Shown here piece by piece: positions 1 through 64,000 of a stretch of DNA of 64,000 nucleotides. Position 1 is the first letter of the stretch. Each line of letters opens with the position of its first letter. This DNA is from a bacterium. Its GTDB lineage: Bacteria > Patescibacteriota > Minisyncoccia > UBA6257 > WO2-44-18. Position numbers and translations under genes: made by a program. The notes below the pieces were generated by a model. That model made no database searches and had not been told where the DNA came from. It saw only the letters and a program-made list of their open reading frames with translations. Location of the stretch: assembly GCA_023244815.1 (NCBI GenBank), contig JAHFLQ010000002.1, forward strand, positions 6,994-70,993. The letters are read 5' to 3'.

Positions 1-574
1 AAGCGCCGACTGATTTCGCAATCGTACCGATTTTCTGAAAATCGAGCGCTCTAGGATAGGCAGTGGTTCCGGAAATAATAACTTTCGGTTGGTGTTTTTT
101 GGCAAGATTGCCCATCGCCTCATAATCTAAAAGTCCGGTTTGGATATCAACGCCATACTGTACCGAATTAAAAAATTTGCCGGTGAAACTAACTTTATGC
201 CCGTGCGTAAGATGCCCGCCAACAGCCAGGCTCATTCCCATCAGCGTTTCGCCGGGATTCATCAAAGCGCTATAAATTGCGAGGTTTGCCGGCGAACCCG
301 AATATGGCTGGACATTAACCGCCCAATCGCTGGGTTTTAATTTAAACGCTTTGAGCGCCCGCTCTTTTGCCAGCTCTTCAATTTGGTCGTAATAAACATT
401 GCCAGGGTAATAACGTTTGCCCGGATAACCCTCCGAATACTTGTTCATCAACGGCGAACCAACCGCCATTAAAATATCGGGCGAGGCATAGTTTTCCGAA
501 GCAATCAAGTCAATGGTTTCCTGCTGACGCTTCGTTTCCAAGACGATTAGTTTTTCTATAGCTTTATCCTTCAT
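1..574 (-). CDS. glyA: Serine hydroxymethyltransferase, N-terminal part (3' end runs off the window)
   Basis: The reverse-complement translation starts MKDKAIEKLIVLETKRQQETIDLIASENYASP...GYPGKRYYPG, the canonical SHMT N-terminus. ATG at 574-572 on the minus strand. The frame stays open to the window edge. Confidence 0.85.
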   Translation of the reverse strand, partial: MKDKAIEKLIVLETKRQQETIDLIASENYASPDILMAVGSPLMNKYSEGYPGKRYYPGNVYYDQIEELAKERALKAFKLKPSDWAVNVQPYSGSPANLAIYSALMNPGETLMGMSLAVGGHLTHGHKVSFTGKFFNSVQYGVDIQTGLLDYEAMGNLAKKHQPKVIISGTTAYPRALDFQKIGTIAKSVGA

Positions 575-690
575 TTATAGCTTGTACTATAGCATAATTT
601 GGCACTCCGGCTACCCAAAATTAAAGAGAAACCAAATGATAAACCCGCTGGTTGTATATAGTAGATTGATTGATTATTTTTGACCTCAAC

Positions 691-728
691 CACAAAGCCC
701 TCCGATGTGCATCGGAGGGCTTTGTGGT
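691..728. terminator. Perfect 18-bp-stem hairpin downstream of the minus-strand gene 736..1833
   Basis: 691-708 ccacaaagccctccgatg is exactly the reverse complement of 711-728. The flanking U-tract is weak. The core ccctccgatgtKcatcggaggg recurs at 16921-16946. Confidence 0.5.
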
Positions 729-735
729 TGATAGA

Positions 736-1833
736 TTACCGTTTAAGAAAATCTCTAGCGAAAATAGCGGCGCAATATCCGGTGCCATCCAAAGTCCCCC
801 ATCTTTCCAAAATTTCCTTCTTGGTCTGCTGGCAAGACCGCTTTGCATGCTCGGATTTTTTCAGAAGTTCTTTTAAGGGCTCCTCTCGATAAACGATTCC
901 GATTCCGGTTTTTTCTATAGCTAGGTTGTTGAAATAAATTTCCGGATCGTCAGCGGAGTCGTATTCCGGAACAATAATCGGTTTTTCGGCGAGCAGAGAA
1001 AACCACACCGACGCCCAGCCGGAACGGGCGAAGTGAAGCAAAATGGTTTGATTGGTTATCAGATTCGGATTATGATCGCCATTACTGTATATTTTCAGAC
1101 CAAGCTTTTCCGCTTTTCCATAGAGCCGTTCCAGCCCGGGTATGCCAGTTTTAGTAACGTAAATCCCTTTTTCAATTTCAGAGGTGTCCGGCCGGGGCAT
1201 TGGACCAATCGGCGGAGCCAGGACCTCTCCCTTATGCACCGGCTGATAATCCTTCGCCCAGGAAAACACTCCGGGATACGCGACTGCTTGTATTTGCTGT
1301 TCCCGTTCGATGCATTTGGAAATTTCCGCCGCTTTCTGCAACAATTCTTTCTGGATTTTTATAACCGGCACCTCCAAAGATTTTTCAAAAATCTGACTCA
1401 TGTGCCCGAAAGAGGTGGAATACGCAGGAGCCACTCCATAAAGAAGCCGCGGCGACCGATTCAGTTCCACCGCAATATCAGAGCCATACCTCGCAGACAA
1501 ATACGCATTGGCCTCGCGTGACACTTCCTTAAAATTTGCGGTCCACTTTTTCAAATACGTTTCGTAGTCTGTGCCGCCATAAAAAACTTTTTCTAAAATA
1601 CCCCCCAATCCGGCGTCCAATATGAGCTCGCCGGGGTATTTTTTCTCATAGCCGGAAAATTCTTCCGCCATGATTCTTTTCTGTTTCTCGCCGTAAACCC
1701 AAGGAACAATGATTCCCATTCTGGGTTGGCCGGCTCTTTCTAATTCGTCGTTAAAGGCCGCGGCCAATTTCGTTGTCATCAAGTATGGTCCCGTGCCGTA
1801 GGCGAAGTTGGTAACAATATATTTATGATGCAT
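736..1833 (-). CDS. GT-B fold glycosyltransferase (GT1/GT28 MurG-like C-terminal domain)
   Basis: 365 aa. The N-terminus NFAYGTGPYLMTTKLAAAF and the C-terminal ARSGWASVWFSLLAEKPIIVPEYD...DPEIYFNNLAIEKTGIGIV resemble the donor-binding region of UDP-glycosyltransferases. Confidence 0.45.
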   Translation of the reverse strand: MHHKYIVTNFAYGTGPYLMTTKLAAAFNDELERAGQPRMGIIVPWVYGEKQKRIMAEEFSGYEKKYPGELILDAGLGGILEKVFYGGTDYETYLKKWTANFKEVSREANAYLSARYGSDIAVELNRSPRLLYGVAPAYSTSFGHMSQIFEKSLEVPVIKIQKELLQKAAEISKCIEREQQIQAVAYPGVFSWAKDYQPVHKGEVLAPPIGPMPRPDTSEIEKGIYVTKTGIPGLERLYGKAEKLGLKIYSNGDHNPNLITNQTILLHFARSGWASVWFSLLAEKPIIVPEYDSADDPEIYFNNLAIEKTGIGIVYREEPLKELLKKSEHAKRSCQQTKKEILERWGTLDGTGYCAAIFARDFLKR

Positions 1834-1836
1834 AGT

Positions 1837-2712
1837 TTAGGAAAATAATATCGTCACCACTCCCAAAACCGCGATCACCGCGCCGAAAAGTTTTTGGGAT
1901 ATATTCTTTTCTTTAAAAAACAGCCAACCCCAAACCACCCCCAATAGAACGCCCATTCGCTTAACCGCTATCGTATAAGAAGCAAGACCAGCAAGTAAAG
2001 CTGAATTATGCACGACATTGCCAATGGCTAGAAGCACGCCCACACCCACTAACAATAACGGCCCCGAAACGGACCCGGCTCCCGATCCAGTATGAAGAAA
2101 TATCTTTTTGTAACGAGTTAATAGATAAATCGCACTGCCAAGGGCGATAACGGCCAACACTCCTGCTGATCCTAAAAATCGATCGGAATGCTGTACCGCT
2201 AATTTGTCAAAATTTACCGAAATTGAAAAAATTGCGGCCACCGATACGCCCAGCCAGTTACCTTTGGCAAAACCGGGAATGTCGATGTGCTTGTGTTGAG
2301 AAGTAATAAACCATAGCCCGGATACCGTCAATAAAACTCCCAGTATGCCAACCGGCGATGGCGCCTCGCCTAGAAATATAAACGAGGTTATCAGAAGAAA
2401 AACCGGCGTTAGGAGAATCATCGAGTAAACCGAGGAAAACTCTCCGACCTCGTAAGCTTTGAGCATAATCGGCCAAGCTAGAGCGTTTAAAGCCCCGGTG
2501 ATAAAAATTGCTGACCAAAATTGATTGTCTATCTGCGGCAAACCGACGATAAAATAAGAAACTACAAAAATAAGAGCGGCGGCAATCGCGGTAATAACAA
2601 AAGTGATAGTGACCTTGGAATAGCCGACAACCGTAACCGCCCGTTTCTGCAAAGTCTGCATAAAAGAATGTATAATCGCCGCACTAAACGCCAGCAAAAA
2701 CCAGGTCAACAT
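1837..2712 (-). CDS. EamA/DMT-superfamily membrane transporter
   Basis: 291 aa with about 10 hydrophobic helices and a duplicated EamA-like architecture. It abuts the upstream gene. Confidence 0.6.
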   Translation of the reverse strand: MLTWFLLAFSAAIIHSFMQTLQKRAVTVVGYSKVTITFVITAIAAALIFVVSYFIVGLPQIDNQFWSAIFITGALNALAWPIMLKAYEVGEFSSVYSMILLTPVFLLITSFIFLGEAPSPVGILGVLLTVSGLWFITSQHKHIDIPGFAKGNWLGVSVAAIFSISVNFDKLAVQHSDRFLGSAGVLAVIALGSAIYLLTRYKKIFLHTGSGAGSVSGPLLLVGVGVLLAIGNVVHNSALLAGLASYTIAVKRMGVLLGVVWGWLFFKEKNISQKLFGAVIAVLGVVTILFS

Positions 2713-3672
2713 TTATTTATGGAGATGCTTCTTAGCCAGATCGGCGATAAAATCTTGCGTAATTTCTTTAGCTTCGTAAGTAGTGCCGCCAATGTGGGGC
2801 ACGATCAGCAGGTTTTGATTTTCTTGAGCGTATTCTATTAGCGGATTATTTTTAAGATGGCTATTATCGTCTTTTTCATCCCACAAAACATCCGCCGCCG
2901 CGCCGGCTATCCATTTTTCTTTTAGGGCTTTTTCCAGTAATCCCCTTTCAATCAACTCGGCGCGGGCGGTATTGATCAAATAAGAAGATGGTTTCATGCT
3001 TTGCAGATGCTTGGCCTTGATTAACTCCCGGGTATCATCCTGCAGCAACACATGCAACGAAACCACGTCGGCGGTTTTGAACAAATCTTCCATTGCTACT
3101 TTCGTAACGCCAAGTTTTGCCATGTCTTTTTCGTCAACATAGGGATCAGCGGCAACAACTTTCATGCCAAAAGCCAAAGCGTAGCCAGCTACCAATTTAC
3201 CCAAACGACCAAGTCCGAAAATTCCTAAAGTTTTGCCGGAAAGTTGATGGCCTACCCACTGATTGGTGTTCCAATGCCCGTTTTTCACGTCTTCAAACGC
3301 CCAGGGCAGGTTTCTCAAAAGAGCGATGATCAACCCCATAGTTTCTTCGGCAGTTGAGGGAATTTTTTCTAGAAACTCTGTACGGCCACGCAAAGAAATT
3401 ATCTCAATGCCTTTATTTTCGGCATATGCGGTATCAATATGGTTCAGCCCCGTGGTAGAAGTAGCGATTACTTTTAGGGCCGGCATCTTATCGAGCAACT
3501 GCCTATCCACCGTTAAGGCCAATCGGACCGCCAAAATGTCCGCTCTTGGGAGAATCGCCGCTTTTTCCGCTTCGCTCAAATCAAACCAAAAATAAACTTC
3601 GCCAAGCTCTTTGTAGGTGGCTATGGCTTTGGGCGAATAATTCGGCTCGGCGATTAAAGTGATAAATCTCAT
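2713..3672 (-). CDS. D-isomer-specific 2-hydroxyacid dehydrogenase family, NAD-binding
   Basis: 319 aa. Rossmann motif GIFGLGRLGKLVA and the typical family C-terminus (...IVPHIGGTT...). Confidence 0.7.
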   Translation of the reverse strand: MRFITLIAEPNYSPKAIATYKELGEVYFWFDLSEAEKAAILPRADILAVRLALTVDRQLLDKMPALKVIATSTTGLNHIDTAYAENKGIEIISLRGRTEFLEKIPSTAEETMGLIIALLRNLPWAFEDVKNGHWNTNQWVGHQLSGKTLGIFGLGRLGKLVAGYALAFGMKVVAADPYVDEKDMAKLGVTKVAMEDLFKTADVVSLHVLLQDDTRELIKAKHLQSMKPSSYLINTARAELIERGLLEKALKEKWIAGAAADVLWDEKDDNSHLKNNPLIEYAQENQNLLIVPHIGGTTYEAKEITQDFIADLAKKHLHK

Positions 3673-4385
3673 GGCTGTAGTTTTTTCATTATCTCCTCGG
3701 CTTTTAAAAAATCTTCTAGATTGTCTATGTCCACGGCATATTTGGATTCAATAATTTGGGGCGCGGTTTTTTCGCCGTAAAAATTTGGGTTGTCTTTATC
3801 AAATAACAGATTGGTTTTAAAAAGATAAATCAGATTAGCGCTCCAATAATTTTTTGGCCGATCCTGCCGGCGAGGAATCCGTTTGTAAATAGGATCGCCA
3901 TTAACCAGCCTTAAGAAGCCGTCCGGTCGGATAATCATGCTGGCGGAATGATTAAAATGCTCCGGAACTTCCGCTACGCTCATTACAGAATCCGCTCCCG
4001 TCTTTAAAATCAATTCCACCGCTTCTTTAATATGAAATGACTGGAGCGTAGGCGCGGTTGGCTGAAGAATCATAGTGTAATCGGGCTGGTAATTCTCATT
4101 TTCTTTCAACCAACGGACTGCGTGTTGTAGTACCGCTAAGTGCGCAGTATCATCCTGCGCAAGCTCCGCCGGCCTCATAAACGGCGCTTCGCAGCCATAT
4201 TCTTTGGCCACTTCAGCAATTTTGGGATCGTCGGTCGATAAAATTATCCGGTCCAAAACACCTGATTTTTGAGCCGCTTCTATTATGTAGACAATCAACG
4301 GCTTGCCTAAAAGCGGTTTGATATTTTTCCCAGGCAGTCCCCTGGATCCACCCCGAGCGGTTATGACGCCTAAGATTTTAGCCAT
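3669..4385 (-). CDS. CMP-sugar (acylneuraminate/NulO) cytidylyltransferase, paralog 1
   Basis: Start is probably MAKILGVITARGGSRGLPGKNIKPL (ATG at 4385). This N-terminal motif is characteristic of the NeuA/PseF/LegF CTP-transferase-3 family. The gene is translationally coupled to its neighbours. Confidence 0.75.
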   Translation of the reverse strand: MAKILGVITARGGSRGLPGKNIKPLLGKPLIVYIIEAAQKSGVLDRIILSTDDPKIAEVAKEYGCEAPFMRPAELAQDDTAHLAVLQHAVRWLKENENYQPDYTMILQPTAPTLQSFHIKEAVELILKTGADSVMSVAEVPEHFNHSASMIIRPDGFLRLVNGDPIYKRIPRRQDRPKNYWSANLIYLFKTNLLFDKDNPNFYGEKTAPQIIESKYAVDIDNLEDFLKAEEIMKKLQP

Positions 4386-5106
4386 TAAAATTTGGCTTCT
4401 GAAATGTTGCTTCCGCGATTGCCCAATCTTCAGGAGTATCAATATCAACATTATATTTCGGATCGATCACGAGTGCCCGCACGTCATCGCCAAGCATGCC
4501 CGCGTCCTCGTCGTATTTAAAAAGGTTATCCGTTTTAAAGAGGTAAATCATGCCATTACTCGCGTAAGACGCTGGAAGATCCTGCCGCCGCATGATTCTT
4601 TTCCGGACTGGTTGACCATTGATGAGTGCCAATCTGTCTTCTGCGTCCTTGGTCATAGAACGGTAGGGATTATAATGCCCAGGAACAGGAGAAACTCCGA
4701 ACACTGAATCAGCCTCCGTTTTCGTAATGATCTCCACCGCTTCGCGTATGTGTTCTGGCTGCCGGAGCGGGCAGGTTGGAAAAAGCGTCATGACATAATC
4801 CGGAACGTATCCCTCATTGTCTTTAAGCCAGTTAATCGTATGGCGCAATACGGGAAGGTGCTGAGTGTCATCCGCGGCTAGCTCTTTGGGGCGCATAAAT
4901 GGGACCTCACAGCCGTATTTTTTTGCCACATCAGCAATGCGAGCGTCGTCGGTCGTTAAAATAATGCGGTCAAACACTCCCGATTTTTTAGCAGCTTCAA
5001 TAGAATAGGCGATGAGAGGCTGTCCTCCTAACAGTTTAATATTTTTTCCCGGAACGCCCTTGGATCCGCCGCGCGCAGTAATGATTCCTAAAATTTTTTT
5101 ATCCAT
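4378..5106 (-). CDS. CMP-sugar cytidylyltransferase, paralog 2
   Basis: Start MDKKILGIITARGGSKGVPGKNIK (ATG at 5106). Same family as 3669..4385 and in tandem with it. Confidence 0.75.
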   Translation of the reverse strand: MDKKILGIITARGGSKGVPGKNIKLLGGQPLIAYSIEAAKKSGVFDRIILTTDDARIADVAKKYGCEVPFMRPKELAADDTQHLPVLRHTINWLKDNEGYVPDYVMTLFPTCPLRQPEHIREAVEIITKTEADSVFGVSPVPGHYNPYRSMTKDAEDRLALINGQPVRKRIMRRQDLPASYASNGMIYLFKTDNLFKYDEDAGMLGDDVRALVIDPKYNVDIDTPEDWAIAEATFQKPNFNG

Positions 5107-5824
5107 GGCGTTGTTTTTTTGATAATAAAAATTCCGCAAATTCCCAATCAATTGGGGAATTAATGTCTATATTTTCTTCTTCTATCACATAGGGCAAAAT
5201 ACGGTCGCCGGAAACAGATTTTTTCTCCATCACTGTGGCATAGCGAGTCACATCTACCTGCCCATAGTGCGCGTAGGTTCTCGGAAGCTTCTGCCTTCCC
5301 CAACAGAACGCCTCCTTTTCTCCTGGAATAGTGATGACTGGATTCAGATAGCCGCTCTGGCTGATATGGAAGATTTTATATGGGGGCACTGGCGGCGTAG
5401 AAACCGTCCATACCGAATCGGCGCCGGGATTATTCGCGAGCATCTCAATGCCCTTCTCAATAGAAGAGAATTTCCTCAAAGGGTATGTCGGGCGTAAATG
5501 AACAATAAAGTCAGGCTTCCAGCCTTCATGCTTTTCCAGCCACTCTAGGGCATGTAAGAAAACTGGAAAATCTTTAGTGTCATCTTGCGCTATTTCCTTC
5601 GGTCGCATAAATGGCACTTCACACCCATGCTGGCGACCCACTTCCGCAATCTTCGGATCATCGGTAGTTAAAATGACACGGTCGAAATATTGCGCCGCTT
5701 TCGCGCTCTCGATGGTGTAGACCAGAAGGGGCCTGCCCAACAGCGGTTTAATATTTTTCCCCGGAACGCCCTTGGATCCGCCGCGCGCAGTGATCAGGCC
5801 TAGCACTTTGTAGTTCTTATACAT
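5099..5824 (-). CDS. CMP-sugar cytidylyltransferase, paralog 3
   Basis: Starts MYKNYKVLGLITARGGSKGVPGKNIKPL. Third tandem copy. It shares a near-identical nucleotide tract of about 46 nt with paralog 2 (5035-5080 versus 5750-5795). Confidence 0.75.
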   Translation of the reverse strand: MYKNYKVLGLITARGGSKGVPGKNIKPLLGRPLLVYTIESAKAAQYFDRVILTTDDPKIAEVGRQHGCEVPFMRPKEIAQDDTKDFPVFLHALEWLEKHEGWKPDFIVHLRPTYPLRKFSSIEKGIEMLANNPGADSVWTVSTPPVPPYKIFHISQSGYLNPVITIPGEKEAFCWGRQKLPRTYAHYGQVDVTRYATVMEKKSVSGDRILPYVIEEENIDINSPIDWEFAEFLLSKKQRHG

Positions 5825-5828
5825 AGAC

Positions 5829-7544
5829 TTAGAGCCTCTTATAATTAACGCCCTTGACCTTTTCTACTTCTGCCTTTTCATACAGTCCCCATGTGTCAAA
5901 CAAAAGGCAGGGCTTATTAGCTACCGAGAGCAGGTTGCGAATCTCCAAATCTTCAAAAGCCGGATTGTTGTTCATCACTATTACCGCGTCGGCGCCTTCA
6001 AATCCCTTTTTTAAATCCGAAACGTGTTTCACCTGCAGCGCCGTGACAGAGGAGCGTTTCACCGCCGGATCATACCCGTAAATATTCTTGGTTGCCTTTT
6101 TTAATTTCTGGACCAGAGGGATGGTGGTAGAGCCGCGCATATCGGAAGTCACCGGACGGCCCTTAAACGCAAATCCTAGGACTAGTAATTTAGGATTTTT
6201 TACAGCCGGATTGTTTTCTTTCAAGAAAGAAATGGTGGAATCGGCAACAAAATTTACCATAGTATCGCTGATGGTCCTGGAGTGCTTTATCAAAGAAGGG
6301 CCATCCTTTCTTTTAGCGCTATGGAGCAAAATAAACGGATCTTTTTCCAGACAGGCGCCGCCGACTCCGGGACTCGGCAACGGCACACTGCTTCTTTCAT
6401 AGCCACGGTTAGCCGCGGCAATCACCCGATGGGTATCAATGCCCAGCTGATTGCAAATCAGAGAAAGTTCGTTGGAAAACGCGAAATGCACGTCCCGGTA
6501 GGTATTGTTGATTAGTTTGACCATTTCCGCCTCTTCCAGCGAATCTACTAGAACAACGGAATGGGTCATGTGATTGAAAATGGAAGCGGCTAAATCAGTA
6601 CTGGACTTGTCAAAGCCACCGATTACCTGAGGAAGGGTGCGCAATTCTCGCAGGGCCTTGCCTTCGATAGTGCGCTCCGGAGCGAAGGCGACAAAAAAAT
6701 CCTTGCCCGCGCGCAATCCCGAGTATTTTTCTAAAGTAGGAATTACGAAACTCCGCGTTGTGCCCACTGGAACCGTGGACCGCAAAATCACCGCATCGCC
6801 GCTTTTCAAAACCCTTCCGATGCGAACAGAAGCGTTTTCCAAATATTCAAGCATTGGCTCCCTTTTTGTGTTGAGAGGCGTACCTACGGCTATGAAATAA
6901 ATATCGCAATTGTTTTCACTGCGAAAATCTTTGACCGGCTCGAAACTCTTACCCAAATTATCCTTCAGTATTTGTTGTATGCCTTCCTCAAAGAAATGTG
7001 CCTTCTTTCTCGCCAAAGATGCCATCACTTCATTGTTAGTATCAAAGCCGCGTACCTTAAAGCCTAGATCCGCTAACGTAAGCGCCAAAGTTAAACCGAC
7101 GTACCCCAAACCCAAAACTCCGATCTGTTTGAAGCGGGTGTCGCTTCTCTGCCAAAGGTCGTAAAAAGAAACTAGATCAAGAACTTTGCGATTTTGATCC
7201 ACTATAATAATTTTATTCAGCCGATTATCGCGCCATTTTTCCTTCCTGTTTTTCTCCGCTACCATAGACAGAATTTCCGTATTGGTTTTCACGCCCTCAA
7301 TAACAAAGGGGGTTTTGTTCATTATTTTCAAAATCGGGCTCTCTAAAGATACGCCGCGAGAAAGCGCGCGGCGGATATCTCCATCCGTAGCTACGCCCAT
7401 CAGCCTCTCGTCTTTACCAACAACCAAAACAATCCCCTGGGGAATCATAGTTATGCCCGGTTTGTTAGTTGTGAGCTTCCGAAGCGCCGCCCTAATGCTT
7501 TCCGTCGGCTTCACAAAAATTTTCGGTAAATGTTTATTGGCCAT
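5829..7544 (-). CDS. CBS-domain pair fused to a UDP-glucose/GDP-mannose 6-dehydrogenase-family nucleotide-sugar dehydrogenase
   Basis: 571 aa. The N-terminal ~130 aa are CBS-like. They are followed by the NAD fold GVLGLGYVGLTLA and the catalytic-cysteine motif GVGGACLEKD of the UDPGDH family. Confidence 0.7.
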   Translation of the reverse strand: MANKHLPKIFVKPTESIRAALRKLTTNKPGITMIPQGIVLVVGKDERLMGVATDGDIRRALSRGVSLESPILKIMNKTPFVIEGVKTNTEILSMVAEKNRKEKWRDNRLNKIIIVDQNRKVLDLVSFYDLWQRSDTRFKQIGVLGLGYVGLTLALTLADLGFKVRGFDTNNEVMASLARKKAHFFEEGIQQILKDNLGKSFEPVKDFRSENNCDIYFIAVGTPLNTKREPMLEYLENASVRIGRVLKSGDAVILRSTVPVGTTRSFVIPTLEKYSGLRAGKDFFVAFAPERTIEGKALRELRTLPQVIGGFDKSSTDLAASIFNHMTHSVVLVDSLEEAEMVKLINNTYRDVHFAFSNELSLICNQLGIDTHRVIAAANRGYERSSVPLPSPGVGGACLEKDPFILLHSAKRKDGPSLIKHSRTISDTMVNFVADSTISFLKENNPAVKNPKLLVLGFAFKGRPVTSDMRGSTTIPLVQKLKKATKNIYGYDPAVKRSSVTALQVKHVSDLKKGFEGADAVIVMNNNPAFEDLEIRNLLSVANKPCLLFDTWGLYEKAEVEKVKGVNYKRL

Positions 7545-7553
7545 GTTGTCTAT

Positions 7554-8510
7554 TTAATACCATGGTTGGAGCGCGTACCGTGACGCGTGATCGGATAATT
7601 TTTCTAACTCGCTATCATTCGGATAAACAAATTGAGGCAACCACAGAGAAGCAGCGGAACAAAAACCGCCGGTAAACATCAGTCGCTGTTTACTCTTGGC
7701 ATAGCCACCCATATGAATGCCGGCGGTATCACCAAAGATAACCGTGCCGGCCCTGCCCATCGCCACCTTGATGCCGTCGTGTTGGGCGAGACGCTTTATT
7801 GCATTTTCATTGATGTTAATGCTTCCGTGAGGCGGCTTTTGCGGAAAAAGATTCCCCCAGCGCCCGCCGGAATTCGATCTGGCAAAATAACTAAGCGGCC
7901 CGGCCTCTGCGTCCACGTCACTGAGATAAATGAAGATCTTACAAAGTTTTTTATCTTCCGGATCCCGATGCCAGCGCTGGGAAGAAATCGGCTCCGCGCT
8001 TCCCACCGGCAGAACCAGGTTAAGATTGTACATATAAAACTTGGAATACATATCCAGATATCCATTAGCAATGCCCACTACTTTCGGAGATAAAGTTAAT
8101 TTGATAAATGGGTTACTTAAATCCACAGTGTTCATTTTTTCCCAGAGATCGGCGATGTAGGTCTTTCCCTTCTCCCGCTGGTGCTTATTGTCAATTAATC
8201 CTTCGGCGAATTTTTGTAACTGCGGCAAAAGATTCTGGCCCGGAAAAAGCTCATCCAGATGAGTGATGGCTATTCCGTTTTCTTTTAATTCACCGACTAC
8301 TCTCTGCTGCGCAGTATCTAACGGTTTTTTATTTTCTTCATATAACTTCCTGGCTTTCCTGTTTACAATATTAAACCAAACTGGCCAGGTGCCCTGCAAA
8401 ATATAATAAGGCCGCAAAACCCGATAGAGTGGGCGCACGGATTTTTTATACTTCAAATACACCAAGTTCGGCCAAACCGTTTTAATTTTGCTGACAAGTT
8501 TTTTAAACAT
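7554..8510 (-). CDS. PhyH-like Fe(II)/2-oxoglutarate-dependent dioxygenase
   Basis: 318 aa. It has the WHRDPED (HxD) motif and a distal His (TAGIHMGG), as in the phytanoyl-CoA dioxygenase family. Confidence 0.45.
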   Translation of the reverse strand: MFKKLVSKIKTVWPNLVYLKYKKSVRPLYRVLRPYYILQGTWPVWFNIVNRKARKLYEENKKPLDTAQQRVVGELKENGIAITHLDELFPGQNLLPQLQKFAEGLIDNKHQREKGKTYIADLWEKMNTVDLSNPFIKLTLSPKVVGIANGYLDMYSKFYMYNLNLVLPVGSAEPISSQRWHRDPEDKKLCKIFIYLSDVDAEAGPLSYFARSNSGGRWGNLFPQKPPHGSININENAIKRLAQHDGIKVAMGRAGTVIFGDTAGIHMGGYAKSKQRLMFTGGFCSAASLWLPQFVYPNDSELEKLSDHASRYALQPWY

Positions 8511-9678
8511 TGTGAAAACTTTTTTGGCTATAAAGCCTTGCCTTGCTTAATATTTTCACTATCTTATCGCTGGTGCCAGGCTGGTAGTAGACGTTGGATT
8601 TCGGATATCGTCCATGCTGGAGCTGTTTTTTTATGGATTGGATAATTAAACTTTTGTCACACTTAACGTCAATTACACTGGGTCCCCTCAAACGGCCCTT
8701 CTGCCGTGTGCCGATATTCACCACTGGAACGCCGAAATAAGACGCCTCTTTAATACCCGAGGAAGAATTACCTACCAAGGCACTGGTTTTGCGTAAGAGG
8801 CCGATAAAGTCCTCCGGCAGAAGATCGGTTATGAATCGAATTTTGCCGTTTTTGATCTTGCCGTGTTCTCGGTACATCCGAATCGCTTTCGCGATCTCGT
8901 TGGTACCGGCATCGCTATTCGGCCAAAACCAGATCGCAGGAAAATTCAGTTCATCAACGGCCTGTAAAAGTTTCTCGGTTTTTACCCGATTGTCTTTTTC
9001 GGTGGTTACAGGATGATGTAGCACCATTAAAAATGGTTTCTGCAAGTCGATCTCCGAACCAGTGCCAGTTTTATTAACCACGCGGCCATCGTGTTTCAAG
9101 TCAACTCGCGCGGCGAATTCTACCTCCGGCGACCCGACATTAAAAACCGATCTGGGATTTTCGCCCATCTGAATAACTCGGCGGCGAGCGTCTTCATTGG
9201 TCACAAAATGAATGTGCGCCAGCTTGGTAATGGCGTGGCGAATGCTTTCATCAATCGTGCCGCTCACGTCGCCCCCTTCGATGTGGGCGATGGTTTTATT
9301 GAGATAGGCCGCCACCATCGCTATAGCTAGTTGCTCAAACCGATCACCGCGAATCACTACAATGTCGGGATCCAGTTTGTATAACGAATTGGCAAATTCT
9401 AGCGCTGTCAGACCGGCGGTTTTCGCCATTGCGATGTGACTGCCGCCATCCACCACATTAAAAAGTGTGTCACCAATGGTCAGGCCTGAGGTTTTAATGG
9501 CGGGCAAAAAACGCTCGCCGTATTTATCTAATAAAATGGAACCGCCGACCACCAACTGAAGATCGATCGCCGAATTTTTTTGCAATTTTTCCAGCAAAAT
9601 TTTTTGGCGCGCATAGTGAATGCGGCTGGTAATTGGGAAGCAAATAACACGTTTTTTCTTAGGTTTTGCCGTAGCCAT
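8503..9678 (-). CDS. UDP-N-acetylglucosamine 2-epimerase, hydrolysing NeuC type, copy 1
   Basis: 391 aa. It has the Epimerase_2 family motifs HIEGGDVSGTIDESIRHAITKL and GNSSSGIKEASYFGVPVVNIG. Confidence 0.7.
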   Translation of the reverse strand: MATAKPKKKRVICFPITSRIHYARQKILLEKLQKNSAIDLQLVVGGSILLDKYGERFLPAIKTSGLTIGDTLFNVVDGGSHIAMAKTAGLTALEFANSLYKLDPDIVVIRGDRFEQLAIAMVAAYLNKTIAHIEGGDVSGTIDESIRHAITKLAHIHFVTNEDARRRVIQMGENPRSVFNVGSPEVEFAARVDLKHDGRVVNKTGTGSEIDLQKPFLMVLHHPVTTEKDNRVKTEKLLQAVDELNFPAIWFWPNSDAGTNEIAKAIRMYREHGKIKNGKIRFITDLLPEDFIGLLRKTSALVGNSSSGIKEASYFGVPVVNIGTRQKGRLRGPSVIDVKCDKSLIIQSIKKQLQHGRYPKSNVYYQPGTSDKIVKILSKARLYSQKSFHNV

Positions 9679-9728
9679 ATAAACTGTATAAAAGTATAAC
9701 TTATTTTAAAGCTGTTTTGTAACCAATA

Positions 9729-9754
9729 AAAAGGGCCCATTTAATGGGCCCTTT
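9729..9754. terminator. Hairpin aaagggccca-tttaa-tgggcccttt at the 3' end of the minus-strand gene 9741..10730
   Basis: 10-bp stem with the stop codon in the loop. On the minus strand a T-rich tract follows (ttttattgg). Confidence 0.6.
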
Positions 9755-10730
9755 GGGGTTTGTTTTCCGCGGCGCTTCGGCGGCAGGCTTCAAGAACCCG
9801 CACCACTGCGAGGCCTTCCGCGTAACCGGTCTCGACCTTCCCGCCGCTTTGAACCGCGTAGAGAAATTCCTTCAGCTCTTCTTCAATCGGATCGGCTTTG
9901 GCCACTGCCAGCTCCTGCCGGTTGGTTTCAGTTTTTTGATAGACTTCTCTGCCAGGCCTTAACCAAATCCTGTTTCTATCTATGTAGATTGCTCCGTCGG
10001 TTCCGGAAATAAAGCAATACCTTTCGATCGGCACATTGTAGTTGCACTGCAGAAACACCGTTGCTCCGTTTTCCATGTTCAAGACCACCGAACTGGTGTC
10101 GGGTGACTCCGTCTCCCCGCTAATGTTCTGCAGTTGCGCGTAAACCGACTCTACTCTCCCGAAAAGGTAGTGGATGGTATCAATACAGTGACTGCCTACC
10201 ATCACCAGCGGGCCAAGATCGGTTCTGGCGGCACTGGCGCGCCATTCGTCTTTGCGCGTCGTGAAAACTTTGCTGCTGGAATAATTGAAGTTGACGTTAA
10301 CGATCTTTCCGATCAGTCCGTCATTCAACAATTCTTTCGCCTTGCGATAAACGCTTCCGCGCCTATGGCAATGGCCGACCATGAAAACTTTGCCGGCCCC
10401 TGCGTTGAACTTTCCGAGATGGACGGCTTGATCCAAACTGTTGACCATCGGCTTTTCCACAAAGATGTGGCGTGAGCCATCTTCCAGTAGGCGCCGCAGA
10501 AGGCCGAAGTGCCGGTCGTTCGGAGAAGCAATCACGAAGGCGCCGACCGAATCACAGTTAAGCACTTCGGACAGGCTCGCTATCCCGAGAGGTCCGTAAG
10601 TTTTAGCCTTTTCCGGTTCCGGATGGTAAAGATACTTTACCTCACAGCCTCCGATTTTTAGCAGGCGAGGGTGCAATTCTTTTTGCGCGAACTCGCCGTA
10701 CCCAGCAATGCAGATGCCGATCTTACGCAT
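9741..10730 (-). CDS. Gfo/Idh/MocA-family NAD(P)-dependent oxidoreductase
   Basis: 329 aa. N-terminal Rossmann MRKIGICIAGYGEFAQ, the EKP motif (HIFVEKPM), and a C-terminal alpha/beta domain. Its G+C is visibly higher than in the flanks. Confidence 0.65.
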   Translation of the reverse strand: MRKIGICIAGYGEFAQKELHPRLLKIGGCEVKYLYHPEPEKAKTYGPLGIASLSEVLNCDSVGAFVIASPNDRHFGLLRRLLEDGSRHIFVEKPMVNSLDQAVHLGKFNAGAGKVFMVGHCHRRGSVYRKAKELLNDGLIGKIVNVNFNYSSSKVFTTRKDEWRASAARTDLGPLVMVGSHCIDTIHYLFGRVESVYAQLQNISGETESPDTSSVVLNMENGATVFLQCNYNVPIERYCFISGTDGAIYIDRNRIWLRPGREVYQKTETNRQELAVAKADPIEEELKEFLYAVQSGGKVETGYAEGLAVVRVLEACRRSAAENKPQRAH

Positions 10731-12057
10731 CGCTACTCCCCTTACCTAGACAGTTATTGCAAGGACGGAAACAGTTCTTCTTGCCGGTTATGAACGCGAG
10801 GCGGAGCTTCCGCATCGTAAGTTCGTGTTTGGTATTGCCAAGCCAGATTTCGTGAAGCGATTCGGTATTGGCATTGCCAAGACAGAGCCAGCTAAGGTAG
10901 TCGTTTTCGCACGGATTCACTCTGCCATCCGCCCAGACATACATTCTGGTAAAAGGCGCGATGCAGACCCGGTCCGGAGCCACATTGCGCGGCGTGCCGT
11001 CCGGATTGTTGAGATAGGTACTGCCCGCCTGCTCGGCATTGGCCGTCTGCACGGAAAATTCGTCCACAAGCGGCGCCCACATTACGCGCGCGGCTTCCGG
11101 ATCCTGATCCTTAGGGCGGGAAATCACCATGTTGATGCGCGTTCGCACCGGCGAATTGGGGAATTCTTCTTTGCGAATCCGGGCAAACATTTCCACGTTG
11201 GCCTTGACCTTGTCAAAATCGGCGCCGATGCGGATCTCTTCAAACACTTTCTTATCGCCAGCATCCACCGAAAAAACAATGATCAGACAGGCATTCATGG
11301 ATAGCCATTCTCGGGCCATCTTCTCGGTCAAATAAGTCGCGTTCGTGTTGAATTTGAGATGAAGCACGCCTTTTTCGTGGCAATACCGAAGCATATCCGT
11401 AAAACGCGGATTGATCGTCGGTTCGCCTCGTCCGGCAAATACCATTCCCCGACATCCGTGTTCATAGGCTTCATCCACGACCTTAGTGAAGAGCTCCCAA
11501 GGCATCGTCTTAACCTTCTGCTCTTTGATGAGTTCCTTAAGGCGTTCGTCGGACTGGTAGCACATCGTGCATACCAGATTACAATTCGTCGCCGCTTCCA
11601 AGTGCAACAAGGGTATAAAACCAGAAGTATCCAGTTTATACGCGAACTTCTTAATCTTGTAACGATAGAGAAGATATTCAATGCCCTTCTCTTCCCTCCC
11701 GCTGTCGAAAAACCGCATAACTTGATTCAATTCGCTGATCGCAAGCTCAAAGCCGTTCGTATCAAAACCGTCTTCGTCTGTGGATGGGTTTTCCAGGTCG
11801 TAGGTTTTCAGGTGCGCCAGAATGTTGTAAAGGCTGTATTCTTCCGGCTGGACATTAGTCGCAAGCCTCTTTTCAATCGCCGCAATCAGCTCGTCCAACT
11901 TTTCCTTGTCGGTGCTCTGGATCAGCGGCTTGATGCGAAGCTTTGGCCGGCCTCTTTCGTTAATCAACTCCACCGCTTCTTTAGCCCGCTGCTCAAACCC
12001 GGCCATTGCCTCTTCGCGGCGCCGCCGAATGTCATCGGATCTTTCCGACATCGCCAA
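10723..12057 (-). CDS. Radical SAM enzyme with a SPASM/twitch-like C-terminal Cys cluster and a ~150-aa charged N-terminal extension
   Basis: 444 aa. CNLVCTMC is a CX3CX2C radical-SAM motif. The C-terminus has CIAPF...C...CLGNA...CFRPCNNC cysteine clusters. The region is G+C-rich. Confidence 0.65.
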   Translation of the reverse strand: MAMSERSDDIRRRREEAMAGFEQRAKEAVELINERGRPKLRIKPLIQSTDKEKLDELIAAIEKRLATNVQPEEYSLYNILAHLKTYDLENPSTDEDGFDTNGFELAISELNQVMRFFDSGREEKGIEYLLYRYKIKKFAYKLDTSGFIPLLHLEAATNCNLVCTMCYQSDERLKELIKEQKVKTMPWELFTKVVDEAYEHGCRGMVFAGRGEPTINPRFTDMLRYCHEKGVLHLKFNTNATYLTEKMAREWLSMNACLIIVFSVDAGDKKVFEEIRIGADFDKVKANVEMFARIRKEEFPNSPVRTRINMVISRPKDQDPEAARVMWAPLVDEFSVQTANAEQAGSTYLNNPDGTPRNVAPDRVCIAPFTRMYVWADGRVNPCENDYLSWLCLGNANTESLHEIWLGNTKHELTMRKLRLAFITGKKNCFRPCNNCLGKGSSDA

Positions 12058-12147
12058 CCTCCTGAATAAATTTCAAAGGACACAGATAAAACCCGCTTTA
12101 AAGCCGTAAAGTTACGGCCAAAGCGCCAGTTAGAGAGTATAAATAAA

Positions 12148-12174
12148 ATACCCCGAAGTCAATCTTCGGGGTAT
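12148..12174. terminator. Rho-independent terminator for the minus-strand gene 12182..13249
   Basis: ataccccgaag-tcaat-cttcggggtat is an 11-bp stem. On the minus strand it is followed by tttatttat. Confidence 0.65.
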
Positions 12175-12181
12175 TGAATTG

Positions 12182-13249
12182 TTAGCTAAGCAGTTTCGTC
12201 AGGACTTCTGTCATGATCCTGACCGCGGCACCGCGTTCCTTCGGCGCCGGGAAACAGGCTTTCTGGCGGGCGCGCATTGCGTTAAAACCTCCTGGTGCCA
12301 TCAAGTCCTGAATCGCCCGCGAGAGCTCAATGGAATCGCCCATCACCGGGCGGGAAATTCCGAACTCGCACGGAGGCCAGACGTCACTGCCGGTTTGCTC
12401 TTTCATCCTCTTCAGACCGGCTGGCGAGAAAAAATCGATGACCGGTTTGCGCAGGCAAGCCGCTTCGATACCCGCAGTGGAAACTGCGGCGACCATGAGG
12501 TCGCAAACCGCGATCATATCAAGGGACTTAAGGCCCATGGCCTTTAGATCCTGTGCGGGCATGAGCCGGGCGACAACACGCTCGCCTTCGTCTCCACTAA
12601 GGATATCCTGGTAGGCGGTCGGCGAGTTCTGGTCACCCGGATGGAGCATGAAGAAAATCTTCCACCGCCGCCAGTCCTCAAGCCGAGAGACTGCCTGCAT
12701 GACCGCGCTGAAATGCGCCCTATTAACCTCCAGGTCCTTGCCGGCCGTACAGTAGAGCAGCAAATCTTCAGCGCTCATGCTGAGCAATCTCCGCGTCTCC
12801 GCTGGCGATCCGGAAAAGAAGAATGGTTCTTCCAAAACCGGATTGCCGGACGCGACCACTTCCGCGTTGGGGAAAAGTCGCCGCGTCGCCTTCGCTTCCT
12901 CCTCGGACATCACGAAAACGAACCTGGCTTTCTCGCGGAGCGGCTCGAACCAGGCGCGGCTGGAAGTTCCGAAAGTGTCCGCGTAAAAACCGTAGGGTAC
13001 GCCCGCCACGATCGCTTCCTTGGCCGAAGCAATTTCTTCCTTAGCGAGATCGGACGAGCAAGACATGCCCAAAAATAAGCATTGACTGTTGCGGACGTCT
13101 ACCGAAACTTGTTCGGCAGAGCTGGCGAGCGGCTTTCCGTGGCCCAGATAAGCCGAAACGGTAACGCCCTTGGCCGACAGATCGGCCTTAACCAAATCCA
13201 GAGTCCGAGACGGAGCCAGATCGCGCGCGACCAGAGTCGCCTTTGCCAA
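12182..13249 (-). CDS. Hypothetical GT-B-like protein, possibly a divergent G+C-rich member of the TagF-like family found in this locus
   Basis: 355 aa. The C-terminal KSLDMIAVCDLMVAAVSTAGIEAACLRKPVIDFF resembles the LADLLYHSDVVVAVASTLAIDAATLGKPVVFIGFDG motif of the 450-aa paralogs. Codon usage is G+C-rich. Confidence 0.3.
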   Translation of the reverse strand: MAKATLVARDLAPSRTLDLVKADLSAKGVTVSAYLGHGKPLASSAEQVSVDVRNSQCLFLGMSCSSDLAKEEIASAKEAIVAGVPYGFYADTFGTSSRAWFEPLREKARFVFVMSEEEAKATRRLFPNAEVVASGNPVLEEPFFFSGSPAETRRLLSMSAEDLLLYCTAGKDLEVNRAHFSAVMQAVSRLEDWRRWKIFFMLHPGDQNSPTAYQDILSGDEGERVVARLMPAQDLKAMGLKSLDMIAVCDLMVAAVSTAGIEAACLRKPVIDFFSPAGLKRMKEQTGSDVWPPCEFGISRPVMGDSIELSRAIQDLMAPGGFNAMRARQKACFPAPKERGAAVRIMTEVLTKLLS

Positions 13250-13327
13250 GTACCACCTCCAAAAAAAGAAAAAGAAGCTGAAAACGAACTGCTGCTATCC
13301 TAACACGCTCACGATAAAAGTCAAATT

Positions 13328-14038
13328 TTAACTTTTCACCATAAAATATTTTCCGTACTGCGCATCGCGTTCAATTTTATAAGGCTTGCCGGCAAAATAT
13401 TCGTCAATCGCTTTTTTCGCACCGGGACAAACAATGGCTTCATTTCTATTATCATACTCATCAAAAAGCACCACTCCGCCCTTCGCGACTTTCGAGAAAA
13501 GTTTTTCCAGGCAAGTTTTGTAGCCAGAGTAAAGATTAATGTCCAGATGAAGGAACGCGATCGGACCCATCTGACCAGCGGTTTTGGGCAGGGTATCTTC
13601 AACAAAGCCCTTTACTAATTTCACACGCTTCAAAATGTCCTCATCTATTCCTGCCCGGCGCAACACGTCAAAAACCAGATTGTCGCCAAGAAAATTCCAC
13701 TCGCCCGCCTTGCGCTCTCGCGGACTCTGATCTTCGGGTTTCGGATCGGGATAGCCCTCAAACGAATCAAAGCCCCAGAGGTTTTCTGGTCGTTTATAAT
13801 GATGCATCAGCATCGCCAGCATTTGAAAGGATTTAGCTTTCCCTACGCCGCATTCAACAATATCGCCGGATACTCTGGCAACTTTTTCCAGCATACGCTG
13901 AAAATAAAAAAGTCGGCCGGCCAGTCCCTGGGTCAGATGGAGGTCAAACTGCCGCGCGTACGCATTAGAACGCGCGCGCAATGCGTTAATTCCTAACTTT
14001 AAAAATAATTTGTTAATAAATTCCATATATGCCCTCAT
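13328..14038 (-). CDS. TylF/MycF-type (macrocin-O-methyltransferase family) SAM-dependent sugar O-methyltransferase
   Basis: Motifs GDIVECGVGKAKS, FLHLDINLY and GGVVLFDEY. The start was moved to MRAYMEF to avoid overlapping the neighbouring gene. Confidence 0.6.
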   Translation of the reverse strand: MRAYMEFINKLFLKLGINALRARSNAYARQFDLHLTQGLAGRLFYFQRMLEKVARVSGDIVECGVGKAKSFQMLAMLMHHYKRPENLWGFDSFEGYPDPKPEDQSPRERKAGEWNFLGDNLVFDVLRRAGIDEDILKRVKLVKGFVEDTLPKTAGQMGPIAFLHLDINLYSGYKTCLEKLFSKVAKGGVVLFDEYDNRNEAIVCPGAKKAIDEYFAGKPYKIERDAQYGKYFMVKS

Positions 14039-14054
14039 TTTATCGCATCCGTTG

Positions 14055-15407
14055 CTATTGCCACAATAAGATATGCTCGGCAATCCTCTGCCCAGCCTTC
14101 CCATTCAATAGTCCGCATTGCTCGCGGACTAATCGCTTCCGGCCTTCGCGGTCATGTTCGGGATGCGTGAGATATTCATTTATTGCAGCGGCCAGCTCTT
14201 CTTTGCTTTTCGGCATACGGATGCCGCCGCTTTTCAAGGCTTTTTGATAATGTTCCGTCTTATAAAAAAATGTCGGCGATTTAGACATCAGCTCTTTTTC
14301 CTTTACCTCAAAATTAATATTAATTGCCGGCTTGTCGAAGATCGCCGCCTCCACGCTCATACTAGAGGCATAGCAGATGAATAGATGGGCGTTGGCTAAA
14401 GTATCGGTCAAGCTTTTGATATCATCGAAGCTCATGTCCCAATTCACGCCCCGTACGCGCGAAAACCGGATGCCGGGCATGGCATAGCGCAGCCAGGGAC
14501 GCTTTGCCAATTCTCGCTCGTCAACAAAATCATTAGGCTGGAAACGCACAAAAAGCTGTGCGTCTCGGCCCTGTCTCTCAGTAATTATTTTGTTCAGCAT
14601 ATCAACAATGTCCCAATCGGAATTACTGAATGCTTTTCCCATTGGGGCGTACACAATGATTTTCTTCGTTGGATCTAATTTATTTTTTTCGCAGAAAGTT
14701 TCCCGGGAAACCGCTTTGTAATTAACGTGCCAATCATATTGGGGAACGCCTGAGACAAAAATATCTTTCTCTTTCATGTCCGCATAGGTCATCGCCTCTT
14801 GTTTCACAATATCATTAAACACCACCAGCGAATCCGGCAGGAGGCGCAGACTATGCCGCGTAGTTAGCTTGTCCCAAGAATTTATGAAGCCGATGGCGGG
14901 AATGCTTCTGCGCCTGGCCTCTCGCAAAAGACTAATTTCGTGATCATCAAAAAGGTGGGCTAAAAAAACCGCGGCTGGATTATATTTTTCGAAAAACTCC
15001 GTAAAAACATTACTGCGTATCAAGCGATAATCTAGCGCCCGCACTAATTTTCTTACCCAACGTCTTGCCAAAATGTGGTTAGCGATCAGCGAAAACCAGT
15101 AGTGGAGATAGCGGCGATTTTCTTCGAGGGCCATTTTCCGGCGTAAGTCAGTAGTCGCGGTGCGTAAAAGCAAGAAGCCCAAAGAGGAAAAAAGTGCATC
15201 CACCCCCCTGGGGGTAGTTAGAGGCGATACTTCATAAATTACCCGAGGATGAGAAAATTCTTTCTGGTAATATTCGGCTCTTTCCGCAGTGTCCACAAAA
15301 AAAACAATTCTCGTATCGCCGTGAGCGATGAGGGTTTTATAAATATCGGTGCGCAAAATGTTTTTTGCTTCCGCCCCCTGAAAAATTGTTATAAAAATAG
15401 TTTTCAT
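14055..15407 (-). CDS. TagF-like (CDP-glycerol glycerophosphotransferase-like, PF04464-like) GT-B transferase, paralog 1
   Basis: Start MKTIFITIF matches paralog 2. Shared motifs are GFINSWDKLT, IIVYAP and HLFICYASSMSVEAAIFDKPAININF. Family assignment is by motif only. Confidence 0.5.
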   Translation of the reverse strand: MKTIFITIFQGAEAKNILRTDIYKTLIAHGDTRIVFFVDTAERAEYYQKEFSHPRVIYEVSPLTTPRGVDALFSSLGFLLLRTATTDLRRKMALEENRRYLHYWFSLIANHILARRWVRKLVRALDYRLIRSNVFTEFFEKYNPAAVFLAHLFDDHEISLLREARRRSIPAIGFINSWDKLTTRHSLRLLPDSLVVFNDIVKQEAMTYADMKEKDIFVSGVPQYDWHVNYKAVSRETFCEKNKLDPTKKIIVYAPMGKAFSNSDWDIVDMLNKIITERQGRDAQLFVRFQPNDFVDERELAKRPWLRYAMPGIRFSRVRGVNWDMSFDDIKSLTDTLANAHLFICYASSMSVEAAIFDKPAININFEVKEKELMSKSPTFFYKTEHYQKALKSGGIRMPKSKEELAAAINEYLTHPEHDREGRKRLVREQCGLLNGKAGQRIAEHILLWQ

Positions 15408-15512
15408 CCCATTAGAAGGGCCTCCAACTTCGCTACCTTTATTATTTTTATTAGTTTCCATAAATTATGCGATCTCATTAATACGACCATACCCCTCATC
15501 CTCTAACGGGAT

Positions 15513-16868
15513 TCATTTTATGAATTGGATAAGAAAATCAGCGATTCGTTCTCCTGATCTGCCGTCCAACTTCCACGCTTGCAGTTTTAAAAACTGGGCG
15601 CGGTTTCCCCGATCTAAAGAAGTATTTTTCAAATAATTATTTATATGATAAACCAATTCTTCTTTGTTTCTCGTAAACGGCGCCCAGCGGGTAAAAAGCA
15701 TTTTCTTGGTATGATCCCAGTCTAAAAATCGGACCGCGCTTTTCAAATACGCATTATCTTTCTCTCCGTCGAAGGCAATGCCGATGATCGGTTTATCGAA
15801 AGCGCAGGCGTCGATATTCAGGCTGGAGGTATAAGCAATCACCAGATCGCTATAATATAGCGTATCAGCAAGATGGACCATCGCCTCACGGTCTAATTCC
15901 TGATCTCGATATGCCCTATCTTGAAACCTATGGGAAGGATGCTCAATCCGAAAATGATCATCAGGCACAAAATCTCCCATAGGTATCGTGTCGTTGGGCG
16001 GAATACGAACCAGAAATTGAAGATCTCTTGATATCTCGCCTTTTAGGCGGACGTCTTTCAAAATTTTCATAATTTTCCAATCGGTATCAATAAATCGGCC
16101 GCCCCAAGGAGAAAACAGGATCAGCGGTTTTTTCGGGTCAAAATTAATGTGCCGGAAAAAATCTTCCCGGCTGGATCGGGGCTCGTTCAGATAGTAATCC
16201 AGCTGCGGCATGCCGGCGACAAAGATATTTTCTTTTTTCATGCCGCCATATTGTATCGCTTCATCACGGATAATTTCATTATTTACTATCAGCTTGTCCG
16301 GCTTTATCCGAAACAAACCCTTATTGGTAATGTTGTCCCAGGAGCGGACCATGCCAACGGCGCAGATACCGCGATGCTTCGCTTCAGCCAAAAAATGAAG
16401 GTCGTCTACATGGTATACATCCGGCCCAAACACCAGGTCGGGCTGATAGCGATTAAAGTATTCAGCAAATTTACTTTTGGAAATCGTCAGCTGATCCAAA
16501 AATCGGATTAAATTCTTCACCGGCAACAACCATCCTATCCAAGAAAGGGCGTGAGAAAAAAGGTAGGCAAAGAGATTCTTATTGCGTAAAAAAATCTCTT
16601 TGCGATGAATCGCCAGGGTTTGAGTTCGAATCAGCGACCTTCCCAAATAACCAAAGACAACGTCTTGTTTAGAAAATCTTTCATTTTTAATTGGCTGAAT
16701 GATAACGTTTTCTTTTTTAAAATGCTTTTCAAAGTATTCTTTTTTGTAATCCGGGCAAAAAATCACTATTCGGAGATTTGGATTTCCGGCTAATTTCTTG
16801 AATACGTCGGTAAAAAGGATATTGCGCGTTATGAAAGGATTGAGACTGGTGATGAAGATAGTTTTCAT
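15513..16868 (-). CDS. TagF-like GT-B transferase, paralog 2
   Basis: 451 aa. MKTIFITSLNPF...GMVRSWDNITNKG...LILFSPWG...LVIAYTSSLNIDACAFDKPIIGIAFDG...LDGRSGERIADFL. Confidence 0.5.
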   Translation of the reverse strand: MKTIFITSLNPFITRNILFTDVFKKLAGNPNLRIVIFCPDYKKEYFEKHFKKENVIIQPIKNERFSKQDVVFGYLGRSLIRTQTLAIHRKEIFLRNKNLFAYLFSHALSWIGWLLPVKNLIRFLDQLTISKSKFAEYFNRYQPDLVFGPDVYHVDDLHFLAEAKHRGICAVGMVRSWDNITNKGLFRIKPDKLIVNNEIIRDEAIQYGGMKKENIFVAGMPQLDYYLNEPRSSREDFFRHINFDPKKPLILFSPWGGRFIDTDWKIMKILKDVRLKGEISRDLQFLVRIPPNDTIPMGDFVPDDHFRIEHPSHRFQDRAYRDQELDREAMVHLADTLYYSDLVIAYTSSLNIDACAFDKPIIGIAFDGEKDNAYLKSAVRFLDWDHTKKMLFTRWAPFTRNKEELVYHINNYLKNTSLDRGNRAQFLKLQAWKLDGRSGERIADFLIQFIK

Positions 16869-16915
16869 TTTACTTAATAATACAACTTATATGAGCTTAT
16901 CGGAGTTTCTGAAAG

Positions 16916-16946
16916 AAAAAATCCCTCCGATGTTCATCGGAGGGAT
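16916..16946. terminator. Rho-independent terminator for the minus-strand transaldolase gene
   Basis: atccctccgat-gttc-atcggagggat is an 11-13-bp stem. On the minus strand it is followed by TTTTTCTTTC. The core is near-identical to the hairpin at 691-728. Confidence 0.7.
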
Positions 16947-16953
16947 TTATGGA

Positions 16954-17787
16954 TTATTTGGGCTTCTTGAGCCAGTCTGCGTACTCTGTGAGGAACTGGT
17001 TGAGGACCTCATCGGTCTTGAAATGCTGAACCATCTTCGGAAAATCGTCGAAAAACTTGTAAGGCACGGTGACGATGTGCGCGCCGGCCAGCATGGCGTC
17101 GCGCACATCCCAGATCGTCCGGATCGAACCGGCAATGATCTCGCAGTTGAACTTCTCGCGGTCAAAGATCTCGCGGGTGCGCCGGACGACTGAAGCGGGA
17201 TTGCAGTCGTCGTTGGTCAAGATTCCATCGCGCAGAAGCTGTAAAGATTTTAAGCGGTGCTTTTCTAGAAAGTCCCACTGCGTCGGGTTTGACTCACACT
17301 TGCCTTGTTTAAGCTCGATTGCTTCTGGCGAAGCATCCCGAATCCTGCCCCAAAACAAGCTGGCGTAACGAGCGCCGGACTTGGCCGCCCACACTGCCTG
17401 GGAAACGGTCATGCAGGCAGTGCAGTTTACGCTGACATCGCGCCGAGCCAGATCTCGAATTACTGCGAGCTCAGGCCAGCCGATCTGAACCTTCACGCTC
17501 AAGGCGGGGTAGCGGAAAGTTGCCTTGAAATGGGCGGCCTGATTCATGATCTCAACGGGGTCTTTGGAAAAAACCTCCACGCTAAGATGCTTGTAGTGAT
17601 GCTGATCAAAAACATCTGTAACTTTGTTTTGATTGAGAATCTCGATGATCTTTCCAATGTGTTCCTCAAACCTCCCCTTCGGCTCCTTCGCGAGCAGGGA
17701 CGGGTTAGTAGTCACTCCATCGACAAACCCGAGATCCATTGCCGCCTTGATCTCATCCAGATTCGCCGTGTCCACGAAAATTTTCAT
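16954..17787 (-). CDS. Transaldolase / fructose-6-phosphate-aldolase-family protein
   Basis: 277 aa. The N-terminus MKIFVDTANLDEIKAAMDLGFVDGVTTNPSL is diagnostic of the transaldolase/FSA family. G+C is higher than in the flanks. Confidence 0.7.
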   Translation of the reverse strand: MKIFVDTANLDEIKAAMDLGFVDGVTTNPSLLAKEPKGRFEEHIGKIIEILNQNKVTDVFDQHHYKHLSVEVFSKDPVEIMNQAAHFKATFRYPALSVKVQIGWPELAVIRDLARRDVSVNCTACMTVSQAVWAAKSGARYASLFWGRIRDASPEAIELKQGKCESNPTQWDFLEKHRLKSLQLLRDGILTNDDCNPASVVRRTREIFDREKFNCEIIAGSIRTIWDVRDAMLAGAHIVTVPYKFFDDFPKMVQHFKTDEVLNQFLTEYADWLKKPK

Positions 17788-17860
17788 GCCAACCTCCTTA
17801 AAAAGAACATCCGACTAACACCAACAATGTAAAAGAATGAGGAACAAACGTCAACCTTAT

Positions 17861-17886
17861 AAAAAGAGCGCTGGTTAAGCGCTCTT
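17861..17886. terminator. Hairpin terminator with the gmhA stop codon in the loop
   Basis: aagagcgc-tggttaa-gcgctctt has A-runs before it and T-runs after it, read on the minus strand. Confidence 0.5.
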
Positions 17887-18522
17887 AATTTCTGAAATGA
17901 GTTCCTTGAGGCGGAAAGCGATCAGGTGAGCGAGCACCACGTGGAACGATTCCACCAGCGGCGTACCGAGATCTTTTTCCGCGACCGGTACCACCAGCGC
18001 GACATCCACCAACTTTGCCATCGGACCGCCATCAAAACCGGAAAGTCCAATAGTGATCCCGCCGCGATCCTTGATGTACTGAAGTCCCTTCAAGAGATTC
18101 TGCGACCACTGGCCGCCAAAATCCGATCCGCTGCCACCATGGACGCTGATACCGATACCTACCGCCTTGCGCTTGGCAAGAAAACCGTCTAACCAGAAAG
18201 TGTCCAGCCAAGACGTGAAGTAGTCTTCTTTTGGGCGATCGTTCACGATCGCGCTGATGAGCGGAATGTTGTCCCAGGGAGTCAGCGCGAAAATACTGCG
18301 CTTGCCCGGCACATCATTGACGGTTTTGGCCAAATCAGCGGCCAGATGCGAAGCGGTAGATGCCGACCCGCCATTCCCAAGAATGTAGACAGGCGCACCG
18401 TTCAGCCAGGCAGTGAAAAGAACATTGACCGCCTTTTCAATCTGCTCGCCTTGCTTTTCCAGTTCCTCAATAACACCATGGGCGCTTTGAAAGAACCGGG
18501 CAACATATTCGCGAGTATGCAC
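17875..18522 (-). CDS. gmhA: SIS-domain sedoheptulose-7-phosphate isomerase (phosphoheptose isomerase)
   Basis: 215 aa. It has GNGGSASTASHLAADL and a second SIS half (GISVHGGSG), as in GmhA. Confidence 0.7.
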   Translation of the reverse strand: MHTREYVARFFQSAHGVIEELEKQGEQIEKAVNVLFTAWLNGAPVYILGNGGSASTASHLAADLAKTVNDVPGKRSIFALTPWDNIPLISAIVNDRPKEDYFTSWLDTFWLDGFLAKRKAVGIGISVHGGSGSDFGGQWSQNLLKGLQYIKDRGGITIGLSGFDGGPMAKLVDVALVVPVAEKDLGTPLVESFHVVLAHLIAFRLKELISEIKSA

Positions 18523-18620
18523 GGGGCCTCTCTTTCCGTATTAATGAACATCCTCACCTTAATAAGAAACTCGCCAGTGGTCAATCTTGTTTCGTCGAAT
18601 CCTTGTGGTAGGCTTGAGAA

Positions 18621-19286
18621 ATGAAAGCAGTAATTTTAGCCGCTGGACGCGGAAAAAGAATGCACCACCTTACTGAAGAAACACCCAAACCGCTTCTGAA
18701 AGTCAGTGGTAAAACCTTTTTGGACATAATTTTCGATGCCTTACCGGAAGAAGTAAATGAGATCATCGTTGTTATCGGCTATCAGGGAGAGAAAATAAAA
18801 TCTTATCTCGGCGATAACTACAGAGGCCGAAAGATTCATTGTGTAGTCCAGCGGGAACTTAGCGGTACCGGCAAAGCTGTCTTGCTCACCAAAGAATATT
18901 TCAATCCCGGCGAGCGTTTCCTGATTTTCTACGCCGACGAATTAATTTCTAAGACCGATGTAAAAGATTGCCTGACCCACGAATTCAGCTGGCTTTGCTG
19001 GAAAGTAGCCGATTCGAAGGCCAGCGGCATCGCCACTATTTCTCAGGACGGATTTATCACAAAAATCACGGAGAAACCGAAAAGTCCGGAGTCCAATCTC
19101 GGTGTCACCGGTCTTCTCGTAGTGAACACGGATATTTTTCAATATGCGCCCGAGGCGCACGAGACCGGAGAATATTATCTTACCTCAATGATGAACGGAT
19201 TTGTGAAAGACCATAAAGTGTATCCGGTGATCGGGGCAAACCGACCATCTTTCAGCACGCCGGAAGACCTTGCTAAAATAAATTAA
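18621..19286 (+). CDS. Sugar-phosphate nucleotidyltransferase (HddC/RmlA-like)
   Basis: 221 aa. MKAVILAAGRGKRM...PKPLL is the NTP-transferase G-loop. It sits between gmhA and the heptose kinase. Confidence 0.65.
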   Translation: MKAVILAAGRGKRMHHLTEETPKPLLKVSGKTFLDIIFDALPEEVNEIIVVIGYQGEKIKSYLGDNYRGRKIHCVVQRELSGTGKAVLLTKEYFNPGERFLIFYADELISKTDVKDCLTHEFSWLCWKVADSKASGIATISQDGFITKITEKPKSPESNLGVTGLLVVNTDIFQYAPEAHETGEYYLTSMMNGFVKDHKVYPVIGANRPSFSTPEDLAKIN

Positions 19287-19316
19287 AAATGTCCCGAAGT
19301 ACTTCGGGACATTTTT
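19285..19316. terminator. Bidirectional Rho-independent terminator between convergent genes
   Basis: aaaaatgtcccgaa-gtac-ttcgggacattttt is a perfect stem with an A-tract upstream and a T-tract downstream. Confidence 0.8.
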
Positions 19317-19318
19317 TG

Positions 19319-20299
19319 TTAGAATTCGATTCGATGAACTCGCGATCCCTTTTTATCAATTTCGATGGGGATGATTTTCATTCCCCGCTTGGCGACTTCG
19401 CATGCCAGCCACATTTTATCTTCAACAGTTCGGCAGTAGAAGAGGAAATACCCTCCGCCGCCAGCTCCGATGAGCTTGCCGCCCAGAGCGCCGTTCCGCA
19501 TGCAAAAATCGTAAACCTCATCTATTTCCGGGACAGTCATCTTGTCGGACATCGCCTTCTTCAGCTGCCAGTGCTCATTCATCAATCGGCCGAAGCTTTC
19601 AAGATCGCCGGTCAAAAACCCGTCTAGCATCCAGCGGCCGATTTCTTTGGTGCGGTGTTTCAACTCCAACACCATCGGCGCGCTCTGATCGCGAAGAATT
19701 TCCACGCTGTCGCGCCGGATACCGGTATAGAAAAAGAGCGAACAGTTTAAAAATCTGTCTCTCGTTTCTTCGCTGATATTCGGATGATGCCACTTTACCG
19801 AATCATCATTGGCAATCTCCATTACCAGAAAATCGCCCAACGCCACGATGTAAGGATCCTGTTTGCCATCGGGAAGTCCGAGTGTCTGCGTGATCTGGAA
19901 GGCCTGCTCGGCCAGTTCTTCCTGGTTTTTAATCGAGCTCAGACCTTTGTGCCACCAGAGCGCGTTCAGCAGTCCAACCGCGCAACTGCCGGAACCGCCC
20001 AGGCCAGTGCCGATCGGGGTATCCGATTTGAAATAAACGCTGACACACCGATCAACACCGGTGAGCCGTAAAGCCTCTCGCCCAATCGGGTGTTGAACTT
20101 CGTCAACGGAGTTTACAGATTCGAACTTCAGATACTGAAGATCGATCTTGTCGTAGATCACCGGTTTCCTGATGATGATATCAATGTACATCTTGATCGC
20201 CACGCCAAAAATGAATCCGCCATGACTACGTGAGTAAGAAGGGAGGTCAGTTGAACCGCCTCCCAGCGAAATCCGGAAAGGCGTTCGGGCAATGAGCAT
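19319..20299 (-). CDS. GHMP-family D-glycero-D-manno-heptose 7-phosphate kinase (HddA-like)
   Basis: 326 aa. The N-terminus MLIARTPFRISLGGGSTDLPSY and the PIGTGLGGSGSCAVGL GHMP ATP-binding motif. Confidence 0.7.
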   Translation of the reverse strand: MLIARTPFRISLGGGSTDLPSYSRSHGGFIFGVAIKMYIDIIIRKPVIYDKIDLQYLKFESVNSVDEVQHPIGREALRLTGVDRCVSVYFKSDTPIGTGLGGSGSCAVGLLNALWWHKGLSSIKNQEELAEQAFQITQTLGLPDGKQDPYIVALGDFLVMEIANDDSVKWHHPNISEETRDRFLNCSLFFYTGIRRDSVEILRDQSAPMVLELKHRTKEIGRWMLDGFLTGDLESFGRLMNEHWQLKKAMSDKMTVPEIDEVYDFCMRNGALGGKLIGAGGGGYFLFYCRTVEDKMWLACEVAKRGMKIIPIEIDKKGSRVHRIEF

Positions 20300-20361
20300 T
20301 ATCTACCTCTATATTTATGAACTGATAACAGTGTAGTCTGGTAAAAAAAATAACGCAATAC

Positions 20362-21099
20362 TTATTTTTGCAATATCCAAATCTGGTTGTAACCCCAAAG
20401 CTTTTCAAAATAACCCATTAATTTCGGTAGATAACCGGCGAGAGATAAAATCCGTTTTCTGATAAACCCCTTTACGCCGGCAAGGCTCCGCGGATCAATT
20501 AGATATTCCATATCAACTTTTTTAAAATATTTGGAAATCGCGCTCTGAAAAGTTCCTGGCGTAAAAATGGAAACGTGATTTTTCCCGGGATAGTACCGAG
20601 CCAGTTCTCCATTCTTCAAAAAGAAGTTAATGCTGGCCCGGGAAAGAATATGGGGGAGACTTAAGATAAACAAACCTCCGGGTTTTAAAATTCGCAGAGT
20701 TTCCCTGATACAAAAGTGGGGATTTTCTAAATGCGGGAGGACGCACCAGGCCGTAACGATATCAAAAGAATTGTCCGGCCACGACACCTTGTCATAGCTC
20801 AAATCGGCGGTTTTAAATTCTTTGACGTAACCTTTGTTTTCGTCGGCAAGATAGTTGTCGATGTCCAGGCCGGAAACATTGTGAAATCCCAGTTGGTATA
20901 ATTGGGCAACAAAGGCGCCGCCGGCTACGCCGTAATCCAGAAATTTCGTGGTTGATCTGTCTTTAAAAAAACGGTCGTGATATCTGGCAACCAGATTGGC
21001 AGCAAAAAGATTCTGTAAATTTCTGCCAACGTAATTTCCCATATCATTCCTAAGCCTTTCTCGATTATTCTTAATTTCCTGATTGGTAAGGTATTCCAT
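20362..21099 (-). CDS. Class I SAM-dependent methyltransferase (Methyltransf_11-like), MTase family A, copy 1
   Basis: Motifs LDYGVAGGAF and ILKPGGLFILS. The start was set at MEYLTNQ (ATG at 21099) to avoid a head-on overlap with 21172..22068. It shares the WPDNSFDI..AWCVLPHLENP motif with 32338.. and 37263.. Confidence 0.6.
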   Translation of the reverse strand: MEYLTNQEIKNNRERLRNDMGNYVGRNLQNLFAANLVARYHDRFFKDRSTTKFLDYGVAGGAFVAQLYQLGFHNVSGLDIDNYLADENKGYVKEFKTADLSYDKVSWPDNSFDIVTAWCVLPHLENPHFCIRETLRILKPGGLFILSLPHILSRASINFFLKNGELARYYPGKNHVSIFTPGTFQSAISKYFKKVDMEYLIDPRSLAGVKGFIRKRILSLAGYLPKLMGYFEKLWGYNQIWILQK

Positions 21100-21171
21100 T
21101 GTTTCTACAGTTATAAAATCACGCGTAGCAATAATTTGCAACGTGTTATATGATAGAAATAATTTATTATC

Positions 21172-22068
21172 ATGCAAGTTTCTGACCATCGTTTTCTCAA
21201 TATTCTTCTCTGCCCCAATTGTAAAACGGCTAATCTGGCCGACCAAAAGGACAAGCTGACTTGCCGCCAATGCCAGTCAACTTATCCTGTTGTAAATTCC
21301 GCACCTTATCTGATTCACCAGGAACTGATTCAACAATATAAACAATATCAGAAAGAGGTGGCGTCGCCCGTCAACAAGCTCAAGACGCTCATCAAAAAAT
21401 CCCCTTGGCTTTTCCAATTTCTCACCTACGCTATTGGCAGTATCTCCTATTTCGGCTGGTCACCGAGGAAAGCACTGAAAAAAACCTTCCGAGAGGAACA
21501 GCTTCACGGCAAGATCATACTGAATATCGGCTCGGGCATCAAAGCGATCCACCCGGAAGTTATTAATGTGGACATCTTTCCCTACCAAAATGTGGGATTG
21601 GTCACGGATGCTACCAAATTACCGATTACTGACAATTCGGTAGATATGGTTATTACCGAATCCACCCTGGAACATATTCCGGATGTCGAACTGGCGATCC
21701 AAGAAATCTGCCGCGTGGTCAAACCTGGCGGATTCGTCTACATCAGCATCCCTTTTCTTATGCCATTTCACGCCTCGCCAAATGACTACTTCCGCCTCAC
21801 CAGTGCAGGAATAAAACATAAATTCGCTATCTTCGAAGAACAGCGGGTGGGCATGAACGGCGGGCCGGCTTCCGCACTGGTTACCCTGTTAATGCACTTT
21901 TTCGCCCTGCCATTTTCTATAATCTCAACAAGTCTCTACAACTTTATGACTTACGTCATAATGGCGGTTTTGTCCCCGCTCCGCATTTTAGATCTTGTCT
22001 TTTACCTTTTCCCCAGGTCAATGGATGCGGCCGCGATGACTTATTTCATCGGCAAGAAGCGCGCCTAG
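21172..22068 (+). CDS. Trm112-like zinc-ribbon plus class I SAM methyltransferase with a hydrophobic C-terminal tail
   Basis: 298 aa. ILLCPNCK...LTCRQC is a zinc ribbon. LNIGSGIK and VVKPGGFVYISIP are MTase motifs I and II. The last ~60 aa are hydrophobic. Confidence 0.55.
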   Translation: MQVSDHRFLNILLCPNCKTANLADQKDKLTCRQCQSTYPVVNSAPYLIHQELIQQYKQYQKEVASPVNKLKTLIKKSPWLFQFLTYAIGSISYFGWSPRKALKKTFREEQLHGKIILNIGSGIKAIHPEVINVDIFPYQNVGLVTDATKLPITDNSVDMVITESTLEHIPDVELAIQEICRVVKPGGFVYISIPFLMPFHASPNDYFRLTSAGIKHKFAIFEEQRVGMNGGPASALVTLLMHFFALPFSIISTSLYNFMTYVIMAVLSPLRILDLVFYLFPRSMDAAAMTYFIGKKRA

Positions 22069-23961
22069 CTACTTGCGTATCTTGTAAATTTCTACGTCCT
22101 GATTCTTGTAAACAAGCTCCAGTCCTGGATCCCGCGATAAGTCTGTTTTGGTAATTTCTTTTTCCCATGGTCCGTAGTACACATACTCCGCATCGATATT
22201 TTTCCAATCAACCGAAAGTTTCGGATATGCCGCAATCAGTTCATCGGCTTTTTCCTTGCTGACAAAGCGATAGGTCGTTTCACTTCTAGGAAAGCGGGCC
22301 GGGTCGTTTACGTAGTAGCCAACGTATAGGTGAGTGATAGTCTCAACCGTGTTCAAATGCTCGTGCAAATCCTGATTAATGCATTCTCCGGCACAGACCA
22401 TGTTCCGATAGTCCATTGCCAGAATGTTTTTTAAAAATTCCGGCTTAACTTTAAATAGCCTGTAGGTGGTTAAAAATCTTTCTTCGAGCAATTGATTAGT
22501 GGCAGCGGTATTAAAACCGCCGGCAAAATACGGGCGGGCGGAAGTTTGAGCGTTTAAATAAAGCGAGGTTATAAAAGATGGTGAAATAATTTTCGGCTCG
22601 TGCGGTAAATGTTTGTTGATCCAATTCCAGGATTCGACGATGCTCGGATTGAAGGTTCGGGATTCAAAAGTTTTTTCCGCAATAAATTCTTGCGGCGGAT
22701 TTACAAAAACCAAAGCGTTTACGACTTTTTTGGAAACCAGGAGCGCCGATCCGATAACTAAAAATATCGCGGCAGTTTTGTAATTTACTTTCTGCAACAA
22801 TTCATAAAACCCGTGGAGTAAAATTATAAATACAAAGGCGCTGATCGGCCGGAACCAATGATCAGGCGATGGCACATAGCCGGTTACGACCTGAACATTC
22901 CAGACCGCGAACATGGCGACGATAAAAATCCAGTAGAGCGCCGCGGTATCTTTTTGGCCACGCCTGAAAAAAACAAAATAAACAAAAAATGCTAAAATCG
23001 CGTAAAAAATATAATGAAAAATTGCCGGCTCGCCGCCGATAAAGAAAGGCGCGCGGCTGGTTTCCACTCCAATTCTCGCCGTAACCTCCGCGGCGGTTGG
23101 AGAATTTTTGAAAATAAAAAAATTAATCCAGTAAGGAATGGTAACGAAAATCAAGGCACCGAACATAACCAGCGCCGATTTAAATAAGCCGGTGTCTTTT
23201 TTAATTCTCACCAAAGAGTAACCGCCGATAAGACCGGCAATGATTGCCAGAAAAACCCAATAGTGGAAATAGATGTAAAACATCAGGCCGATCAAAACGC
23301 CAAGCAATGATCCGGATTTCCAGCTGGGCTTCTTCCAAAAAAGCAGCAGGGCCGCGATGGCCGGTAAAAACACGAGATAGGTTAGTAGAGGGTCTTCCGT
23401 CCTGCCAAGCGGCAACTTCGCGAGCGGCGTTCGTACTAGTGGGATAAAATAATTGCCAATGTTGTTAAAAAAAAGGTTTACGCTCTGAAAGGACAGCGGC
23501 AATGCCCGAAACATTGGTGTAAAAACACCCAAAAGGGAAAGGAATATGGAGAAGATTTTATTTCCGGTTATAACTTTTCCTAACCAATAAAAAAGCAAGA
23601 AAAGTATGGGTGACAATAAAAAAGTAGCGAAAAGATAAGAAAGATTGATATTGCCGCCGAAAAGGTAAATAAACGCGGCCATCAAAAGCGGCATAATTTG
23701 AAATGGCCCAAATGGAGTTACAGAGTTTCCCTCAAAATATAAATCTCCCGGGGGGAAGTGGCCGTCATAAATTTCCCGAAACCGGGAAATAGTGCCATAG
23801 GCCTCATCGCCGTGATGAGTTAATTGAATCGCAACATAGGGCTTACCTAAGCTGTGCAGTTTATTCCAAATGAGAAGCTCTGGGGTGACATAAAGAATGC
23901 CCACCAGCAAGGCAAGCCCCAAAAGTAGCCAGGTGAATTTATTTTGTAATGCGCCTCGCAT
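22069..23961 (-). CDS. Large polytopic membrane protein, putative GT-C-fold glycosyltransferase
   Basis: 630 aa. About 12 TM helices at the N-terminus and a ~200-aa soluble C-terminal domain. It is adjacent to a Dpm1-like GT2. The fold is inferred. Confidence 0.4.
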   Translation of the reverse strand: MRGALQNKFTWLLLGLALLVGILYVTPELLIWNKLHSLGKPYVAIQLTHHGDEAYGTISRFREIYDGHFPPGDLYFEGNSVTPFGPFQIMPLLMAAFIYLFGGNINLSYLFATFLLSPILFLLFYWLGKVITGNKIFSIFLSLLGVFTPMFRALPLSFQSVNLFFNNIGNYFIPLVRTPLAKLPLGRTEDPLLTYLVFLPAIAALLLFWKKPSWKSGSLLGVLIGLMFYIYFHYWVFLAIIAGLIGGYSLVRIKKDTGLFKSALVMFGALIFVTIPYWINFFIFKNSPTAAEVTARIGVETSRAPFFIGGEPAIFHYIFYAILAFFVYFVFFRRGQKDTAALYWIFIVAMFAVWNVQVVTGYVPSPDHWFRPISAFVFIILLHGFYELLQKVNYKTAAIFLVIGSALLVSKKVVNALVFVNPPQEFIAEKTFESRTFNPSIVESWNWINKHLPHEPKIISPSFITSLYLNAQTSARPYFAGGFNTAATNQLLEERFLTTYRLFKVKPEFLKNILAMDYRNMVCAGECINQDLHEHLNTVETITHLYVGYYVNDPARFPRSETTYRFVSKEKADELIAAYPKLSVDWKNIDAEYVYYGPWEKEITKTDLSRDPGLELVYKNQDVEIYKIRK

Positions 23962-24868
23962 AGTACTCTATTGTGCGCTTCAGGCCTGTCTCCAAATCTA
24001 CTTCTGGTTTCCACCCAAGTTCTTTTTTAATTTTGCTGATATCGCCTACAGTAACGGTTGGATCTCCTTTTCTTTCTCCCATTTGTTGAATCTCCAATTT
24101 TTTACCCATCACTTTCTCCAAAGTCTTCACAAGGTCGCTCATCCAGATCCCCTCGCCGGAGCCAACATTATACACATGCAGACCTTCGCACTTCATCGCA
24201 GCCATTAGATTCGCTCGCGCCACATCCTCTACATATATGTAGTCTTTCTTTTGCTTTCCTTCCCAATACAAAGGGAGGGGCTTATTTTCTAAAGCGTTGA
24301 CAACCCAAGTCGGCGCGGCGCGCGTCCGCGGAAGCTGTTCGTCGCCCGGCCCATATACATTAAAATACCGGAAAGAAATGCTTTGGATGCCGAAGGAATG
24401 ATAGTAAGCGCTCAATACATGCTCAAACGCCGCCTTGGAAGCGCCATAAGGGTTGATCGGTTTAAATGGGTGGCTCTCCGGAATCGGAACTTGCTCCGGC
24501 TCTCCATACGCCGAAGAGCTGGAAGAGTAGACTATTTTGTTCACCCCGTGCCGGCGCATGGCTTCCAAAAGTTTAACGCCGTTTAGCACATTATTTTCAA
24601 AATAAAAATACGGGTTTTCCAGAGAAAGCTTGATGATCCCGGCGGCGGCGAGATGCAACACAACATCTTTTCCCGGAACTAGTTGGTCCAGGAGTTTCTC
24701 GTCACCAATATTGCCGACAACAAGCTTTGCTCGCTGATCAATTTCGTCCGGGGTGTGCCCAGCGGAGGAAAGATCGTCTATAACCGTTACTTCGTAGCCT
24801 TTGTCGCATAAAAATTTTGTTAGATTGGAACCTATAAAACCCGCTCCCCCAGTAATTAAAAATTTCAT
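23939..24868 (-). CDS. NAD-dependent epimerase/dehydratase (GalE-like extended SDR)
   Basis: 309 aa. MKFLITGGAGFIGSNL and YGASKAA (YxxxK). Confidence 0.7.
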   Translation of the reverse strand: MKFLITGGAGFIGSNLTKFLCDKGYEVTVIDDLSSAGHTPDEIDQRAKLVVGNIGDEKLLDQLVPGKDVVLHLAAAGIIKLSLENPYFYFENNVLNGVKLLEAMRRHGVNKIVYSSSSSAYGEPEQVPIPESHPFKPINPYGASKAAFEHVLSAYYHSFGIQSISFRYFNVYGPGDEQLPRTRAAPTWVVNALENKPLPLYWEGKQKKDYIYVEDVARANLMAAMKCEGLHVYNVGSGEGIWMSDLVKTLEKVMGKKLEIQQMGERKGDPTVTVGDISKIKKELGWKPEVDLETGLKRTIEYYARRITK

Positions 24869-24869
24869 T

Positions 24870-25601
24870 TTATAAGTAGAACTTGCGCCAGACTTTAAAA
24901 GTATCTTTTATAAACCCCCAGATAATTCTGGGCTTTACAAAAGCGATAATCTTCCCGCGCCCGCCAATTTCCGCGTCTGTTTTTCCTTTAGCACGATGGA
25001 AATGATGCACGCCAACTTCTCCAATCGTAAAGCCGTTTTTAAGGCCGGTCAAGTAAATTTCCACGTTAATTACGCCCTGGGTTAAGCTTGGCAAAAAATC
25101 CACCTTATCAATCACTTCCCGACGGTATAATTTAAAGGCGCAATTCACGTCTTTTACCTTCAGCCCGAAAAGCAGGCGCATCGTCCAGTTGTAAATCTTG
25201 GACGTCCAGATCCGCATCAGCGGGTCGTGCCGCTTTATTTTATAGCCGGTAACAATGTCATATTTTTCAATCATCGGCAAAAGAAGGTCCAGTTCTTTGA
25301 TATCGAATTGGCGATCGCCGTCCGTGTAAAAAATCAGATCTTTTTTGGAATTTGTAAAACCGGTGCGCAACGCCCCGGCATAGCCGAAATTTTCCGGACG
25401 GGCAAGTAACTTTAAGTGCGGGATCTGGCCTTCCAGCTCTTTGACAATCTCATTGGTCTTGTCGGTGCTTCCTTCGCTAACAATTAAAATTTCATGGTCT
25501 TGAAAACGATTTTTTAAGTAGTCATTTATCTCAAAAACAAGATCCCGAATATTTTCTTCTTCGTTATATGCTGGCACGAAAACTGAGATGCTTTTATTCA
25601 T
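24870..25601 (-). CDS. GT2-family polyprenyl-phosphate sugar synthase (Dpm1/ArnC-like)
   Basis: 243 aa. ISVFVPAYNEEENI and DGDRQ (the DxD region). The short GT2 form is typical of dolichol/undecaprenol-phosphate glycosyltransferases. Confidence 0.65.
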   Translation of the reverse strand: MNKSISVFVPAYNEEENIRDLVFEINDYLKNRFQDHEILIVSEGSTDKTNEIVKELEGQIPHLKLLARPENFGYAGALRTGFTNSKKDLIFYTDGDRQFDIKELDLLLPMIEKYDIVTGYKIKRHDPLMRIWTSKIYNWTMRLLFGLKVKDVNCAFKLYRREVIDKVDFLPSLTQGVINVEIYLTGLKNGFTIGEVGVHHFHRAKGKTDAEIGGRGKIIAFVKPRIIWGFIKDTFKVWRKFYL

Positions 25602-25647
25602 GCGATTTATTGATTTTAACCGAAAATCAGGCTATCGTGAAGCCATA

Positions 25648-26616
25648 ATGACCGTGCCCAAAACTATCTTGGTTACCGGCTGCGCCGGATTTATTGGCAG
25701 TAATTTTGTGAAAACTTTCTCGGAACGATTTCCGGAAACGGATGTCATCGGCATCGACAACTTTTCCACGGGACGAAGAGATGCTGTGTTACCAAAAATA
25801 GTTTTTTATGAAGGCTCGGTTCTAGATAGCGGTTTGCTGGAAAAAGTTTTTGCCAAACATCAGCCCAAGTATGTATTTCATTTCGCGGCTATTCCAAGAG
25901 TTTCCTACTCCGTGGAACATCCCCGGGAAACCACGGAGAACAACATCATCGGCACCGTGGCGCTTCTCGAAGCCTCTAAAAATCATAGCGTAAAAAGATT
26001 CGTCTACTCTTCTTCCTCATCTGTTTATGGCGGGGCGGCGAAGACGCCAACTAAAGAATCGGATAACCCGCCAAATCCGAAATCCCCTTACGCTTTTCAA
26101 AAATACGCCGGCGAACAGCTTTGCCAAATGTCCAGCGAGCTTTACGGAATAGATACCGTCTCGCTCCGGTATTTCAACGTCTTCGGTCCCGGACAATACG
26201 GCGACTCGGCTTACGCTAGCGTTATTTCCGGATGGCTTGAAGCGATTTATTTCCCCGATAAAAACAAGAATCCTTTTATTGAAGGCGATGGCGAACAGTC
26301 GCGGGATTTTTGCTACGTAGATAATGTCGTGGAAGCAAATATCTTAGCGATGCGACATCCTAATCCTCTAAAAGGAGATGTATTTAACATCGCCTATGGC
26401 GAGCGCACTAGCGTGAATCAGACTCGCCGGCTGATAGAAGAAATGACGGGCCGAAAACTTAATTTGGAACAGCGCCCGACACGCGCCGGAGATATTAAAC
26501 ATTCCCACGCTGACATCTCTAAGGCGCGGGAAATGCTTGGCTATGATCCAAAAGTAAATTTTAAAGAGGGCCTAAAAAGAACTATTGCCTGGTATCAGCA
26601 ACGTTCTGATAAATAG
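25648..26616 (+). CDS. NAD-dependent epimerase/dehydratase (WbpP/GalE-like)
   Basis: Start MTVPKTILVTGCAGFIGSNF. Motifs SSSSVYG and YAFQKYA (YxxxK). Confidence 0.7.
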   Translation: MTVPKTILVTGCAGFIGSNFVKTFSERFPETDVIGIDNFSTGRRDAVLPKIVFYEGSVLDSGLLEKVFAKHQPKYVFHFAAIPRVSYSVEHPRETTENNIIGTVALLEASKNHSVKRFVYSSSSSVYGGAAKTPTKESDNPPNPKSPYAFQKYAGEQLCQMSSELYGIDTVSLRYFNVFGPGQYGDSAYASVISGWLEAIYFPDKNKNPFIEGDGEQSRDFCYVDNVVEANILAMRHPNPLKGDVFNIAYGERTSVNQTRRLIEEMTGRKLNLEQRPTRAGDIKHSHADISKAREMLGYDPKVNFKEGLKRTIAWYQQRSDK

Positions 26617-27673
26617 CATAGTATGCGGTAGCCGCTTTCGCCCAAGTCATTGAATTGGCGAAGGAGATAGATTCTTTGGCGAAAGACTCTTTCAGTTTAC
26701 GATCGTTTAAAATTAATTTCATCATCTCGGCGGCGGCGGCCGAATCTTTCGGCGGTACCAAAAAACCGTTCTTACCGTCGGCAATCGCATCTTCGGCGCT
26801 GGTATTTTTTGTCGCCACTACCGGCAAGCCACAGGCGGCCGCTTCCAAAAATACCAAACCAAATCCTTCAATGTCCTTTTGGTCATCCTGTGATAACAGT
26901 ATAAATAGTTCGGCATTCTGATAAAGCGCGCTAACGTAATCTGGATGAATATTTTCCAAGAAAATTACACGATTTTGTAATTTGTAATTAGTAATTAGTA
27001 ATTGGAGCGCTTCGCGCTCGGGCCCTCCTCCTACAACCACATATTTCAAATCCGGAAAGTCTTTGGCAATTTTCGCGAAAGCTTCAATGGAATAATTAAA
27101 CCCTTTGCGCTTCTTTAAAGACCCGATGCTTAAAACGTAGGGCTTGAGTTTTTGCGCCTCGGCCTGATAGCCGGCGTGGATTGATTGGAATTTCGCAAAA
27201 TCAACACCGTGATGAATAATTTCTATTTTTAAATCAGGCAAAAACTTTAGAATTTCCTTTTTGGTACTGTTGCTCACCGCCACTACTTTATCGGCTTTCC
27301 TATATGCCCATTTCATAATCGGACGCTTCCACCAGCTATAAAACGGCTGGACCGCCCCCGTGCCGATAGCGGTAATAATAAATGGCTTTTTTAGGCCGAT
27401 ATTGGCAAGCGCCGCAACCACGCCGTAGGGCCAGCCATCAAGCGCATGAATCAGGTCGCATCGGCGCAATACCCTTCTGATTGCCGGAAGGGCAAGCAAT
27501 AACTTTAATTTGTTCGGATACAAAATATTTTCCGAAGTTAATGCCTCAATCTCGACGCCAGAAATAATTTTCTTAACGGCGGTTGAAAAAGAATTATAAA
27601 ACTGCCCGGCGCCTGTATTGCCGCGAGTGTCGTGATTTAAATAACAAATACGCATTATTTTTCTCGATGCCAT
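26582..27673 (-). CDS. GT4-family GT-B glycosyltransferase
   Basis: 363 aa. EGFGLVFLEAAACGLPVVAT (the EX7E region) and YVVVGGGPERE. It carries an in-frame heptamer tract that encodes LQLLITNYKLQN. Confidence 0.7.
   Translation of the reverse strand: MASRKIMRICYLNHDTRGNTGAGQFYNSFSTAVKKIISGVEIEALTSENILYPNKLKLLLALPAIRRVLRRCDLIHALDGWPYGVVAALANIGLKKPFIITAIGTGAVQPFYSWWKRPIMKWAYRKADKVVAVSNSTKKEILKFLPDLKIEIIHHGVDFAKFQSIHAGYQAEAQKLKPYVLSIGSLKKRKGFNYSIEAFAKIAKDFPDLKYVVVGGGPEREALQLLITNYKLQNRVIFLENIHPDYVSALYQNAELFILLSQDDQKDIEGFGLVFLEAAACGLPVVATKNTSAEDAIADGKNGFLVPPKDSAAAAEMMKLILNDRKLKESFAKESISFANSMTWAKAATAYYAIYQNVADTRQ
26977..27004. repeat. Tandem heptanucleotide tract (GTAATTR) x4 inside a GT4 coding sequence
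   Basis: gtaattt gtaatta gtaatta gtaattg. On the coding strand this is (YAATTAC)n and encodes LLITNYKL. Confidence 0.9.
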
Positions 27674-28602
27674 TGAATGGTCCGTCGCAACCCATCAGCA
27701 AATTCAATCTTCGGCGTAAAACCGATAAGCTTCTTCATTTTTGAACCGTCGGCGTGTCGGTACCTGATCTCCCCGGCAATGCGCGGCGCTACATATTTCG
27801 GTTTCATTTTTTTGCCAAACGCTGTTATTACCCGTTCCGCTAGTTGCTCAATGGTGCAGGGTTTTCCCCGGACGATATTGATTACTTCTCCATTTGTTCT
27901 GGGTGAAACCAAAGATCGCAGGACGGCCTCAACATTGTCGTCCACATAAATAAAATCCCGCGTTTGGCGCCCATCGCCAAAAACCGTCGGCGGTTTTCCT
28001 GCCAAAACCTGCTGGATAAACCTGCCGACGACAAATCCTTCGTTGCTTGCGTCCTGGCGAGGCCCGTAAACGTTGAAAAATCTCAGCGCCGTTCCCGCAA
28101 GGCCGAGGTCGGAATATACTTTCACAAATTCTTCCCCAACCGCTTTAACAACACCGTAAGTTGTTTTCGGATTTAATGGGTCGTCCTCACGATTCGGCAT
28201 TTTTATCGGCTCTCCATAAACTTCCGAAGAAGAGGCGAAGGCTACTTTTTTTACGTGGTATTTTTTGGCAAGAGCAAAAAAGCTGGATATCCCATCGAGG
28301 TCGGCCAACACGGTTAGTGGGCGCTCTTGGGTTCTTTTTACACCAACCACCGCGGCGTAGTGGATCGCGTAGTCAGGCCGAAATCTTTTGAAAACACTTT
28401 CAAGATTTTTTCCGTCATTAGCGTCACTCTTCACAAGCTCGAATGATGTGCAAGTCAATGCTTTTTTAAGATTCGCGCGCCGACCGGTGGAAAGATCGTC
28501 AATGGCAAGAACCGAAGCCCCCTCGGAGAGCAGGCGATCAATCAAATGCGATCCCAAAAATCCCGCCCCACCGGTTATCAGCACCTTCTTACCCTTAAGC
28601 AT
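27655..28602 (-). CDS. NAD-dependent epimerase/dehydratase (extended SDR)
   Basis: 315 aa. KKVLITGGAGFLGSHL and YGVVKAV (YxxxK). Confidence 0.7.
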   Translation of the reverse strand: MLKGKKVLITGGAGFLGSHLIDRLLSEGASVLAIDDLSTGRRANLKKALTCTSFELVKSDANDGKNLESVFKRFRPDYAIHYAAVVGVKRTQERPLTVLADLDGISSFFALAKKYHVKKVAFASSSEVYGEPIKMPNREDDPLNPKTTYGVVKAVGEEFVKVYSDLGLAGTALRFFNVYGPRQDASNEGFVVGRFIQQVLAGKPPTVFGDGRQTRDFIYVDDNVEAVLRSLVSPRTNGEVINIVRGKPCTIEQLAERVITAFGKKMKPKYVAPRIAGEIRYRHADGSKMKKLIGFTPKIEFADGLRRTIQWHREK

Positions 28603-29761
28603 TCTCGTAAAGTCTTTTTTGCACGCTCGGCAATGGAACTTCAGCTAAGATTTTGGCAATTTTCTCTCCCGCGTTTCCCTTGCCGTAAATAAATTCTTTT
28701 TCATATGGCCCGTGGTTTAACTGCTGCATAACCGCCTGGCGTATTTCGTTTTTGTTATACCCAGCGTGCAGCACATTCCGACCATGCTCTCGGCCTTTTT
28801 GACGCGTGCCGATATTGACGGTTGGAATTCCAAAATAACCTGACTCCCTGATGCCGCTGGAGGAATTTCCTATCAAGCATTTTGTCTTGCGGAGCAGATT
28901 CGCGAAAATCGCGTGAGGCATATGGCCAAGAATGGTCAATTTCTCTCCCGGATTAGCAAGCTTGAAAAGCCTTATTCCCCTGCTGACATCTTCACTGCCA
29001 GCATCAATATTTGGCCAAAGCATAAAAATCTGCATTCCCAAACCTTTAATTCCCTCAAGGGTCTCTTTCATCTGGCTGATGCCGCTGCCAAACTCCGTGG
29101 TAACCGGATGCTGAATAGCCATAAGATACGGCTTCTCCGGATCAAAGTCCGCTTGAGGATCCTTAAAAAGGGAACGGACGCTTTGCGTCAGCTCTGTTGG
29201 ACTCATCTCCGGCGTAGAAAGAAGAATGTCGGTTGCCGGACAGCCAACGTCAAAAACATAATTGGGATTCTCGCCCATTTTGATAATTCGGTCTTTGGCT
29301 GTGGCAGTTGCCGGAAAATGTATGTGGGAAAGCTTGGTCATCGCGTGGCGCAAGCTCTCGTCAATCGTACCGGTAATTTCTCCTCCCTGAATATGCGCGG
29401 TCGGTATGTTCATTGTTGCCGCCGCTATGGCTGAAGCAAAATTTTCATACCGGTCTACCAGAGCTACTACAATGTCCGGTTTCAGATTAGCGAAACAGGT
29501 AGCAAATTCTAAAACTCCAAGCCCAACAGATTTTGCCATGGTAACCGGCTCACTACCCTGAAGCTCCATCGGAATCCGCGCCGCAATCGGAAATCCGTCC
29601 CGTTCAATGTCCTTCACCGAAAGGCCGTAGTGGTCGAGAAGGTGCGAGCCGGCTACTACTAATTGCAACTGAAGAGCCGGATGCTTCTGGACAGCCGCAA
29701 GAACCGATTTCACTCGGCTGTAATCCGCCCTATTCGCAGTAACAATTGCTATTTTTCTCAT
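28595..29761 (-). CDS. UDP-N-acetylglucosamine 2-epimerase, hydrolysing NeuC type, copy 2
   Basis: 388 aa. HIQGGEITGTIDESLRHAMTKL and GNSSSGIRESGYFGIPTVNIG. Paralog of 8503..9678. Confidence 0.7.
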   Translation of the reverse strand: MRKIAIVTANRADYSRVKSVLAAVQKHPALQLQLVVAGSHLLDHYGLSVKDIERDGFPIAARIPMELQGSEPVTMAKSVGLGVLEFATCFANLKPDIVVALVDRYENFASAIAAATMNIPTAHIQGGEITGTIDESLRHAMTKLSHIHFPATATAKDRIIKMGENPNYVFDVGCPATDILLSTPEMSPTELTQSVRSLFKDPQADFDPEKPYLMAIQHPVTTEFGSGISQMKETLEGIKGLGMQIFMLWPNIDAGSEDVSRGIRLFKLANPGEKLTILGHMPHAIFANLLRKTKCLIGNSSSGIRESGYFGIPTVNIGTRQKGREHGRNVLHAGYNKNEIRQAVMQQLNHGPYEKEFIYGKGNAGEKIAKILAEVPLPSVQKRLYENA

Positions 29762-30861
29762 ATGTCTTCTTTCTGTATCATTTCTCCAGCTGAAATAGAA
29801 CGTTTAACTTTTTTCCCTATAATAGAATGATAATCTTTTGAGCGTATGCCTGTTCCCGGACGTTTGCTGGTGATCATATCCCGAGTTAAAGCCTGCCCGA
29901 CAGAAATATCGCATGCCGCAACTACAGATCGCTTTGCCCAAATCCAAACCGGTTTTTCGTCGTCAGATACTGCACGCTCCTTGCCAAAACCTTCCTCCGC
30001 CGTCTTAATCGTCTGAATTAATTTACTCAGATCTTTCGGGTCAAGCGAGAATTTGGAATCTGCGTCCGGAGCGTTACGGTCAATCGTAAAATGCTTTTCA
30101 ACAAATGCGGCGCCAGCGCCAACCGCCCCCCAAATCATCTCCTCTTGAGATGCCCTTCTTCCAAAAGAATCCTCCACTCCTTCCGGAGAAGTGTGGTCAG
30201 AAAGACCGACGGGAACGCCATAGCGATGCCTCATCTCTCCTATAACTCCCATCTGGAGCTGCGAGGTTTTTTTCGGCGAGTAAACCGAGATACAATGTGC
30301 GAGAGCGAAAGGGGTCCCAATGCTCTTCATTGTATCAACAGTTAGATCAACTTCGTCCCAGTTAGACATGCCGGTGGAAATTATCATCGGCTTTCTCATT
30401 TTCGCCGTCTCTTCTATAAATGGCAGGTCCTCCGTTTCGCCCGACCCGATTTTAAACGAGCTGACGCCCATGTCACGGAGCAGCTCGGCTGCCTTAAGGG
30501 AAAATGGCGTACAAAAATACTCAATGCCGATTTTCCCGCAGTATTCGCGCAACTGCGCGTGTTCATCTGGTTTCAAAAGATTTTTTTGAATAAATCCGTA
30601 AAGAGACCCCCACTTAGAAAACATCGCGCCGGAGGTTTCTTCCATTTTCTCCTTTACCATTTCTTCGTCGGGAAGGTGCAGTTGAAATTTGATGATTTTC
30701 GCTCCCGCTTCTTTAGCGGCATGGGCCATTTCTTTCGCCAAAGCCAAACTGCCCCGATGATTATCTCCTCCTTCCGGAATAACTATGCACGGCTCTCCCT
30801 CACCGATGGCAATCGGTCCAATGGAGATTTTTGAAATTTTCTTAGGTTGTTCGGATGCCAT
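29758..30861 (-). CDS. NeuB-family nonulosonic acid synthase (N-acetylneuraminate / legionaminate / pseudaminate synthase) with a C-terminal SAF domain
   Basis: 367 aa. NeuB motifs KIIKFQ, FKIGSGE, IISTGM and GLSDHT. The C-terminus is antifreeze-like/SAF. Confidence 0.75.
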   Translation of the reverse strand: MASEQPKKISKISIGPIAIGEGEPCIVIPEGGDNHRGSLALAKEMAHAAKEAGAKIIKFQLHLPDEEMVKEKMEETSGAMFSKWGSLYGFIQKNLLKPDEHAQLREYCGKIGIEYFCTPFSLKAAELLRDMGVSSFKIGSGETEDLPFIEETAKMRKPMIISTGMSNWDEVDLTVDTMKSIGTPFALAHCISVYSPKKTSQLQMGVIGEMRHRYGVPVGLSDHTSPEGVEDSFGRRASQEEMIWGAVGAGAAFVEKHFTIDRNAPDADSKFSLDPKDLSKLIQTIKTAEEGFGKERAVSDDEKPVWIWAKRSVVAACDISVGQALTRDMITSKRPGTGIRSKDYHSIIGKKVKRSISAGEMIQKEDI

Positions 30862-30904
30862 ATATAAAGAAAATGGTATGTTGCTTTAACCGTAATGTCA
30901 AAAA

Positions 30905-32281
30905 TTATTTAAGTTCATTTATTAAAAATTCTCCCGCTCTTTCGCTGGACCTCTCATCTAACTTCCAGCAAAATTCATCGGCAATTTTTTTTCTGTTTTC
31001 TTTGTCTAAAGAGGGATTTTTTAAATAGGCGCTCACGCATTCGACAAACTCTCTTATATTGCTGGCCAGACGCACGCCCTTAGTGTTTAAAAGATAGCGC
31101 TGGTGGTCGTAATCATAATATCGCCGTAAACTATTCCAATAAGGGCGTGCCTCACCGTCAAAACCTATAAAAACTACTGGTTTGCCGAGCGTAGCCGCGT
31201 CAATAGCCAGCGTGGAGGCAACCGCGACTACTACGTCACTGTGATAAAGAAGGTCCGCTAAATGCGCGTCTTCTTTTGGAGCAAGGTCGGCATCTGCCAT
31301 ACTCAGGTGTTTTGATGGAGCGTCAATTGCTAGCTTTCCGGAGATTGGCTTGATGTTTCCCAATTTAACCTCTCCCACCATATACGGCCTGATAATTAAT
31401 TGTGCGCCGTCCAGCTTCTCTAATTCTTTTATCACCTGAACCGAAACCGGATTGTTTTTGGTGTACATATCGCTGGGGGGAGCAAAGAAAATAGTTTTCT
31501 TGCTCGGATCGAGATTTAATTCTTTGAAAAGGTTCTCGCGGGAAGTCCGGAATTTTGCCGTATAGCGGTCGTAATGCGGAATTCCGGAAATAAAAATATT
31601 CTCTGGCAAAACATCGTTATACTTAATCGCTTCTTCTTTAATTTTTGGCGTATTGACAATTAATTTGTCGGGAATCATTCGGTTCAGACCGTGGGAGGTG
31701 ATGTTGTCCCAGGATCTAACCATTCCGATAATTTTAATTTTGCGGGCGCGAGCTTCGCGCATCACCTGAATGTCGTGCTCGTTAAAAACATCTGTCGCAA
31801 AAACTATAGCTGGCTGATATTTTTCAAAATATTCTTTATGCCTATTTTTTGAGAGTAGGACGTAGTCCAGATGGCGTAAAAGAGAACGGAACAATTTTAG
31901 ATTTCCTAATTTCGCCAAAACCCAGTGCAGAAATGATCCAACATAATAGCCCCCATGACGCTCTACGGTCCGAACTACTCGCAAAGTGCTGGTATCAGAG
32001 GCGTTCAAAAACAAGGAAAAGAAAAGGCGTTCCAGCCAAGATTTTGATGCGCTTGCCCATTTGAAAGCGTCCATTCTGGCGTTTTTTAACGCCACCCCTT
32101 CAACAATCACATTTTTTTTATCACCGACAAAAAAACTTTCATAGTTGGCCTTTTTCTCCTGGGGCGCCAAAATAACAATCCGAGTATCGGGACTTTGGCT
32201 CAAAATGTCCAAAATTCTAGTTGAGAGAATGTTGCGGGCACTTAGGCCGAAAAATGAAGTGATAAAAACAGTTTTGGGCAT
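30905..32281 (-). CDS. TagF-like GT-B transferase, paralog 3
   Basis: 458 aa. MPKTVFITSFFGLSARNIL...GMVRSWDNITSHG...LADLLYHSDVVVAVASTLAIDAATLGKPVVFIGFDG...LDERSSERAGEFL. Confidence 0.5.
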   Translation of the reverse strand: MPKTVFITSFFGLSARNILSTRILDILSQSPDTRIVILAPQEKKANYESFFVGDKKNVIVEGVALKNARMDAFKWASASKSWLERLFFSLFLNASDTSTLRVVRTVERHGGYYVGSFLHWVLAKLGNLKLFRSLLRHLDYVLLSKNRHKEYFEKYQPAIVFATDVFNEHDIQVMREARARKIKIIGMVRSWDNITSHGLNRMIPDKLIVNTPKIKEEAIKYNDVLPENIFISGIPHYDRYTAKFRTSRENLFKELNLDPSKKTIFFAPPSDMYTKNNPVSVQVIKELEKLDGAQLIIRPYMVGEVKLGNIKPISGKLAIDAPSKHLSMADADLAPKEDAHLADLLYHSDVVVAVASTLAIDAATLGKPVVFIGFDGEARPYWNSLRRYYDYDHQRYLLNTKGVRLASNIREFVECVSAYLKNPSLDKENRKKIADEFCWKLDERSSERAGEFLINELK

Positions 32282-32337
32282 TTAGGTAGCCTTACTAAAA
32301 CCTAATTGCCCCTTTAAAAGTTACATATTATTATATA

Positions 32338-33111
32338 TTGGCTGGGCCTAAAAACACGATGAAATATCTCACTCCTGAAGAAATTAAAAACTCTCATAAA
32401 GACGAAGCCCACTCAATCCTAGAAAAATCCAAGAGCCAGTTGGTGCGCTTTAGTTTTGGCATTGAGTTATTTAAAAAATGTTTAGCAGACCAATTTTCCG
32501 GCAATAAAGCAATAAAAATCCTTGACCTAGGAAGCGGAAGCGGTTCTTTCGCCCGCCAATTGGCCGAAATTGGCTGCGTTAATATTTGCGGAGTAGATAT
32601 AGACGACTATCGCTCGGCCGAAGCCAAATCGATTTATAAAGAATTTAAACAGGCAGATTTGGGATGGGACAAACTACCATGGCCAGATAATACTTTTGAC
32701 ATAATTAACGCCTGGTGCGTATTGCCTCATGTAGAAAATCCATTTCACTGTGCCCGCGAGGTAAGCCGGGTTCTGAAGCCAGGCGGGATTTTCATTTTTT
32801 CATTGCCTCATCTTACCTCAAAACCGGCCATTGATTATTTCATTAAAAATAAGAATTTCGGCCAATATAAAGGTGAGAATAATCACATTATTCTTTTTAC
32901 CTACCCGATCATTAAAAAAACAATTTTAAAATATTTTGATACGGTAGATATAGCATATCCAATCAGGCCAAAAGTTTTTGAAAGGGGGGTCAAAGGAAAG
33001 ATTCGTTCTGTTGTGTATCCGCTGATTAACAAATTTTTTCCAAATGCAGGGAAGGCGTTAAGTTATCGGTGGGCCTACGAAGCCGTGTATCTGGCGCACA
33101 AAAGCTCTTAA
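32338..33111 (+). CDS. Class I SAM-dependent methyltransferase, family A copy 2
   Basis: 257 aa. ILDLGSGSGSFA and VLKPGGIFIFSLP, plus the shared WPDNTFDIINAWCVLPHVENPFH block. Confidence 0.6.
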   Translation: MAGPKNTMKYLTPEEIKNSHKDEAHSILEKSKSQLVRFSFGIELFKKCLADQFSGNKAIKILDLGSGSGSFARQLAEIGCVNICGVDIDDYRSAEAKSIYKEFKQADLGWDKLPWPDNTFDIINAWCVLPHVENPFHCAREVSRVLKPGGIFIFSLPHLTSKPAIDYFIKNKNFGQYKGENNHIILFTYPIIKKTILKYFDTVDIAYPIRPKVFERGVKGKIRSVVYPLINKFFPNAGKALSYRWAYEAVYLAHKSS

Positions 33112-33116
33112 TTAAA

Positions 33117-33139
33117 AAACCCGGTGCTGAACCGGGTTT
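33117..33139. terminator. Bidirectional hairpin terminator
   Basis: aaacccggt-gctga-accgggttt is a 9-bp stem. On the minus strand it is followed by tttttaatt. Confidence 0.6.
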
Positions 33140-34202
33140 AAGCAAGTAGTTTTTTCAACGTTTCCAAGCCCCACGTAAACTCCTCGCGGGAAAGATCCTG
33201 GACGAGTAGCAGGTGACTGTCGCGATGCGGCAAGATAATCGCCACGCCCTCTCCAGTGCGCTTCTTATCCTTGCGCATGGCTTGCCAAAGATTGTCGGTG
33301 TCAAAAAACTTGTTTTGAAGGTTCAGAAGTTCGCCATGGAACGATGGTGAGAGAATTTGCTTCACCATAAAATCAAACACCTCGCCATCAATCAATTGCC
33401 GTTTCAGTGAGACGGCGCTCGCGAAGATCATTCCCGCCACTACAGCAAGGCCGTGAGGAATCGTGAATTCCGATGCCGACTCGAGCGCGTGCCCGAAGCA
33501 GTGCCCGTAGTTAAGAAGCTTCCTTCGACCCTCGTCGAATTCGTCTTCTTCGATGTACTCCTTCTTAATAAGAAGGCTATCGTAGAGCAGGTTGGAAGGG
33601 TCGTCATTTTTCAGACGATGGGCAAGGGCCGAAAAATCGCCTAAGTTTTTAGCCTGCATCAGATGCAACTTAACAATCTCACCAAACCCGCTGAAAATTT
33701 CTTTTGGATTCAGCGTCTTAGTAAATTCATAGCTGATGAAAATTCTCTTCGGAGGATAAAAAGTGCCGACTAAGTTCTTGTACGAATCCAAGTTGAGCGA
33801 TGTTTTACTGCCGATACAGCTATCCGCCTGCGCGAGTAGCGTGGTCGGGACGTAAGTCCAATTCAGGCCGCGATACAATGCTGAAGCAACAAATCCCGTT
33901 ATGTCCTGAGTTATGCCGCCACCTACAGAGACAAAATCGGTGTTCCGCTTACAAGACTTTGTCACAAGTTCACGACATAATCTCATCGCGCTATCAACCG
34001 TTTTCTCCTCCTCTTTGGCGTCGATCAAGACTATTGAATCTGAACCGATGCTATCAAAGTGCTGGCGGTAAACATTAAAAACGTTTCTGTCGATAGCCCA
34101 AATGCCGGGTTTTTCTTTCAGTGCGTCCAAAAATCTTAGATCGTTTTCGAATGAGGCCTTGTAGGGGCCCCTGTACGACTGAATAGTAAGGCTATTTTTC
34201 AT
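33138..34202 (-). CDS. 3-dehydroquinate-synthase-like sugar-phosphate cyclase superfamily protein
   Basis: 354 aa. GGGITQDITGF is the glycine-rich NAD loop. LNYGHCFGHALE and HGLAVVAGM are metal-binding His motifs of the DHQS family. There is a GGAGG RBS upstream. Confidence 0.6.
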   Translation of the reverse strand: MKNSLTIQSYRGPYKASFENDLRFLDALKEKPGIWAIDRNVFNVYRQHFDSIGSDSIVLIDAKEEEKTVDSAMRLCRELVTKSCKRNTDFVSVGGGITQDITGFVASALYRGLNWTYVPTTLLAQADSCIGSKTSLNLDSYKNLVGTFYPPKRIFISYEFTKTLNPKEIFSGFGEIVKLHLMQAKNLGDFSALAHRLKNDDPSNLLYDSLLIKKEYIEEDEFDEGRRKLLNYGHCFGHALESASEFTIPHGLAVVAGMIFASAVSLKRQLIDGEVFDFMVKQILSPSFHGELLNLQNKFFDTDNLWQAMRKDKKRTGEGVAIILPHRDSHLLLVQDLSREEFTWGLETLKKLLA

Positions 34203-34274
34203 AAAACCTCCACCATTAGAACCCTCAACGAGCCATCTAGGTTATAGCAGGCCGTGAAATAACGGTCAATTAAA

Positions 34275-34297
34275 AACCCCGATGCAGGATCGGGGTT
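34275..34297. terminator. Hairpin terminator for the minus-strand gene 34307..35092
   Basis: aaccccgat-gcagg-atcggggtt. On the minus strand it is followed by ttttaatt. Confidence 0.6.
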
Positions 34298-34306
34298 CGT
34301 TACTGT

Positions 34307-35092
34307 CTAGAGCATTGTGCGCTTCTCAAGCATTCTGATACGCTCTTTGTCCTCAACTGAAATAACGTGGTAGTAATCGTGCTTGTTGCAAAGCCATTGG
34401 AGCTCAAATCTGTTGGCTCTCCTAAGACTCTCCGCCGCGTCCTCAAGACCCTTGGATGCGCTGAAGATAATTTTTCGGGTTTCAAAGCGATCCAACAGGT
34501 TAGCATCCACCAACTGCCTGATAAAAGGAATTGCTTCCGGCGTGATCGCTCCGCCGATCGTGGGGCTTAACTTCGCGGCCCGCGTCTTTTCGCAAATGCC
34601 CTTTGTGATCTCAAAAATTTTTTCGGAATTAATTTCTTGCCGTCCCAAATCGAGAGAGCCACAGAGATCCACTCGGCCAACCGTTATGCGCGAGAGTTGA
34701 TGCGCACCCGGAAGCGCGAGCATCCGGTCGAGGTTCTGATAAGCCTGGATCGTTTCCACATTGACGGCAAAGGCAATATCGCTCTTCGCGTCTTCCGGCA
34801 CATGCTTCGCGATAGCTTCCAAAAACTTCTGGAGCGCATACGCGCTTTCCACCATCGGAGCAACGATACCGGATACGCCGAGAGTCATCGCGTCGAAGAT
34901 ATCCCGAATCGCTTCTGGGCCGCCGATCTTCAAGACAATGCCCATTCCGCAGCGAGATGCGATCTCCTTCAGGCGCATCAGTTCATTCAGCCGCGCGCCC
35001 TCGGATTCAAATTCCGCCTTCACATCAACCGCGCCATAGTTATCGCGCAGATCAGTCAAGACCTCCACCATTTCTTTTTCAAGGCTGTTCAT
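34307..35092 (-). CDS. HpcH/HpaI-aldolase / citrate-lyase-beta-like TIM-barrel protein
   Basis: 261 aa. GIVAPMVESAYALQ resembles the PMVET motif. ITVGRVDLCGSLDLG resembles GxxDLxxxLG. There is a GGAGGG RBS upstream. Confidence 0.4.
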   Translation of the reverse strand: MNSLEKEMVEVLTDLRDNYGAVDVKAEFESEGARLNELMRLKEIASRCGMGIVLKIGGPEAIRDIFDAMTLGVSGIVAPMVESAYALQKFLEAIAKHVPEDAKSDIAFAVNVETIQAYQNLDRMLALPGAHQLSRITVGRVDLCGSLDLGRQEINSEKIFEITKGICEKTRAAKLSPTIGGAITPEAIPFIRQLVDANLLDRFETRKIIFSASKGLEDAAESLRRANRFELQWLCNKHDYYHVISVEDKERIRMLEKRTML

Positions 35093-35095
35093 TTG

Positions 35096-35824
35096 CTACC
35101 CTCCAAAGCCTCCGGTATTGTACTTCGGAAGTTCGTCATAGGCAAGTTCGGGAGAAACATTCTCCCGGGAAACACTCGGCTTGCCTTCTACCCGAAGCAC
35201 ATTGAACCAGTCGCAGAATTTTTCTTGAACCAACGCTTCTCTCCAGATAATTCCGGCAATTTCTCGCGGATCCATAAACTCGGAGGTATTGATACTCGCC
35301 GGGAAAAGCCCAGTTTTCATTCCCGCGGGATGCACAATCACGACTTTTGACCCGGGCAAATCCCGTTCGAACTCCAAAGCAAGCGATCGGGAAAACTGGG
35401 CCTGATACGCTTTCGTACCGGCATAGATCGCCATATCCGCACGCGCTTTCCAAACAGCGACGGACGCGATCGTAATGAGATGGAAAGGCGAGCGCAGTTT
35501 TTTCTTACGCCTCACGAATGTTTGCAAAATCCTCGTCGGTGCGTCCGCGTTGATCGCGAACATACTCGCAAGCTTCTCCGCCTGATCAAAGGGACCGTAT
35601 TCAAATTCACCGGCATTCCATACGAAAAATGAAACGTCCTTTAGAAGTTCGGCCTCCATAACTTCAATTTTCTGACAAAGAGCTTCAACGCTTTGGCGAT
35701 CGGAAAGATCTACCTGAAGTTGAGAATTTCTTCCCAATGTCACCGGATCAATACTGTGACGCTCGGCTTCTTTTACAAGCTCCAAACCCAACCCCGAGGA
35801 CCCGCCAAGAATCCACGCCTTCAT
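35096..35824 (-). CDS. Short-chain dehydrogenase/reductase (classical SDR)
   Basis: Start MKAWILGGSSGLGLEL with AAGGA 6-10 nt upstream. YAGTKAY is the YxxxK motif. Confidence 0.65.
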   Translation of the reverse strand: MKAWILGGSSGLGLELVKEAERHSIDPVTLGRNSQLQVDLSDRQSVEALCQKIEVMEAELLKDVSFFVWNAGEFEYGPFDQAEKLASMFAINADAPTRILQTFVRRKKKLRSPFHLITIASVAVWKARADMAIYAGTKAYQAQFSRSLALEFERDLPGSKVVIVHPAGMKTGLFPASINTSEFMDPREIAGIIWREALVQEKFCDWFNVLRVEGKPSVSRENVSPELAYDELPKYNTGGFGG

Positions 35825-35892
35825 TGGTTTTCCTTTCATCATTGCCCACATAATGAAACACAAAATCGATCAAAAAGGTTATACTGATACCA

Positions 35893-37236
35893 ATGAAAAC
35901 TTTATTTCTCTTCATTCCTCATTACGTTTTTACGTCCGACTTACTGCATACCAATTTTATAAAAAGTCTTTCGGAAAAATACCGGGTCGTGGTCTTTGGG
36001 CCAGTATCGTCTTCCAATTATTACCAGTCATCCAATGTGGAATATATCTCAAGGGAAGCGGAATATCCGAAGTTCTGGCTGCTTTTTACTAAAACGCTGC
36101 GCCTAAGCTTTGTCCGGGAGTTTGATAATCTAGAATATCTTAAACTTCGACGAAAGCAGAAAATTAACATGAACTGGCAGCGCTATCTCCTGCGGGGCAT
36201 AAGCTGGCTTCTTCCCCGCTCTCTTACTACTGCGAGCTTTTTCACTAAATTAGAAACATGGCTCTTGCCAAATTCCGAATCTTTTCAGAAATACGTGAAA
36301 AAATACCGCCCAAGCATCGTCCTTACCTGCACGCCAGGTTTTAACAATCTTGAAGCGGAAGCGATTATTCTCGCGAAAAAGAATGGCATCCCAACCGCCT
36401 CTATTAATTCCAGTTGGGATAATTATACTTCCAACTCTGTACAATTCCGGAGAACCGATTATTTAATTTGCTGGAACGAAGTTATGAAGAAAGAAGCGAT
36501 TAAAATCCACCGCTATCCGGAAAGTCGGGTTTTTGTTTCCGGCACTTATCGGTTCGACCACCATTTTCAGCCTCATGGCAAAGAACCAACTCGGGAGGAA
36601 TTTTTATTCAGCAAAGGCCTTGATCCGGCCCTAAAAACGCTTTGGCTCTGTACCGTACCGCCCAATACTTATCCGCCACAATATGGCGTGTGGAAAGAAA
36701 TTGTCAGAATGCGCGAAAGTGGCGAATTGGCGCAAAATGTGAACCTTTTTTTTCGCATTCACCCAAATGATGAGGCGGAGTATTATAAAGAATATCAAGG
36801 TCTGAAAAATATTCATGTTGAGCTAGCCGGCCATACCAAAGAAAAAGCTCCGGGCAGCGGTCAGAAAATAGAAATGGATGAAAAAGACCTGGACAATCTT
36901 CGCCATTCGTTTCAATACACCGATATCAATATCAACTTCCGTTCCAGTTTGAATCTAGAATCCTCGATCTACGACCAACCCTGCATTGACCTCGCGCTGG
37001 AAAATTATAGGGAGCGCTACTGGGTTGACTGGTACATTCCCCTTGTGGAAAGCGGCGGCTTAAAATTAGTCTCAACCGAAGAAGAATTGAGAAAAGCTAT
37101 CAATGATTATCTCAAAAACCCCAAATTGGATAGTTCGGGAAGAAAAAAGATATTTGATGACTATATTGGATTTCGCGATGGACTTTCATACCAAAGAAGC
37201 GTGGACGCCATCTCTAAAATTGTCACGTTAATTTAG
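35893..37236 (+). CDS. TagF-like GT-B transferase, paralog 4
   Basis: 447 aa. It is the more divergent copy. Motifs SINSSWDNYTSNS, RSSLNLESSIYDQPCIDLAL and the family C-terminus LSYQRSVDAI. Confidence 0.45.
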   Translation: MKTLFLFIPHYVFTSDLLHTNFIKSLSEKYRVVVFGPVSSSNYYQSSNVEYISREAEYPKFWLLFTKTLRLSFVREFDNLEYLKLRRKQKINMNWQRYLLRGISWLLPRSLTTASFFTKLETWLLPNSESFQKYVKKYRPSIVLTCTPGFNNLEAEAIILAKKNGIPTASINSSWDNYTSNSVQFRRTDYLICWNEVMKKEAIKIHRYPESRVFVSGTYRFDHHFQPHGKEPTREEFLFSKGLDPALKTLWLCTVPPNTYPPQYGVWKEIVRMRESGELAQNVNLFFRIHPNDEAEYYKEYQGLKNIHVELAGHTKEKAPGSGQKIEMDEKDLDNLRHSFQYTDININFRSSLNLESSIYDQPCIDLALENYRERYWVDWYIPLVESGGLKLVSTEEELRKAINDYLKNPKLDSSGRKKIFDDYIGFRDGLSYQRSVDAISKIVTLI

Positions 37237-37262
37237 GCCTCATAAAGTGTTACTATTTCCGT

Positions 37263-37958
37263 ATGCGTTATTTGAATCCAGAAGAAAGGAAAGATAGCAA
37301 AGAAGTAAGAGAGTACTTGAGTGAATTCGTATCTCAGTCTATTAAGCATAATTTTCCTCTCCAAACACTTCAGAAATACCGCCCCGAAAAAAGCACCCGC
37401 ATTTTGGACGCGGGAACCGCCAGCGGCGCTTTTCTTAAGCAACTAAGCGAGGCGGGATATGAGAATCTTTATGGGCTGGATTTGGATAATTACATTACTT
37501 CTGGCGTAGTCCTGAAAGAATTCCAAAAGGCAGATCTAAATACCGGCATTCTGCCGTTTTCCGATAATAGCTTTGATGCCATCACCGCCTGGTGTGTCAT
37601 AGCCCATTTGGAAAATCCGCACCACTTTATCCGTGAAGCCCGCCGCATCCTGAAACGAGGCGGGGTGCTGATCCTAACGCTTCCCAATATTGAATCGAAT
37701 TCCGAAAAACTGAATTTTTACAAAAAGGGTGAGTTCATCGCCTACAAACCAAACAACGATCACATTACAATTTGGACGCCGTCAATCTTAAAGAAAACAA
37801 CTTCCCTTTATTTTGATCTGATCGGCGAAGAGTATCTTGTCAAAAATAAACACTTCCGTGGCATCCAGGGCTTGGTGAGAAAGTGGCTACTGGGAAAAAA
37901 CCGGAACTTACCCCATAAGTGGGGATCGAAAGTAGCGTACTTACTAAAAAAGAAATAA
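37263..37958 (+). CDS. Class I SAM-dependent methyltransferase, family A copy 3
   Basis: 231 aa. ILDAGTASGAF and ILKRGGVLILTLP, plus the shared FSDNSFDAITAWCVIAHLENPHH block. Confidence 0.6.
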   Translation: MRYLNPEERKDSKEVREYLSEFVSQSIKHNFPLQTLQKYRPEKSTRILDAGTASGAFLKQLSEAGYENLYGLDLDNYITSGVVLKEFQKADLNTGILPFSDNSFDAITAWCVIAHLENPHHFIREARRILKRGGVLILTLPNIESNSEKLNFYKKGEFIAYKPNNDHITIWTPSILKKTTSLYFDLIGEEYLVKNKHFRGIQGLVRKWLLGKNRNLPHKWGSKVAYLLKKK

Positions 37959-38030
37959 CCATCAGATGCCAGCGGATGCTGCCGCGCAATGAGATGATCT
38001 TTCGAAAAAGTCGAAGAAACGGCCGGTTTT

Positions 38031-39380
38031 TTATTGCAATTTTTCTCCCACTATGCCGGCGAGAACATTGCCAAGCCGTTCTCCCGATTTGCCGTCCAGT
38101 TTATAGCAATAACGCTCGCGCACCAGCTGACGCCCCTCTGCGCCCAACTTCGGATCGGCAAGATGGGCCTTAAGCTGGCCGACGAATTCATCCACATTTT
38201 CGGAAAGTTTCACCCCGCCGGTCGCGATCAGATCACGGGCGCAGTCCATATCAAAGAACCAGCGCACGCTCTGGTGATACGGCATTGGCTTTGTGTTAAA
38301 ACCGATAAAAAATGCCGGCTTGTCAAAAACAATGGCATCGATGGCCAGTGTGGAAATATGAGAAACCATGGCATCGCAGTGATATAAAAGGTCAGCCAGG
38401 TGATCGTCACCAGCCATAATGTCAGCTTTTATGAAATCCTCGGCGCTTTCGGGCTCATCAATAGTAAGTGCATTAGGAATAGGCTTAAGCTTCCCAAGAT
38501 TGGTCTTCCCTACTAAAGCAGATCTGACGATAACTTGAATATTTTCAAACGGCGCGAGGGCATGAACAATCATCTCCGCAATCGGATCACTAGCATAGTA
38601 CAGGAGCGGGGGAGAAAGAATGATGGTTTTCTTCTTTGGATCAAGATTCAGTGAATGAAAAAACTCTTCACGGGGTTTCCGCCTATCTTTAACATAACGA
38701 TCATAATGGGGCACGCCTATAACATCAACTTTGCTCGGATAGACATCGCCGTACCGCACAATGTCCTCTTTCATCTTTTCCGCCTGAACCACTACATAAT
38801 CCGGAACAAAGTGATTCAATCCTTTAGTGCTTAAATTATCCCACGAACGGACCATGCCCAGAGTCGCAACTCCTCGCAAATGCGCTTCGCGCATTATCTC
38901 CACGTCTTGATGGCGAAATATATCTGTCGCAAATACCAGATCCGGATTGTATTTATTAAAATATTTTTTATAACGATCTTTTCGCGTTAATAAATAGGCG
39001 GAACGGCGCGCCAGTTGACGAATTAATTTGATCCTGCCCAGCCAGCCTATCAAAGTAAGAATCGCGGCATGAAAATATTTGCCCTGTTCCCTGATAGCGC
39101 TACGCGCTATCTTGGCAGATTCAGTGGGAGATAAAAAGAAGAAGAGTTTTGCTAAAAAAAGCTCGAAAGGCGTTTCCGGAATAGATGGCACACCTTCAAC
39201 AATCACCCGATCGGATCCAAATAGGCCCTGATAGGTTTTCTGCTTTTCTTCCGGAAGCAAGATGACAACCCTGGCCCCGGAAGAATGCGCGAATAGCGTT
39301 TTTAATATATCAGTCCCCAAAAGATTACGCCCGATCAGGCCGTAAAAAGAAGTTATAAAGATAGTTTTTTGCTTGTTCAT
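38031..39380 (-). CDS. TagF-like GT-B transferase, paralog 5
   Basis: 449 aa. MNKQKTIFITSFYGLIGRNLL...GMVRSWDNLSTKG...LADLLYHCDAMVSHISTLAIDAIVFDKPAFFIGFN...LDGKSGERLGNVL. Confidence 0.5.
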   Translation of the reverse strand: MNKQKTIFITSFYGLIGRNLLGTDILKTLFAHSSGARVVILLPEEKQKTYQGLFGSDRVIVEGVPSIPETPFELFLAKLFFFLSPTESAKIARSAIREQGKYFHAAILTLIGWLGRIKLIRQLARRSAYLLTRKDRYKKYFNKYNPDLVFATDIFRHQDVEIMREAHLRGVATLGMVRSWDNLSTKGLNHFVPDYVVVQAEKMKEDIVRYGDVYPSKVDVIGVPHYDRYVKDRRKPREEFFHSLNLDPKKKTIILSPPLLYYASDPIAEMIVHALAPFENIQVIVRSALVGKTNLGKLKPIPNALTIDEPESAEDFIKADIMAGDDHLADLLYHCDAMVSHISTLAIDAIVFDKPAFFIGFNTKPMPYHQSVRWFFDMDCARDLIATGGVKLSENVDEFVGQLKAHLADPKLGAEGRQLVRERYCYKLDGKSGERLGNVLAGIVGEKLQ

Positions 39381-39383
39381 TTA

Positions 39384-40775
39384 TTAATTTCTTTTTATAG
39401 ACGGCAATAAACCGCGAAATTGGGAAAAGAGTTGGCTGGCAAATTGCTTATCAGTTTTATCAAACCTGAATAATCGGTGAAGTTTTATTTTAAATTCGGG
39501 ATGGTGCCTGGTGAGCTGGCTATAAAGAAACCAGGTACGCTCAATATACCGTGCTAGGTATATAATTCCTATTCCGGTTATGCCAATTGTTGGCAAGAAA
39601 ATAACCGATCCCACAATGAGAATAATCAGTTCGTTTAATAAACGCCTAGCCAAAACTTTATATTCCCGCAAAGAAGCAAGTATGGTGTGAAGAATCTTGG
39701 CCACTCCATAAAGAGGCAGTCCGAAAGTCAGGGATATAAAAACCGGAATAGCGGGTGTGTATTTTGGGAAAATAAAAACCACTAAAGGCGGGACAGCAAC
39801 GACGCTTATGATCAGAAACGCGCTACCTATCCAAAACACGTACTTCACCGCTACTTTGGAAATATAGGCCAGCTCATCTAGCTTATCAGCCTTCAGCGCC
39901 AAAATAGGCTTTATTCCGGAGAGAGGCATAAAATCTTGTATAAAAGCTACTAGGCTTAGAGACAAAGAATATAATCCAACTCCTTCGGTATTCACAAAAA
40001 AGTTAATGAGCCACGGAGTTATATCTTGTAAGATTTCTTTCATTCCAAAAATCGCGAAAATTCTTGGGCCGTGATTTTTCACCATGGGAATCATCAGAGG
40101 CTCCGGCGCTGACTGAACATTTCTAAAGGCTTTCTGATACATTTTAATAAAAATAAAAATTGAGGAGGCAAAAGTAGCAATGCCCTCTGCGACAACGTGG
40201 GCAATGAAAACTTCCGTGATCGTGAACCGATGCAGTAGTAAAAACCCTATGATCAGGGCAAGTTTGATAAATTCTCTAAATGCCGAAACGCCTTGCTGGC
40301 TAAAAGAAACAACAGATTGCAAGAATATCGATATTAGAGATTGAAAAGAGCTGGTTAGCAATAAAATGCTGGCCCATTTAATTAAGATAGATATATCCTT
40401 GCCGTAAAAATTGGCTACGATATCGGACCCAAAAAAGACCGCGGCGGCCATAAGCGCGCCGGCTGCTAATTTAAAAAAAATGTTTTCTTTAAAGAGTTTC
40501 TTGGCAAGATCCGGCCTTTGGAGATTAAAATAGCGCCGCATATCCAGAGTGACTAAACCGTCAAAGAAATTAATGCCGATCCCTCGCAAAATAGAAATAA
40601 AAGATAAGATAAGCTGGTAGAGTCCGAAGGAAAACACGCTCAGCGTGCTGATAATAAAATAAGAATTAACTAAGGTTATGCCTGTTTCTAGGGCGCCAAA
40701 CACTCTCTTCGCAGATTCCGCCCTAAAAAAATAGTGCGCTAAAGGCTTTGTTTGGTCTTTCTGGCCTACAATCAT
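39384..40775 (-). CDS. Wzx-like oligosaccharide/polysaccharide flippase (MOP superfamily)
   Basis: 463 aa with about 12-14 TM helices and the typical polysaccharide-biosynthesis-protein topology. It lies within the glycan locus. Confidence 0.55.
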   Translation of the reverse strand: MIVGQKDQTKPLAHYFFRAESAKRVFGALETGITLVNSYFIISTLSVFSFGLYQLILSFISILRGIGINFFDGLVTLDMRRYFNLQRPDLAKKLFKENIFFKLAAGALMAAAVFFGSDIVANFYGKDISILIKWASILLLTSSFQSLISIFLQSVVSFSQQGVSAFREFIKLALIIGFLLLHRFTITEVFIAHVVAEGIATFASSIFIFIKMYQKAFRNVQSAPEPLMIPMVKNHGPRIFAIFGMKEILQDITPWLINFFVNTEGVGLYSLSLSLVAFIQDFMPLSGIKPILALKADKLDELAYISKVAVKYVFWIGSAFLIISVVAVPPLVVFIFPKYTPAIPVFISLTFGLPLYGVAKILHTILASLREYKVLARRLLNELIILIVGSVIFLPTIGITGIGIIYLARYIERTWFLYSQLTRHHPEFKIKLHRLFRFDKTDKQFASQLFSQFRGLLPSIKRN

Positions 40776-41536
40776 TTCGCCGCACGTTTCTGCTTTAATA
40801 ATCCTGCTACTATTTCCAAATCCCGCGGCTCATCAATATCCACCGCTGTTTTGGGATCGGAAATTACCGCGCCAATCGGCCCGGCGAATACGGCCCTCAC
40901 TCCTCGTTTTATATTTTTTGCCCAAATAGCATCCACGGCACCATTATGGAAATAAACTTTCGACAATTTCTGTCTTGGCACGTCATTGCCCCATTTGGCA
41001 AAATCCACTCGAGATACAAATTCCGGCAAAAGCGAGTGCAGTCTGTTTGTTTGTTTATCGACTATCCACATCCGGTAGGGATGCTGGTCCGGTTTTGCTA
41101 CTGTCCTGACCATGCTAAAATTTCCCTTTTTTAAAACCTTAATTACTTTATCAATGTCGCTCGCCGGACGAAGCGGCGAGGTAGCCTTGATAATCACGAC
41201 AATTTCCGGCTGCCAGCCGCGGTGTTTTTCCAACCAAGCCAAAGCGTGTTGCTGATATTCGATTTCGGCAGAAAATTTTTCCGCGGTATTGCTTGGGCGT
41301 AAAAATGGCACGTCAGCGCCTAGGCGCTTCGCCACCTTGGCAATTTTCGGGCTGTCCGTAGAAACAATAAAGGCGTCTAGAAGTTTGGACTTCTGAGCTT
41401 CCTGGATTGAATAGTAGATGAGGGGCTTGCCGCCAACATCTGCTATATTTTTGTACCGGATGCTGGTTGATCCGCCGCGAGCCGGAATAATGCCTAATAT
41501 CTTTACCTTATGCGGACTAGTTTCTCTCATATACAA
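40772..41536 (-). CDS. CMP-sugar cytidylyltransferase (NeuA/KdsB family), paralog 4
   Basis: 254 aa. VKILGIIPARGGSTSIRYKNI. Same CTP-transferase-3 family as the tandem trio at 3669-5824. Confidence 0.7.
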   Translation of the reverse strand: MYMRETSPHKVKILGIIPARGGSTSIRYKNIADVGGKPLIYYSIQEAQKSKLLDAFIVSTDSPKIAKVAKRLGADVPFLRPSNTAEKFSAEIEYQQHALAWLEKHRGWQPEIVVIIKATSPLRPASDIDKVIKVLKKGNFSMVRTVAKPDQHPYRMWIVDKQTNRLHSLLPEFVSRVDFAKWGNDVPRQKLSKVYFHNGAVDAIWAKNIKRGVRAVFAGPIGAVISDPKTAVDIDEPRDLEIVAGLLKQKRAAK

Positions 41537-41562
41537 AGATAATAATGAAACTGAAATTAAGG

Positions 41563-43719
41563 CTAAATTGTCACCGATTTAAGGCAATCCGCGAGACGGA
41601 TCACTAGAGTTGCCAGACTATGCTTTTCGACGATAAGCGCGCGCATTGTTTCTGATATTTTACCAACTTCTACCAATGGTTTTTTAATAAATGCCGTTAT
41701 TTTTCCCGCCAAATCTTTATAGTTATTTTCTTCAAACATTAATTGTCCGACCAAATTTTCCGGGAAAATATCCAAAAACGCCTTATTGCTCACAATTGCC
41801 GGCAAACCACAGGCCATGGCTTCCAGTGTGCTTTTGTCGAAACTTCCGGTATCGGTGAGATTAATAAATAAGTCATACTGATTGTAAATTCCCGGAGTTG
41901 CATAATTAGGCACCGACGAAAGGAATTTTACCCGATCGAATATGCCAAGGTCGGTCGCCAATTTTTTGATTTCTTCATAATACGCAGTCTCTATTGGCTT
42001 GCCCGGCGTTGGCTCGCCTAAAATTGTTAGCGAAGCATTGTCGGTATGATACAGAGCGGCAAAAGCCCGAAGCAAAACATCAACGTGCTTCACTGGCGCG
42101 ATTCTCCCTAAAAACAATATCTTGAATCCTGAATCTTGAATCGTGAATCGTGAATCTCCGAACGGCTTAAACCGCTCTGTATCAATTCCCTGTTGCAACA
42201 CTTCAAGTTTCCTGCTCTGAAATGGATATGCCAAACGTACCGAAGTGACAATTTTATCCGGAAAAATCGCCGCGAGTTTTAGTTTCCATGTACCACGATA
42301 ATGGGCATACCAGAAAACCACGCGCCTGCCCAGTAATCTCCACAGCCAGCCGGCTAAAATTAAATACTCCGGATTCATGTGTACGAAAACCACGTCATAA
42401 TCATTTCTAAGACGCCAAACATATCTATAAAAATTAATCAGGTATTTTAATCTACCGGCATTGGATTCTTTGCCCAGAGAATGAGTTGCCACGTTGGGCG
42501 GTAAATTAGTCCGGCCACGGTAAAGGCAGATCACATGCACTTTGTCGAACTTTCCCGCTAAACCGGCAACCCATTGGTGATAAACACCTAAAACATCGTC
42601 GTCCAGATCCAATTTTTGGGTGATAAACAGTAATTTTTTAAACTTTTCTAGTTTTAAAGAATTCGCGTAAGCCGTTAGATATTCCTGCTTGCTAGGCAAA
42701 TTTTTTATAACTTCCTTTTGCTTGTTAACTAATTCCTGTCGCTCCTTAAAATCTCCGATAAGACTCTGCACGGCAGATGCCACCGCTTGTCGATCGCCAA
42801 CTGGCACTACTTTTCCTATCGCCACACCCACGTCGGTCATCACGACCGGGACGGCGGCTATCGCGGCCTCTACTGCCACGCGGCCATAGCCTTCATAATT
42901 AGAGGTCAGTAAAAATAAATCCGCGTTTTTGTAGTAGCTCGCGAGATCATCATTATACGGCTTAATGACAACATTATTCTGTAGTCGGTAATTGGTAATT
43001 AGTAATTGGAGTTTTCTACGCTCTGGCCCATCCCCAACAATCACTAGCCGTAATTTTGGATTTTCTTTGACTAAATCAGCCATGGCCTCAATTGCTAGGC
43101 CAATGTTTTTCTCTCTGGTAAGCCGGGACGCCATCAGTATTAAAAAATCTTGGCCGTTACCGGCTTTTACGTTTTGAATCCCAACAAGGTCGGTAAAGAT
43201 TGGCAAGGTGGTGATTTTCTCCTCCCCAGTTACTGTTCGTTTAATCAAAGATTTTTTTATACGATCGGAAACTACTCGTACGCCATCCGCTTTTGGCAAA
43301 ATCCTTTTCGCAATCCATATGCGCAACCGGTTTTTGAAAGATTCGCCCGCAAAATAAGGACTTAAAAAATCCGTATGGACCTGAAGCTGAAGAGGCGCCT
43401 TGAACTGACGGGCTAATCGGTAGGCGATCCAGCCGTTTTCAAATGGATCCTGCGCGGTAACTACCCATTGGCCACCAGATTTTAGCAATCGTTCACCTAT
43501 CCCATAAGCAGTCCAAAGTGCCCAGAACTTGAATCTGGAATCGGTAGGGTGCGCGACGGCATTTTCTGATATTAAATCTTCTGTTTTGCCAAAATCCTTC
43601 GCGGTCAGAACAATAATATGCAGCTCGTCGAAATACTGACTGTATTCCCGCATTCTCTTTCTTGCTTCCGAATTTTCTCGCAGAATATTTTCATCTGTAG
43701 AAAGCATTAACACTTTCAT
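41563..43719 (-). CDS. Double-module GT4 glycosyltransferase (two GT-B units in one 718-aa polypeptide)
   Basis: Module 1 has VIVGDGPERRKLQLLITNYRLQ...EGYGRVAVEAAIAAVPVV. Module 2 has ILFLGRIAPVKHVDVLL...FDKSTLEAMACGLPAIVS. It contains two heptamer tracts. Confidence 0.65.
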   Translation of the reverse strand: MKVLMLSTDENILRENSEARKRMREYSQYFDELHIIVLTAKDFGKTEDLISENAVAHPTDSRFKFWALWTAYGIGERLLKSGGQWVVTAQDPFENGWIAYRLARQFKAPLQLQVHTDFLSPYFAGESFKNRLRIWIAKRILPKADGVRVVSDRIKKSLIKRTVTGEEKITTLPIFTDLVGIQNVKAGNGQDFLILMASRLTREKNIGLAIEAMADLVKENPKLRLVIVGDGPERRKLQLLITNYRLQNNVVIKPYNDDLASYYKNADLFLLTSNYEGYGRVAVEAAIAAVPVVMTDVGVAIGKVVPVGDRQAVASAVQSLIGDFKERQELVNKQKEVIKNLPSKQEYLTAYANSLKLEKFKKLLFITQKLDLDDDVLGVYHQWVAGLAGKFDKVHVICLYRGRTNLPPNVATHSLGKESNAGRLKYLINFYRYVWRLRNDYDVVFVHMNPEYLILAGWLWRLLGRRVVFWYAHYRGTWKLKLAAIFPDKIVTSVRLAYPFQSRKLEVLQQGIDTERFKPFGDSRFTIQDSGFKILFLGRIAPVKHVDVLLRAFAALYHTDNASLTILGEPTPGKPIETAYYEEIKKLATDLGIFDRVKFLSSVPNYATPGIYNQYDLFINLTDTGSFDKSTLEAMACGLPAIVSNKAFLDIFPENLVGQLMFEENNYKDLAGKITAFIKKPLVEVGKISETMRALIVEKHSLATLVIRLADCLKSVTI
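42124..42158. repeat. Tandem heptanucleotide tract (GAATCNT) x5 inside a coding sequence
   Basis: gaatcct gaatctt gaatcgt gaatcgt gaatctc. In frame on the minus strand it encodes GDSRFTIQDSGFK. Confidence 0.9.
42981..43008. repeat. Tandem heptanucleotide tract (GTAATTR) x3, plus one degenerate unit, inside a coding sequence
   Basis: gtagtcg gtaattg gtaatta gtaattg. It encodes LQLLITNYRL. Confidence 0.9.
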
Positions 43720-43721
43720 TG

Positions 43722-44360
43722 CTATTTGGACAACTTTTCCAGTACAAAAAAATAATGATAGTGGTTCAACACCGGCCGAACCTCTTTCAATACTGTAAAG
43801 TATTGTTTTAAAACACGGCGAACTTTAGATAAGGAATATTTCCAGGCATCAATCTCCCAATAATGCTGGCCAGAAACTTTAATGCCGCCGAACTTCAGCG
43901 GCATTCTGACAAAGAAATCTAGAAACGACTTCTTAAACAAAGTCCGGACACCGGGGAAGCGCAAGGCCACCTCCCAACCGCTGGATTTATAAGGCAAAGA
44001 TAATACGATGTATCTTGAACTGACGCGCTTAAGTTCGGAGAGCGCTTTGGGCAAATCTTCAAACGGAATGTGTTCCAGAATCTCAAACGCCGTAACCGTC
44101 TCAAATTCGCCGTCGCGAAACGGTAAATTACGCACATCGGCCACCACATCTGGATTCAGATTCTTGTCAAAATCGCAGGTAGTAACCAAACCCCCCAACT
44201 TTTTCAGATAATCGGAAAAAGTGCCATTGCCCTTCCCAAGCTCCAAAACATTTTTAGGATTTAAGCCGGTCGTCAGATCAATCTGATAAAAATAGGAAAT
44301 AAACCGGTTTAGATCGTCATATTTCTTAACAAAATAATGTTTTTTATCTACCTGAGGCAT
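43722..44360 (-). CDS. Class I SAM-dependent methyltransferase
   Basis: 212 aa. VLELGKGNGTFS is motif I and RYIVLSLP is motif II. Confidence 0.55.
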   Translation of the reverse strand: MPQVDKKHYFVKKYDDLNRFISYFYQIDLTTGLNPKNVLELGKGNGTFSDYLKKLGGLVTTCDFDKNLNPDVVADVRNLPFRDGEFETVTAFEILEHIPFEDLPKALSELKRVSSRYIVLSLPYKSSGWEVALRFPGVRTLFKKSFLDFFVRMPLKFGGIKVSGQHYWEIDAWKYSLSKVRRVLKQYFTVLKEVRPVLNHYHYFFVLEKLSK

Positions 44361-46590
44361 GGCTTATTAATTCTACTAAATTATTAACCGTTCGTTCTAT
44401 TGAAAACTTCCCTGCTTTCTTCTTGGCATTTTCAGTAATGGACTCCCGGAATAACGGGTCGGAATCAATTTTTTTGATCGCGGCGATAATTTGTTCCTTA
44501 TTGTTAGGCTGCACAATAATGCCCTCCCTGCCATCCTCTATAAGTTCCGGAATGCTGCCGATCTTTGTGGCAACTATTGGCACACCCGCGTTCATCGCTT
44601 CCACTACTTGAAAAGAAAAGCTCTCAAAAGAAGTGTTCAGCACAAAAACCGACGCTTTCGATAAATATTTTTCCAATTCTTCTCTTGAGACAGCACCGGC
44701 TAATTGAATTTGATCTTGTAATTGGTAATTAGTAATTAGTAATTGGAGATTCGCCCGCTCCGGTCCGTCCCCAACAATCACCAGGCGCCAATCCGGTAAT
44801 TCTTTCATTATTTCTATTAAAACATCGAACCCTTTCCATGGAACCAACCTTCCAGCTGAAAGAATAGTTTTGTCTTTGCTTGCTACTTGCTGCCCACTGC
44901 TTGCTAATAAATTGATACCATTATAAATTACCTGAACCTTTTCCGGATTTTTTACCCAACCGCCAACAAGCTGTTGAAAATACTTGCTTGGCGTAATAAC
45001 AAGATCGGCTTGGCCAACTACAAATTTTTGAATTTTTCTCAAAAATTCCACTTTCAGACCATATTTATTTTTCTGAAAATCATCTATCGTATCTTTCACT
45101 CCAAATCTTTGCGCGGACTGCTCCCAGGCATAGTCACCAGCCACACGGATAAAGAATTTCTTACCTCTTAACCGCGCCGCGATTAAAGCCGGCAAGCCAA
45201 CGCTAGCGGGGTCTTGGGCATAAACAAAATCAAAGCCCTTTATTAATTTCCAGCAATTCCAAAAGTAGTATAGATGGCGAATAATTTTTGGTTTCTTCCT
45301 AAAATCGGTAAACGCCAAATGGCCCACCAAAAATCTACGCTTCGGCAACTCCTCTTCCAGCAGCTTAGTGTAGGTCGCTGGCCCGCCTATGTCCGGCGGA
45401 TAGATTCCGGTGGCAATCAAAATCCGATTTGTGGGCTGTAGGCTGTGCACTGTAAGCCTTTCAAAAAGGCTATTCATTTTTGAGGCAATACCGTCCCAAG
45501 AATAATTTTCCCGAACCAGCCTTTGGCCGTTTTGAGCGATTCTTTCCGCCAACTCCTGATCAGCGAAAAGTAAACTTATTTTTTCCGATAAATCTTTTGG
45601 GTTATCTATTGCACAAAAAAGGCCAGTGGCGCGATCTTTTAAAAAATCCGGTATGCCGCCAACTGGCGTACCAATCACCGGCAAACCGGCCGCCATCGCT
45701 TCCAGAAAAGAACTGCCCAGTCCCTCGGAGCGGGAGGCTCTTACAAAAAAATCGGCTTTTGCTAGATACTCCGGAACTTTTTCTGGATCTAGGTGGCCAA
45801 AAAACTTGACCCGATCCGCTACGCCCAACTCCGCCGCAAGTTTTTTCAACCCTTCCTCTTCGGGACCGCCGCCCAAAATTAGTAATTGGTAATTGGTAAT
45901 TGGTAATTGAGCGGCCGCTCTGATTAAAATATCCACTCCATTTTTATGAACCAATCGCGAAGTGGTGATAATAACTGGGCCGGCAATTTTTGACTTATCA
46001 TTTTTAACTTTTAATTTATCCAGAGCTACTCCATTCGGCACTACCTCGATTGGACAGCGCGCGCCATGGCGCCGAGCAAAATCGGCAAGATAATTACTGA
46101 TAGCTTGGATATGGTCCGCTTTTCTGAAAATCCAACGCCAAAATGGATAAAAAATGCCTACCCGTTTTAAAATATAGATTTCGGAATCTCCCTCCTGAAG
46201 CGTCAGCAAAAATGGAACTTCCGGATGCCGTAGTTTAAATAATAGCGCTGACAGACCGGCATAAGCCGCCATTATGCTCCAAATCGCTTTAAAAGGCTTT
46301 TGTTTATGAATACGCTCTGCCGCGCGCCAGGCCAGGAAAACATAAATAAGCTTTGAAAAAAACCCGCCATAATATTGGCCATCCTTTCTGCCCGCTCCAA
46401 GACGAACGACCGAGATATTGGCATCGTTCTCTATGTCCGGCCAGCGGGCGTCAAATTTTTTAGTTAAAATTATAAATTCAGTCTTGGAAACATGTCTGGC
46501 AATTTCCCGCACAGCGACCTCTGCTCCTCCTACAAAAGGCGCGTAAGCAAGACTAAAAACCGCAATCCCTTCCTTGCGCGAAGAAATCAT
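44344..46590 (-). CDS. Double-module GT4 glycosyltransferase (748 aa)
   Basis: Module 1 has LLILGGGPEEEGLKKLAAELGVADRVKFFGHL...SEGLGSSFLEAMAAGLPVIGT. Module 2 has IVGDGPERANLQLLITNYQLQ...ESFSFQVVEAMNAGVPIVAT. It contains two heptamer tracts. Confidence 0.65.
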   Translation of the reverse strand: MISSRKEGIAVFSLAYAPFVGGAEVAVREIARHVSKTEFIILTKKFDARWPDIENDANISVVRLGAGRKDGQYYGGFFSKLIYVFLAWRAAERIHKQKPFKAIWSIMAAYAGLSALLFKLRHPEVPFLLTLQEGDSEIYILKRVGIFYPFWRWIFRKADHIQAISNYLADFARRHGARCPIEVVPNGVALDKLKVKNDKSKIAGPVIITTSRLVHKNGVDILIRAAAQLPITNYQLLILGGGPEEEGLKKLAAELGVADRVKFFGHLDPEKVPEYLAKADFFVRASRSEGLGSSFLEAMAAGLPVIGTPVGGIPDFLKDRATGLFCAIDNPKDLSEKISLLFADQELAERIAQNGQRLVRENYSWDGIASKMNSLFERLTVHSLQPTNRILIATGIYPPDIGGPATYTKLLEEELPKRRFLVGHLAFTDFRKKPKIIRHLYYFWNCWKLIKGFDFVYAQDPASVGLPALIAARLRGKKFFIRVAGDYAWEQSAQRFGVKDTIDDFQKNKYGLKVEFLRKIQKFVVGQADLVITPSKYFQQLVGGWVKNPEKVQVIYNGINLLASSGQQVASKDKTILSAGRLVPWKGFDVLIEIMKELPDWRLVIVGDGPERANLQLLITNYQLQDQIQLAGAVSREELEKYLSKASVFVLNTSFESFSFQVVEAMNAGVPIVATKIGSIPELIEDGREGIIVQPNNKEQIIAAIKKIDSDPLFRESITENAKKKAGKFSIERTVNNLVELISHASGR
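44718..44745. repeat. Tandem heptanucleotide tract (GTAATTR) x4 inside a coding sequence
   Basis: gtaattg gtaatta gtaatta gtaattg. It encodes LQLLITNYQL. Confidence 0.9.
45882..45909. repeat. Perfect tandem heptanucleotide tract (GTAATTG) x4, with a fifth degenerate unit, inside a coding sequence
   Basis: gtaattg x4 at 45882-45909, preceded by aaaatta. It encodes QLPITNYQLLIL, placed before the GGGPE motif rather than after it. Confidence 0.9.
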
Positions 46591-47684
46591 GACAGATAAA
46601 CTCGCTCTGTTTCCTGAACCATTCTAGAAAGTGTAAGTCTTCGCCGTAAAAATTGCCCAGCGCCTGTAGAAAATTTTCTGGCTTCTTCCGGATGCTCCAG
46701 ATAATACCTAATCGCTCGCGTGATTTCCTCCGGTTCCCCGGGTGGCATCACTAGGCCGCGATCCTGGACAATTTCGGTCATGCCGCCAACTCGGGTTACG
46801 ATTATCGGAACATCCGCCGCCATTGCTTCCAGCATAGTATAAGGCAGACCCTCTTTGATAGAAGTTAGAAGAAAAACATCAAAAGCTTTTAAATACGGGG
46901 CGGCGGGAGCTAATTTCTCCGCTATAAAACACCGATTGCCCAAACCAAGTTTTTTAATTCTTGCTCGCAGTTTTAGCAATTCATATCCGGAACCAATAAT
47001 AAAAAAGTTGGCGTTCGGCAAAAGCGCCGCCGCCTCTAGAAAGGTTCCGTAATCTTTTTCCACAACTAAACGGCCGACAGAGCCAATCCACACGCTTTTC
47101 TCATCAACCGGCGCACCGGTTATTTTTTTAAGGACACGGCGGGCTTCGGATCTTCCGATAAAATTTATCGGCGCAATACCGTTATACACGGTTACCAGTT
47201 TTTCCGGCTGGGCGATGCGATTCTGTATGGCCAATTGGGAATCATAATCGGAAACCGAAATTATGGCATCCTGAAAACGGGCGGCTATTTTATGAAGCAG
47301 TACGTAAAAACGCCGTCGCAACCAGCTTAGCCGATTGCTGGGATTAAATACCCACCCATGGGCGGTAAAAATCACTCGCGGCACTCCGGCAAATTTTGCC
47401 GCCATCGCACCAATCACACCGGCCTTAGAGCTGTTAAGATGGATGATGTCTGGTTTTTCGCGGCGGAAAATAAAAACTAGCTCCAAAAGAGCGAGGAGAT
47501 CGTTAACAAAAAGAAAGTACGGACGGATCGAGTTAGAAAGAAAGCGCAAGCCATTTTTCCCACCCATTAAAACCTTGACCTGAAATTTCTGGGGATTCAG
47601 AGATTCCGCCAATTCTCGGACATATTTTTGGGCGCCCCCGACGTCGTCCTTGGTAATGACAAAAAGAACTCTTTGCATGTACAT
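46587..47684 (-). CDS. GT4-family glycosyltransferase
   Basis: 365 aa. KEGLPYTMLEAMAADVPIIVT (EX7E) and an N-terminal GT4 domain. No heptamer tract. Confidence 0.65.
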   Translation of the reverse strand: MYMQRVLFVITKDDVGGAQKYVRELAESLNPQKFQVKVLMGGKNGLRFLSNSIRPYFLFVNDLLALLELVFIFRREKPDIIHLNSSKAGVIGAMAAKFAGVPRVIFTAHGWVFNPSNRLSWLRRRFYVLLHKIAARFQDAIISVSDYDSQLAIQNRIAQPEKLVTVYNGIAPINFIGRSEARRVLKKITGAPVDEKSVWIGSVGRLVVEKDYGTFLEAAALLPNANFFIIGSGYELLKLRARIKKLGLGNRCFIAEKLAPAAPYLKAFDVFLLTSIKEGLPYTMLEAMAADVPIIVTRVGGMTEIVQDRGLVMPPGEPEEITRAIRYYLEHPEEARKFSTGAGQFLRRRLTLSRMVQETERVYLS

Positions 47685-47724
47685 CTAATATAACTGGGCG
47701 CCGCAAATTATAGTTACGGAATAC

Positions 47725-48513
47725 TTAATTGGCGCTTAGCGTCGCTACTTCTTCTTTAAAAGCCTCTTGCTGGGCGCCACTGATTAGCGGCGATTTTAAC
47801 AATTGTGAAAATCGTTGAATCGCGTTTTCTTTATCGCCAATTGATTTATAGTAATATGCCAAGTCTATTATAATATTCGGATCGCTCGGAATATTTTTTA
47901 GCCCATCCAATAATACATCGTCAACCAGTCCGTATTTCTCTTTATAAGCATCCCGATAAAACATGGCTAGTCCCAAATAAAAATCTGGTAGCGTAGGAGT
48001 TAATTGAATGGCTTTTTGGAAGTTGTCTTCCGCTCTTTTGAAGTCGCTTAAGTAAAAACCATAAAGATTGCCTAAATTGTAATGGTTCATCGCGTCAGAA
48101 GGTTTAATGACGTTCAAATACTCCCAAGCGTCTCGCGAGCCCACGTAGTTATCGAAGGATTTTTTAATTAAACCGATATCGGTCCATCGCTCTGCCTGAA
48201 TCGGATTTTTATTAACCGCTTCCGCTAATTCCAAGAGTATCGCGCGTTTTTTCTCCACAAATTCCTTTGGATATTTAGCTAGAATCTCTGGACTCCCAAG
48301 ATAATTCAGGGCCTGGCCTTTATATTTTGGACCAACCGGCTTCTCTGCTGGGATTGGATTGGGCGTTGACGTCGCGTTGTCGAATATTGAAACAGGAGAA
48401 TTGCCGGAGTCGGCAATAACTTTGGTTTGCTTAATGGAATTAAAAATAAATAATCCACCGCCAATCGCGACTACTCCAAAAGTTAGCAGTAAGAATATAA
48501 GTCTTTTAGACAT
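47725..48513 (-). CDS. Membrane-anchored TPR-repeat protein
   Basis: 262 aa. The N-terminus is a TM segment (LIFLLLTFGVVAIGGGLFIF). The C-terminal half has TPR-like repeats (AEDNFQKAIQL, YLGLAMFY). Confidence 0.5.
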   Translation of the reverse strand: MSKRLIFLLLTFGVVAIGGGLFIFNSIKQTKVIADSGNSPVSIFDNATSTPNPIPAEKPVGPKYKGQALNYLGSPEILAKYPKEFVEKKRAILLELAEAVNKNPIQAERWTDIGLIKKSFDNYVGSRDAWEYLNVIKPSDAMNHYNLGNLYGFYLSDFKRAEDNFQKAIQLTPTLPDFYLGLAMFYRDAYKEKYGLVDDVLLDGLKNIPSDPNIIIDLAYYYKSIGDKENAIQRFSQLLKSPLISGAQQEAFKEEVATLSAN

Positions 48514-48564
48514 CGAGGTTATTTAAACAAATAATTGCTCAAAACGCAACTACCCGCTTGAACC

Positions 48565-48594
48565 AAAACCCCCCGATATATATCGGGGGGTTTT
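48565..48594. terminator. Perfect 30-nt palindrome terminator at the 3' end of the giant gene
   Basis: aaaaccccccgatat|atatcggggggtttt has a G/C core with A/T tracts on both arms. Confidence 0.65.
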
Positions 48595-48629
48595 GTACTC
48601 AAGTAAGGGTCTCAAGCACCTTACCAGGG

Positions 48630-51600
48630 TTAGCTCTTGGTTAGCGTTTCAGCAACTCCGGTGTCGGTATTGCTCAAGCCTGGCACTAGGAAGCCGTCGA
48701 ACCAGTCATATGATTCAATGCTCTGACCAGTGCTAGTTGAGTTACCAGACCAGATGAAGTCGTTGTCCACCCAAGAATCGATTGCCCAAACAGTCGTAGC
48801 GAATGAGTAGCCTTTGGTTGTCCAATCATCCTGATTGTTGATGTGGAACGCGCCAATGTTGGTCGCTTCGGTATGAGTACCCGCGGAGAACGTACCATCG
48901 CCTTGCATCTTGACTGAGATACTCGTGGTGGTAGTAGCATTCGCGATGTCTCCTAGCAACTCGAAGTACTTGGTCGTACCGGCATCAATCCTGATAGCTT
49001 CTGACGTTTGGCCGCTAGAAGCCGTCGGGTTGAAGTAGACCGGGAAGTCAACGTCTGGAGAGCCGTCTTGTACCAAGCCATCACCCTGCGCGTCACCATC
49101 GTCATCGCCATCACTGGAACTGCTTATAGGCGCGGTGGTCATATCAGAGGAAGTAGAACCGAAGTCTTGGTTTGCGTTATTGCCATCGGCAATCGCGAGA
49201 CTAAACTGGTTCAATGTACCGCTGGTATTGCCGCAAGACGGGGTAACGAACGCATCCGCGTAACATTTCACCACAAAGTTGCTAACCGTCATCTGACCAG
49301 TGGCGCTCGGAGTATCGCCAACAGCCGTACCGTTAGTCGCTTTTGGCAACTCGGTTATACCGTTAACGGAGGTCGCGACGTTGAAGGTGAACTTGTACAA
49401 GCTGATGCCATTGCCGCTGGCCGGAGCAGTCACGCTAAACCTATACAAAGATTTAGATGAAGCCGATTGACCAAAGGTGTTGCTTGGCAAGGTGAGTTTA
49501 GTAACCGTCGGAACAGACCTTGCGATTCTGGCGCCGTTAGTGTTGGAATCAGAACCTCCTGAACCAACTGCCACGCCGGAAGACATACCAACTCCAGTAG
49601 CACCTCTCTGACAGCTGGTATTCACGCCGCCGGAGCAGTTGCTGGAATTGCTGGCGTCATAGTTAATGAGCGCCAAGTGACCAGGCCGCGCCGGACCGCT
49701 GGTGTAAATCCCACCGATGTCAGCCTTAACAGTCAGAAGTTTCTGACCGTTCTTAGGCACAACAACGCCGGAAAGTGTGGCGGTAGCATAATCAGTTGAA
49801 GAGAAGACCGCTTCGCCTACCTTTTGCTGTCCGACAGGAAGTGACATATCCCAAACAGTTACCTTTGTCAGGTCTGACGGGGTGTTGGACGCATAGGTAT
49901 CGGCAGAAGCAGTGGAAGTACCAAGCTGGAGGCCTAGAGTGTTGATGCTGATGTCCTCGTTCGTAGCATTGAACCGGAAGACAGCCAAAGCATTATCCGT
50001 AGATCCCGCTTGTACCCACTTCAAAGACGGACTGGATGAATCTAGAGCAAAGGCAAGGGTACCGCTGGTGGCAGCCGCTATAACACGGCCGTCATTTCCA
50101 GTAATAGCATCAGATCCATCAACGCTCTGGCCGGAAGTCATTCCAGTCGCGTTAAGAGATGCGTCAGCATCGGTAATACCCCAATTCCATTGACCGCTAG
50201 CGTTAGCACCGGAAACAAGGTTGCATTTCATAGATATCGTCTTAACTGTCCCTTTCGGAACGATTAAGCCTGTATCCAGGTTAAATGTCTTGTTAGCCGC
50301 GCTGGAATCGCTGTTGGAAGGATTGACGACATTGCCACCGGTGTTTAGAACGGTGTTGCCATCATACAACTGACAGTTGGTCAGATCATCAGCCGTATTA
50401 GACGAGCTGAAGGTATTTCTCAACTGTAAGCTGTTCACTCTAATATCTTCACCAGAACCGCTGGCATCCAATACATAGTCGGTGAACTTGTAGCCACTCG
50501 TGCCAGCAACAACTGTCTGGGCACTCGTGCTAGCATTGCTCCCCTGTTGAGTTTCTGCAGAGAGAGTGAAGGTCAAAGAAGCTGCTTTAACCGTCATTGT
50601 ACTCATCGTAACAGCACTCGCAGGAGTCGGAGTAATAGTCACGCCAGAAGTTGAGCCTCGAACAGTGGTCCAGTCAGCATTAGGAGTCGTGGAAGCGGCA
50701 ATAGTATCGTTGCTTCCAAGATCGGTGCCAACCTTACCTTTCAAGGTGTAAACGTGCCTGCCGGGGCGGAAGGTTACGGTATCGGTGAACCGAATAGCAT
50801 TATTGCCACCAGCTACACCATCAACCGGACCAGCAACCACTTTGCCAGTATCATCAACTAAAGTGATGTTTGTGACATCGTTGGTTTCCACTGAACCGCC
50901 AGTATCCGTATCGTCAATCGCGCTCATATCGAAGTTCATTGCCGCAACGGTAATGTCTTCGCCCTTGACGTCAATGATCAAACCGCCCAATGGCTGGTTT
51001 GGAAGGCTGACGGCAACGTTTTGCGCGCCAACAGTCGGAGCGTTTTGAGCGTTGATTGTACCCGCATCAATGTAGGCCTGCGAAGCGTCATAGCGAGGCT
51101 CCGCATTCTGGAATTCGCTGTCATCAGCAGTAGTCGTTGTGCCGCCTTCAGCTGAGGATGGCAGAACGTCATAGCCATAGGTCAAACCCTGAGCTTGCAA
51201 GTCCGAGTAACGGTACAAGTCAAAGTCAACCGTACGAGCGGAACCGCTAACAACATCACCCTTGACATACATTTCCTTATTAAGACCTTTTTCGATCTTA
51301 ATACCACTGCTAAATTTAGCAGTGTAATATTTGCCATCGGAGCTGACGGTAGTGTCATAGGACACACCGTCAAGAACGACTTTTACATTAGCGAGGTCGT
51401 TAAGGCTCGCTGAACCGGACTGGTTCCATTTTATTGACTTCACCAAAATATCTTCGTTGGTGCTGGCAGTTAATCTAATGCCGGAGAAAATGTAGCCCAC
51501 AGTGCCGATCTCTTTAGTCAAACCGGCGCTTGGATCATACGATCCCTTGGCAAGAGTTAAGCCACCAATAGCCAACGTGCTGTTGACCGTCATTAAGCTG

Positions 51601-52457
51601 CCGGTCAACGGGAAGCCAGCGTTAACAGCCGCGCCGGAGGTTTCTACACCTACCAAGCTTAAGCTGACTAACTGACCATTGTAGTCATTCTGGTCGCTGT
51701 CGGAATCACCAGCTAAGGTAATGGTCTTAGTCTGGCCAGCCTTAACAACGAATGATTCGGTTAAGCGAAGGCGGTGATCAGAGCCAAATGTCTTAGATGT
51801 TCCCTGTCGAATTCCATCTTCGTCCAGGTAGACGACTCCGGAGAAAGCACTGTCAGAACCCTGGCCAGTCCTTTCTAGCGTCATGGCTTTAACAGTAACG
51901 TCACCGTCGGCCGATGCGGTAAACCGCAATTTAGTAAACGGCCGGCTGGCAAACGATTCGCCGAACAAGCCGGTAGCCGGCTGATCAGCGGCTAGCATAA
52001 CGGATAGTCCCGTCCCTGATACAGGAGTCGTGGTCGGGGTCGGAGCTGGACCACCCGCTACCATTGAAGCGTATTTAGCTCGAGACTTCGCTCCAAAGTA
52101 ACCGGCGGTCGGGGAAACGCTGTTATCCGACTGCCACTTTGAAACCGCGGCCTGTGTAATCGGGCCGAAGTAGCCGGAAGTTGGGGAAACTTTCAGATAT
52201 GTCTGCAAGCACTTCACGTCATCGCCCTTAACGCCCACGGTGAGGTCGCGGGAGAAAGAACAGGCGGCGGAAGAGCTCGGACTCTGAGAGGCCAACTGGG
52301 CCTGCAAAGCAGCAATTTGAGATAACAAAGCGTTGATCTGGGCCTGCAAGTCCGTAGTTTGCGCGTTGGCAATCGGAACGAACATCGCAAAACCAGAAAT
52401 CCATACAGCGGTAGTCGCGGAAAGCAACACCGATGTAATTTTGTTTGTTATATTCAT
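48630..52457 (-). CDS. Giant secreted Thr/Ser/Gly/Asp-rich surface protein (1275 aa) with an N-terminal peptidoglycan-binding-like domain. It is a candidate S-layer or adhesin and a candidate glycosylation substrate.
   Basis: Signal peptide MNITNKITSVLLSATTAVWISGFAMFVPIANA. A PG_binding-like region (CLQTYLKV...GYFGPITQAAVSKWQ) follows. The next ~1100 aa are low-complexity beta-rich T/S/G/A/D/N sequence. G+C is elevated because of Thr/Ala/Gly codons. Confidence 0.6.
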   Translation of the reverse strand: MNITNKITSVLLSATTAVWISGFAMFVPIANAQTTDLQAQINALLSQIAALQAQLASQSPSSSAACSFSRDLTVGVKGDDVKCLQTYLKVSPTSGYFGPITQAAVSKWQSDNSVSPTAGYFGAKSRAKYASMVAGGPAPTPTTTPVSGTGLSVMLAADQPATGLFGESFASRPFTKLRFTASADGDVTVKAMTLERTGQGSDSAFSGVVYLDEDGIRQGTSKTFGSDHRLRLTESFVVKAGQTKTITLAGDSDSDQNDYNGQLVSLSLVGVETSGAAVNAGFPLTGSLMTVNSTLAIGGLTLAKGSYDPSAGLTKEIGTVGYIFSGIRLTASTNEDILVKSIKWNQSGSASLNDLANVKVVLDGVSYDTTVSSDGKYYTAKFSSGIKIEKGLNKEMYVKGDVVSGSARTVDFDLYRYSDLQAQGLTYGYDVLPSSAEGGTTTTADDSEFQNAEPRYDASQAYIDAGTINAQNAPTVGAQNVAVSLPNQPLGGLIIDVKGEDITVAAMNFDMSAIDDTDTGGSVETNDVTNITLVDDTGKVVAGPVDGVAGGNNAIRFTDTVTFRPGRHVYTLKGKVGTDLGSNDTIAASTTPNADWTTVRGSTSGVTITPTPASAVTMSTMTVKAASLTFTLSAETQQGSNASTSAQTVVAGTSGYKFTDYVLDASGSGEDIRVNSLQLRNTFSSSNTADDLTNCQLYDGNTVLNTGGNVVNPSNSDSSAANKTFNLDTGLIVPKGTVKTISMKCNLVSGANASGQWNWGITDADASLNATGMTSGQSVDGSDAITGNDGRVIAAATSGTLAFALDSSSPSLKWVQAGSTDNALAVFRFNATNEDISINTLGLQLGTSTASADTYASNTPSDLTKVTVWDMSLPVGQQKVGEAVFSSTDYATATLSGVVVPKNGQKLLTVKADIGGIYTSGPARPGHLALINYDASNSSNCSGGVNTSCQRGATGVGMSSGVAVGSGGSDSNTNGARIARSVPTVTKLTLPSNTFGQSASSKSLYRFSVTAPASGNGISLYKFTFNVATSVNGITELPKATNGTAVGDTPSATGQMTVSNFVVKCYADAFVTPSCGNTSGTLNQFSLAIADGNNANQDFGSTSSDMTTAPISSSSDGDDDGDAQGDGLVQDGSPDVDFPVYFNPTASSGQTSEAIRIDAGTTKYFELLGDIANATTTTSISVKMQGDGTFSAGTHTEATNIGAFHINNQDDWTTKGYSFATTVWAIDSWVDNDFIWSGNSTSTGQSIESYDWFDGFLVPGLSNTDTGVAETLTKS

Positions 52458-52827
52458 TGAATAATTATTTTTGACCTTAAACTAACTTTATTTGTTTGTA
52501 ATTACTTTCGTCAAAATTGCTTCCTATCTTACTCTTATCGCTTAGGCGACAGAGAATCGACCTCGATAGAACAGCCAATCTTGTTTTCTTTTTAAGATTG
52601 CTTAGCTTATGCAATGACTTTTTTACTTGTTCGAATTTCTCTATTTGTGAGGAATAAAAAAACTCTCCCATATATGGGAGGGCCGGAAAAGATACGTCGT
52701 TATATCGACATCCCGAAGTATCAGTATTGAATGACCCGGCCTCACCCAAAGTCATTACACATAATATAACGACCTAAAAAGTAGTTTATTACGGCAATTT
52801 TGGGGCTAGCAAATGCGGCAAATACGC

Positions 52828-53460
52828 CTATTTAAGCACATAATAACTACCAGGCCCGCCATTGCCAATACGCTCAATTAAGCTCTGACTGCAAAGTTTT
52901 TGGAGGTCATAACGCATAGTCCTTTCGCTAACTTCCGGAAATGCGGCAAGTATCTCTTTAAGTTGAATTTGCCGATTTGCCGATTGCCGAATTTTCTCTA
53001 AAATTGCCGATTGCCTGATTGCCGAGGCAAGGCCATTTCCATTGACATTAGGCCCATTACCATTTTCTTCTGTGATGATCGTTGGACCATTGTCATATTC
53101 TTTCTTTTGAGAAATAACCGCTGGAACCTTAGAGAAAAATCTTCCTAGATCGGGGGCTTCTTCGGTTTCAGAGTCATCTAAGCCAACCAGCTGCCTAATG
53201 GCCGAATTCAAAGACTCTAACTCACCAATAATTATATTTGCGTTTACCGGCTCTACTTCATAAATTGCCCGGCCCAACCCAATCAGACTTTCAAGGCTGG
53301 CAATCGTCTTGAGTGCCAATTCAAAACTTTCAGAAGATGTCTCCTCTAGTAATTGGAAAGCTAATCTTTCCATTCTGTGCCTTAATTCTGGCCGTCGAAT
53401 ATATGGAGAAATTTTTACAAGCGCGTAGCTTATTTCCTGGGATTTTTGATTAATAAACAT
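52828..53460 (-). CDS. Putative transcriptional regulator with a C-terminal winged-helix (DeoR/Fic-accessory-like) DNA-binding domain
   Basis: 210 aa. The C-terminus NRQIQLKEILAAFPEVSERTMRYDLQKLCSQSLIERIGNGGPGSYYVL is HTH-like. It lies directly upstream of the giant surface-protein gene on the same strand. Confidence 0.4.
   Translation of the reverse strand: MFINQKSQEISYALVKISPYIRRPELRHRMERLAFQLLEETSSESFELALKTIASLESLIGLGRAIYEVEPVNANIIIGELESLNSAIRQLVGLDDSETEEAPDLGRFFSKVPAVISQKKEYDNGPTIITEENGNGPNVNGNGLASAIRQSAILEKIRQSANRQIQLKEILAAFPEVSERTMRYDLQKLCSQSLIERIGNGGPGSYYVLK
52967..53027. repeat. Imperfect 7-8-nt tandem repeats (ATTTGCCG / ATTGCCG) inside the regulator coding sequence
   Basis: atttgccg atttgccg attgccg ...aattgccg attgcct gattgccg. 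It encodes SAIRQSAI...IRQSANRQI. Confidence 0.7.
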
Positions 53461-53487
53461 TACCCAAGAAATACTAATAGGTAGTAT

Positions 53488-55044
53488 CTATTTAATCAAG
53501 TAGATGGCTTCGAAATTGGTTTCAAATTTTTTTTCAAAATGGGAATCTCCTTCCAGAAATTGACGTACTGCGGGATTTTCCATTTTCGTTAAAAGCACGT
53601 ATTTCGCTTGAAAATCTTTTTTTAATACGCCGTAAGTGTCTTCCAACATATCGCGAGTGCAGGCGATGGCGCCACACGTTTTTTTAGTAACAACATCAGT
53701 GGCAAGATAATGAAATTTCCAATAAAGACTGGGGCTGTATTCATACTGAAAAATCGGATCTAGTCCGCTAATGTAATAATTTTTTTGATTCCAGAAAAAC
53801 AGCGCAGAAAAATCAGGCCAATGCAGATTGAAAACGATTTCTCCGGATTGGCTATTATCCCTCAGCCAAAGAGCCGCCTCCTGAAGCTCGGTGGGTTTGT
53901 AGCCATCCTTGCCGATCGCGGCGACTCCCTTTGAGCCAGAGTAAAAGATCATAAACACAAATATGATGGCAAGCATTGTGGCCGACGACTGGGCAATAGG
54001 CTTATGAGAAGAGTTGCTGGAAATACAGTAAGAGAATACCGCCGCGACAAAAATAATTCCGAATTCCGCCCAAAAATTATAGGCGCGACGAGCCACCAGC
54101 ATTGTAAAAATAAAGAAAATTATGGCAAGTGCCGCGCTCGACCAAAGAACAATCTTTTGATCCTGGCTTACAGGCTTATGCTTCCACATCTGAAACCAAA
54201 AAATAAAGATGGCGCCGCCCAGTAAAATCAAGAATGGGCTAAAATTCTGAAAGAGAGCGGTGAATTTCAAAGGTAGGTTCTCTTTGCCAAATAAAAGGGG
54301 TAGGCCCCCTTGCTTTTGGAATACTTGCTGAATAACTTGCACATAAAATAGCCGGAGAGCGCCAAAAGGATTGGGCCGGAGAGCCCAACCAAGCAACAGT
54401 CCGCCTAAGATAGCTCCCCCTTTATAAACCAGCTCTTTCCATCGCGATCTGCCATAGGTAAAGAATTGGGCGGTCGCCACTACGGCAAAAATCAACGCCG
54501 GAAGCCAAGCAAAATTAAGATGCGCCCAGGCGATTCCAAACGAAGCAAAAGCAATCCCCGGCCAACTGCCCATAATCAGCAAAGAAAATAAAATGGGGAC
54601 GAGCGCTAATGACACGATTTGAGGCCGAACCATTAAAAACTGAGCGAGAACATTCGGCACGGAAAAAAATAGCAATAACGGCCACAAGAATGGCCAACGG
54701 AATTGATGGCGGTTCATTACCCAGTAAAAACTGAACAAAGCGGCGGCGGTAAAAATTACGCCCGCGATTTTAATGCCAATGAAAAGATTGCCAATCAATG
54801 TAAAAGGGACTAACAAAAAGGCGAAGCCATACCATAACGAAGCGGAGAAAAGTTTAATAACGGAGAATTGTGCCCATGGAAATGTTACGTCAAATAGGCC
54901 GTTGGTTCGCAGGAGCCAAGATTGGCGGATGTAGTAAAAACTATCCAAATCCACTATATTCGAAGACCAAAAATGAAAAAGGGCGGCAAAACCAATAAAG
55001 AAAATCGGCGGTAAGAGCCACTTATATCTGTTAGCCACCTTCAT
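53488..55044 (-). CDS. Polytopic membrane protein, possibly a GT-C/PMT-like glycosyltransferase
   Basis: 518 aa. About 11-13 TM helices and a ~150-aa soluble C-terminal domain. No diagnostic motif was recognised. Confidence 0.3.
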   Translation of the reverse strand: MKVANRYKWLLPPIFFIGFAALFHFWSSNIVDLDSFYYIRQSWLLRTNGLFDVTFPWAQFSVIKLFSASLWYGFAFLLVPFTLIGNLFIGIKIAGVIFTAAALFSFYWVMNRHQFRWPFLWPLLLFFSVPNVLAQFLMVRPQIVSLALVPILFSLLIMGSWPGIAFASFGIAWAHLNFAWLPALIFAVVATAQFFTYGRSRWKELVYKGGAILGGLLLGWALRPNPFGALRLFYVQVIQQVFQKQGGLPLLFGKENLPLKFTALFQNFSPFLILLGGAIFIFWFQMWKHKPVSQDQKIVLWSSAALAIIFFIFTMLVARRAYNFWAEFGIIFVAAVFSYCISSNSSHKPIAQSSATMLAIIFVFMIFYSGSKGVAAIGKDGYKPTELQEAALWLRDNSQSGEIVFNLHWPDFSALFFWNQKNYYISGLDPIFQYEYSPSLYWKFHYLATDVVTKKTCGAIACTRDMLEDTYGVLKKDFQAKYVLLTKMENPAVRQFLEGDSHFEKKFETNFEAIYLIK

Positions 55045-55104
55045 ATATATGTACTAAATGGTAGCAAAAATAGAGTTCTTTGTGTATTATTAACTCTGTT
55101 AAAG

Positions 55105-55929
55105 ATGGCTAAGATCACCAAAGCTGTTTTGCCGGCTGCCGGATTAGGCACCCGAATCATGCCGTTAACTTTGCATCAGCCCAAAGCCATGATTGGGATA
55201 GTTGACCGACCGATAATCCATTATGTAATCAAAGAGGTGTTGGCTACTGGAATAAAACACCTGATAATTGTCACGAGTCCGGAGCAAAAAGAGTTTCAAA
55301 AATATATAAAATACCTGGCTAGCGATCCAGAATGGCGGGGCCTCGGAGTGAAATTTGACTTTGCCGTCCAAAAAAAACCGTTTGGCAATGGTGATGCGAT
55401 ATTGTCAGCCAAACCTTTTCTTGATCAAAACCCGTTTTTAGTCTGCTTTTCCGACGATCTCTTAGTGGCTAGAAAGCCGCCGCTATTAACACTGGTACAA
55501 TTATTCGAAAAAACTCGGGCTCCGATAGTTGCCTTGGAACCAGTTCCTAAAAACCAGGTCTCTCAATATGGCGTAGTGAAAGCTGAAAAATCGATAATTA
55601 GCAAGGATCTTTATCAGCTAATAGATGTAGTGGAAAAGCCAGCACTGGAAGAGGCTCCATCCAACCTTACTATAATAGGTAGGTACATCCTGACTAAAGA
55701 TATCCTGGACGAAATTAAGAAACTCTACCCTCATCAAAGAAAGGAGATCGGCTTGGCCGAAGCTTTAAAAAATTATGCGCGATCCGGCGGCCGATTGTTT
55801 GGCTGGCATTTTCGCGGCGAGAGGTTCGATGGCGGTTCTAAAATTGGCATACTGAAGGCGCAAACCTACTTTGGTCTCCGCCATAAAGAACTGGGGCCAG
55901 AATTCAGAAAATATATTCAAGGTTTATAG
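55105..55929 (+). CDS. galU: UTP-glucose-1-phosphate uridylyltransferase
   Basis: 274 aa. KAVLPAAGLGTRIMPLT...PKAMIGIVDRPIIHYVIKE matches the GalU N-terminal consensus. Confidence 0.75.
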   Translation: MAKITKAVLPAAGLGTRIMPLTLHQPKAMIGIVDRPIIHYVIKEVLATGIKHLIIVTSPEQKEFQKYIKYLASDPEWRGLGVKFDFAVQKKPFGNGDAILSAKPFLDQNPFLVCFSDDLLVARKPPLLTLVQLFEKTRAPIVALEPVPKNQVSQYGVVKAEKSIISKDLYQLIDVVEKPALEEAPSNLTIIGRYILTKDILDEIKKLYPHQRKEIGLAEALKNYARSGGRLFGWHFRGERFDGGSKIGILKAQTYFGLRHKELGPEFRKYIQGL

Positions 55930-56637
55930 CGACCATCTGGAGAAACCGAGGATTAACAGGACAACGATTAAAAATACGGTTGAATTAGTTAAGATCTTCC
56001 TATGAGAAAGGTTCTTGCTGACGTAGTAATGGTAGGCAAGGTCAATTAAGGCGAAGTAAACCAATAAAGCCAGGTTGGCTGAGTTGATAAACCCGATAGG
56101 GAGCAATGAAATGGCCCAGAGAATTTCCAGGGTTAGAAACGTGATAAGCCAAACGGCGATTTTTTTATTAATAACACTTTTCACTAAAATAAGTGTGGCT
56201 AAAAAGATCAAAACCGTCTTCGGTAGTAGGGCGGATTGGCTATTATAAAAGAACAAAATAAACGCCGGGTAAGCTAAGGCGACATTCAAGATCCGATACC
56301 AAACCTCTCTATTAGTAAAAGCTAAATCCTTTACGCCTAAAATCAAATAAAAAACGGCGGCGAAGTAAAGAGTCAGCAGGCTAAAGTAGCTACTGGCCAG
56401 AAACGTCCAGGAAATCAGAAGTGCGTCAGCAAAAAAAACCAGCAAAACCGACATGAGCTCTAAAGTTCTAAAAAGTGGGACGGAGTAAAAGAAGATCGTC
56501 GCGGCCGTGAAAAGGAGGACCGGCCAGAAGCCGAAATCGCCCAGCTTGATCAACTGGAAAAAGCCGGCGAAAACTAGCGCCTTAAGCGCTAACCGTAATT
56601 TGGGATTCCGCAAAACTGATTTTAACTTTATCGCCAT
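55924..56637 (-). CDS. Integral membrane protein of unknown function
   Basis: 237 aa with about 7 TM helices. The annotated start overlaps the 3' end of clpB by 56 nt, so the true start may be internal. Confidence 0.35.
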   Translation of the reverse strand: MAIKLKSVLRNPKLRLALKALVFAGFFQLIKLGDFGFWPVLLFTAATIFFYSVPLFRTLELMSVLLVFFADALLISWTFLASSYFSLLTLYFAAVFYLILGVKDLAFTNREVWYRILNVALAYPAFILFFYNSQSALLPKTVLIFLATLILVKSVINKKIAVWLITFLTLEILWAISLLPIGFINSANLALLVYFALIDLAYHYYVSKNLSHRKILTNSTVFLIVVLLILGFSRWSL

Positions 56638-59197
56638 CTTTTACTTTGCCGCCGATTATTTTATCCGCCAGTTTATCCAAAATCGCCTTTTGAATCATTC
56701 GTTTTATGGGTCGGGCGCCGTATTCCGGATCAAAACCATTTTCCACCACGTACTTTTTAACTGTTGGGTCGATGTTGATCTTTATGCCGCGTTCTTTGAG
56801 CTTCTCCTTAACCAGATCCAATTGCAAATCCACGATTTTTTCGATTTCTTTTTTCCTAAGCGGATTGAAGATAATCAGCTCATCTAATCGATTCAAGAAT
56901 TCCGGTTTGAAAGTGCGCCGCAGGGTATCCAGCACTTTTTCTTTAAAATTAGTTTCCTGTCCGGTATCTTCTCCATCGGTTAAAGAAGCGAAGCCAAGAT
57001 TGGACATTTGTTTGAAATACTGACTGCCGACATTAGAGGTCAGCAGCACAATTGAGTTTTTGAAATTCACGATTTTCCCTTTGCTGTCAGTTAATCGGCC
57101 GTTGTCCAAAACTTGGAGAAGAATGTTAAACACCTCCGGATGGGCTTTCTCGATTTCATCAAACAAAATCAGGCTGTAAGGCCGATGCCGAACGGTCTCT
57201 GTCAACTGACCACCCTCTTCGAAACCAACGTAGCCAGGCGGCGAGCCGATTAATCGTGAAACGGAATGCTTTTCCATGTATTCGGACATATCAATCCTAA
57301 CCAGCGCTTTTTCGTCATTAAACATAAATTCTGCCAGCGCTTTGGCCAGCTCTGTTTTGCCAACTCCGGTCGGCCCCAAAAACATAAACGATCCCAGCGG
57401 CCGATTTTCGTCGGCGAGACCCGCGCGCGCCCGGCGGAGAGCGCTGGCCACCGCCCCAATCGCCTCTTCTTGGCCAACCACTCGGCGTCCTAAAGCTTCT
57501 TCAATGCGTGTGAGTTTTTGAGCTTCTGATTCCAACATTCGGCTCACCGGAATACCGGTCCAGCGTGAAACTACCGTGGCAATATCTTCCGCGTCCACTG
57601 CTTCTTTTATAAAACCGGCAGCTTTGGAATGTTTCCTTTCCAGGTTTTTATAATCCTTTTCCGCCTGCGGCAAACTGCCATAGAGAATCTCGGCTACTTT
57701 CTCTAAGTCTCCTTCCCGCTCCGCAACTTCGGCCTGTCGCCGCAAGTCTTCTATTTTTTTGCGAAGATTGTGGAGATTTTCAAAAGCCAGTTTTTCTCCA
57801 TGCCAGGTGGCAGAAAGGTCGTCATTGCGAACCTTGGATTTTCCCACTTGCTCGTTGATTTCTTTAATCCGATTTTTGTTTTTAACCGCGCCCTCTTTTT
57901 GAAGAGCGGACTTTTCTATCTCCAGTTTGGTCATCTCGCGGCGAATTTTATCTATCTCGGAGGGCAAACTCTCCGTCTCCAATCTCCGAGCGGCGGCCGC
58001 CTCGTCAATTAAATCGATGGCCTTATCCGGCAAAAATCTATCGGTAATATAACGAGATGATAAATTCACCGCCTCCATAATCGCCTCATCGCTGATGCGC
58101 AGGCCGTGATGTGTTTCATATTTTTCCTTCAGTCCGCGCAGAATCGCCACCGCGTCTTCCACGGACGGCTCCTCCACAATAATCGGCTGGAAGCGGCGCT
58201 CCAACGCCGGGTCTTTTTCAATATACCGCTGGTATTCTCTGGTGGTCGTGGCTCCGATAGCATGCAGTTCGCCTCTCGCCAGCGGCGGTTTCAACAAATT
58301 AGAGGCGTCCACCGCGCCCTCGGCGGCGCCGGCGCCAACGATCATATGGATTTCATCGATAAACAATATCAAACGCCCAGCCGCGTTCTGAATTTCCCGG
58401 ACAAAAGCTTTTAGCCGGTCCTCAAATTCGCCGCGGAACTTTGTCCCGGCAATCAGTGAACCCAAATCCAACATAATAATTTCTTTATCTTTAAGCGTTT
58501 CCGGAACATCGCCGGAAACTATCCGCTGGGCCAGCCCTTCAACGACAGCCGTCTTACCAACTCCCGGCTCGCCGATCAGTACCGGATTATTTTTGGTGCG
58601 CCGGCTCAAAACCTGAATCAAACGGCGCAATTCTTCTTCGCGGCCGATCACCGGATCCAGCTTCCCCTCTCTCGCCTTGTCGGTGAGATTGATGGCATAT
58701 TTTTCCAGAACCTGAAATTTGCTCTCGGGCGTTTCATCAGTAACCCGCGTAGAACCTCTCAACTGCGCCAGCGCCCGGAAAGCCAGATCCCGACGCAAGC
58801 CGAGCCGCTCCAAAATTTTTTGAGCCGCGGATGGAGATTCTAAAATGCTCAAGAGCAGGTGCTCGCAGGAAATATATTCGTCTTTTTGCTGAAGAGCGAT
58901 CTTGCCGGCGCGATCCAGCACTTGCATCAGCTCCGGAGAAAGATAAAGCTGGCCGACGTTAGAGGAGGCGAAAATTTTCGGCATTTTCTTTAACTCTTCG
59001 TCAATTTCCTTATGCAAAGAATCAATATTAACGCCAGCCTTAATCAGCATCGGGCGAACCAGCGTTTGTTCGTCATCAATCAGAGTAAGTAAAAGATGGG
59101 TCACCTTGAACTCACCGTGATTGCGATGAGCGGCCATTTCTTGGGCGCTTTGCAGGGCTTCCTGCGCGCGAATTGTAAATCTATTGAAACTGGGCAT
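56582..59197 (-). CDS. clpB: ATP-dependent chaperone ClpB (Hsp100)
   Basis: 871 aa. Two AAA+ modules ([17 protein letters not shown] and [19 protein letters not shown]), a coiled-coil middle domain and an N-terminal Clp_N domain. Confidence 0.9.
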
Positions 59198-59233
59198 TTC
59201 TTATTTAAATTATAGCAGATTTTAACATAGAAA

Positions 59234-60367
59234 TTATTGCTTCGCAAGAATATCTAAAATTAATTTTACCGCGTAATCAATTTCCGCTTTGGAAGTCTGC
59301 CGGCCGAGGCTGAACCGTAAGCTTCCTCCGGACCGCTCCGGCGAAAATCCCATTTCTTCAAGAACATAGGAGGACTTGGCGACTCTGGTCAGACAAGCCG
59401 CTCCCGGCGAAGAAGCAATGCCGGCCATATCCAATTTTATTAAAAGATCGTGAGCTTCCCGATCGGGAAAATAGATGTTCAGGTTGTTAGGCAGGCGATT
59501 TTCCAACGAACCGTTCATTTCTAATTTGGGCATCTTCTTTTTCAATCTAGCCCAAAAATAATCACGCAGTTTAGCAACACGCGCACTTTCCTTTTCTTTA
59601 ATTTTTTCAGTAATCGCTACCGCTTTGGCAAAACCGACTATATACGGAACATTATCAGTGCCAAAATGCCAACCCAGTTGGTTTTTCCGTTTTTGATCCA
59701 GGCCCCTGATGTAGAGCACTCCAATTCCTTTCGGACCGTAGATCTTGTGGGCCGACAAAGTCAGCAGATCCACGCCCAGCTTATTCACATTGCAGTCAAG
59801 ATATTGGAAAGATTGGACGGCGTCAGTATGAAGCAACGGATAAACTGAGCCTGGCTTTCGCGCTTTTTTAATGAACGCGGCAATTTGCTCAATCGGCTGA
59901 ATTGTTCCTACTTCATTGTTGGTATGCATTACCGATACCAAAACCGTATTCGCGTTAATGGCCGCTTTAAGTTTATTGAAGTCAACAAACCCAGACCGGG
60001 AAACGGGAATATAAATAACCTCCACGCCCTCTTTCTCCAAGTTGCGGCAGATTTCCAGCACCGATTCGTGTTCAATCGCCGAAACAATGACTCGGGGATT
60101 CTGGTTTTGGGATTCTTGAACAATTCCGCGAATGGCTAAATTATTCGCGTCCGTTGCCGAACCGGTAAAAATAATCTCTTGATAATCGGCGCCCAGCGCC
60201 TCCGCTATCTCGCAACGCGCCTTAAAAACTGCCCGGGAAGCTTCCTGCCCGAATTGATGCAGGGAGTTAGGATTCCCGAAAATACTCCCAAAATAAGGCC
60301 TCATAGCCGCCTCGACCTGCCTATCAACAGGGGTAGAGGCCGCGTAATCAAGATAAACTCTCTTCAT
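59234..60367 (-). CDS. iscS: Cysteine desulfurase (class V aminotransferase, IscS/NifS family)
   Basis: 377 aa. MKRVYLDYAASTP...SAHKIYGPKGIGVLYIRG contains the PLP lysine motif. Confidence 0.8.
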   Translation of the reverse strand: MKRVYLDYAASTPVDRQVEAAMRPYFGSIFGNPNSLHQFGQEASRAVFKARCEIAEALGADYQEIIFTGSATDANNLAIRGIVQESQNQNPRVIVSAIEHESVLEICRNLEKEGVEVIYIPVSRSGFVDFNKLKAAINANTVLVSVMHTNNEVGTIQPIEQIAAFIKKARKPGSVYPLLHTDAVQSFQYLDCNVNKLGVDLLTLSAHKIYGPKGIGVLYIRGLDQKRKNQLGWHFGTDNVPYIVGFAKAVAITEKIKEKESARVAKLRDYFWARLKKKMPKLEMNGSLENRLPNNLNIYFPDREAHDLLIKLDMAGIASSPGAACLTRVAKSSYVLEEMGFSPERSGGSLRFSLGRQTSKAEIDYAVKLILDILAKQ

Positions 60368-60432
60368 GGTTTAGGTATCTACTATTATATATAACTTTAC
60401 AAACCTTCTGAATAGAGGTAATTTACTACCAA

Positions 60433-60927
60433 ATGACACCGGCCGAAAATTATTTTTTTAATAGTTCTTTGGGCTTACAGCTTAGCGCCGAACAGGTTAG
60501 CCGCGAAATTATTAACTTTATGAACGAGCGTCCCGACTATGAGTACAAGATAACTCTCGGCACCGACTCGGAAAAAGACCAGAACAACAACGCGGATTTT
60601 GTCACCGCTATCGTTGTCCACCGCGTCGGCAACGGCGGCCGATACTTCTGGCGCCGCATTGACGGGCCGGAAAAATATCACACCTTGCGCAATCGGATCA
60701 CCCAAGAAGTGTTGATTTCATTGGAGATAGCGAAAAACTTCCTCCAGACATTCAAAAATGCCGATCCGCCAAAATTTGATTTTGAAATTCACGTTGACGT
60801 TGGAGAAAACGGCGCTACCAAAACCTTAATCCAAGAGTTAGTCGGCATGATCCGCGCCAATAATTTTGAAGTGCGCACCAAGCCGGATAGCTATGCGGCT
60901 TCTAAAGTGGCGGACAGGCATGTATAG
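60433..60927 (+). CDS. RNase-H-like fold protein (YkuK/DUF458-like), putative nuclease
   Basis: 164 aa. KITLGTDSEK...ADFVTAIVVHR resembles RNase-H-like small nucleases. The assignment is weak. Confidence 0.3.
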   Translation: MTPAENYFFNSSLGLQLSAEQVSREIINFMNERPDYEYKITLGTDSEKDQNNNADFVTAIVVHRVGNGGRYFWRRIDGPEKYHTLRNRITQEVLISLEIAKNFLQTFKNADPPKFDFEIHVDVGENGATKTLIQELVGMIRANNFEVRTKPDSYAASKVADRHV

Positions 60928-60969
60928 GCTTTCTTCGTCTGCCGACTCGAAAATTTATACATAATCGGC

Positions 60970-61533
60970 ATGGACAAACTAGTAATTGACATAGAAACTA
61001 AAAATAGTTTTGCCGATGTCGGGGGACAGCAAAATCTTCATAAACTGGATGCTTCATTTGTGGGAGTTTATTCATATGACAAAAATGAATATTTTTCTTT
61101 TTTTGAAAATCAATTTAACGACCTGGAATCGCTTATCCAAAAAGCCGGCTTAATTATCGGCTTCTCCATCAACCGGTTCGATATTCCGGTGCTGGAAAAA
61201 TATTTCAAGTTTAACCTGCGGGCAATTCCCAAGTTGGATCTATTGGAAGAAATAGAGCTCGGACTGGGACAGCGGGTTAGTCTGGACATTCTCGCCAAAA
61301 CCAATCTTGGCATCGGTAAAACTCATCACGGCCTGGAAGCCATCAGGTTCTACAACGAAAAAAACTGGGTGGAACTGAAAAACTATTGCCTGAACGACGT
61401 GAAAATAACCAAAGATCTCTACGACTTAGCAAAAAAACAAGGGCATCTTATGGTGCCCCGTAAATACTCCGATGAAATAGTTAAGGTATCGTTCAACTGG
61501 AAAGAGCAGATTCTTCCCGCAACCTTGTTTTAG
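60970..61533 (+). CDS. DEDDy-type 3'-5' exonuclease (DnaQ/RNase D/PolB-exo-like)
   Basis: 187 aa. LVIDIETKN is Exo I (DxE) and YCLNDV is Exo III (YxxxD). Confidence 0.5.
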   Translation: MDKLVIDIETKNSFADVGGQQNLHKLDASFVGVYSYDKNEYFSFFENQFNDLESLIQKAGLIIGFSINRFDIPVLEKYFKFNLRAIPKLDLLEEIELGLGQRVSLDILAKTNLGIGKTHHGLEAIRFYNEKNWVELKNYCLNDVKITKDLYDLAKKQGHLMVPRKYSDEIVKVSFNWKEQILPATLF

Positions 61534-61540
61534 AATAAAA

Positions 61541-61560
61541 CCCCCGAAGTATTTCGGGGG
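61541..61560. terminator. Hairpin terminator between convergent genes
   Basis: cccccgaa-gtat-ttcggggg is preceded by aaaa. A T-rich tract follows on the minus strand. Confidence 0.55.
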
Positions 61561-61568
61561 GTGCTGTC

Positions 61569-61781
61569 TTAGTGCTTCTTGTCCTTGTCACAATCATGGT
61601 GATGGCAACAGCGGCCGTGCGCGTGATCGTCCTCACCGCAGTGCCAGCCGGGTCCGGGAACAACAGTCACTGTAGTCGGGTTGTTGATAATCGTCGTTTC
61701 GTCATGTCTGCGAAAGTGCCGACAGCCGGCGAAAGCGAACGCCGCGACCACCAGAGCCAACAGCCAGAAAGCCTTGCGCAT
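61569..61781 (-). CDS. Small His/Cys-rich secreted lipoprotein (putative metal-binding)
   Basis: 70 aa. The signal peptide has a lipobox (LALVVAAFAFAGC). The C-terminus is HCGEDDHAHGRCCHHHDCDKDKKH. Confidence 0.4.
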   Translation of the reverse strand: MRKAFWLLALVVAAFAFAGCRHFRRHDETTIINNPTTVTVVPGPGWHCGEDDHAHGRCCHHHDCDKDKKH

Positions 61782-61828
61782 AGCCGCCTCCTTAAAAAAG
61801 GACCAACAAGGAACGCACGAATTGTAAA

Positions 61829-63098
61829 CTAGCCCTGAAGAAAAAGCAAGTCCGTAATTTCCGTGAGTTTTTCTTTAAACCAAGACTCGCTTTCTGCCTC
61901 CAAATTCAGGCGCAGAAGATTTTCCGTATTAGACGGTCGAACATTGAACCACCACTGATCAAATTCCATCGACAATCCATCCAGTTCCGACGTTTTTTTG
62001 GCGCTTGAGCCGTATTTTTCTTTCAGAGCGGCAATCGCCGCCGCCTTGTCCGCTACTTCAAAGTTTATTTCCTCGGAAATAAAGTGCGGTGGTAATTGAT
62101 TAATCCATTGGGCGAGGGGTTGCCGCAGGTCGGCGGCGGCGTTGATAAACTCTAAGGCCGCGAGAATTCCGGAATCCAAGCCAAAAAATTCTTTGAAATA
62201 ATAGTGGCCGGATTGCTCGGCGGCAAAATCTAATTGCTTTTCTTTTATAAGTTTTTTTAAAAAATAGTGGCCGACCCGCGAGTCAATGGCTTTTCTGCCA
62301 ATTTTAGACAGTGCCTTCTTCACAAATGGCCCGACATTCACCGGCAAAGCCAGGTCTCCGGCGAAACGGCTGACTAGTAGTAGAATGGCCGCCGCCGGCC
62401 GCACCAGTCGGCCGAGATTATCTGTAAAAAAGACCCGATCGCCATCGGCGTCAAATACTGCGCCCAAATCACTTTTGCTCATAACTACCGCGGACGCTAA
62501 TTGGTCTAAAGCGCCCTTGGCCAGTGGATTTGGCCCATGCGCCGGAAAATTTCCGTCCGGCCGTTCGTTAATCAGCTTCGCCTCTATCGGAGTTTGTTTG
62601 CCGGCAAACAAATTCTTCAGTACTAAACCCGTAGTGCCATTGGAACAGTCAAAAACAACCCTGAGCGGTTGTTTCACATCCAAAAATTCCGACAGGTATT
62701 CTGCGTATAATCTAAAGTAGTCCATAAATTTCTTTTCCACTCATTACTAATCCGCCATAACCCACCACCTTCAGGCCGTTGTACTCTTTCGGATTATGGG
62801 AGGCGGTGATCATTATTCCGCCAACCGCTTTTAATTGATTTGCCAGAAAATAAAACATCGGCGTGGTGGCGAGATCTATCTTTTCAATTTCCAGATCCGG
62901 ATTTGTCATTAATCCTTCAATGGCCGCCGCGTAGAGCTGTGGAGAACTCAAGCGGGTGTCATAGGCGACGACTATTTTCCCGCTTTTAAAATGCCTCCCA
63001 AGCGCTGCGGCAATGGTTAGCGCTGTTTCTTCATTCAATTCATCCGGGTAACGGCCGCGAATGTCGTAGGCTTTAAAAATATCTGGTTTTATATTCAT
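61829..63098 (-). pseudogene. Phosphomannomutase/phosphoglucomutase split by a frameshift into a 128-aa N-terminal ORF and a 303-aa C-terminal ORF
   Basis: The 62712..63098 ORF carries the active-site TASHNP. The 61829..62740 ORF carries FDADGDR (the Mg site) and AEQSGH (sugar binding). The two frames switch within ggaaaagaaattt at about 62722-62734. Confidence 0.6.
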
Positions 63099-63355
63099 CC
63101 CGTTAGAGACAGGAAACGCTTTAATCTGTTTTTCAGATAACGTTTACCCATTCCTGATTTAAGATATTTCTCACGCGACCTTGCGTCTTGTTCGTTAAAA
63201 CAAGCTTCGTAGTAAATTAAATTGAATGGGCCGCGATTTTTGGTATAAGTAGATTTATTCTCGTTATGCTCCTTAAAGCGCTTCCGTAAATCATCGCTAT
63301 ATCCCATATACCAACGTCCATCCTGTTTACTTTGTAATAAGTAGGTGTAATACAT
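63095..63355 (-). CDS. Small GIY-YIG nuclease-domain protein (YhbQ/UPF0213-like)
   Basis: 86 aa. YYTYLLQSKQDGRWYMGYSDDLRKRFKEH is the GIY-YIG core. Confidence 0.55.
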   Translation of the reverse strand: MYYTYLLQSKQDGRWYMGYSDDLRKRFKEHNENKSTYTKNRGPFNLIYYEACFNEQDARSREKYLKSGMGKRYLKNRLKRFLSLTG

Positions 63356-63368
63356 TCTAGCTGTTTCT

Positions 63369-63401
63369 AACGGGATTCATCCCGTTTAACTATAATATAA
63401 T
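63369..63401. promoter_or_regulatory. Palindrome AACGGGAT-tc-ATCCCGTT followed by tandem TATAAT hexamers in a divergent intergenic region
   Basis: The perfect inverted repeat at 63369-63386 abuts tataatataat (63391-63401). It lies 43 nt upstream of the ftsK-like start and 14 nt upstream of the GIY-YIG start on the opposite strand. Confidence 0.3.
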
Positions 63402-63443
63402 CGGAATCTTTTTATTAGCTTTTATTTTTGTTAGACTGATAGC

Positions 63444-64000
63444 GTGGCGAAAAAAGATAAACGGCAATCGCTAATCGTCAATCCGGAAACCAAAAACAGC
63501 ATCGTCGCTATTTTTTTAATCGGTTTGTCCGCAATCCTGATTTTGGCGGCCTTCCAAAAGGCCGGTCCGGCAGGTTCAGCCATCCATCTTGTGTTAAACG
63601 ATCTGTTCGGATGGGGCTACTATTTATTGCCAACTATTTCTATTTTAGTGGCCCTGCTGTTTTTCTTTTCCCGCCAACGGGTATTTATCGGCGCTAGTAT
63701 GGTCGGTTCGGTTTTATTCGTCGTTTCCGGACTGGGCTTAATCGATATTTTATTCCCAGCCCAAGGCGGCTGGGTGGGGAAAATTATAGGATTTCTTCAG
63801 ATACCGTTCGGTTATACCGCTTCTATTATTTTAACCATTGTTCTGTTAATTGTTTCTTTGCTGATAACTTTTAACGCTTCCATTAAATTCAAAAAGGCGG
63901 GAAAGAAGATAGCCGGTGAGCCGGAGCCCTTTGCTGAAAAAGAAGTTGAGGATATAAAAATAGCGGAAATGGAAACCAGGCCGCAACGCGAAAATAAAAG
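63444..64000 (+). CDS. ftsK: FtsK/SpoIIIE-family DNA translocase, N-terminal membrane domain (partial; runs off the window)
   Basis: GTG start. The translation SIVAIFLIGLSAILILAAF...GWGYYLLP...VGSVLFVVSGLGLIDIL...GGWVGKIIG has the four TM helices of the FtsK N-terminal domain, followed by a charged linker. Confidence 0.5.
   Translation, partial: MAKKDKRQSLIVNPETKNSIVAIFLIGLSAILILAAFQKAGPAGSAIHLVLNDLFGWGYYLLPTISILVALLFFFSRQRVFIGASMVGSVLFVVSGLGLIDILFPAQGGWVGKIIGFLQIPFGYTASIILTIVLLIVSLLITFNASIKFKKAGKKIAGEPEPFAEKEVEDIKIAEMETRPQRENK

Follow-up and report, generated by a model that had tools for sequence, protein, structure and literature searches.

A large gene island for a predicted nonulosonic-acid-rich glycan, with a plausible role in surface-protein glycosylation, in a Patescibacteria/CPR genome

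Background

Proteins with TagB/TagF domains are published candidates for nonulosonic acid (NulO) transferases in Tannerella forsythia. BFO_1060 is named among these candidates together with Tanf_01245/TFUB4_00887; deletion of the latter two leaves the S-layer O-glycan without its Pse/Leg residue (PMC5420450). In Bacillus subtilis, the TagB-domain protein SpsB is encoded in a legionaminic-acid (Leg) locus and is dispensable for Leg transfer (PMC7439481).

The current work is aimed at an island of glycan genes in a stretch of 64,000 nucleotides of bacterial DNA (hereafter the window). The island shares TagF-like transferases with T. forsythia, and its transferase set therefore has a precedent. 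We consider it somewhat more probable than the alternatives taken together that the island produces a methylated glycan rich in nonulosonic acids, which is assembled on a lipid carrier and used to glycosylate surface proteins, with a giant secreted protein at its border as the likeliest acceptor.

Methods

Window ORFs of at least 100 aa were scanned with Pfam and NCBIfam/TIGRFAM profiles, and PDB sequence matches were collected. Recurrence was assessed in 31 metagenome loci anchored on a TagF-like gene, each of at least 9 kb. The control set includes 35 ClpB-anchored CPR-like loci (692 kb, top-ranked ClpB matches). Related loci are designated by L and a number where they have to be distinguished.

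Results

Extent, integrity and host of the island

The block of about 47 kb recognized in the original prediction is real and mostly co-directional: positions 736-47684 hold 43 ORFs with a coding density of 97.7% (ORF scan), and 37 of the 43 genes lie on the minus strand (Table 1). Profile searches confirmed most of the predicted gene families. The island extends about 7 kb beyond the left end of the window and totals at least 54 kb, which is roughly one-twentieth of the genome for a genome of this size. The extension encodes a second NeuB (214.7 bits), a sixth TagF-like protein (28.9 bits), an NDP-sugar dehydrogenase, and a protein with Wzy_C and TPR domains (Wzy_C 82.1 bits, cut-off 31.7). 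This leftward run had not been recognized previously.

The host is supported as a reduced-genome Patescibacteria/CPR bacterium, probably Paceibacteria-like, because its ClpB is 67-76% identical to those of Paceibacteria/Parcubacteria MAGs; a related complete chromosome has 0.89 Mb. This agrees with the small genome supposed earlier. The locus is native and non-chimeric, since at least four samples yielded this gene order in independent assemblies and the composition of the island matches that of the core flank (tetranucleotide correlation 0.97).

Table 1. Genes of the island within the window and at its right border (pairs of values are score/cut-off in bits)
Position	Strand	Assignment	Evidence
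736..1833	-	Possible GT-B enzyme, 365-aa soluble protein	Sole match Pfam Glyco_tran_28_C, E=0.16; no NCBIfam or PDB sequence match
1837..2712	-	EamA/DMT-superfamily 10-TM transporter	Pfam EamA 58.8 bits; ~10 TM segments
2713..3672	-	D-isomer-specific 2-hydroxyacid dehydrogenase, PGDH/glycerate-DH-like	Pfam 2-Hacid_dh_C 174.7 bits; NCBIfam PGDH 220 bits, below cut-off
3669..4451	-	CMP-ulosonate cytidylyltransferase paralogue 1 (CTP_transf_3)	Pfam 92.1 bits; best NCBIfam PseF 171.8/205.7
4378..5151	-	CMP-ulosonate cytidylyltransferase paralogue 2 (CTP_transf_3)	Pfam 92.7 bits; PseF 197.5/205.7; 56% identical to paralogue 1
5099..5824	-	CMP-ulosonate cytidylyltransferase paralogue 3 (CTP_transf_3)	Pfam 73.4 bits; PseF 146.2/205.7
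5829..7544	-	NDP-sugar 6-dehydrogenase with N-terminal CBS pair, UDP-ManNAc/GlcNAc-DH-like	Three UDPG_MGDP_dh domains + CBS; NDP-sugDHase 365.6/189.8
7554..8510	-	Possible PhyH-like 2OG/Fe(II) oxygenase, 318 aa	HxD...H motif (WHRDPED...H); ectoine hydroxylase 12.8 bits, E=0.053; no Pfam match
8503..9678	-	NeuC-type hydrolysing UDP-GlcNAc 2-epimerase, copy 1	TIGR03568 363.2/235.9; wecB only 47.8
9741..10730	-	GFO/IDH/MocA NAD(P) oxidoreductase	Three Pfam domains; best NCBIfam UDP-GlcNAc 3-dehydrogenase 83 bits, below cut-off
10723..12057	-	Radical SAM enzyme with SPASM/twitch domain	Radical_SAM 62.4, SPASM 38.2 bits; NCBIfam twitch rSAM 90.8 bits, below cut-off
12182..13249	-	Probable GT-B protein, 355 aa	Weak matches to the TagF-like family profile (14.8 bits, local E=2.4e-5) and to TIGR04396, "surface carbohydrate biosynthesis protein" (14.8 bits); no Pfam match
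13328..14104	-	TylF-type O-methyltransferase	Pfam TylF 88.7 bits
14055..15461	-	TagF/TagB-like GT-B transferase A	Glyphos_transf 27.6 bits; BFO_1060 family 60.2 bits, E=1.9e-16; 26-34% identical to remaining paralogues
15513..16868	-	TagF/TagB-like GT-B transferase B	Glyphos_transf 43.7 bits; BFO_1060 family 46.7 bits
16954..17787	-	Transaldolase/fructose-6-P aldolase family protein	Pfam TAL_FSA 129.5 bits; NCBIfam fsa 120.7/246
17875..18522	-	SIS-domain sugar-phosphate isomerase, GmhA-like, weak	Pfam SIS_2 33.5 bits; gmhA 56.2/209
18621..19286	+	Sugar-1-phosphate nucleotidyltransferase, HddC-like, weak	Pfam NTP_transferase 82.7 bits; best NCBIfam Arch_glmU 146.8/292; HddC 69.9/300
19319..20299	-	GHMP sugar kinase, HddA-like, weak	GHMP_kinases_N and _C; HddA 122.8/600
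20362..21270	-	Class I SAM methyltransferase	Methyltransf_11 57.2 bits; 38-40% identical to those at 32338 and 37263
21172..22068	+	Trm112-like zinc ribbon + SAM methyltransferase	Trm112p 28.4, Methyltransf_11 50.8 bits; two C-terminal hydrophobic segments
22069..23961	-	Orphan CPR-specific GT-C-fold membrane glycosyltransferase	Fold search; ~12 TM segments; external C-terminal domain of ~200 aa
23939..24868	-	Extended SDR, GalE/4,6-dehydratase-like	Pfam Epimerase 204.6 bits; galE 232.8/262.3
24870..25601	-	GT2 polyprenyl-phosphate glycosyltransferase-like, ArnC/Dpm1/AglJ type	Glycos_transf_2 91.1 bits; top NCBIfam ArnC 70.5, PgfS, dolichyl-P hexose transferase 57, AglJ 46 bits
25588..26616	+	Extended SDR, TviC/GalE-like 4-epimerase	Epimerase 215.4 bits; TviC 197, GalE 190, below cut-offs
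26582..27673	-	GT4 glycosyltransferase, single module	Glycos_transf_1 154 bits
27655..28602	-	Extended SDR, 4,6-dehydratase/epimerase-like	Epimerase 190.7 bits; dTDP-glucose dehydratase 161, GalE 154, LegB 130 bits, each below cut-off
28595..29761	-	NeuC-type hydrolysing UDP-GlcNAc 2-epimerase, copy 2	TIGR03568 402.4/235.9
29758..30861	-	NeuB-family nonulosonic acid synthase (NeuB + SAF)	Pfam NeuB 206.5, SAF 46.6 bits; NCBIfam NeuB_NnaB 271.8/399.65, PseI 226.9/340.25
30905..32281	-	TagF/TagB-like GT-B transferase C	Glyphos_transf 38.3 bits; BFO_1060 family 58.5 bits; AF2 model pLDDT 93.5, GT-B fold
32338..33111	+	Class I SAM methyltransferase, paired with transferase C	Methyltransf_11 70 bits
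33138..34202	-	AroB-related sugar-phosphate cyclase	DHQ_synthase 116, DHQS_C 91 bits; TIGR04425 394.6/400; aroB 244.9/305; closest PDB match dehydroquinate synthase
34307..35092	-	HpcH/HpaI-family (class II pyruvate aldolase-like) protein	Pfam HpcH_HpaI 29/25; PDB matches to HpcH aldolases reach only E ~0.6
35096..35863	-	Classical short-chain dehydrogenase/reductase	adh_short 50.8 bits
35893..37236	+	TagF/TagB-like GT-B transferase D, most divergent	Glyphos_transf 20.8/22.1; BFO_1060 family 78.3, TIGR04396 33.8 bits
37263..37958	+	Class I SAM methyltransferase	Methyltransf_11 61.4 bits
38031..39380	-	TagF/TagB-like GT-B transferase E	Glyphos_transf 40.8 bits; BFO_1060 family 50.1 bits; 42% identical to C
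39384..40775	-	Wzx/MOP-family oligosaccharide flippase, divergent	~12 TM segments; homologues with PF01943/PF13440
40772..41536	-	CMP-ulosonate cytidylyltransferase paralogue 4 (CTP_transf_3)	Pfam 80.4 bits; PseF 124.4/205.7
41563..43719	-	GT4 glycosyltransferase, double module	Two Glycos_transf_1 stretches, 188 bits
43722..44360	-	Class I SAM methyltransferase between two double GT4 genes	Methyltransf_11 46.9 bits
44344..46590	-	GT4 glycosyltransferase, double module	Two Glycos_transf_1 stretches, 295 bits; NCBIfam EpsE/BshA/TuaC/PglJ-like, below cut-offs
46587..47684	-	GT4 glycosyltransferase, single module	Glycos_transf_1 102.5 bits
47725..48513	-	Membrane-anchored TPR protein	TPR matches mostly below cut-off; N-terminal hydrophobic segment
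48630..52457	-	Giant secreted surface protein, S-layer-like, proposed acceptor	1275 aa, 24% Ser+Thr, signal-like N-terminus, coiled coil; PG_binding_1 22.3/23

Precursor supply

The predicted NeuB-like synthase, two NeuC-like 2-epimerases and four CMP-sugar synthetases all pass Pfam or TIGR03568 thresholds. The NeuB and all four cytidylyltransferases nevertheless score under the NeuB/PseI/PseF equivalog cut-offs, which counts against our explanation. The NeuB score is at family level only and therefore leaves Neu5Ac, KDN and a 9-deoxy relative as candidate products. Thus, the core of the proposed "sialic-acid" glycan pathway stands, but sialic acid proper is only plausible as the product. No DegT-type aminotransferase was found among the scanned window ORFs, and the classical Pse and Leg routes were therefore rejected.

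NeuC copy 1, which probably works with the second NeuB encoded in the leftward extension, shares 56-59% identity with the NeuC of a gene string that recurs in five related loci. The SDR gene at 27655 overlaps the terminal part of the neighbouring NeuC gene, and L094 has this NeuB-NeuC-SDR block with 74-82% conservation. The 2-hydroxyacid dehydrogenase, a gene overlooked at first, accompanies TagF-like, NeuB, NeuC and CTP_transf_3 (CTP3) genes in 9 of the 31 CPR loci. For cytidylyltransferase paralogue 2, the public gene call matches 4378-5106. The GFO/IDH/MocA gene is found again near CTP3 in four loci; one of these islands has a 53% homologue of the GHMP kinase, and in another an EamA gene comes after NeuB-CTP_transf_3.

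The UDP-sugar dehydrogenase, three GalE-like SDRs, radical SAM enzyme, EamA transporter and six SAM methyltransferases of the original prediction were all confirmed by profile searches. The GDP-heptose module fared less well: the transaldolase, SIS, GHMP and NTP_transferase families are present, but GmhA, HddA and HddC scores are far below equivalog cut-offs and no GmhB-type phosphatase was found in window profile searches. A heptose-containing glycan is only plausible, the module being weak, incomplete and assigned at family level. The 2OG oxygenase (7554-8510; 45% homologue in one related island) is unproven, as is the GT28-like assignment of the 365-aa protein.

Homologues of three further genes lie in L119. 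The AroB-like gene (53%) adjoins CTP3, TagF-like and SDR genes there, the classical SDR gene (55%) adjoins the AroB-like one, and cytidylyltransferase paralogue 4 (66%) adjoins TagF-like and AroB-like genes. The AroB-like cyclase/aldolase/SDR trio had been overlooked.

Transferases and export

Four of the five predicted TagF-like transferases pass Pfam Glyphos_transf; the fifth, D, is sub-threshold but a clear paralogue (BLAST E=1e-22 to 7e-30 versus the others). The possible sixth at 12182-13249 matches the family profile weakly, but lacks a Pfam match. NF046086, "BFO_1060 family glycosyltransferase", is the top NCBIfam model for six TagF-like proteins including the one left of the window (33-78 bits, E=3e-8 to 6e-22; TarB/TarF 16-20 bits), all far below its cut-off of 200 bits, which counts against our explanation. 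The fold search, which gave generic GT-B matches only, also counts against it. Families GT38/42/52/80 and Maf were not found among scanned ORFs of at least 100 aa. The claim that the transferases match no canonical Neu, Leg or Pse set holds in this respect, but the TagF-like enzymes do have a counterpart in T. forsythia; that precedent had gone unrecognized.

There are four GT4 genes with six modules, not three genes, although the two double fusions were rightly predicted. The single-module proteins have homologues at 52-67% identity in L094, L097, L109 and L149 (26582) and at 58-65% in L097 and L149 (46587), while the position of the double gene at 41563 is kept in L097, L109, L119 and L149. 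The methyltransferase between the double genes has 49-60% homologues at the equivalent position in L109, L119 and L149; the pairing of a methyltransferase with TagF-like C occurs also in L094, L109 and L119, and the Trm112-like protein recurs in 5 of the 31 loci.

The Dpm1-like GT2 with its GT-C-like membrane partner was confirmed, the former by Pfam and the latter by fold; GT2-GT-C fusions contain a GT2 half homologous to the island's GT2. A direct Pfam search gave no match for the Wzx flippase, but its homologues (24-55% identity, one named oligosaccharide flippase) carry PF01943/PF13440 and support the assignment. An initiating phosphoglycosyltransferase (PF02397, PF00953) was not found in the window and the 7-kb left flank, which counts against our explanation.

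Recurrence and the right border

Many CPR contigs carry this set of genes again, in two cases directly beside a homologue of the giant protein. Among the 31 TagF-like-anchored loci, NeuB is found in 20, Wzx-like in 16, CTP_transf_3 in 14, GT-C in 12, and NeuC and 2-hydroxyacid dehydrogenase in 9 each. None of the 35 control loci has NeuB, CTP_transf_3, NeuC, TagF-like, Wzx-like or GT-C genes.

The giant Ser/Thr-rich secreted protein predicted at the island end is confirmed in its length, composition and signal-like N-terminus. The TPR gene lies between it and the island, and has an equal position in L097, L109 and L149. Giant-protein homologues at the equivalent position are 52% (L097) and 45% (L109) identical, and the order giant protein-TPR-GT4...-Wzx-TagF is kept in both; in L149, which is truncated on the upstream side, the order is intact starting with the TPR gene. 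The giant gene also stands next to ClpB as part of a conserved core in Paceibacteria relatives, in which the few kb covered past it revealed no island gene. The adjacency could therefore be positional.

Discussion

The window would hold the larger part of an island for a complex, acidic, heavily O-methylated heteroglycan, comprising precursor supply and an assembly line. From the families, folds, paralogy, recurrence and synteny observed we infer donors, acceptors, the nature of the sugars and the order of steps. One nonulosonic module would consist of NeuC 28595, NeuB 29758 and SDR 27655; another of NeuC 8503, the 2-hydroxyacid dehydrogenase, three tandem cytidylyltransferases and the second NeuB. 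Further precursors may come from the fourth cytidylyltransferase, the NDP-sugar 6-dehydrogenase, three 4-epimerase/dehydratase-type SDRs, an NDP-heptose-like module (transaldolase, SIS isomerase, GHMP kinase, nucleotidyltransferase) and, judging by families only, the AroB-like trio. Six GT4 modules and five to seven divergent TagF/TagB-like GT-B enzymes would assemble the glycan on a polyprenyl-phosphate carrier on the cytoplasmic side of the membrane, the TagF/TagB-like enzymes acting as transferases for CMP-activated ulosonic acids. The SAM methyltransferases, which adjoin most TagF-like genes, may methylate the added residue, and the Wzx-family flippase would carry the lipid-linked glycan outward. 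External attachment could fall to the Wzy_C-TPR protein of the ligase/O-oligosaccharyltransferase family, to the GT2 together with the orphan GT-C, or to both of these systems. The GT-C may either transfer the glycan or add a polyprenyl-phosphate-borne sugar. The likeliest acceptor would be the giant, predicted peptidoglycan-binding protein.

Surface-protein glycosylation, suggested already in the original prediction, is only plausible. It is favoured because of the giant-TPR-GT4 order in L097 and L109, the Wzy_C-TPR gene and the GT-C, but the giant gene's being a core ClpB neighbour tells against it. Because we take the host to be a monoderm organism, its Wzy_C enzyme would have no lipid A-core acceptor, which we count for the link to a protein acceptor. 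The 17 NxS/T sequons of the giant protein are not above chance and count against it.

The main rival to the protein-glycan reading is a wall- or membrane-anchored anionic glycopolymer, i.e., a teichulosonic-acid-like secondary cell-wall polymer or capsule that is not protein-linked. The TagF-like enzymes would then be primases or polymerases of ulosonic-acid repeats, Wzy_C a polymerase or ligase, and the giant peptidoglycan-binding protein a mere neighbour or polymer-binding protein. TagF/TagB enzymes are classically wall-polymer enzymes, and the Glyphos_transf matches and the TarL profile (C-terminal half, E=1.3e-4 for TagF-like C) fit this; five to seven paralogues suggest repeat-unit chemistry, Wzy_C models include polymerases too (TIGR04370 19 bits), and the giant gene occurs in relatives with no island gene found beside it. 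We nevertheless regard such a polymer as rather unlikely. No LCP (LytR-CpsA-Psr) ligase, TagGH-type ABC exporter or TagO/WecA-type primer gene was found in the window, Wzx and the many distinct single-copy transferases and methyltransferases resemble a defined-oligosaccharide set, the giant-TPR-GT4 order is kept across lineages 45-52% identical, and the family that fits the TagF-like proteins best takes its name from a candidate NulO transferase for a protein O-glycan.

It is improbable that the TagF-like proteins are true glycerol- or ribitol-phosphate transferases of a teichoic-type polymer, next to an unrelated sialic-acid pathway with CMP-ulosonates used by one of the GT4 or unassigned GT-B proteins. 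Four of the five pass the Glyphos_transf gathering score, their GxPxxD and FAPP motifs line up with GVPRTD and FAPT of TarL, and the sialyltransferase HP and D/E-D/E-G motifs are missing, which also counts against our own explanation; so does the dispensability of SpsB for Leg transfer (PMC7439481), as regards TagF-like enzymes as ulosonic-acid transferases. However, neither TagD-like nor TarI/J genes for CDP-glycerol or CDP-ribitol supply were found in the window or in 80 related TagF-like loci, the TagF-like genes co-occur strongly with NeuB and CTP_transf_3 (20/31 and 14/31 loci against 0/35 controls), and BFO_1060 family scores exceed those of TarB/TarF by 30-60 bits. Equally doubtful is a general O-glycosylation system directed at other secreted proteins, e.g., type IV pilins, rather than the giant protein. 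Wzy_C-family O-oligosaccharyltransferases of the PglL/PilO type glycosylate pilins and many other proteins. The system of T. forsythia is a general one (PMC5420450), and the TPR protein at the border gives a weak PilW-like match (22.8 bits). Against this, pilin or pilus-assembly genes were not found in the window and the inspected flanks, and the giant protein is the conserved neighbour.

Content and boundaries of the glycan island

The region between positions 736 and 47684 carries 43 genes in the ORF listing, 37 of them on the minus strand, and is 97.7% coding. All ORFs coding for 100 aa or more were scanned against Pfam and NCBIfam. The scans bear out, with corrections, the original prediction of a large glycan block built around NeuB, NeuC and CMP-sugar synthetases; the interpretation that accompanied it is partly supported. 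Three extended SDRs, six SAM methyltransferases (MTs), a radical SAM/SPASM enzyme, an EamA transporter and a GT2 scored above curated thresholds. So did four GT4 genes, one more than previously counted; two of them are double, which makes six modules. A CBS-fused NDP-sugar dehydrogenase reached 366 bits with TIGR03026 (cut-off 190). Genes missing from the earlier list are marked in the table. Two assignments in that list are unproven: the "GT28-like" protein was matched at E=0.16, and the "2OG oxygenase" has an HxD...H motif and a 12.8-bit match. PDB sequence searches with these two proteins and with the product of 12182-13249 gave matches at chance level only.

Coordinates of the features discussed in the text (window positions unless a locus is named; L166 is the source contig to the left of the window; L085, L086 and L094 are related CPR metagenome loci)
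Feature	Coordinates	Strand	Remark
SHMT + FolD, this island	1-574; L165 11260-13277	- (1-574)	
SHMT + FolD, unrelated CPR contig	L085 11410-13660		
"GT28-like" protein	736-1833		
EamA/DMT transporter	1837-2712	-	
EamA/DMT transporter, distant locus	L086 19917-20771		
D-2-hydroxyacid dehydrogenase	2713-3672		not in earlier list
"2OG oxygenase"	7554-8510		
GFO/IDH/MocA oxidoreductase	9741-10730	-	not in earlier list
MT beside TagF-like gene	13328-14104		
GT-C	22069-23961		
GT2	24870-25601		
TagF-like protein, modelled	30905-32281		
MT beside TagF-like gene	32338-33111		
AroB-related cyclase	33138-34202		TIGR04425 394.6 bits (cut-off 400); not in earlier list
HpcH/HpaI-family protein	34307-35092		not in earlier list
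Classical SDR	35096-35863		not in earlier list
MT beside TagF-like gene	37263-37958		
Wzx-like protein	39384-40775		
Giant protein	48630-52457		
Polytopic membrane protein	53488-55044	-	
ClpB	56582-59197		
Split PGM-family gene	61829-63098	-	two overlapping ORFs
PGM-family ORF, domain I	62712-63098	-	
PGM-family ORF, domains II-IV	61829-62740	-	
ECF-type sigma-70 gene + 106-aa protein	L166 5078-5975		
Wzy_C protein	L166 9243-11090		same contig, outside window
PG-binding segment	L094 15235-15432		

Leftward of position 736 the genes for SHMT and FolD come first, then one for an ECF-type sigma factor and one for a small membrane protein. Next are another NeuB (214.7 bits in Pfam; 30% identity with the NeuB of the window), a TagF-like protein that is the sixth of its kind (28.9 bits with Glyphos_transf), another NDP-sugar dehydrogenase and, last, a protein of at least 616 aa that combines the O-antigen-ligase domain Wzy_C with TPR repeats at its C-terminus. 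Past ClpB, the right flank is housekeeping (FtsK, RecA and others). Because glycan genes continue leftward and the right flank is housekeeping, the island measures at least 54 kb, which would be about 6% of the chromosome if this had 0.89 Mb, as in a relative.

The concern that the locus might be a chimera of unrelated contigs can be dismissed: independent assemblies from no fewer than three further samples contain parts of the locus in identical gene order, G+C (0.42-0.53) has no step across the window, and the tetranucleotide correlation between island and core flank is 0.97, the giant protein's gene being the sole deviating one. A foreign origin of the island was rejected on the same three kinds of data. 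In ENA, the window matches positions 6995-70994 of a contig 98.4 kb long. The tRNA and Rfam scans of the window returned no match, and a promoter scan gave a count at random expectation. The window proteins occur in a public collection, where no source names them.

ClpB is 67-76% identical to its counterparts in MAGs of Paceibacteria, Liptonbacteria, Jorgensenbacteria and other Patescibacteria, and a related complete chromosome has 887,956 bp; both confirm the expected reduced genome. The order PGM-RNaseH-like-exonuclease-cysteine desulfurase-ClpB-membrane protein-GalU-like-HTH-giant protein is syntenic in many relatives.

Recurrence in other CPR loci

The modelled TagF-like protein has hundreds of homologues, and all named ones belong to Patescibacteria. 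A metagenome scan with the TagF-like family alignment yielded 78 loci, many labelled as Hainich 0.1-µm groundwater filtrates ("Hain-H..-01um"). Components were counted in the 31 of these loci that are at least 9 kb long: NeuB is present in 20 of 31, the Wzx-like protein in 16, CTP_transf_3 in 14, GT-C in 12, and NeuC and the 2-hydroxyacid dehydrogenase in nine each. NeuB, CTP_transf_3, NeuC, TagF-like, Wzx-like and GT-C genes were all absent from 35 ClpB-anchored CPR-like control loci (692 kb), which were the top-ranked ClpB matches.

Two gene strings recur. GT-C-TagF-2-Hacid DH-NeuB-NeuC-CTP3 is complete in three loci (L127, L135, L137) and lacks one element, GT-C or CTP3, in L142, L143 and L146; its NeuB is orthologous, at 51-59% identity, to the NeuB of the left flank, and L127 also has a Wzy_C-TPR protein. 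The string TPR-(GT4)-double GT4-MT-double GT4-Wzx-MT/TagF is found in L097, L109 and L149, and in L119 from the first double GT4 on, that locus being cut off at this end. In L097 and L109 a homologue of the giant protein (52% and 45% identity) precedes it. Modules are reshuffled between lineages, e.g., in L094, as is usual for surface-glycan loci. The search among relatives suggested with the original prediction thus finds a gene set that is recurrent in CPR and no one-off.

Sugar precursors

The two NeuC-type epimerases exceed the TIGR03568 cut-off (402.4 and 363.2 bits vs 235.9). The NeuB protein has the Pfam NeuB (206.5 bits) and SAF domains and scores 271.8 bits with the equivalog model TIGR03569, below its cut-off of 399.65; it is a family member whose substrate the score does not fix. 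The four CTP_transf_3 proteins, three of them in tandem, score 73-93 bits in Pfam, and their best NCBIfam model is PseF (124-198 bits vs 205.7), so these cytidylyltransferases are likewise family-level assignments. The predicted NeuB/NeuC/NeuA-like trio therefore stands at TIGR03568 for NeuC and at Pfam level for the other two, but misses the NeuB and PseF equivalog cut-offs. As predicted, the transferase set matches no canonical sialic-acid locus: no GT38, GT42, GT52 or GT80 sialyltransferase was found by Pfam among the scanned ORFs of at least 100 aa.

PseB models gave at most 31 bits (cut-off 408) and LegB (TIGR04180) 120-156 bits (cut-off 475). The island has no DegT_DnrJ_EryC1 aminotransferase, the one weak match (14 bits) being to a class-V cysteine desulfurase-like gene outside it; nor was any other aminotransferase (LegC) or any acetyltransferase (LegH) found among its ORFs of at least 100 aa. 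The lack of DegT aminotransferase, PseB and LegB excludes the classical pseudaminic and legionaminic routes. A gene of the GFO/IDH/MocA type recurs beside CTP_transf_3 in L086, L128, L138 and L159; an aminotransferase to use the keto-sugar product is absent.

The proposed GDP-heptose module has the expected domain families and is a family-level assignment: GmhA scores 56 bits (cut-off 209), HddA 123 (600) and HddC 70 (300), and no HAD-type GmhB was found in the window. An exhaustive search returned 22,181 relatives of the AroB-like protein, the closest at most 47% identical over full length and one fragment 58%. Nearly all of these are unnamed, the one named match being from Candidatus Gottesmanbacteria, and they give no functional lead. 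No paper on TIGR04425 or "AroB-related" proteins was found.

TagF-like transferases

The five TagF-like paralogues in the window are 23-42% identical to one another. Four exceed the PF04464 gathering threshold of 22.1 bits (27.6, 43.7, 38.3 and 40.8), and the C-terminal half of the model alone is matched; the fifth, at 20.8 bits, is a clear paralogue of the others. For all six TagF-like proteins, including the one left of the window, the best NCBIfam family is NF046086, "BFO_1060 family glycosyltransferase" (33-78 bits, E=3e-8 to 6e-22, vs a cut-off of 200), while TarB/TarF models give 16-20 bits. By these scores they are relatives of the BFO_1060 family, not members.

BFO_1060, a TagB-domain protein, is among the candidate nonulosonic acid (NulO) transferases of T. 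forsythia, together with Tanf_01245/TFUB4_00887, whose deletion removes the terminal Pse/Leg derivative from the S-layer O-glycan (Tomek et al., PMC5420450). Among 87 members of the TagF-like family, no pair or triple of alignment columns carries the HP or D/E-D/E-G sialyltransferase motifs (PMC5420450) in more than 30% of sequences. The TagF-like profile aligns with TarL, a ribitol-phosphate polymerase, over its C-terminal half alone (GvPhyD vs GVPRTD); an SWD/GxPxxD sub-profile, run with regard to the catalytic histidines of TagF (H444/H584), found no TagF or TarL match in the PDB. The invariant W191-D192 pair may stand in for the WH motif. The AlphaFold model (pLDDT 93.5) has a GT-B fold. 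Its neighbours in a fold search are generic GT-B proteins (2-epimerases, MshA, OleD), with TagF at rank 46, and the single sequence has no match in the PDB.

A gene for CDP-glycerol or CDP-ribitol supply was sought. The window has no PF01467 match, and a weak IspD match (26 bits) falls on a sugar-1-P nucleotidyltransferase; tblastn with a TagD query gave nothing below E=0.34 in the window and 80 loci. An MT gene lies directly beside four of the five TagF-like genes, and this pairing recurs in L085, L086, L097, L099, L109, L113, L119 and L149. From the BFO_1060 match, the strong association with NeuB and CTP_transf_3, the four cytidylyltransferases and the lack of a CDP-polyol supply gene we infer that the TagF-like enzymes are probably transferases for CMP-activated ulosonic acids. 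Against this stand scores far below the 200-bit cut-off, the lack of HP and D/E-D/E-G motifs, and the TagB-domain protein SpsB of B. subtilis, which is dispensable for Leg transfer (PMC7439481).

Membrane steps

The Wzx-like protein has about 12 TM segments and no direct Pfam match at E<=1. Its homologues (24-55% identity) carry Polysacc_synt domains (PF01943/PF13440), which together with the TM segments makes it a putative divergent Wzx. The best matches of the GT2 are of ArnC, dolichyl-P-hexose and AglJ types. Three homologues of the adjacent GT-C protein are fused to an N-terminal GT2 homologous to this one; given these fusions and the GT2 type, the two proteins would be functionally coupled via a polyprenyl-phosphate sugar.

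The GT-C protein has the features of its fold, namely a polytopic N-terminal module, acidic residues in the first external loop and an external domain, and its top structural matches are PglB/STT3/AglB, AftA, ArnT and PMT. It matches no GT-C family of Pfam or NCBIfam, STT3 included. Its conserved residues are R62-E63 and S444-W445-x-W447; the STT3 motifs DxD, TIXE/SVSE and WWDYG are not present as such. The second of its motifs is placed like WWDYG but is a different one, so the resemblance is at fold level. The protein may either add one sugar outside the membrane (ArnT/PMT/YfhO logic) or transfer a whole glycan (AglB logic).

Neither the window nor the left flank contains a WbaP/WecA-type initiator. 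The Wzy_C domain (PF04932) scores 82.1 bits (cut-off 31.7); at this family level a putative ligase, polymerase or O-OTase is indistinguishable.

The giant protein

The giant protein (1275 aa) begins with a signal-like segment and contains a coiled coil; its PG_binding_1 match is below threshold, and Ser and Thr make up 24% of its residues. It contains 17 NxS/T sequons vs 17.0 expected from shuffles, i.e., no signal, and no internal repeats were found. Its gene adjoins the TPR-GT4 end of the island in two further lineages. It is a core gene in relatives in which the few kb covered beyond it gave no island gene.

The tetranucleotide profile of its gene (window 48001-52000) is deviant (r=0.34 vs 0.87-0.96 elsewhere), for which richness in Ser/Thr/Gly/Ala, rather than foreign origin, is the likeliest cause. 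One Logan assembly ends at about the TPR/giant gene junction, near window 48593 by coordinate mapping. Inside the glycan island of the related contig L094, a 67-aa segment matches the giant protein's PG-binding region at 61% identity; such a module may be reused by other island-encoded proteins.

Comparison with known systems

The island falls within the known type of surface-glycan or protein-glycosylation islands. Its unusual components are the CPR-specific TagB/BFO_1060-like radiation, the orphan GT-C, the AroB-like module and the four cytidylyltransferases. A close parallel in several traits is the T. forsythia locus for general protein O-glycosylation and the S-layer glycan, where genes for a NulO synthase and for CMP activation sit together with Wzx and many glycosyltransferases, and whose product is a complex decasaccharide on abundant surface-layer proteins (PMC5420450, PMC5378307, PMC6120980). 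Both systems have TagB/TagF-domain GT-B proteins, NulO transferases there and with BFO_1060 as best match here, and that glycan includes the uronic acid ManNAcA, while the island has an NDP-sugar dehydrogenase. Unlike that locus, the island lacks the aminotransferase-route genes PseB/PseC and LegB/LegC, so that its NulO would be neither Pse nor Leg, and has five to seven TagF-like paralogues in place of one transferase, with 33-78 bits against 200 and without the HP and D/E-D/E-G motifs. It also adds the GT2 and GT-C pair, the AroB-like module and four cytidylyltransferases, in a CPR host.

The S-layer glycan (slg) clusters of the Bacillales Geobacillus stearothermophilus, Paenibacillus alvei and Aneurinibacillus thermoaerophilus (Messner/Schaffer) contain nucleotide-sugar genes, including the GDP-D-glycero-D-manno-heptose route GmhA/HddA/GmhB/HddC, an initiating phosphoglycosyltransferase (WsaP/WsfP), cytoplasmic glycosyltransferases, methyltransferase capping, often an ABC exporter, and a Wzy_C-type O-oligosaccharyltransferase (WsaB/WsfB) acting onto the S-layer protein. 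They are not known to have nonulosonic acids or TagF-like enzymes. The island differs in that no initiator was found, export would be Wzx-type and the heptose module is family-level, without GmhB. The NeuABC(D)S capsule loci of E. coli K1, Neisseria meningitidis B and group B Streptococcus share with it the clustering of NeuC epimerase, NeuB-family synthase and CTP_transf_3. In contrast to them, it has no GT38/42/52/80, NeuD/NeuO acetyltransferase or Kps ABC export, its NeuB and NeuA are sub-equivalog, and synthase, epimerase and cytidylyltransferase are duplicated or quadruplicated.

In the sps cluster of B. subtilis, SpsE (NeuB-like), SpsF (CTP_transf_3) and SpsB (TagB-domain) are likewise together, and a legionaminic-acid NulO is linked to the proteinaceous spore-crust layer; the SpsC aminotransferase route of that system is absent from the island (PMC7439481). 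The two-component GT2 and GT-C systems (ArnC/ArnT, Ppm1/Pmt, GtrB/GtrC, CsbB/YfhO) and the STT3 proteins PglB/AglB resemble our pair in GT2 type, GT-C fold and the fusions of its relatives, but the window GT-C lies outside every Pfam and NCBIfam GT-C family. A flagellin glycosylation island was rejected, there being no flagellar or Maf genes; the Geobacillus flagellin-island paper does not mention TagF-like proteins. No paper in the literature searched links CPR/Patescibacteria with nonulosonic acids.

Interpretation

The best explanation, which we consider somewhat probable, is that the island serves to assemble a methylated, NulO-rich glycan on a lipid in a Wzx-dependent manner, and that this glycan would decorate the giant surface protein. 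A protein target is favoured by the conserved position of the giant gene, by BFO_1060 as the best TagF-like match and by the Wzy_C-TPR protein, the last because we take the host to be a monoderm without a lipid A-core acceptor. It is weakened by the place of the giant gene in the core of relatives that gave no island gene in the few kb covered beyond it, and by the unenriched sequons. The main rival, a wall-anchored teichulosonic-acid-like polymer, seems to us rather unlikely. Such a polymer of Streptomyces is reportedly Kdn-based and made with TagF-like genes. Its cluster SCO4873-SCO4882 is by its description set apart from the island as encoding a wall-linked repeat polymer with about 10 genes and without GT-C, Wzx or an MT array. 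The passage of PMC13011467 that cites Ostash et al. (2014) presents this product as an ulosonic-acid, phosphate-free anionic polymer of a monoderm.

A wider reading, which we regard as a long shot, is that CPR/Paceibacteria possess their own protein-glycosylation machinery, distinct from known bacterial systems. The orphan GT-C, with its AglB-like C-terminal domain and beside or fused to a polyprenyl-phosphate GT2, may be an oligosaccharyltransferase that works along archaeal lines; a monophosphate carrier primed in the AglJ-like way would then explain the missing phosphoglycosyltransferase. Several different CMP-activated acids may be installed by the CPR-specific radiation of TagF/BFO_1060-like enzymes, and one of them could be carbocyclic and quinate-like, formed by HpcH aldolase, AroB-like cyclase and SDR in succession.

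Members of the CPR live as ultra-small episymbionts, and most have not been cultured; their genomes measure about 1 Mb, and they are considered thrifty in biosynthesis. High spending on a multiply methylated glycan of the sialic-acid family implies strong selection on the cell surface, for which the obvious candidates are attachment to a host, escape from phages, and immune or predator mimicry. The locus also offers testable candidates for poorly known enzymes, namely TagB/BFO_1060-type NulO transferases, a new GT-C family and cytidylyltransferases.

Additional observations

The PGM-family gene (phosphoglucomutase/phosphomannomutase) is split into two ORFs in different frames. The split is also present on the public contig, and a small GIY-YIG ORF abuts it; the frameshift may reflect an error in sequencing, a pseudogene or recoding. 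Between the HTH and GalU-like genes lies a polytopic membrane protein gene that relatives do not have there. Its product, 518 aa long with about 11 TM segments and an external C-terminal part, matched neither Pfam nor NCBIfam and shows no detectable kinship to the GT-C family.

An EamA/DMT transporter gene adjoins CMP-ulosonate cytidylyltransferase genes in two distant loci, the window and L086. The DMT superfamily includes the eukaryotic CMP-sialic-acid transporters, so the protein could conceivably transport NulO or CMP-NulO. The SHMT and FolD pair is inside the glycan island here. On a CPR contig unrelated to this one it again adjoins a TagF-like gene, and that contig also has a formyltransferase gene and three for radical-SAM enzymes; the SHMT and FolD pair may provide one-carbon units for sugar modification or mark a conserved insertion hotspot. 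Between the two island halves lies the ECF-type sigma-70 gene with an adjacent gene for a 106-aa hydrophobic protein, a possible anti-sigma factor, and the two may form a dedicated regulator of the island.

Follow-up and report, generated by a model that had tools for sequence, protein, structure and literature searches.

A coupled radical-SAM and Gfo/Idh/MocA oxidoreductase gene pair that probably tailors a surface-glycan sugar in a Patescibacteria bacterium

The sequence analysed here (the window) is a 64,000-nucleotide stretch of contig JAHFLQ010000002.1 from a Patescibacteria (CPR) bacterium. Three genes at 9741-13249 and the features around them are summarized in Table 1. The first-pass annotation had read these genes as a Gfo/Idh/MocA oxidoreductase (Gfo), a radical-SAM enzyme (rSAM) and a divergent TagF-like protein, and all three identities are confirmed, the first two by Pfam and the last by hhalign. 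The start of the Gfo gene and the stop of the rSAM gene overlap by 8 nt (ATGCGTAA, 10730-10723, read from the sequence). The rSAM gene starts at the ATG at 12051 and not at the TTG at 12057, and its product is 100% identical to the database protein P0001 (442 aa). The two hairpins that had been proposed to bound all three genes are both real, as judged by their folding energies and stems. The one at 12147-12175 has a free energy of -18.8 kcal/mol (z -6.2; none of 200 shuffled sequences folds equally well); for the one at 9730-9754 the corresponding values are -20.1 and z -3.0, and the TAA that terminates the Gfo reading frame forms its loop. The former lies directly 3' of the stop of the 355-aa gene, between that gene and the rSAM gene; it is therefore internal to the supposed cassette, and only rSAM and Gfo lie between the hairpins. 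The latter is a possible terminator or attenuator closing this unit. rSAM and Gfo form a translationally coupled two-gene unit with a hairpin on each side. The terminator isolates the 355-aa gene, and many loci with the pair lack this gene; the conserved unit is the pair and not a cassette of three genes.

Table 1. Features of the rSAM-Gfo locus and its neighbours (positions in the window)
Feature	Position	Strand	Description
PGDH-like D-2-hydroxyacid dehydrogenase	2713-3672	minus	NCBIfam PGDH 220 bits, cutoff 454
PseF-like cytidylyltransferase	3669-4451	minus	Pfam and NCBIfam PseF
PseF-like cytidylyltransferase	5099-5824	minus	Pfam and NCBIfam PseF
CBS-domain NDP-sugar dehydrogenase	5829-7544	minus	571 aa; UDP-ManNAc-dehydrogenase-like; same conserved operon
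NeuC-type hydrolysing UDP-GlcNAc 2-epimerase	8503-9678	minus	NCBIfam TIGR03568, 363 bits, cutoff 235.9
Palindromic hairpin	9730-9754	minus	11-bp stem, 3-nt loop, tail UUAUUGGUU
Gfo/Idh/MocA oxidoreductase gene	9741-10730	minus	329 aa; Pfam GFO_IDH_MocA N- and C-terminal domains
Radical-SAM (rSAM) gene	10723-12051	minus	442 aa; Pfam Radical_SAM and SPASM
Shine-Dalgarno AGGAGG	12058-12063	minus	6 nt 5' of the rSAM ATG at 12051
Intrinsic-terminator-like hairpin	12147-12175	minus	12-bp stem, 5-nt loop, U-rich tail UUUAUUUAU
355-aa TagF-like gene	12182-13249	minus	ORF confirmed; Pfam without direct match

rSAM matches the Radical_SAM and SPASM models of Pfam with 62 and 38 bits. It has the architecture described in the first-pass annotation: a CX3CX2C core motif (C157/C161/C164), a C-terminal twitch domain with four cysteines (C363, C381, C431 and C434) conserved in an alignment of 45 sequences (A1), and a charged N-terminal extension (residues 1 to about 145, 37% charged versus 26% in the remainder). 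In the AF2 model (pLDDT 93.3, pTM 0.93) the extension is an ordered, conserved and almost wholly helical domain. Foldseek matches the model to SuiB, BtrN, DesII and anSME, with a TM-score normalised to BtrN of 0.70-0.75. HMM classification with the A1 profile places the enzyme nearest BtrN among solved structures (E 1.5e-24, 90 bits, spanning core and twitch domain), followed near 1e-10 by GDGT-MAS, anSME and DesII. The four auxiliary cysteines align with the C..C..CxxC of BtrN, and rSAM is predicted to be a BtrN-like twitch enzyme with a single auxiliary cluster. Its best NCBIfam model is that of the twitch rSAMs NF033640 (N_Twi_rSAM), yet the match covers only residues 135-313 and its 90.8 bits fall below the 170-bit cutoff, so that rSAM is not a member by the NCBI criterion; against the DesII equivalog model it scores 26.8 bits (cutoff 450). 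No biochemical characterisation of any member of the rSAM family was found in the searchable literature. C-methylation, one of the activities suggested earlier, is unsupported, as Pfam detects neither a B12-binding nor any other methyltransferase domain. A1 contains no further conserved cysteine as a candidate hydrogen-atom donor, which disfavours a one-enzyme, cysteine-dependent epimerase and agrees with a step that yields a ketone and calls for a reductase.

The Gfo protein contains three Pfam GFO domains, and in the PDB it is closest to 3db2, a putative NADPH-dependent oxidoreductase. It reaches no equivalog cutoff in NCBIfam; the best match is UDP-GlcNAc 3-dehydrogenase (83 bits, cutoff 450), and IolG matches weakly (76 bits, cutoff 355). 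The pairing with rSAM is retained in related genomes: Gfo adjoins rSAM in 13 of the 15 reference-genome loci that score at least 288 bits, in both gene orders, and also in L003, L006, L007, L008 and the P0045 contig, at identities as low as 33%. The pair is part of a large and still uncharacterised enzyme family that spans bacteria and archaea and recurs beside nonulosonic-acid genes.

The 355-aa protein has no direct sequence match in Pfam, NCBIfam or PDB. Its family comprises 29 members, each about 350 aa; PF04464 matches 5 of 28 weakly and Epimerase_2 matches 8 of 28. The AF2 model (pLDDT 95.6) has UDP-GlcNAc 2-epimerases as its top Foldseek matches (TM about 0.6). By hhalign, the family aligns with the window's TagF-like proteins with 97.2% probability (E 3.8e-11, 301 columns), as against E 0.11 for Epimerase_2 and NeuC-like epimerases, which bears out the description as divergent TagF-like. 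The alignment takes in five or six TagF-like/BFO_1060-like GT-B proteins of the window (PF04464 Glyphos_transf, NF046086) and includes the C-terminal motif S-S/T-x-x-x-E-A-A-x-x-x-K-P-x-I, but the 355-aa protein is about 100 residues shorter at its N-terminus and lacks their direct Pfam match. The protein is a truncated and divergent relative of the GT-B-fold TagF-like transferases. Its gene also lies upstream of rSAM in L091 and L092.

The three genes were described as G+C-rich with G/C-ending codons, and both measures agree. The G+C content is 0.529 (Gfo), 0.516 (rSAM) and 0.583 (355-aa gene, the highest of any gene in the window). GC3 is 0.618, 0.629 and 0.680 in the same order (z = 2.2, 2.4 and 3.3, relative to the other 50 window genes with mean 0.491 and sd 0.057). 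At 0.537, the stretch 9741-13249 ranks top among same-size windows of the 64 kb (mean 0.460, sd 0.022), 0.08% of which reach this value. The flanks were estimated at 40-45% G+C and measure 45-47%. Comparable GC3 values are found in four other genes of the window (16954-17787, 0.673; 17875-18522, 0.606; 19319-20299, 0.609; 34307-35092, 0.618). Neither the G+C-normalised tetranucleotide deviation of the stretch (6.6% tail) nor its codon-usage distance (z about 1) is extreme.

The NeuC-type epimerase is the next gene downstream of the pair and is syntenic in L003, L091 and L092. The two cytidylyltransferases of the operon score 146 and 172 bits against NCBIfam PseF, below its cutoff of 205.7, and the window contains four such PseF-like genes. 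The cytidylyltransferase and hydroxyacid dehydrogenase genes at 2713-5824 represent domain families that are fused to rSAM relatives elsewhere: CTP_transf_3 in P0142 and P0070, and 2-Hacid_dh in P0151 and P0210. A second NeuC and a NeuB lie at 28595-30861; this NeuB (29758-30861), the only one in the window, is separated from the pair by 18 kb, and in L003 no NeuB occurs within 17 kb of the pair. Apart from Gfo, the genes seen most often beside family members are PseF-like cytidylyltransferases (CT3) and NeuB, in other phyla as well. CT3 or NeuB is present in 12 of the 18 Gfo-coupled loci, and NeuB, CT3 or Epimerase_2 in about 28 of 80 family loci, both being raw counts. An NDP-sugar dehydrogenase is found in 6 of the 18. 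In the window, L003, L006, L007/L012, L011, L091 and L092 the pair directly adjoins TagF-like genes, and no obvious glycan genes are close to the Gfo-coupled pairs of L016 and L021.

BtrN, the 2-deoxy-scyllo-inosamine dehydrogenase of the butirosin pathway (PDB 4M7T/4M7S), has an rSAM core and a twitch domain with one [4Fe-4S] cluster, as here. Its C-x17-C ... C-x2-C aligns column by column with that of rSAM, and its substrate is a carbohydrate-like secondary alcohol, resembling the proposed sugar. BtrN has about 250 aa, whereas rSAM has an additional ordered domain of about 145 aa at its N-terminus and a longer core, and rSAM has a Gfo/Idh/MocA neighbour and a genomic context with no DOIS or aminotransferase. 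To our knowledge, BtrN has no Gfo/Idh/MocA neighbour. Twitch/SPASM enzymes catalyse many reactions, and with an identity to BtrN of only about 14-20% the chemistry of rSAM is not reliably readable from its fold. DesII (a TDP-4-amino-4,6-dideoxy-D-glucose deaminase/dehydrogenase; E 1e-10 against the A1 profile) and BlsE (a cytosylglucuronate decarboxylase; E 2e-6) are detectable but far weaker relatives that abstract a carbinol-carbon hydrogen from nucleotide-linked sugars. In its NeuC-type, NeuB and PseF-like genes the window resembles the nonulosonic acid pathways (NeuC/NeuB/NeuA; PseB-I/PseF). No radical-SAM enzyme in any described nonulosonic acid pathway was found in the literature searched, and we know of no such pathway that uses one. 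In two-enzyme logic, the closest functional analogy is AprD4/AprD3, in which an rSAM diol dehydratase forms a keto-sugar and an NADPH-dependent reductase completes the C3'-deoxygenation of paromamine (PMC5461906). That system serves aminoglycoside antibiotic biosynthesis, whereas the window pair sits among surface-glycan genes.

The pair probably tailors a sugar for a cell-surface glycan of this bacterium. For the more specific pathway that follows, radical oxidation or dehydration and NAD(P)H reduction of a nonulosonic-type substrate destined for CMP activation, we see an even chance; the direction of each redox step, the net reaction type and the substrate are what we infer. The coupled unit lies in a conserved super-operon of glycan genes, about 19 kb long, in a genome of Parcubacteria/Paceibacterota-like type. 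The [4Fe-4S] cluster of rSAM would cleave SAM to a 5'-deoxyadenosyl radical, which would remove a hydrogen from a hydroxyl-bearing sugar carbon; the electron would pass to the single four-cysteine auxiliary cluster and a keto-sugar would result, either directly, by a two-electron oxidation like that of BtrN, or once a neighbouring hydroxyl has been lost, as in the diol dehydratase AprD4. Gfo would then reduce the ketone using NAD(P)H, for a net irreversible epimerisation or deoxygenation. Of the activities raised earlier, we favour the alternative of a radical sugar epimerase or dehydratase. Gfo could also act first, as an oxidase. The likeliest substrate would be a sugar en route to CMP activation, either a nonulosonic-acid-type sugar or its hexosamine precursor. 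The PseF-like cytidylyltransferases of the operon may activate the product, which TagF-like/BFO_1060-like transferases would then attach to the surface glycan; the 355-aa protein would be a short, separately transcribed example of these transferases.

A rather unlikely alternative has as the substrate of the pair an ordinary NDP-hexosamine or a uronic acid, such as UDP-ManNAc or UDP-ManNAcA supplied by the adjoining NeuC-like epimerase and CBS-domain dehydrogenase, and as its product a rare epimer, deoxy or decarboxylated sugar that has no relation to nonulosonic acids and is polymerised by TagF-like enzymes. Epimerase_2 and NDP-sugar dehydrogenase genes do lie immediately downstream in the window, L003, L091 and L092, the latter gene recurs in a third of the Gfo-coupled loci, the uronate-acting BlsE is detectable as a relative (E 1.8e-6), and Gfo has UDP-GlcNAc 3-dehydrogenase as its best, though far sub-threshold, NCBIfam match. 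However, the epimerase clears the cutoff of the hydrolysing NeuC type, which releases free ManNAc; the CT3 fusions and the two CT3 genes of PseF-like type in the operon indicate a CMP-activated ulosonic acid and not a UDP-sugar; and outside the CPR the pair's neighbours are NeuB and CT3, not Epimerase_2. We consider (amino)cyclitol chemistry of the BtrN/DOIS type, encoded by a horizontally acquired three-gene cassette together with a DHQS-like cyclase (33138-34202), very improbable. The kinship with BtrN, the inclusion of inositol dehydrogenases in the Gfo/Idh/MocA class, the cyclase's score of 394.6 (cutoff 400) with the 'AroB-related sugar phosphate cyclase' model and the position of the three genes at the window's G+C maximum are in its favour. 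But a DHQS-like homologue occurs in none of 86 family loci (1.1 Mb), which leaves this earlier proposal unsupported; the window's copy lies at a distance of 21 kb, next to HpcH-like and SDR genes of its own, the pair has no adjoining aminotransferase in the window, the terminator sets the 355-aa gene apart, and L091 and L092 have the three genes in synteny with the same G+C excess. Least probable is a peptide or protein maturase (anSME, a sactisynthase or another SPASM RiPP enzyme) whose N-terminal domain recognises a peptide. Such a role might be read from SuiB, the top Foldseek match by E-value, whose N-terminus carries a peptide-binding domain, from the listing of anSME and CteB, and from weak matches to many NCBIfam peptide-maturase models. 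Every one of the latter is far under cutoff, however, and BtrN outscores all peptide maturases by 14 orders of magnitude in the profile search. rSAM conserves four auxiliary cysteines versus seven in a SPASM domain, its N-terminal domain is nearly all helical in the AF2 model and not a winged-helix RRE, and the neighbourhoods mostly concern sugar metabolism with a Gfo partner and contain no conserved small precursor ORF.

The G+C excess had been taken as the mark of a horizontally acquired module. In L091 and L092 synteny with the window extends for about 19 kb, across the G+C boundaries and with all three genes in place, and in five related loci (backgrounds 0.40 to 0.47) GC3 peaks at the rSAM gene. 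Therefore the excess is an old, gene-linked trait and not the trace of a recent three-gene insertion, and a discrete island is not supported. Gene-specific constraint or selection (codon choice, mRNA structure or expression) with no horizontal transfer is a doubtful but tenable explanation, consistent with this recurrence and with the unremarkable tetranucleotide and codon-usage distances. It is at odds with L008, a high-G+C host in which the GC3 of the pair (0.49 and 0.40) is below the 0.6-0.7 of its neighbours, so that the pair retains its own composition instead of tracking a host-specific optimum. It is also at odds with protein identities: ClpB is 82% identical to that of the genome inferred to carry L006, versus only 47% and 46% for rSAM and Gfo of L006, and 73% identical to that of Harrisonbacteria, versus 57-78% for the operon proteins of L003. 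This conflict suggests that horizontal acquisition, though not of a recent three-gene island, took place earlier, with the operon passing as a whole between Patescibacteria.

As judged from sequence, the radical-SAM enzyme (rSAM) belongs to an uncharacterised BtrN-like subfamily that carries a new N-terminal domain, has a fixed oxidoreductase partner of the Gfo/Idh/MocA family (Gfo) and occurs in loci predicted to build nonulosonic-acid-type glycans. Features of the region are summarized in the table. The rSAM reading frame as first listed began at a TTG at 12057. An AGGAGG precedes the ATG at 12051 by 6 nt, and the database protein 100% identical to rSAM is 442 aa long; we therefore place the gene at 10723-12051. 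Its stop overlaps the start of Gfo by 8 nt (ATGCGTAA). On the minus strand, a hairpin at 12175-12147 (12-bp stem, 5-nt loop, UUUAUUUAU tail; dG -18.8 kcal/mol, z -6.2) begins 6 nt past the TAA of the gene for a 355-aa protein, with the Shine-Dalgarno sequence of rSAM about 90 nt beyond it, and is predicted to be a textbook intrinsic terminator. The loop of a second hairpin, at 9754-9730 (dG -20.1, z -3.0), is the Gfo stop codon. The two hairpins and the gene overlap thus define a two-gene rSAM-Gfo unit bracketed by hairpins, and the 355-aa gene is predicted to be a separate cistron upstream of it. The first-pass annotation had described a G+C-rich cassette of three genes between hairpins; the three genes are there, but the hairpins enclose rSAM and Gfo only. 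With its boundaries corrected in this way, that observation is confirmed, and the interpretation given to it is partly supported.

Features of the rSAM-Gfo region and base composition of its genes (window coordinates)
Feature	Position	Strand or location	Characteristics	G+C	GC3
Gfo/Idh/MocA oxidoreductase (Gfo)	9741-10730	minus	329 aa; three Pfam domains over cutoff	0.529	0.618
Radical-SAM enzyme (rSAM)	10723-12051	minus	442 aa; Pfam Radical_SAM and SPASM matches	0.516 (10723-12057)	0.629 (10723-12057)
355-aa protein	12182-13249	minus	no Pfam, NCBIfam or PDB sequence match	0.583	0.680
NeuC-type epimerase	8503-9678	downstream of pair	363 bits vs cutoff 235.9
318-aa protein	7554-8510	downstream of pair	no Pfam or NCBIfam match
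CBS-domain NDP-sugar dehydrogenase		operon downstream of pair
Two PseF-like cytidylyltransferases	3669-4451, 5099-5824	operon downstream of pair
PGDH-like 2-hydroxyacid dehydrogenase		operon downstream of pair
EamA transporter		operon downstream of pair
Second NeuC and NeuB	28595-30861
Other 50 window genes					mean 0.491, sd 0.057

The CX3CX2C motif, which in radical-SAM enzymes ligates the SAM-cleaving [4Fe-4S] cluster, is invariant (C157-x3-C161-x2-C164) in an alignment of 45 rSAM homologues, as is a GGE-type motif (G209-E210-P211), and PF04055 matches at 62.4 bits against a gathering score of 29.5. Membership in the radical SAM superfamily, already read from the motif in the first pass, is thereby borne out. 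The Pfam SPASM domain also matches (38.2 vs 21.5). SPASM proper is a seven-cysteine motif ligating two auxiliary [4Fe-4S] clusters, and the twitch domain is its abbreviated form with four cysteines and one cluster. Beyond the core, only four cysteines are conserved in the alignment (C363, C381, C431 and C434, spaced C-x17-C ... C-x2-C); C390 and C427 of rSAM are not. A full SPASM enzyme with two auxiliary clusters is thus rejected, and because only four further cysteines are conserved, rSAM has the single-auxiliary-cluster twitch pattern, the second of the two forms that the earlier label "SPASM/twitch-like" had allowed. The four cysteines align with the twitch cysteines of BtrN, and rSAM is accordingly classed as BtrN-type, with a predicted auxiliary cluster.

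When the alignment profile was searched against the PDB, BtrN came far ahead (E 1.5e-24, 90 bits), with core and twitch aligned and the four cysteines in register, followed by GDGT-MAS, anSME, DesII and SuiB near 1e-10 and BlsE at 2e-6. A single-sequence phmmer search reaches BtrN at E 1e-3. The AlphaFold model of rSAM (pLDDT 93.3, pTM 0.93) matches SuiB, BtrN (TM normalised to target 0.70-0.75), DesII and anSME in Foldseek. The unusual charged N-terminal extension seen in the first pass is present: residues 1 to about 145 are 37% charged and fold in the model into an ordered and largely helical domain rather than a disordered tail. This domain is kept in homologues at least about 45% identical and is shorter or missing in more distant ones. 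In the part of the gene that codes for the twitch domain, a 26-nt imperfect direct repeat lies at 10822-10886, its copies 39 nt apart; here rSAM has a 5-aa insertion (TKHEL) that is missing in all 44 aligned homologues.

Several other identities were considered for rSAM. An orthologue of BtrN, the DOIA dehydrogenase, should be close in sequence and sit in a 2-deoxystreptamine context with genes for DOI synthase and an aminotransferase. The homology is remote, rSAM has 145 extra N-terminal residues, and a DHQS/DOIS-like gene occurs in none of 86 loci of the family (1.1 Mb covered), so that orthology is rejected. The same absence bears on the cyclitol chemistry that the first-pass annotation had proposed from a DHQS-like gene of this window (33138-34202; 394.6 vs a cutoff of 400 for "AroB-related sugar phosphate cyclase"): because that gene lies 21 kb from the pair and lacks a homologue in the 86 loci, the link is unsupported. 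An anSME-like or peptide-modifying SPASM maturase is likewise disfavoured, by a score of 32 bits against 441 for anSME, by RiPP-maturase models far under their cutoffs, by the four auxiliary cysteines and by the sugar-gene context. A housekeeping role of the MiaB or RimO kind, named earlier as the outcome that would count against a tailoring enzyme, is not indicated; no NCBIfam model reaches its cutoff, and the best is the "twitch domain-containing radical SAM protein" NF033640 (N_Twi_rSAM, 90.8 vs 170 bits). The top single-sequence PDB match, "Multicystatin" (4lzi, E 5.8e-6), has no significant stretch and is taken as spurious; the profile search gave BtrN.

The partner of this BtrN-like enzyme is a clear member of the Gfo/Idh/MocA family, which is defined by an N-terminal Rossmann domain and a C-terminal alpha/beta domain (PF01408, 54.9 vs 24; PF02894, 66.4 vs 22.9; PF22725, 88.9 vs 27) and has an EKP motif (FVEKPMV). 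It scores below the equivalog cutoffs for IolG (76 vs 355) and UDP-GlcNAc 3-dehydrogenase (83 vs 450). Gfo directly follows rSAM in a Harrisonbacteria MAG (locus L003; rSAM 73% identical), in two more Patescibacteria MAGs (L006, 47%; L007, 51%), in L008 (37%) and in a contig at 33% identity. The rSAM family is large, with 7,813 clusters at 50% identity (E <= 1e-30), and a scan of GTDB representative genomes found at least 524 stretches encoding relatives. Among the best 80 of these loci, from which neighbourhoods were taken, Gfo adjoins rSAM in either order in 13 of the 15 that score at least 288 bits with the subfamily profile; lower-scoring members lack it.

Gfo aside, the genes that recur most often nearby are CTP_transf_3 cytidylyltransferases and NeuB; 12 of 18 Gfo-coupled loci carry at least one of the two. 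NeuB, CTP_transf_3 or Epimerase_2 occurs in about 28 of the best 80 (of at least 524) loci, including those of Pelagibacter, Nitrosopumilus, Woesearchaeota and Omnitrophota. Natural fusions join members of the rSAM family to CTP_transf_3 (P0142, P0070), D-2-hydroxyacid dehydrogenase (P0151, P0210) and FkbM methyltransferase (P0150). The operon downstream of the pair holds the families that recur around rSAM, namely a NeuC-type epimerase, an NDP-sugar dehydrogenase, cytidylyltransferases and a 2-hydroxyacid dehydrogenase. Unbiased clustering of neighbouring ORFs added only an ABC exporter and a GT4 glycosyltransferase as recurrent neighbours and was uninformative on chemistry. A 365-aa protein (736-1833) has no Pfam or NCBIfam match. 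The 318-aa gene stands between NeuC and the dehydrogenase in loci L091 and L092 and is absent in L003. Tandem double or multiple rSAM-twitch fusions reach 1,444 aa (P0162, P0168, P0199, P0234, P0236, P0246). Large B12-binding or other radical-SAM genes recur near the pair (L006:499-2610, L007:6786-8864, L091:2304-3845); SHMT and FolD accompany the L006 gene, a hint that the same glycan undergoes radical C-methylation.

Judged by its twitch architecture and its relationship to BtrN, rSAM would take hydrogen from a hydroxyl-bearing sugar carbon and so lead to a ketone. Two routes are conceivable: a two-electron oxidation in which, as in BtrN, the auxiliary cluster receives the electron, or loss of a vicinal hydroxyl, as in AprD4, whose NADPH-dependent partner AprD3 finishes a deoxygenation (PMC5461906). 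No extra conserved cysteine able to give the hydrogen atom back is present in the 45-sequence alignment, which argues against a self-sufficient epimerase and fits a separate reductase. Gfo would be that reductase, acting on the ketone, and the net result would be an irreversible epimerisation or deoxygenation. The fusions to CTP_transf_3 and 2-hydroxyacid dehydrogenase and the NeuB and CTP_transf_3 neighbourhoods make a sugar destined for CMP activation the most likely substrate. We infer the activity, the order of action and the substrate of the pair alike from sequence comparison.

A wider proposal, which we regard as rather unlikely, is that the pair and the twitch-rSAM family (about 7,800 clusters) carry out an as yet undescribed radical reaction on nonulosonic (sialic-acid-like) sugars or their CMP forms, for example to deoxygenate the C7-C9 side chain or invert a stereocentre there. 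New classes of surface sugar would then arise in CPR bacteria, SAR11, Thaumarchaeota, Omnitrophota and DPANN archaea, and the 145-aa N-terminal domain would be a new module that binds the substrate or docks the partner. No characterised homologue emerged from literature searches that paired radical SAM with NeuB or with nonulosonic, pseudaminic or legionaminic acid. The sole lead that turned up is ORF 13-c, a radical-SAM gene without annotation at some Legionella LPS loci.

To our knowledge, nearly all sugar-tailoring radical-SAM enzymes described so far (BtrN, DesII, AprD4, BlsE) belong to antibiotic pathways. Here a predicted BtrN-like enzyme with a fixed oxidoreductase lies within cell-surface glycan loci and recurs beside nonulosonic-acid genes, in hosts that rank among the most numerous microbes and the hardest to cultivate (Patescibacteria, Pelagibacter, Nitrosopumilus, Woesearchaeota). 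Should the proposed chemistry hold, it would open a radical route, independent of oxygen, to rare acidic sugars of epimeric or deoxy type and would help account for surface-glycan diversity in host-dependent CPR bacteria and in the hypervariable regions of SAR11. The rSAM-Gfo couple is a concrete and testable enzyme pair, with family members in cultivated Pelagibacter strains: nBUS_33 has a copy coupled to Gfo (locus L014), and HIMB1493 a more distant one that lacks a neighbouring Gfo (locus L051).

The 355-aa protein has a family of 29 members of about 350 aa, and its model (pLDDT 95.6) has a GT-B fold. The top Foldseek matches are UDP-GlcNAc 2-epimerases (TM about 0.6, 12-16% identity), and 8 of 28 homologues have weak Pfam matches pointing the same way. 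Profile-profile comparison (hhalign) points elsewhere: against the TagF-like (Glyphos_transf / BFO_1060-like) transferases of the window the probability is 97.2% (E 3.8e-11, 301 columns), and against its NeuC-like epimerases 0.5% (E 0.11), the latter a weak test with a profile (A4) of 3 sequences only. On these E values we group the protein with the TagF-like family and drop the 2-epimerase, which keeps a residual possibility given the shallow epimerase profile. The earlier description as a divergent TagF-like protein is thus supported as homology; the case for formal membership of PF04464 is weaker, with no direct match to the protein and weak ones in 5 of 28 homologues. About 100 N-terminal residues of TagF-like proteins are missing from it. 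The gene precedes rSAM in L091 and L092 and is absent from L003 and from 86 broader loci of the family.

The G+C shift that had been noticed by eye is real: at 0.537, 9741-13249 is the maximum of all same-size windows (mean 0.460, sd 0.022). Raised GC3 is not confined to the three genes, and the 16954-20299 set and an aldolase-like gene (34307-35092) stand at 0.61-0.67. Tetranucleotide usage normalised for G+C falls in a 6.6% tail and codon-usage distance has a z of about 1, neither of which is remarkable. The rSAM gene is also the GC3 maximum in L091 (0.67), L092 (0.52), L003 (0.56), L011 (0.55) and L006 (0.64), and in L008, from a high-G+C host, the pair falls below its neighbours; the pair thus seems to hold about 46-53% G+C in any host.

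A recent island should combine such a shift with absence from close relatives and with mobility signatures (tRNA, integrase, flanking repeats), and a horizontally acquired cassette was the first-pass reading. The shift is present, but L091 and L092 (rSAM about 63% identical) are syntenic with 736-20299 of the window and carry the genes with the same G+C pattern, which rules against a discrete recent island. The shared order is GHMP kinase, NTP-transferase, SIS, transaldolase-like, two TagF-like, methyltransferase, 355-aa, rSAM, Gfo, NeuC, 318-aa, dehydrogenase, two CTP_transf_3 (L092 has a methyltransferase in place of the second), 2-hydroxyacid dehydrogenase and EamA. The window has no tRNA, Rfam element or riboswitch, and there is no integrase or transposase among the annotated neighbours. 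ClpB assigns the organism to Patescibacteria, with 81% identity to the protein of a Parcubacteria MAG and less to those of Paceibacterota (76%) and Harrisonbacteria (73%). A ClpB matching at 82% probably shares a genome with L006, whose rSAM and Gfo reach only 47% and 46%; the operon proteins of L003, from Harrisonbacteria, are 57-78% identical to those of the window. Since the ClpB and operon identities disagree, an older transfer of the whole operon appears plausible. The lesson for annotation is that a local peak in G+C may be old and tied to one gene of a conserved operon, and does not have to mark a recent island.

No convincing repeats flank the G+C-rich stretch; there is only an exact 16-nt direct repeat, GGCCTTAACCAAATCC, with both copies (9955-9970 and 13184-13199) within coding regions, about 215 nt and about 50 nt inward from the two ends. 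Its copies encode R-I-W-L-R-P in Gfo and, in another frame, L-D-L-V-K-A in the 355-aa gene. Such a pair is expected by chance about 0.004 times in 5.5 kb, and it could be a coincidence or a recombination relic.

The glycan locus exceeds 45 kb, unusually large for a small-genome Patescibacteria organism. It contains five or six full-length paralogous TagF-like / BFO_1060-like transferases (14055-16868, 30905-32281, 35893-37236, 38031-40775) and many methyltransferases; a further PseF-like cytidylyltransferase at 40772-41536 is among the four in the window. A set resembling the GDP-glycero-manno-heptose pathway lies at 16954-20299 and comprises a transaldolase/FSA-like gene, a SIS isomerase, an NTP-transferase (plus strand) and a GHMP kinase; its three minus-strand genes have GC3 of 0.61-0.67, and L091 and L092 keep this set in synteny. 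The putative AroB-related cyclase adjoins an HpcH/HpaI-like aldolase (GC3 0.62) and a short-chain dehydrogenase, and 33138-35863 may be a separate carbocyclic or branched-sugar module. A 1275-aa protein (48630-52457) has an odd composition by codon position, with the highest GC2 of the window (0.513), and only a weak peptidoglycan-binding domain match; it may be a surface acceptor of the glycan with repetitive or low-complexity sequence.
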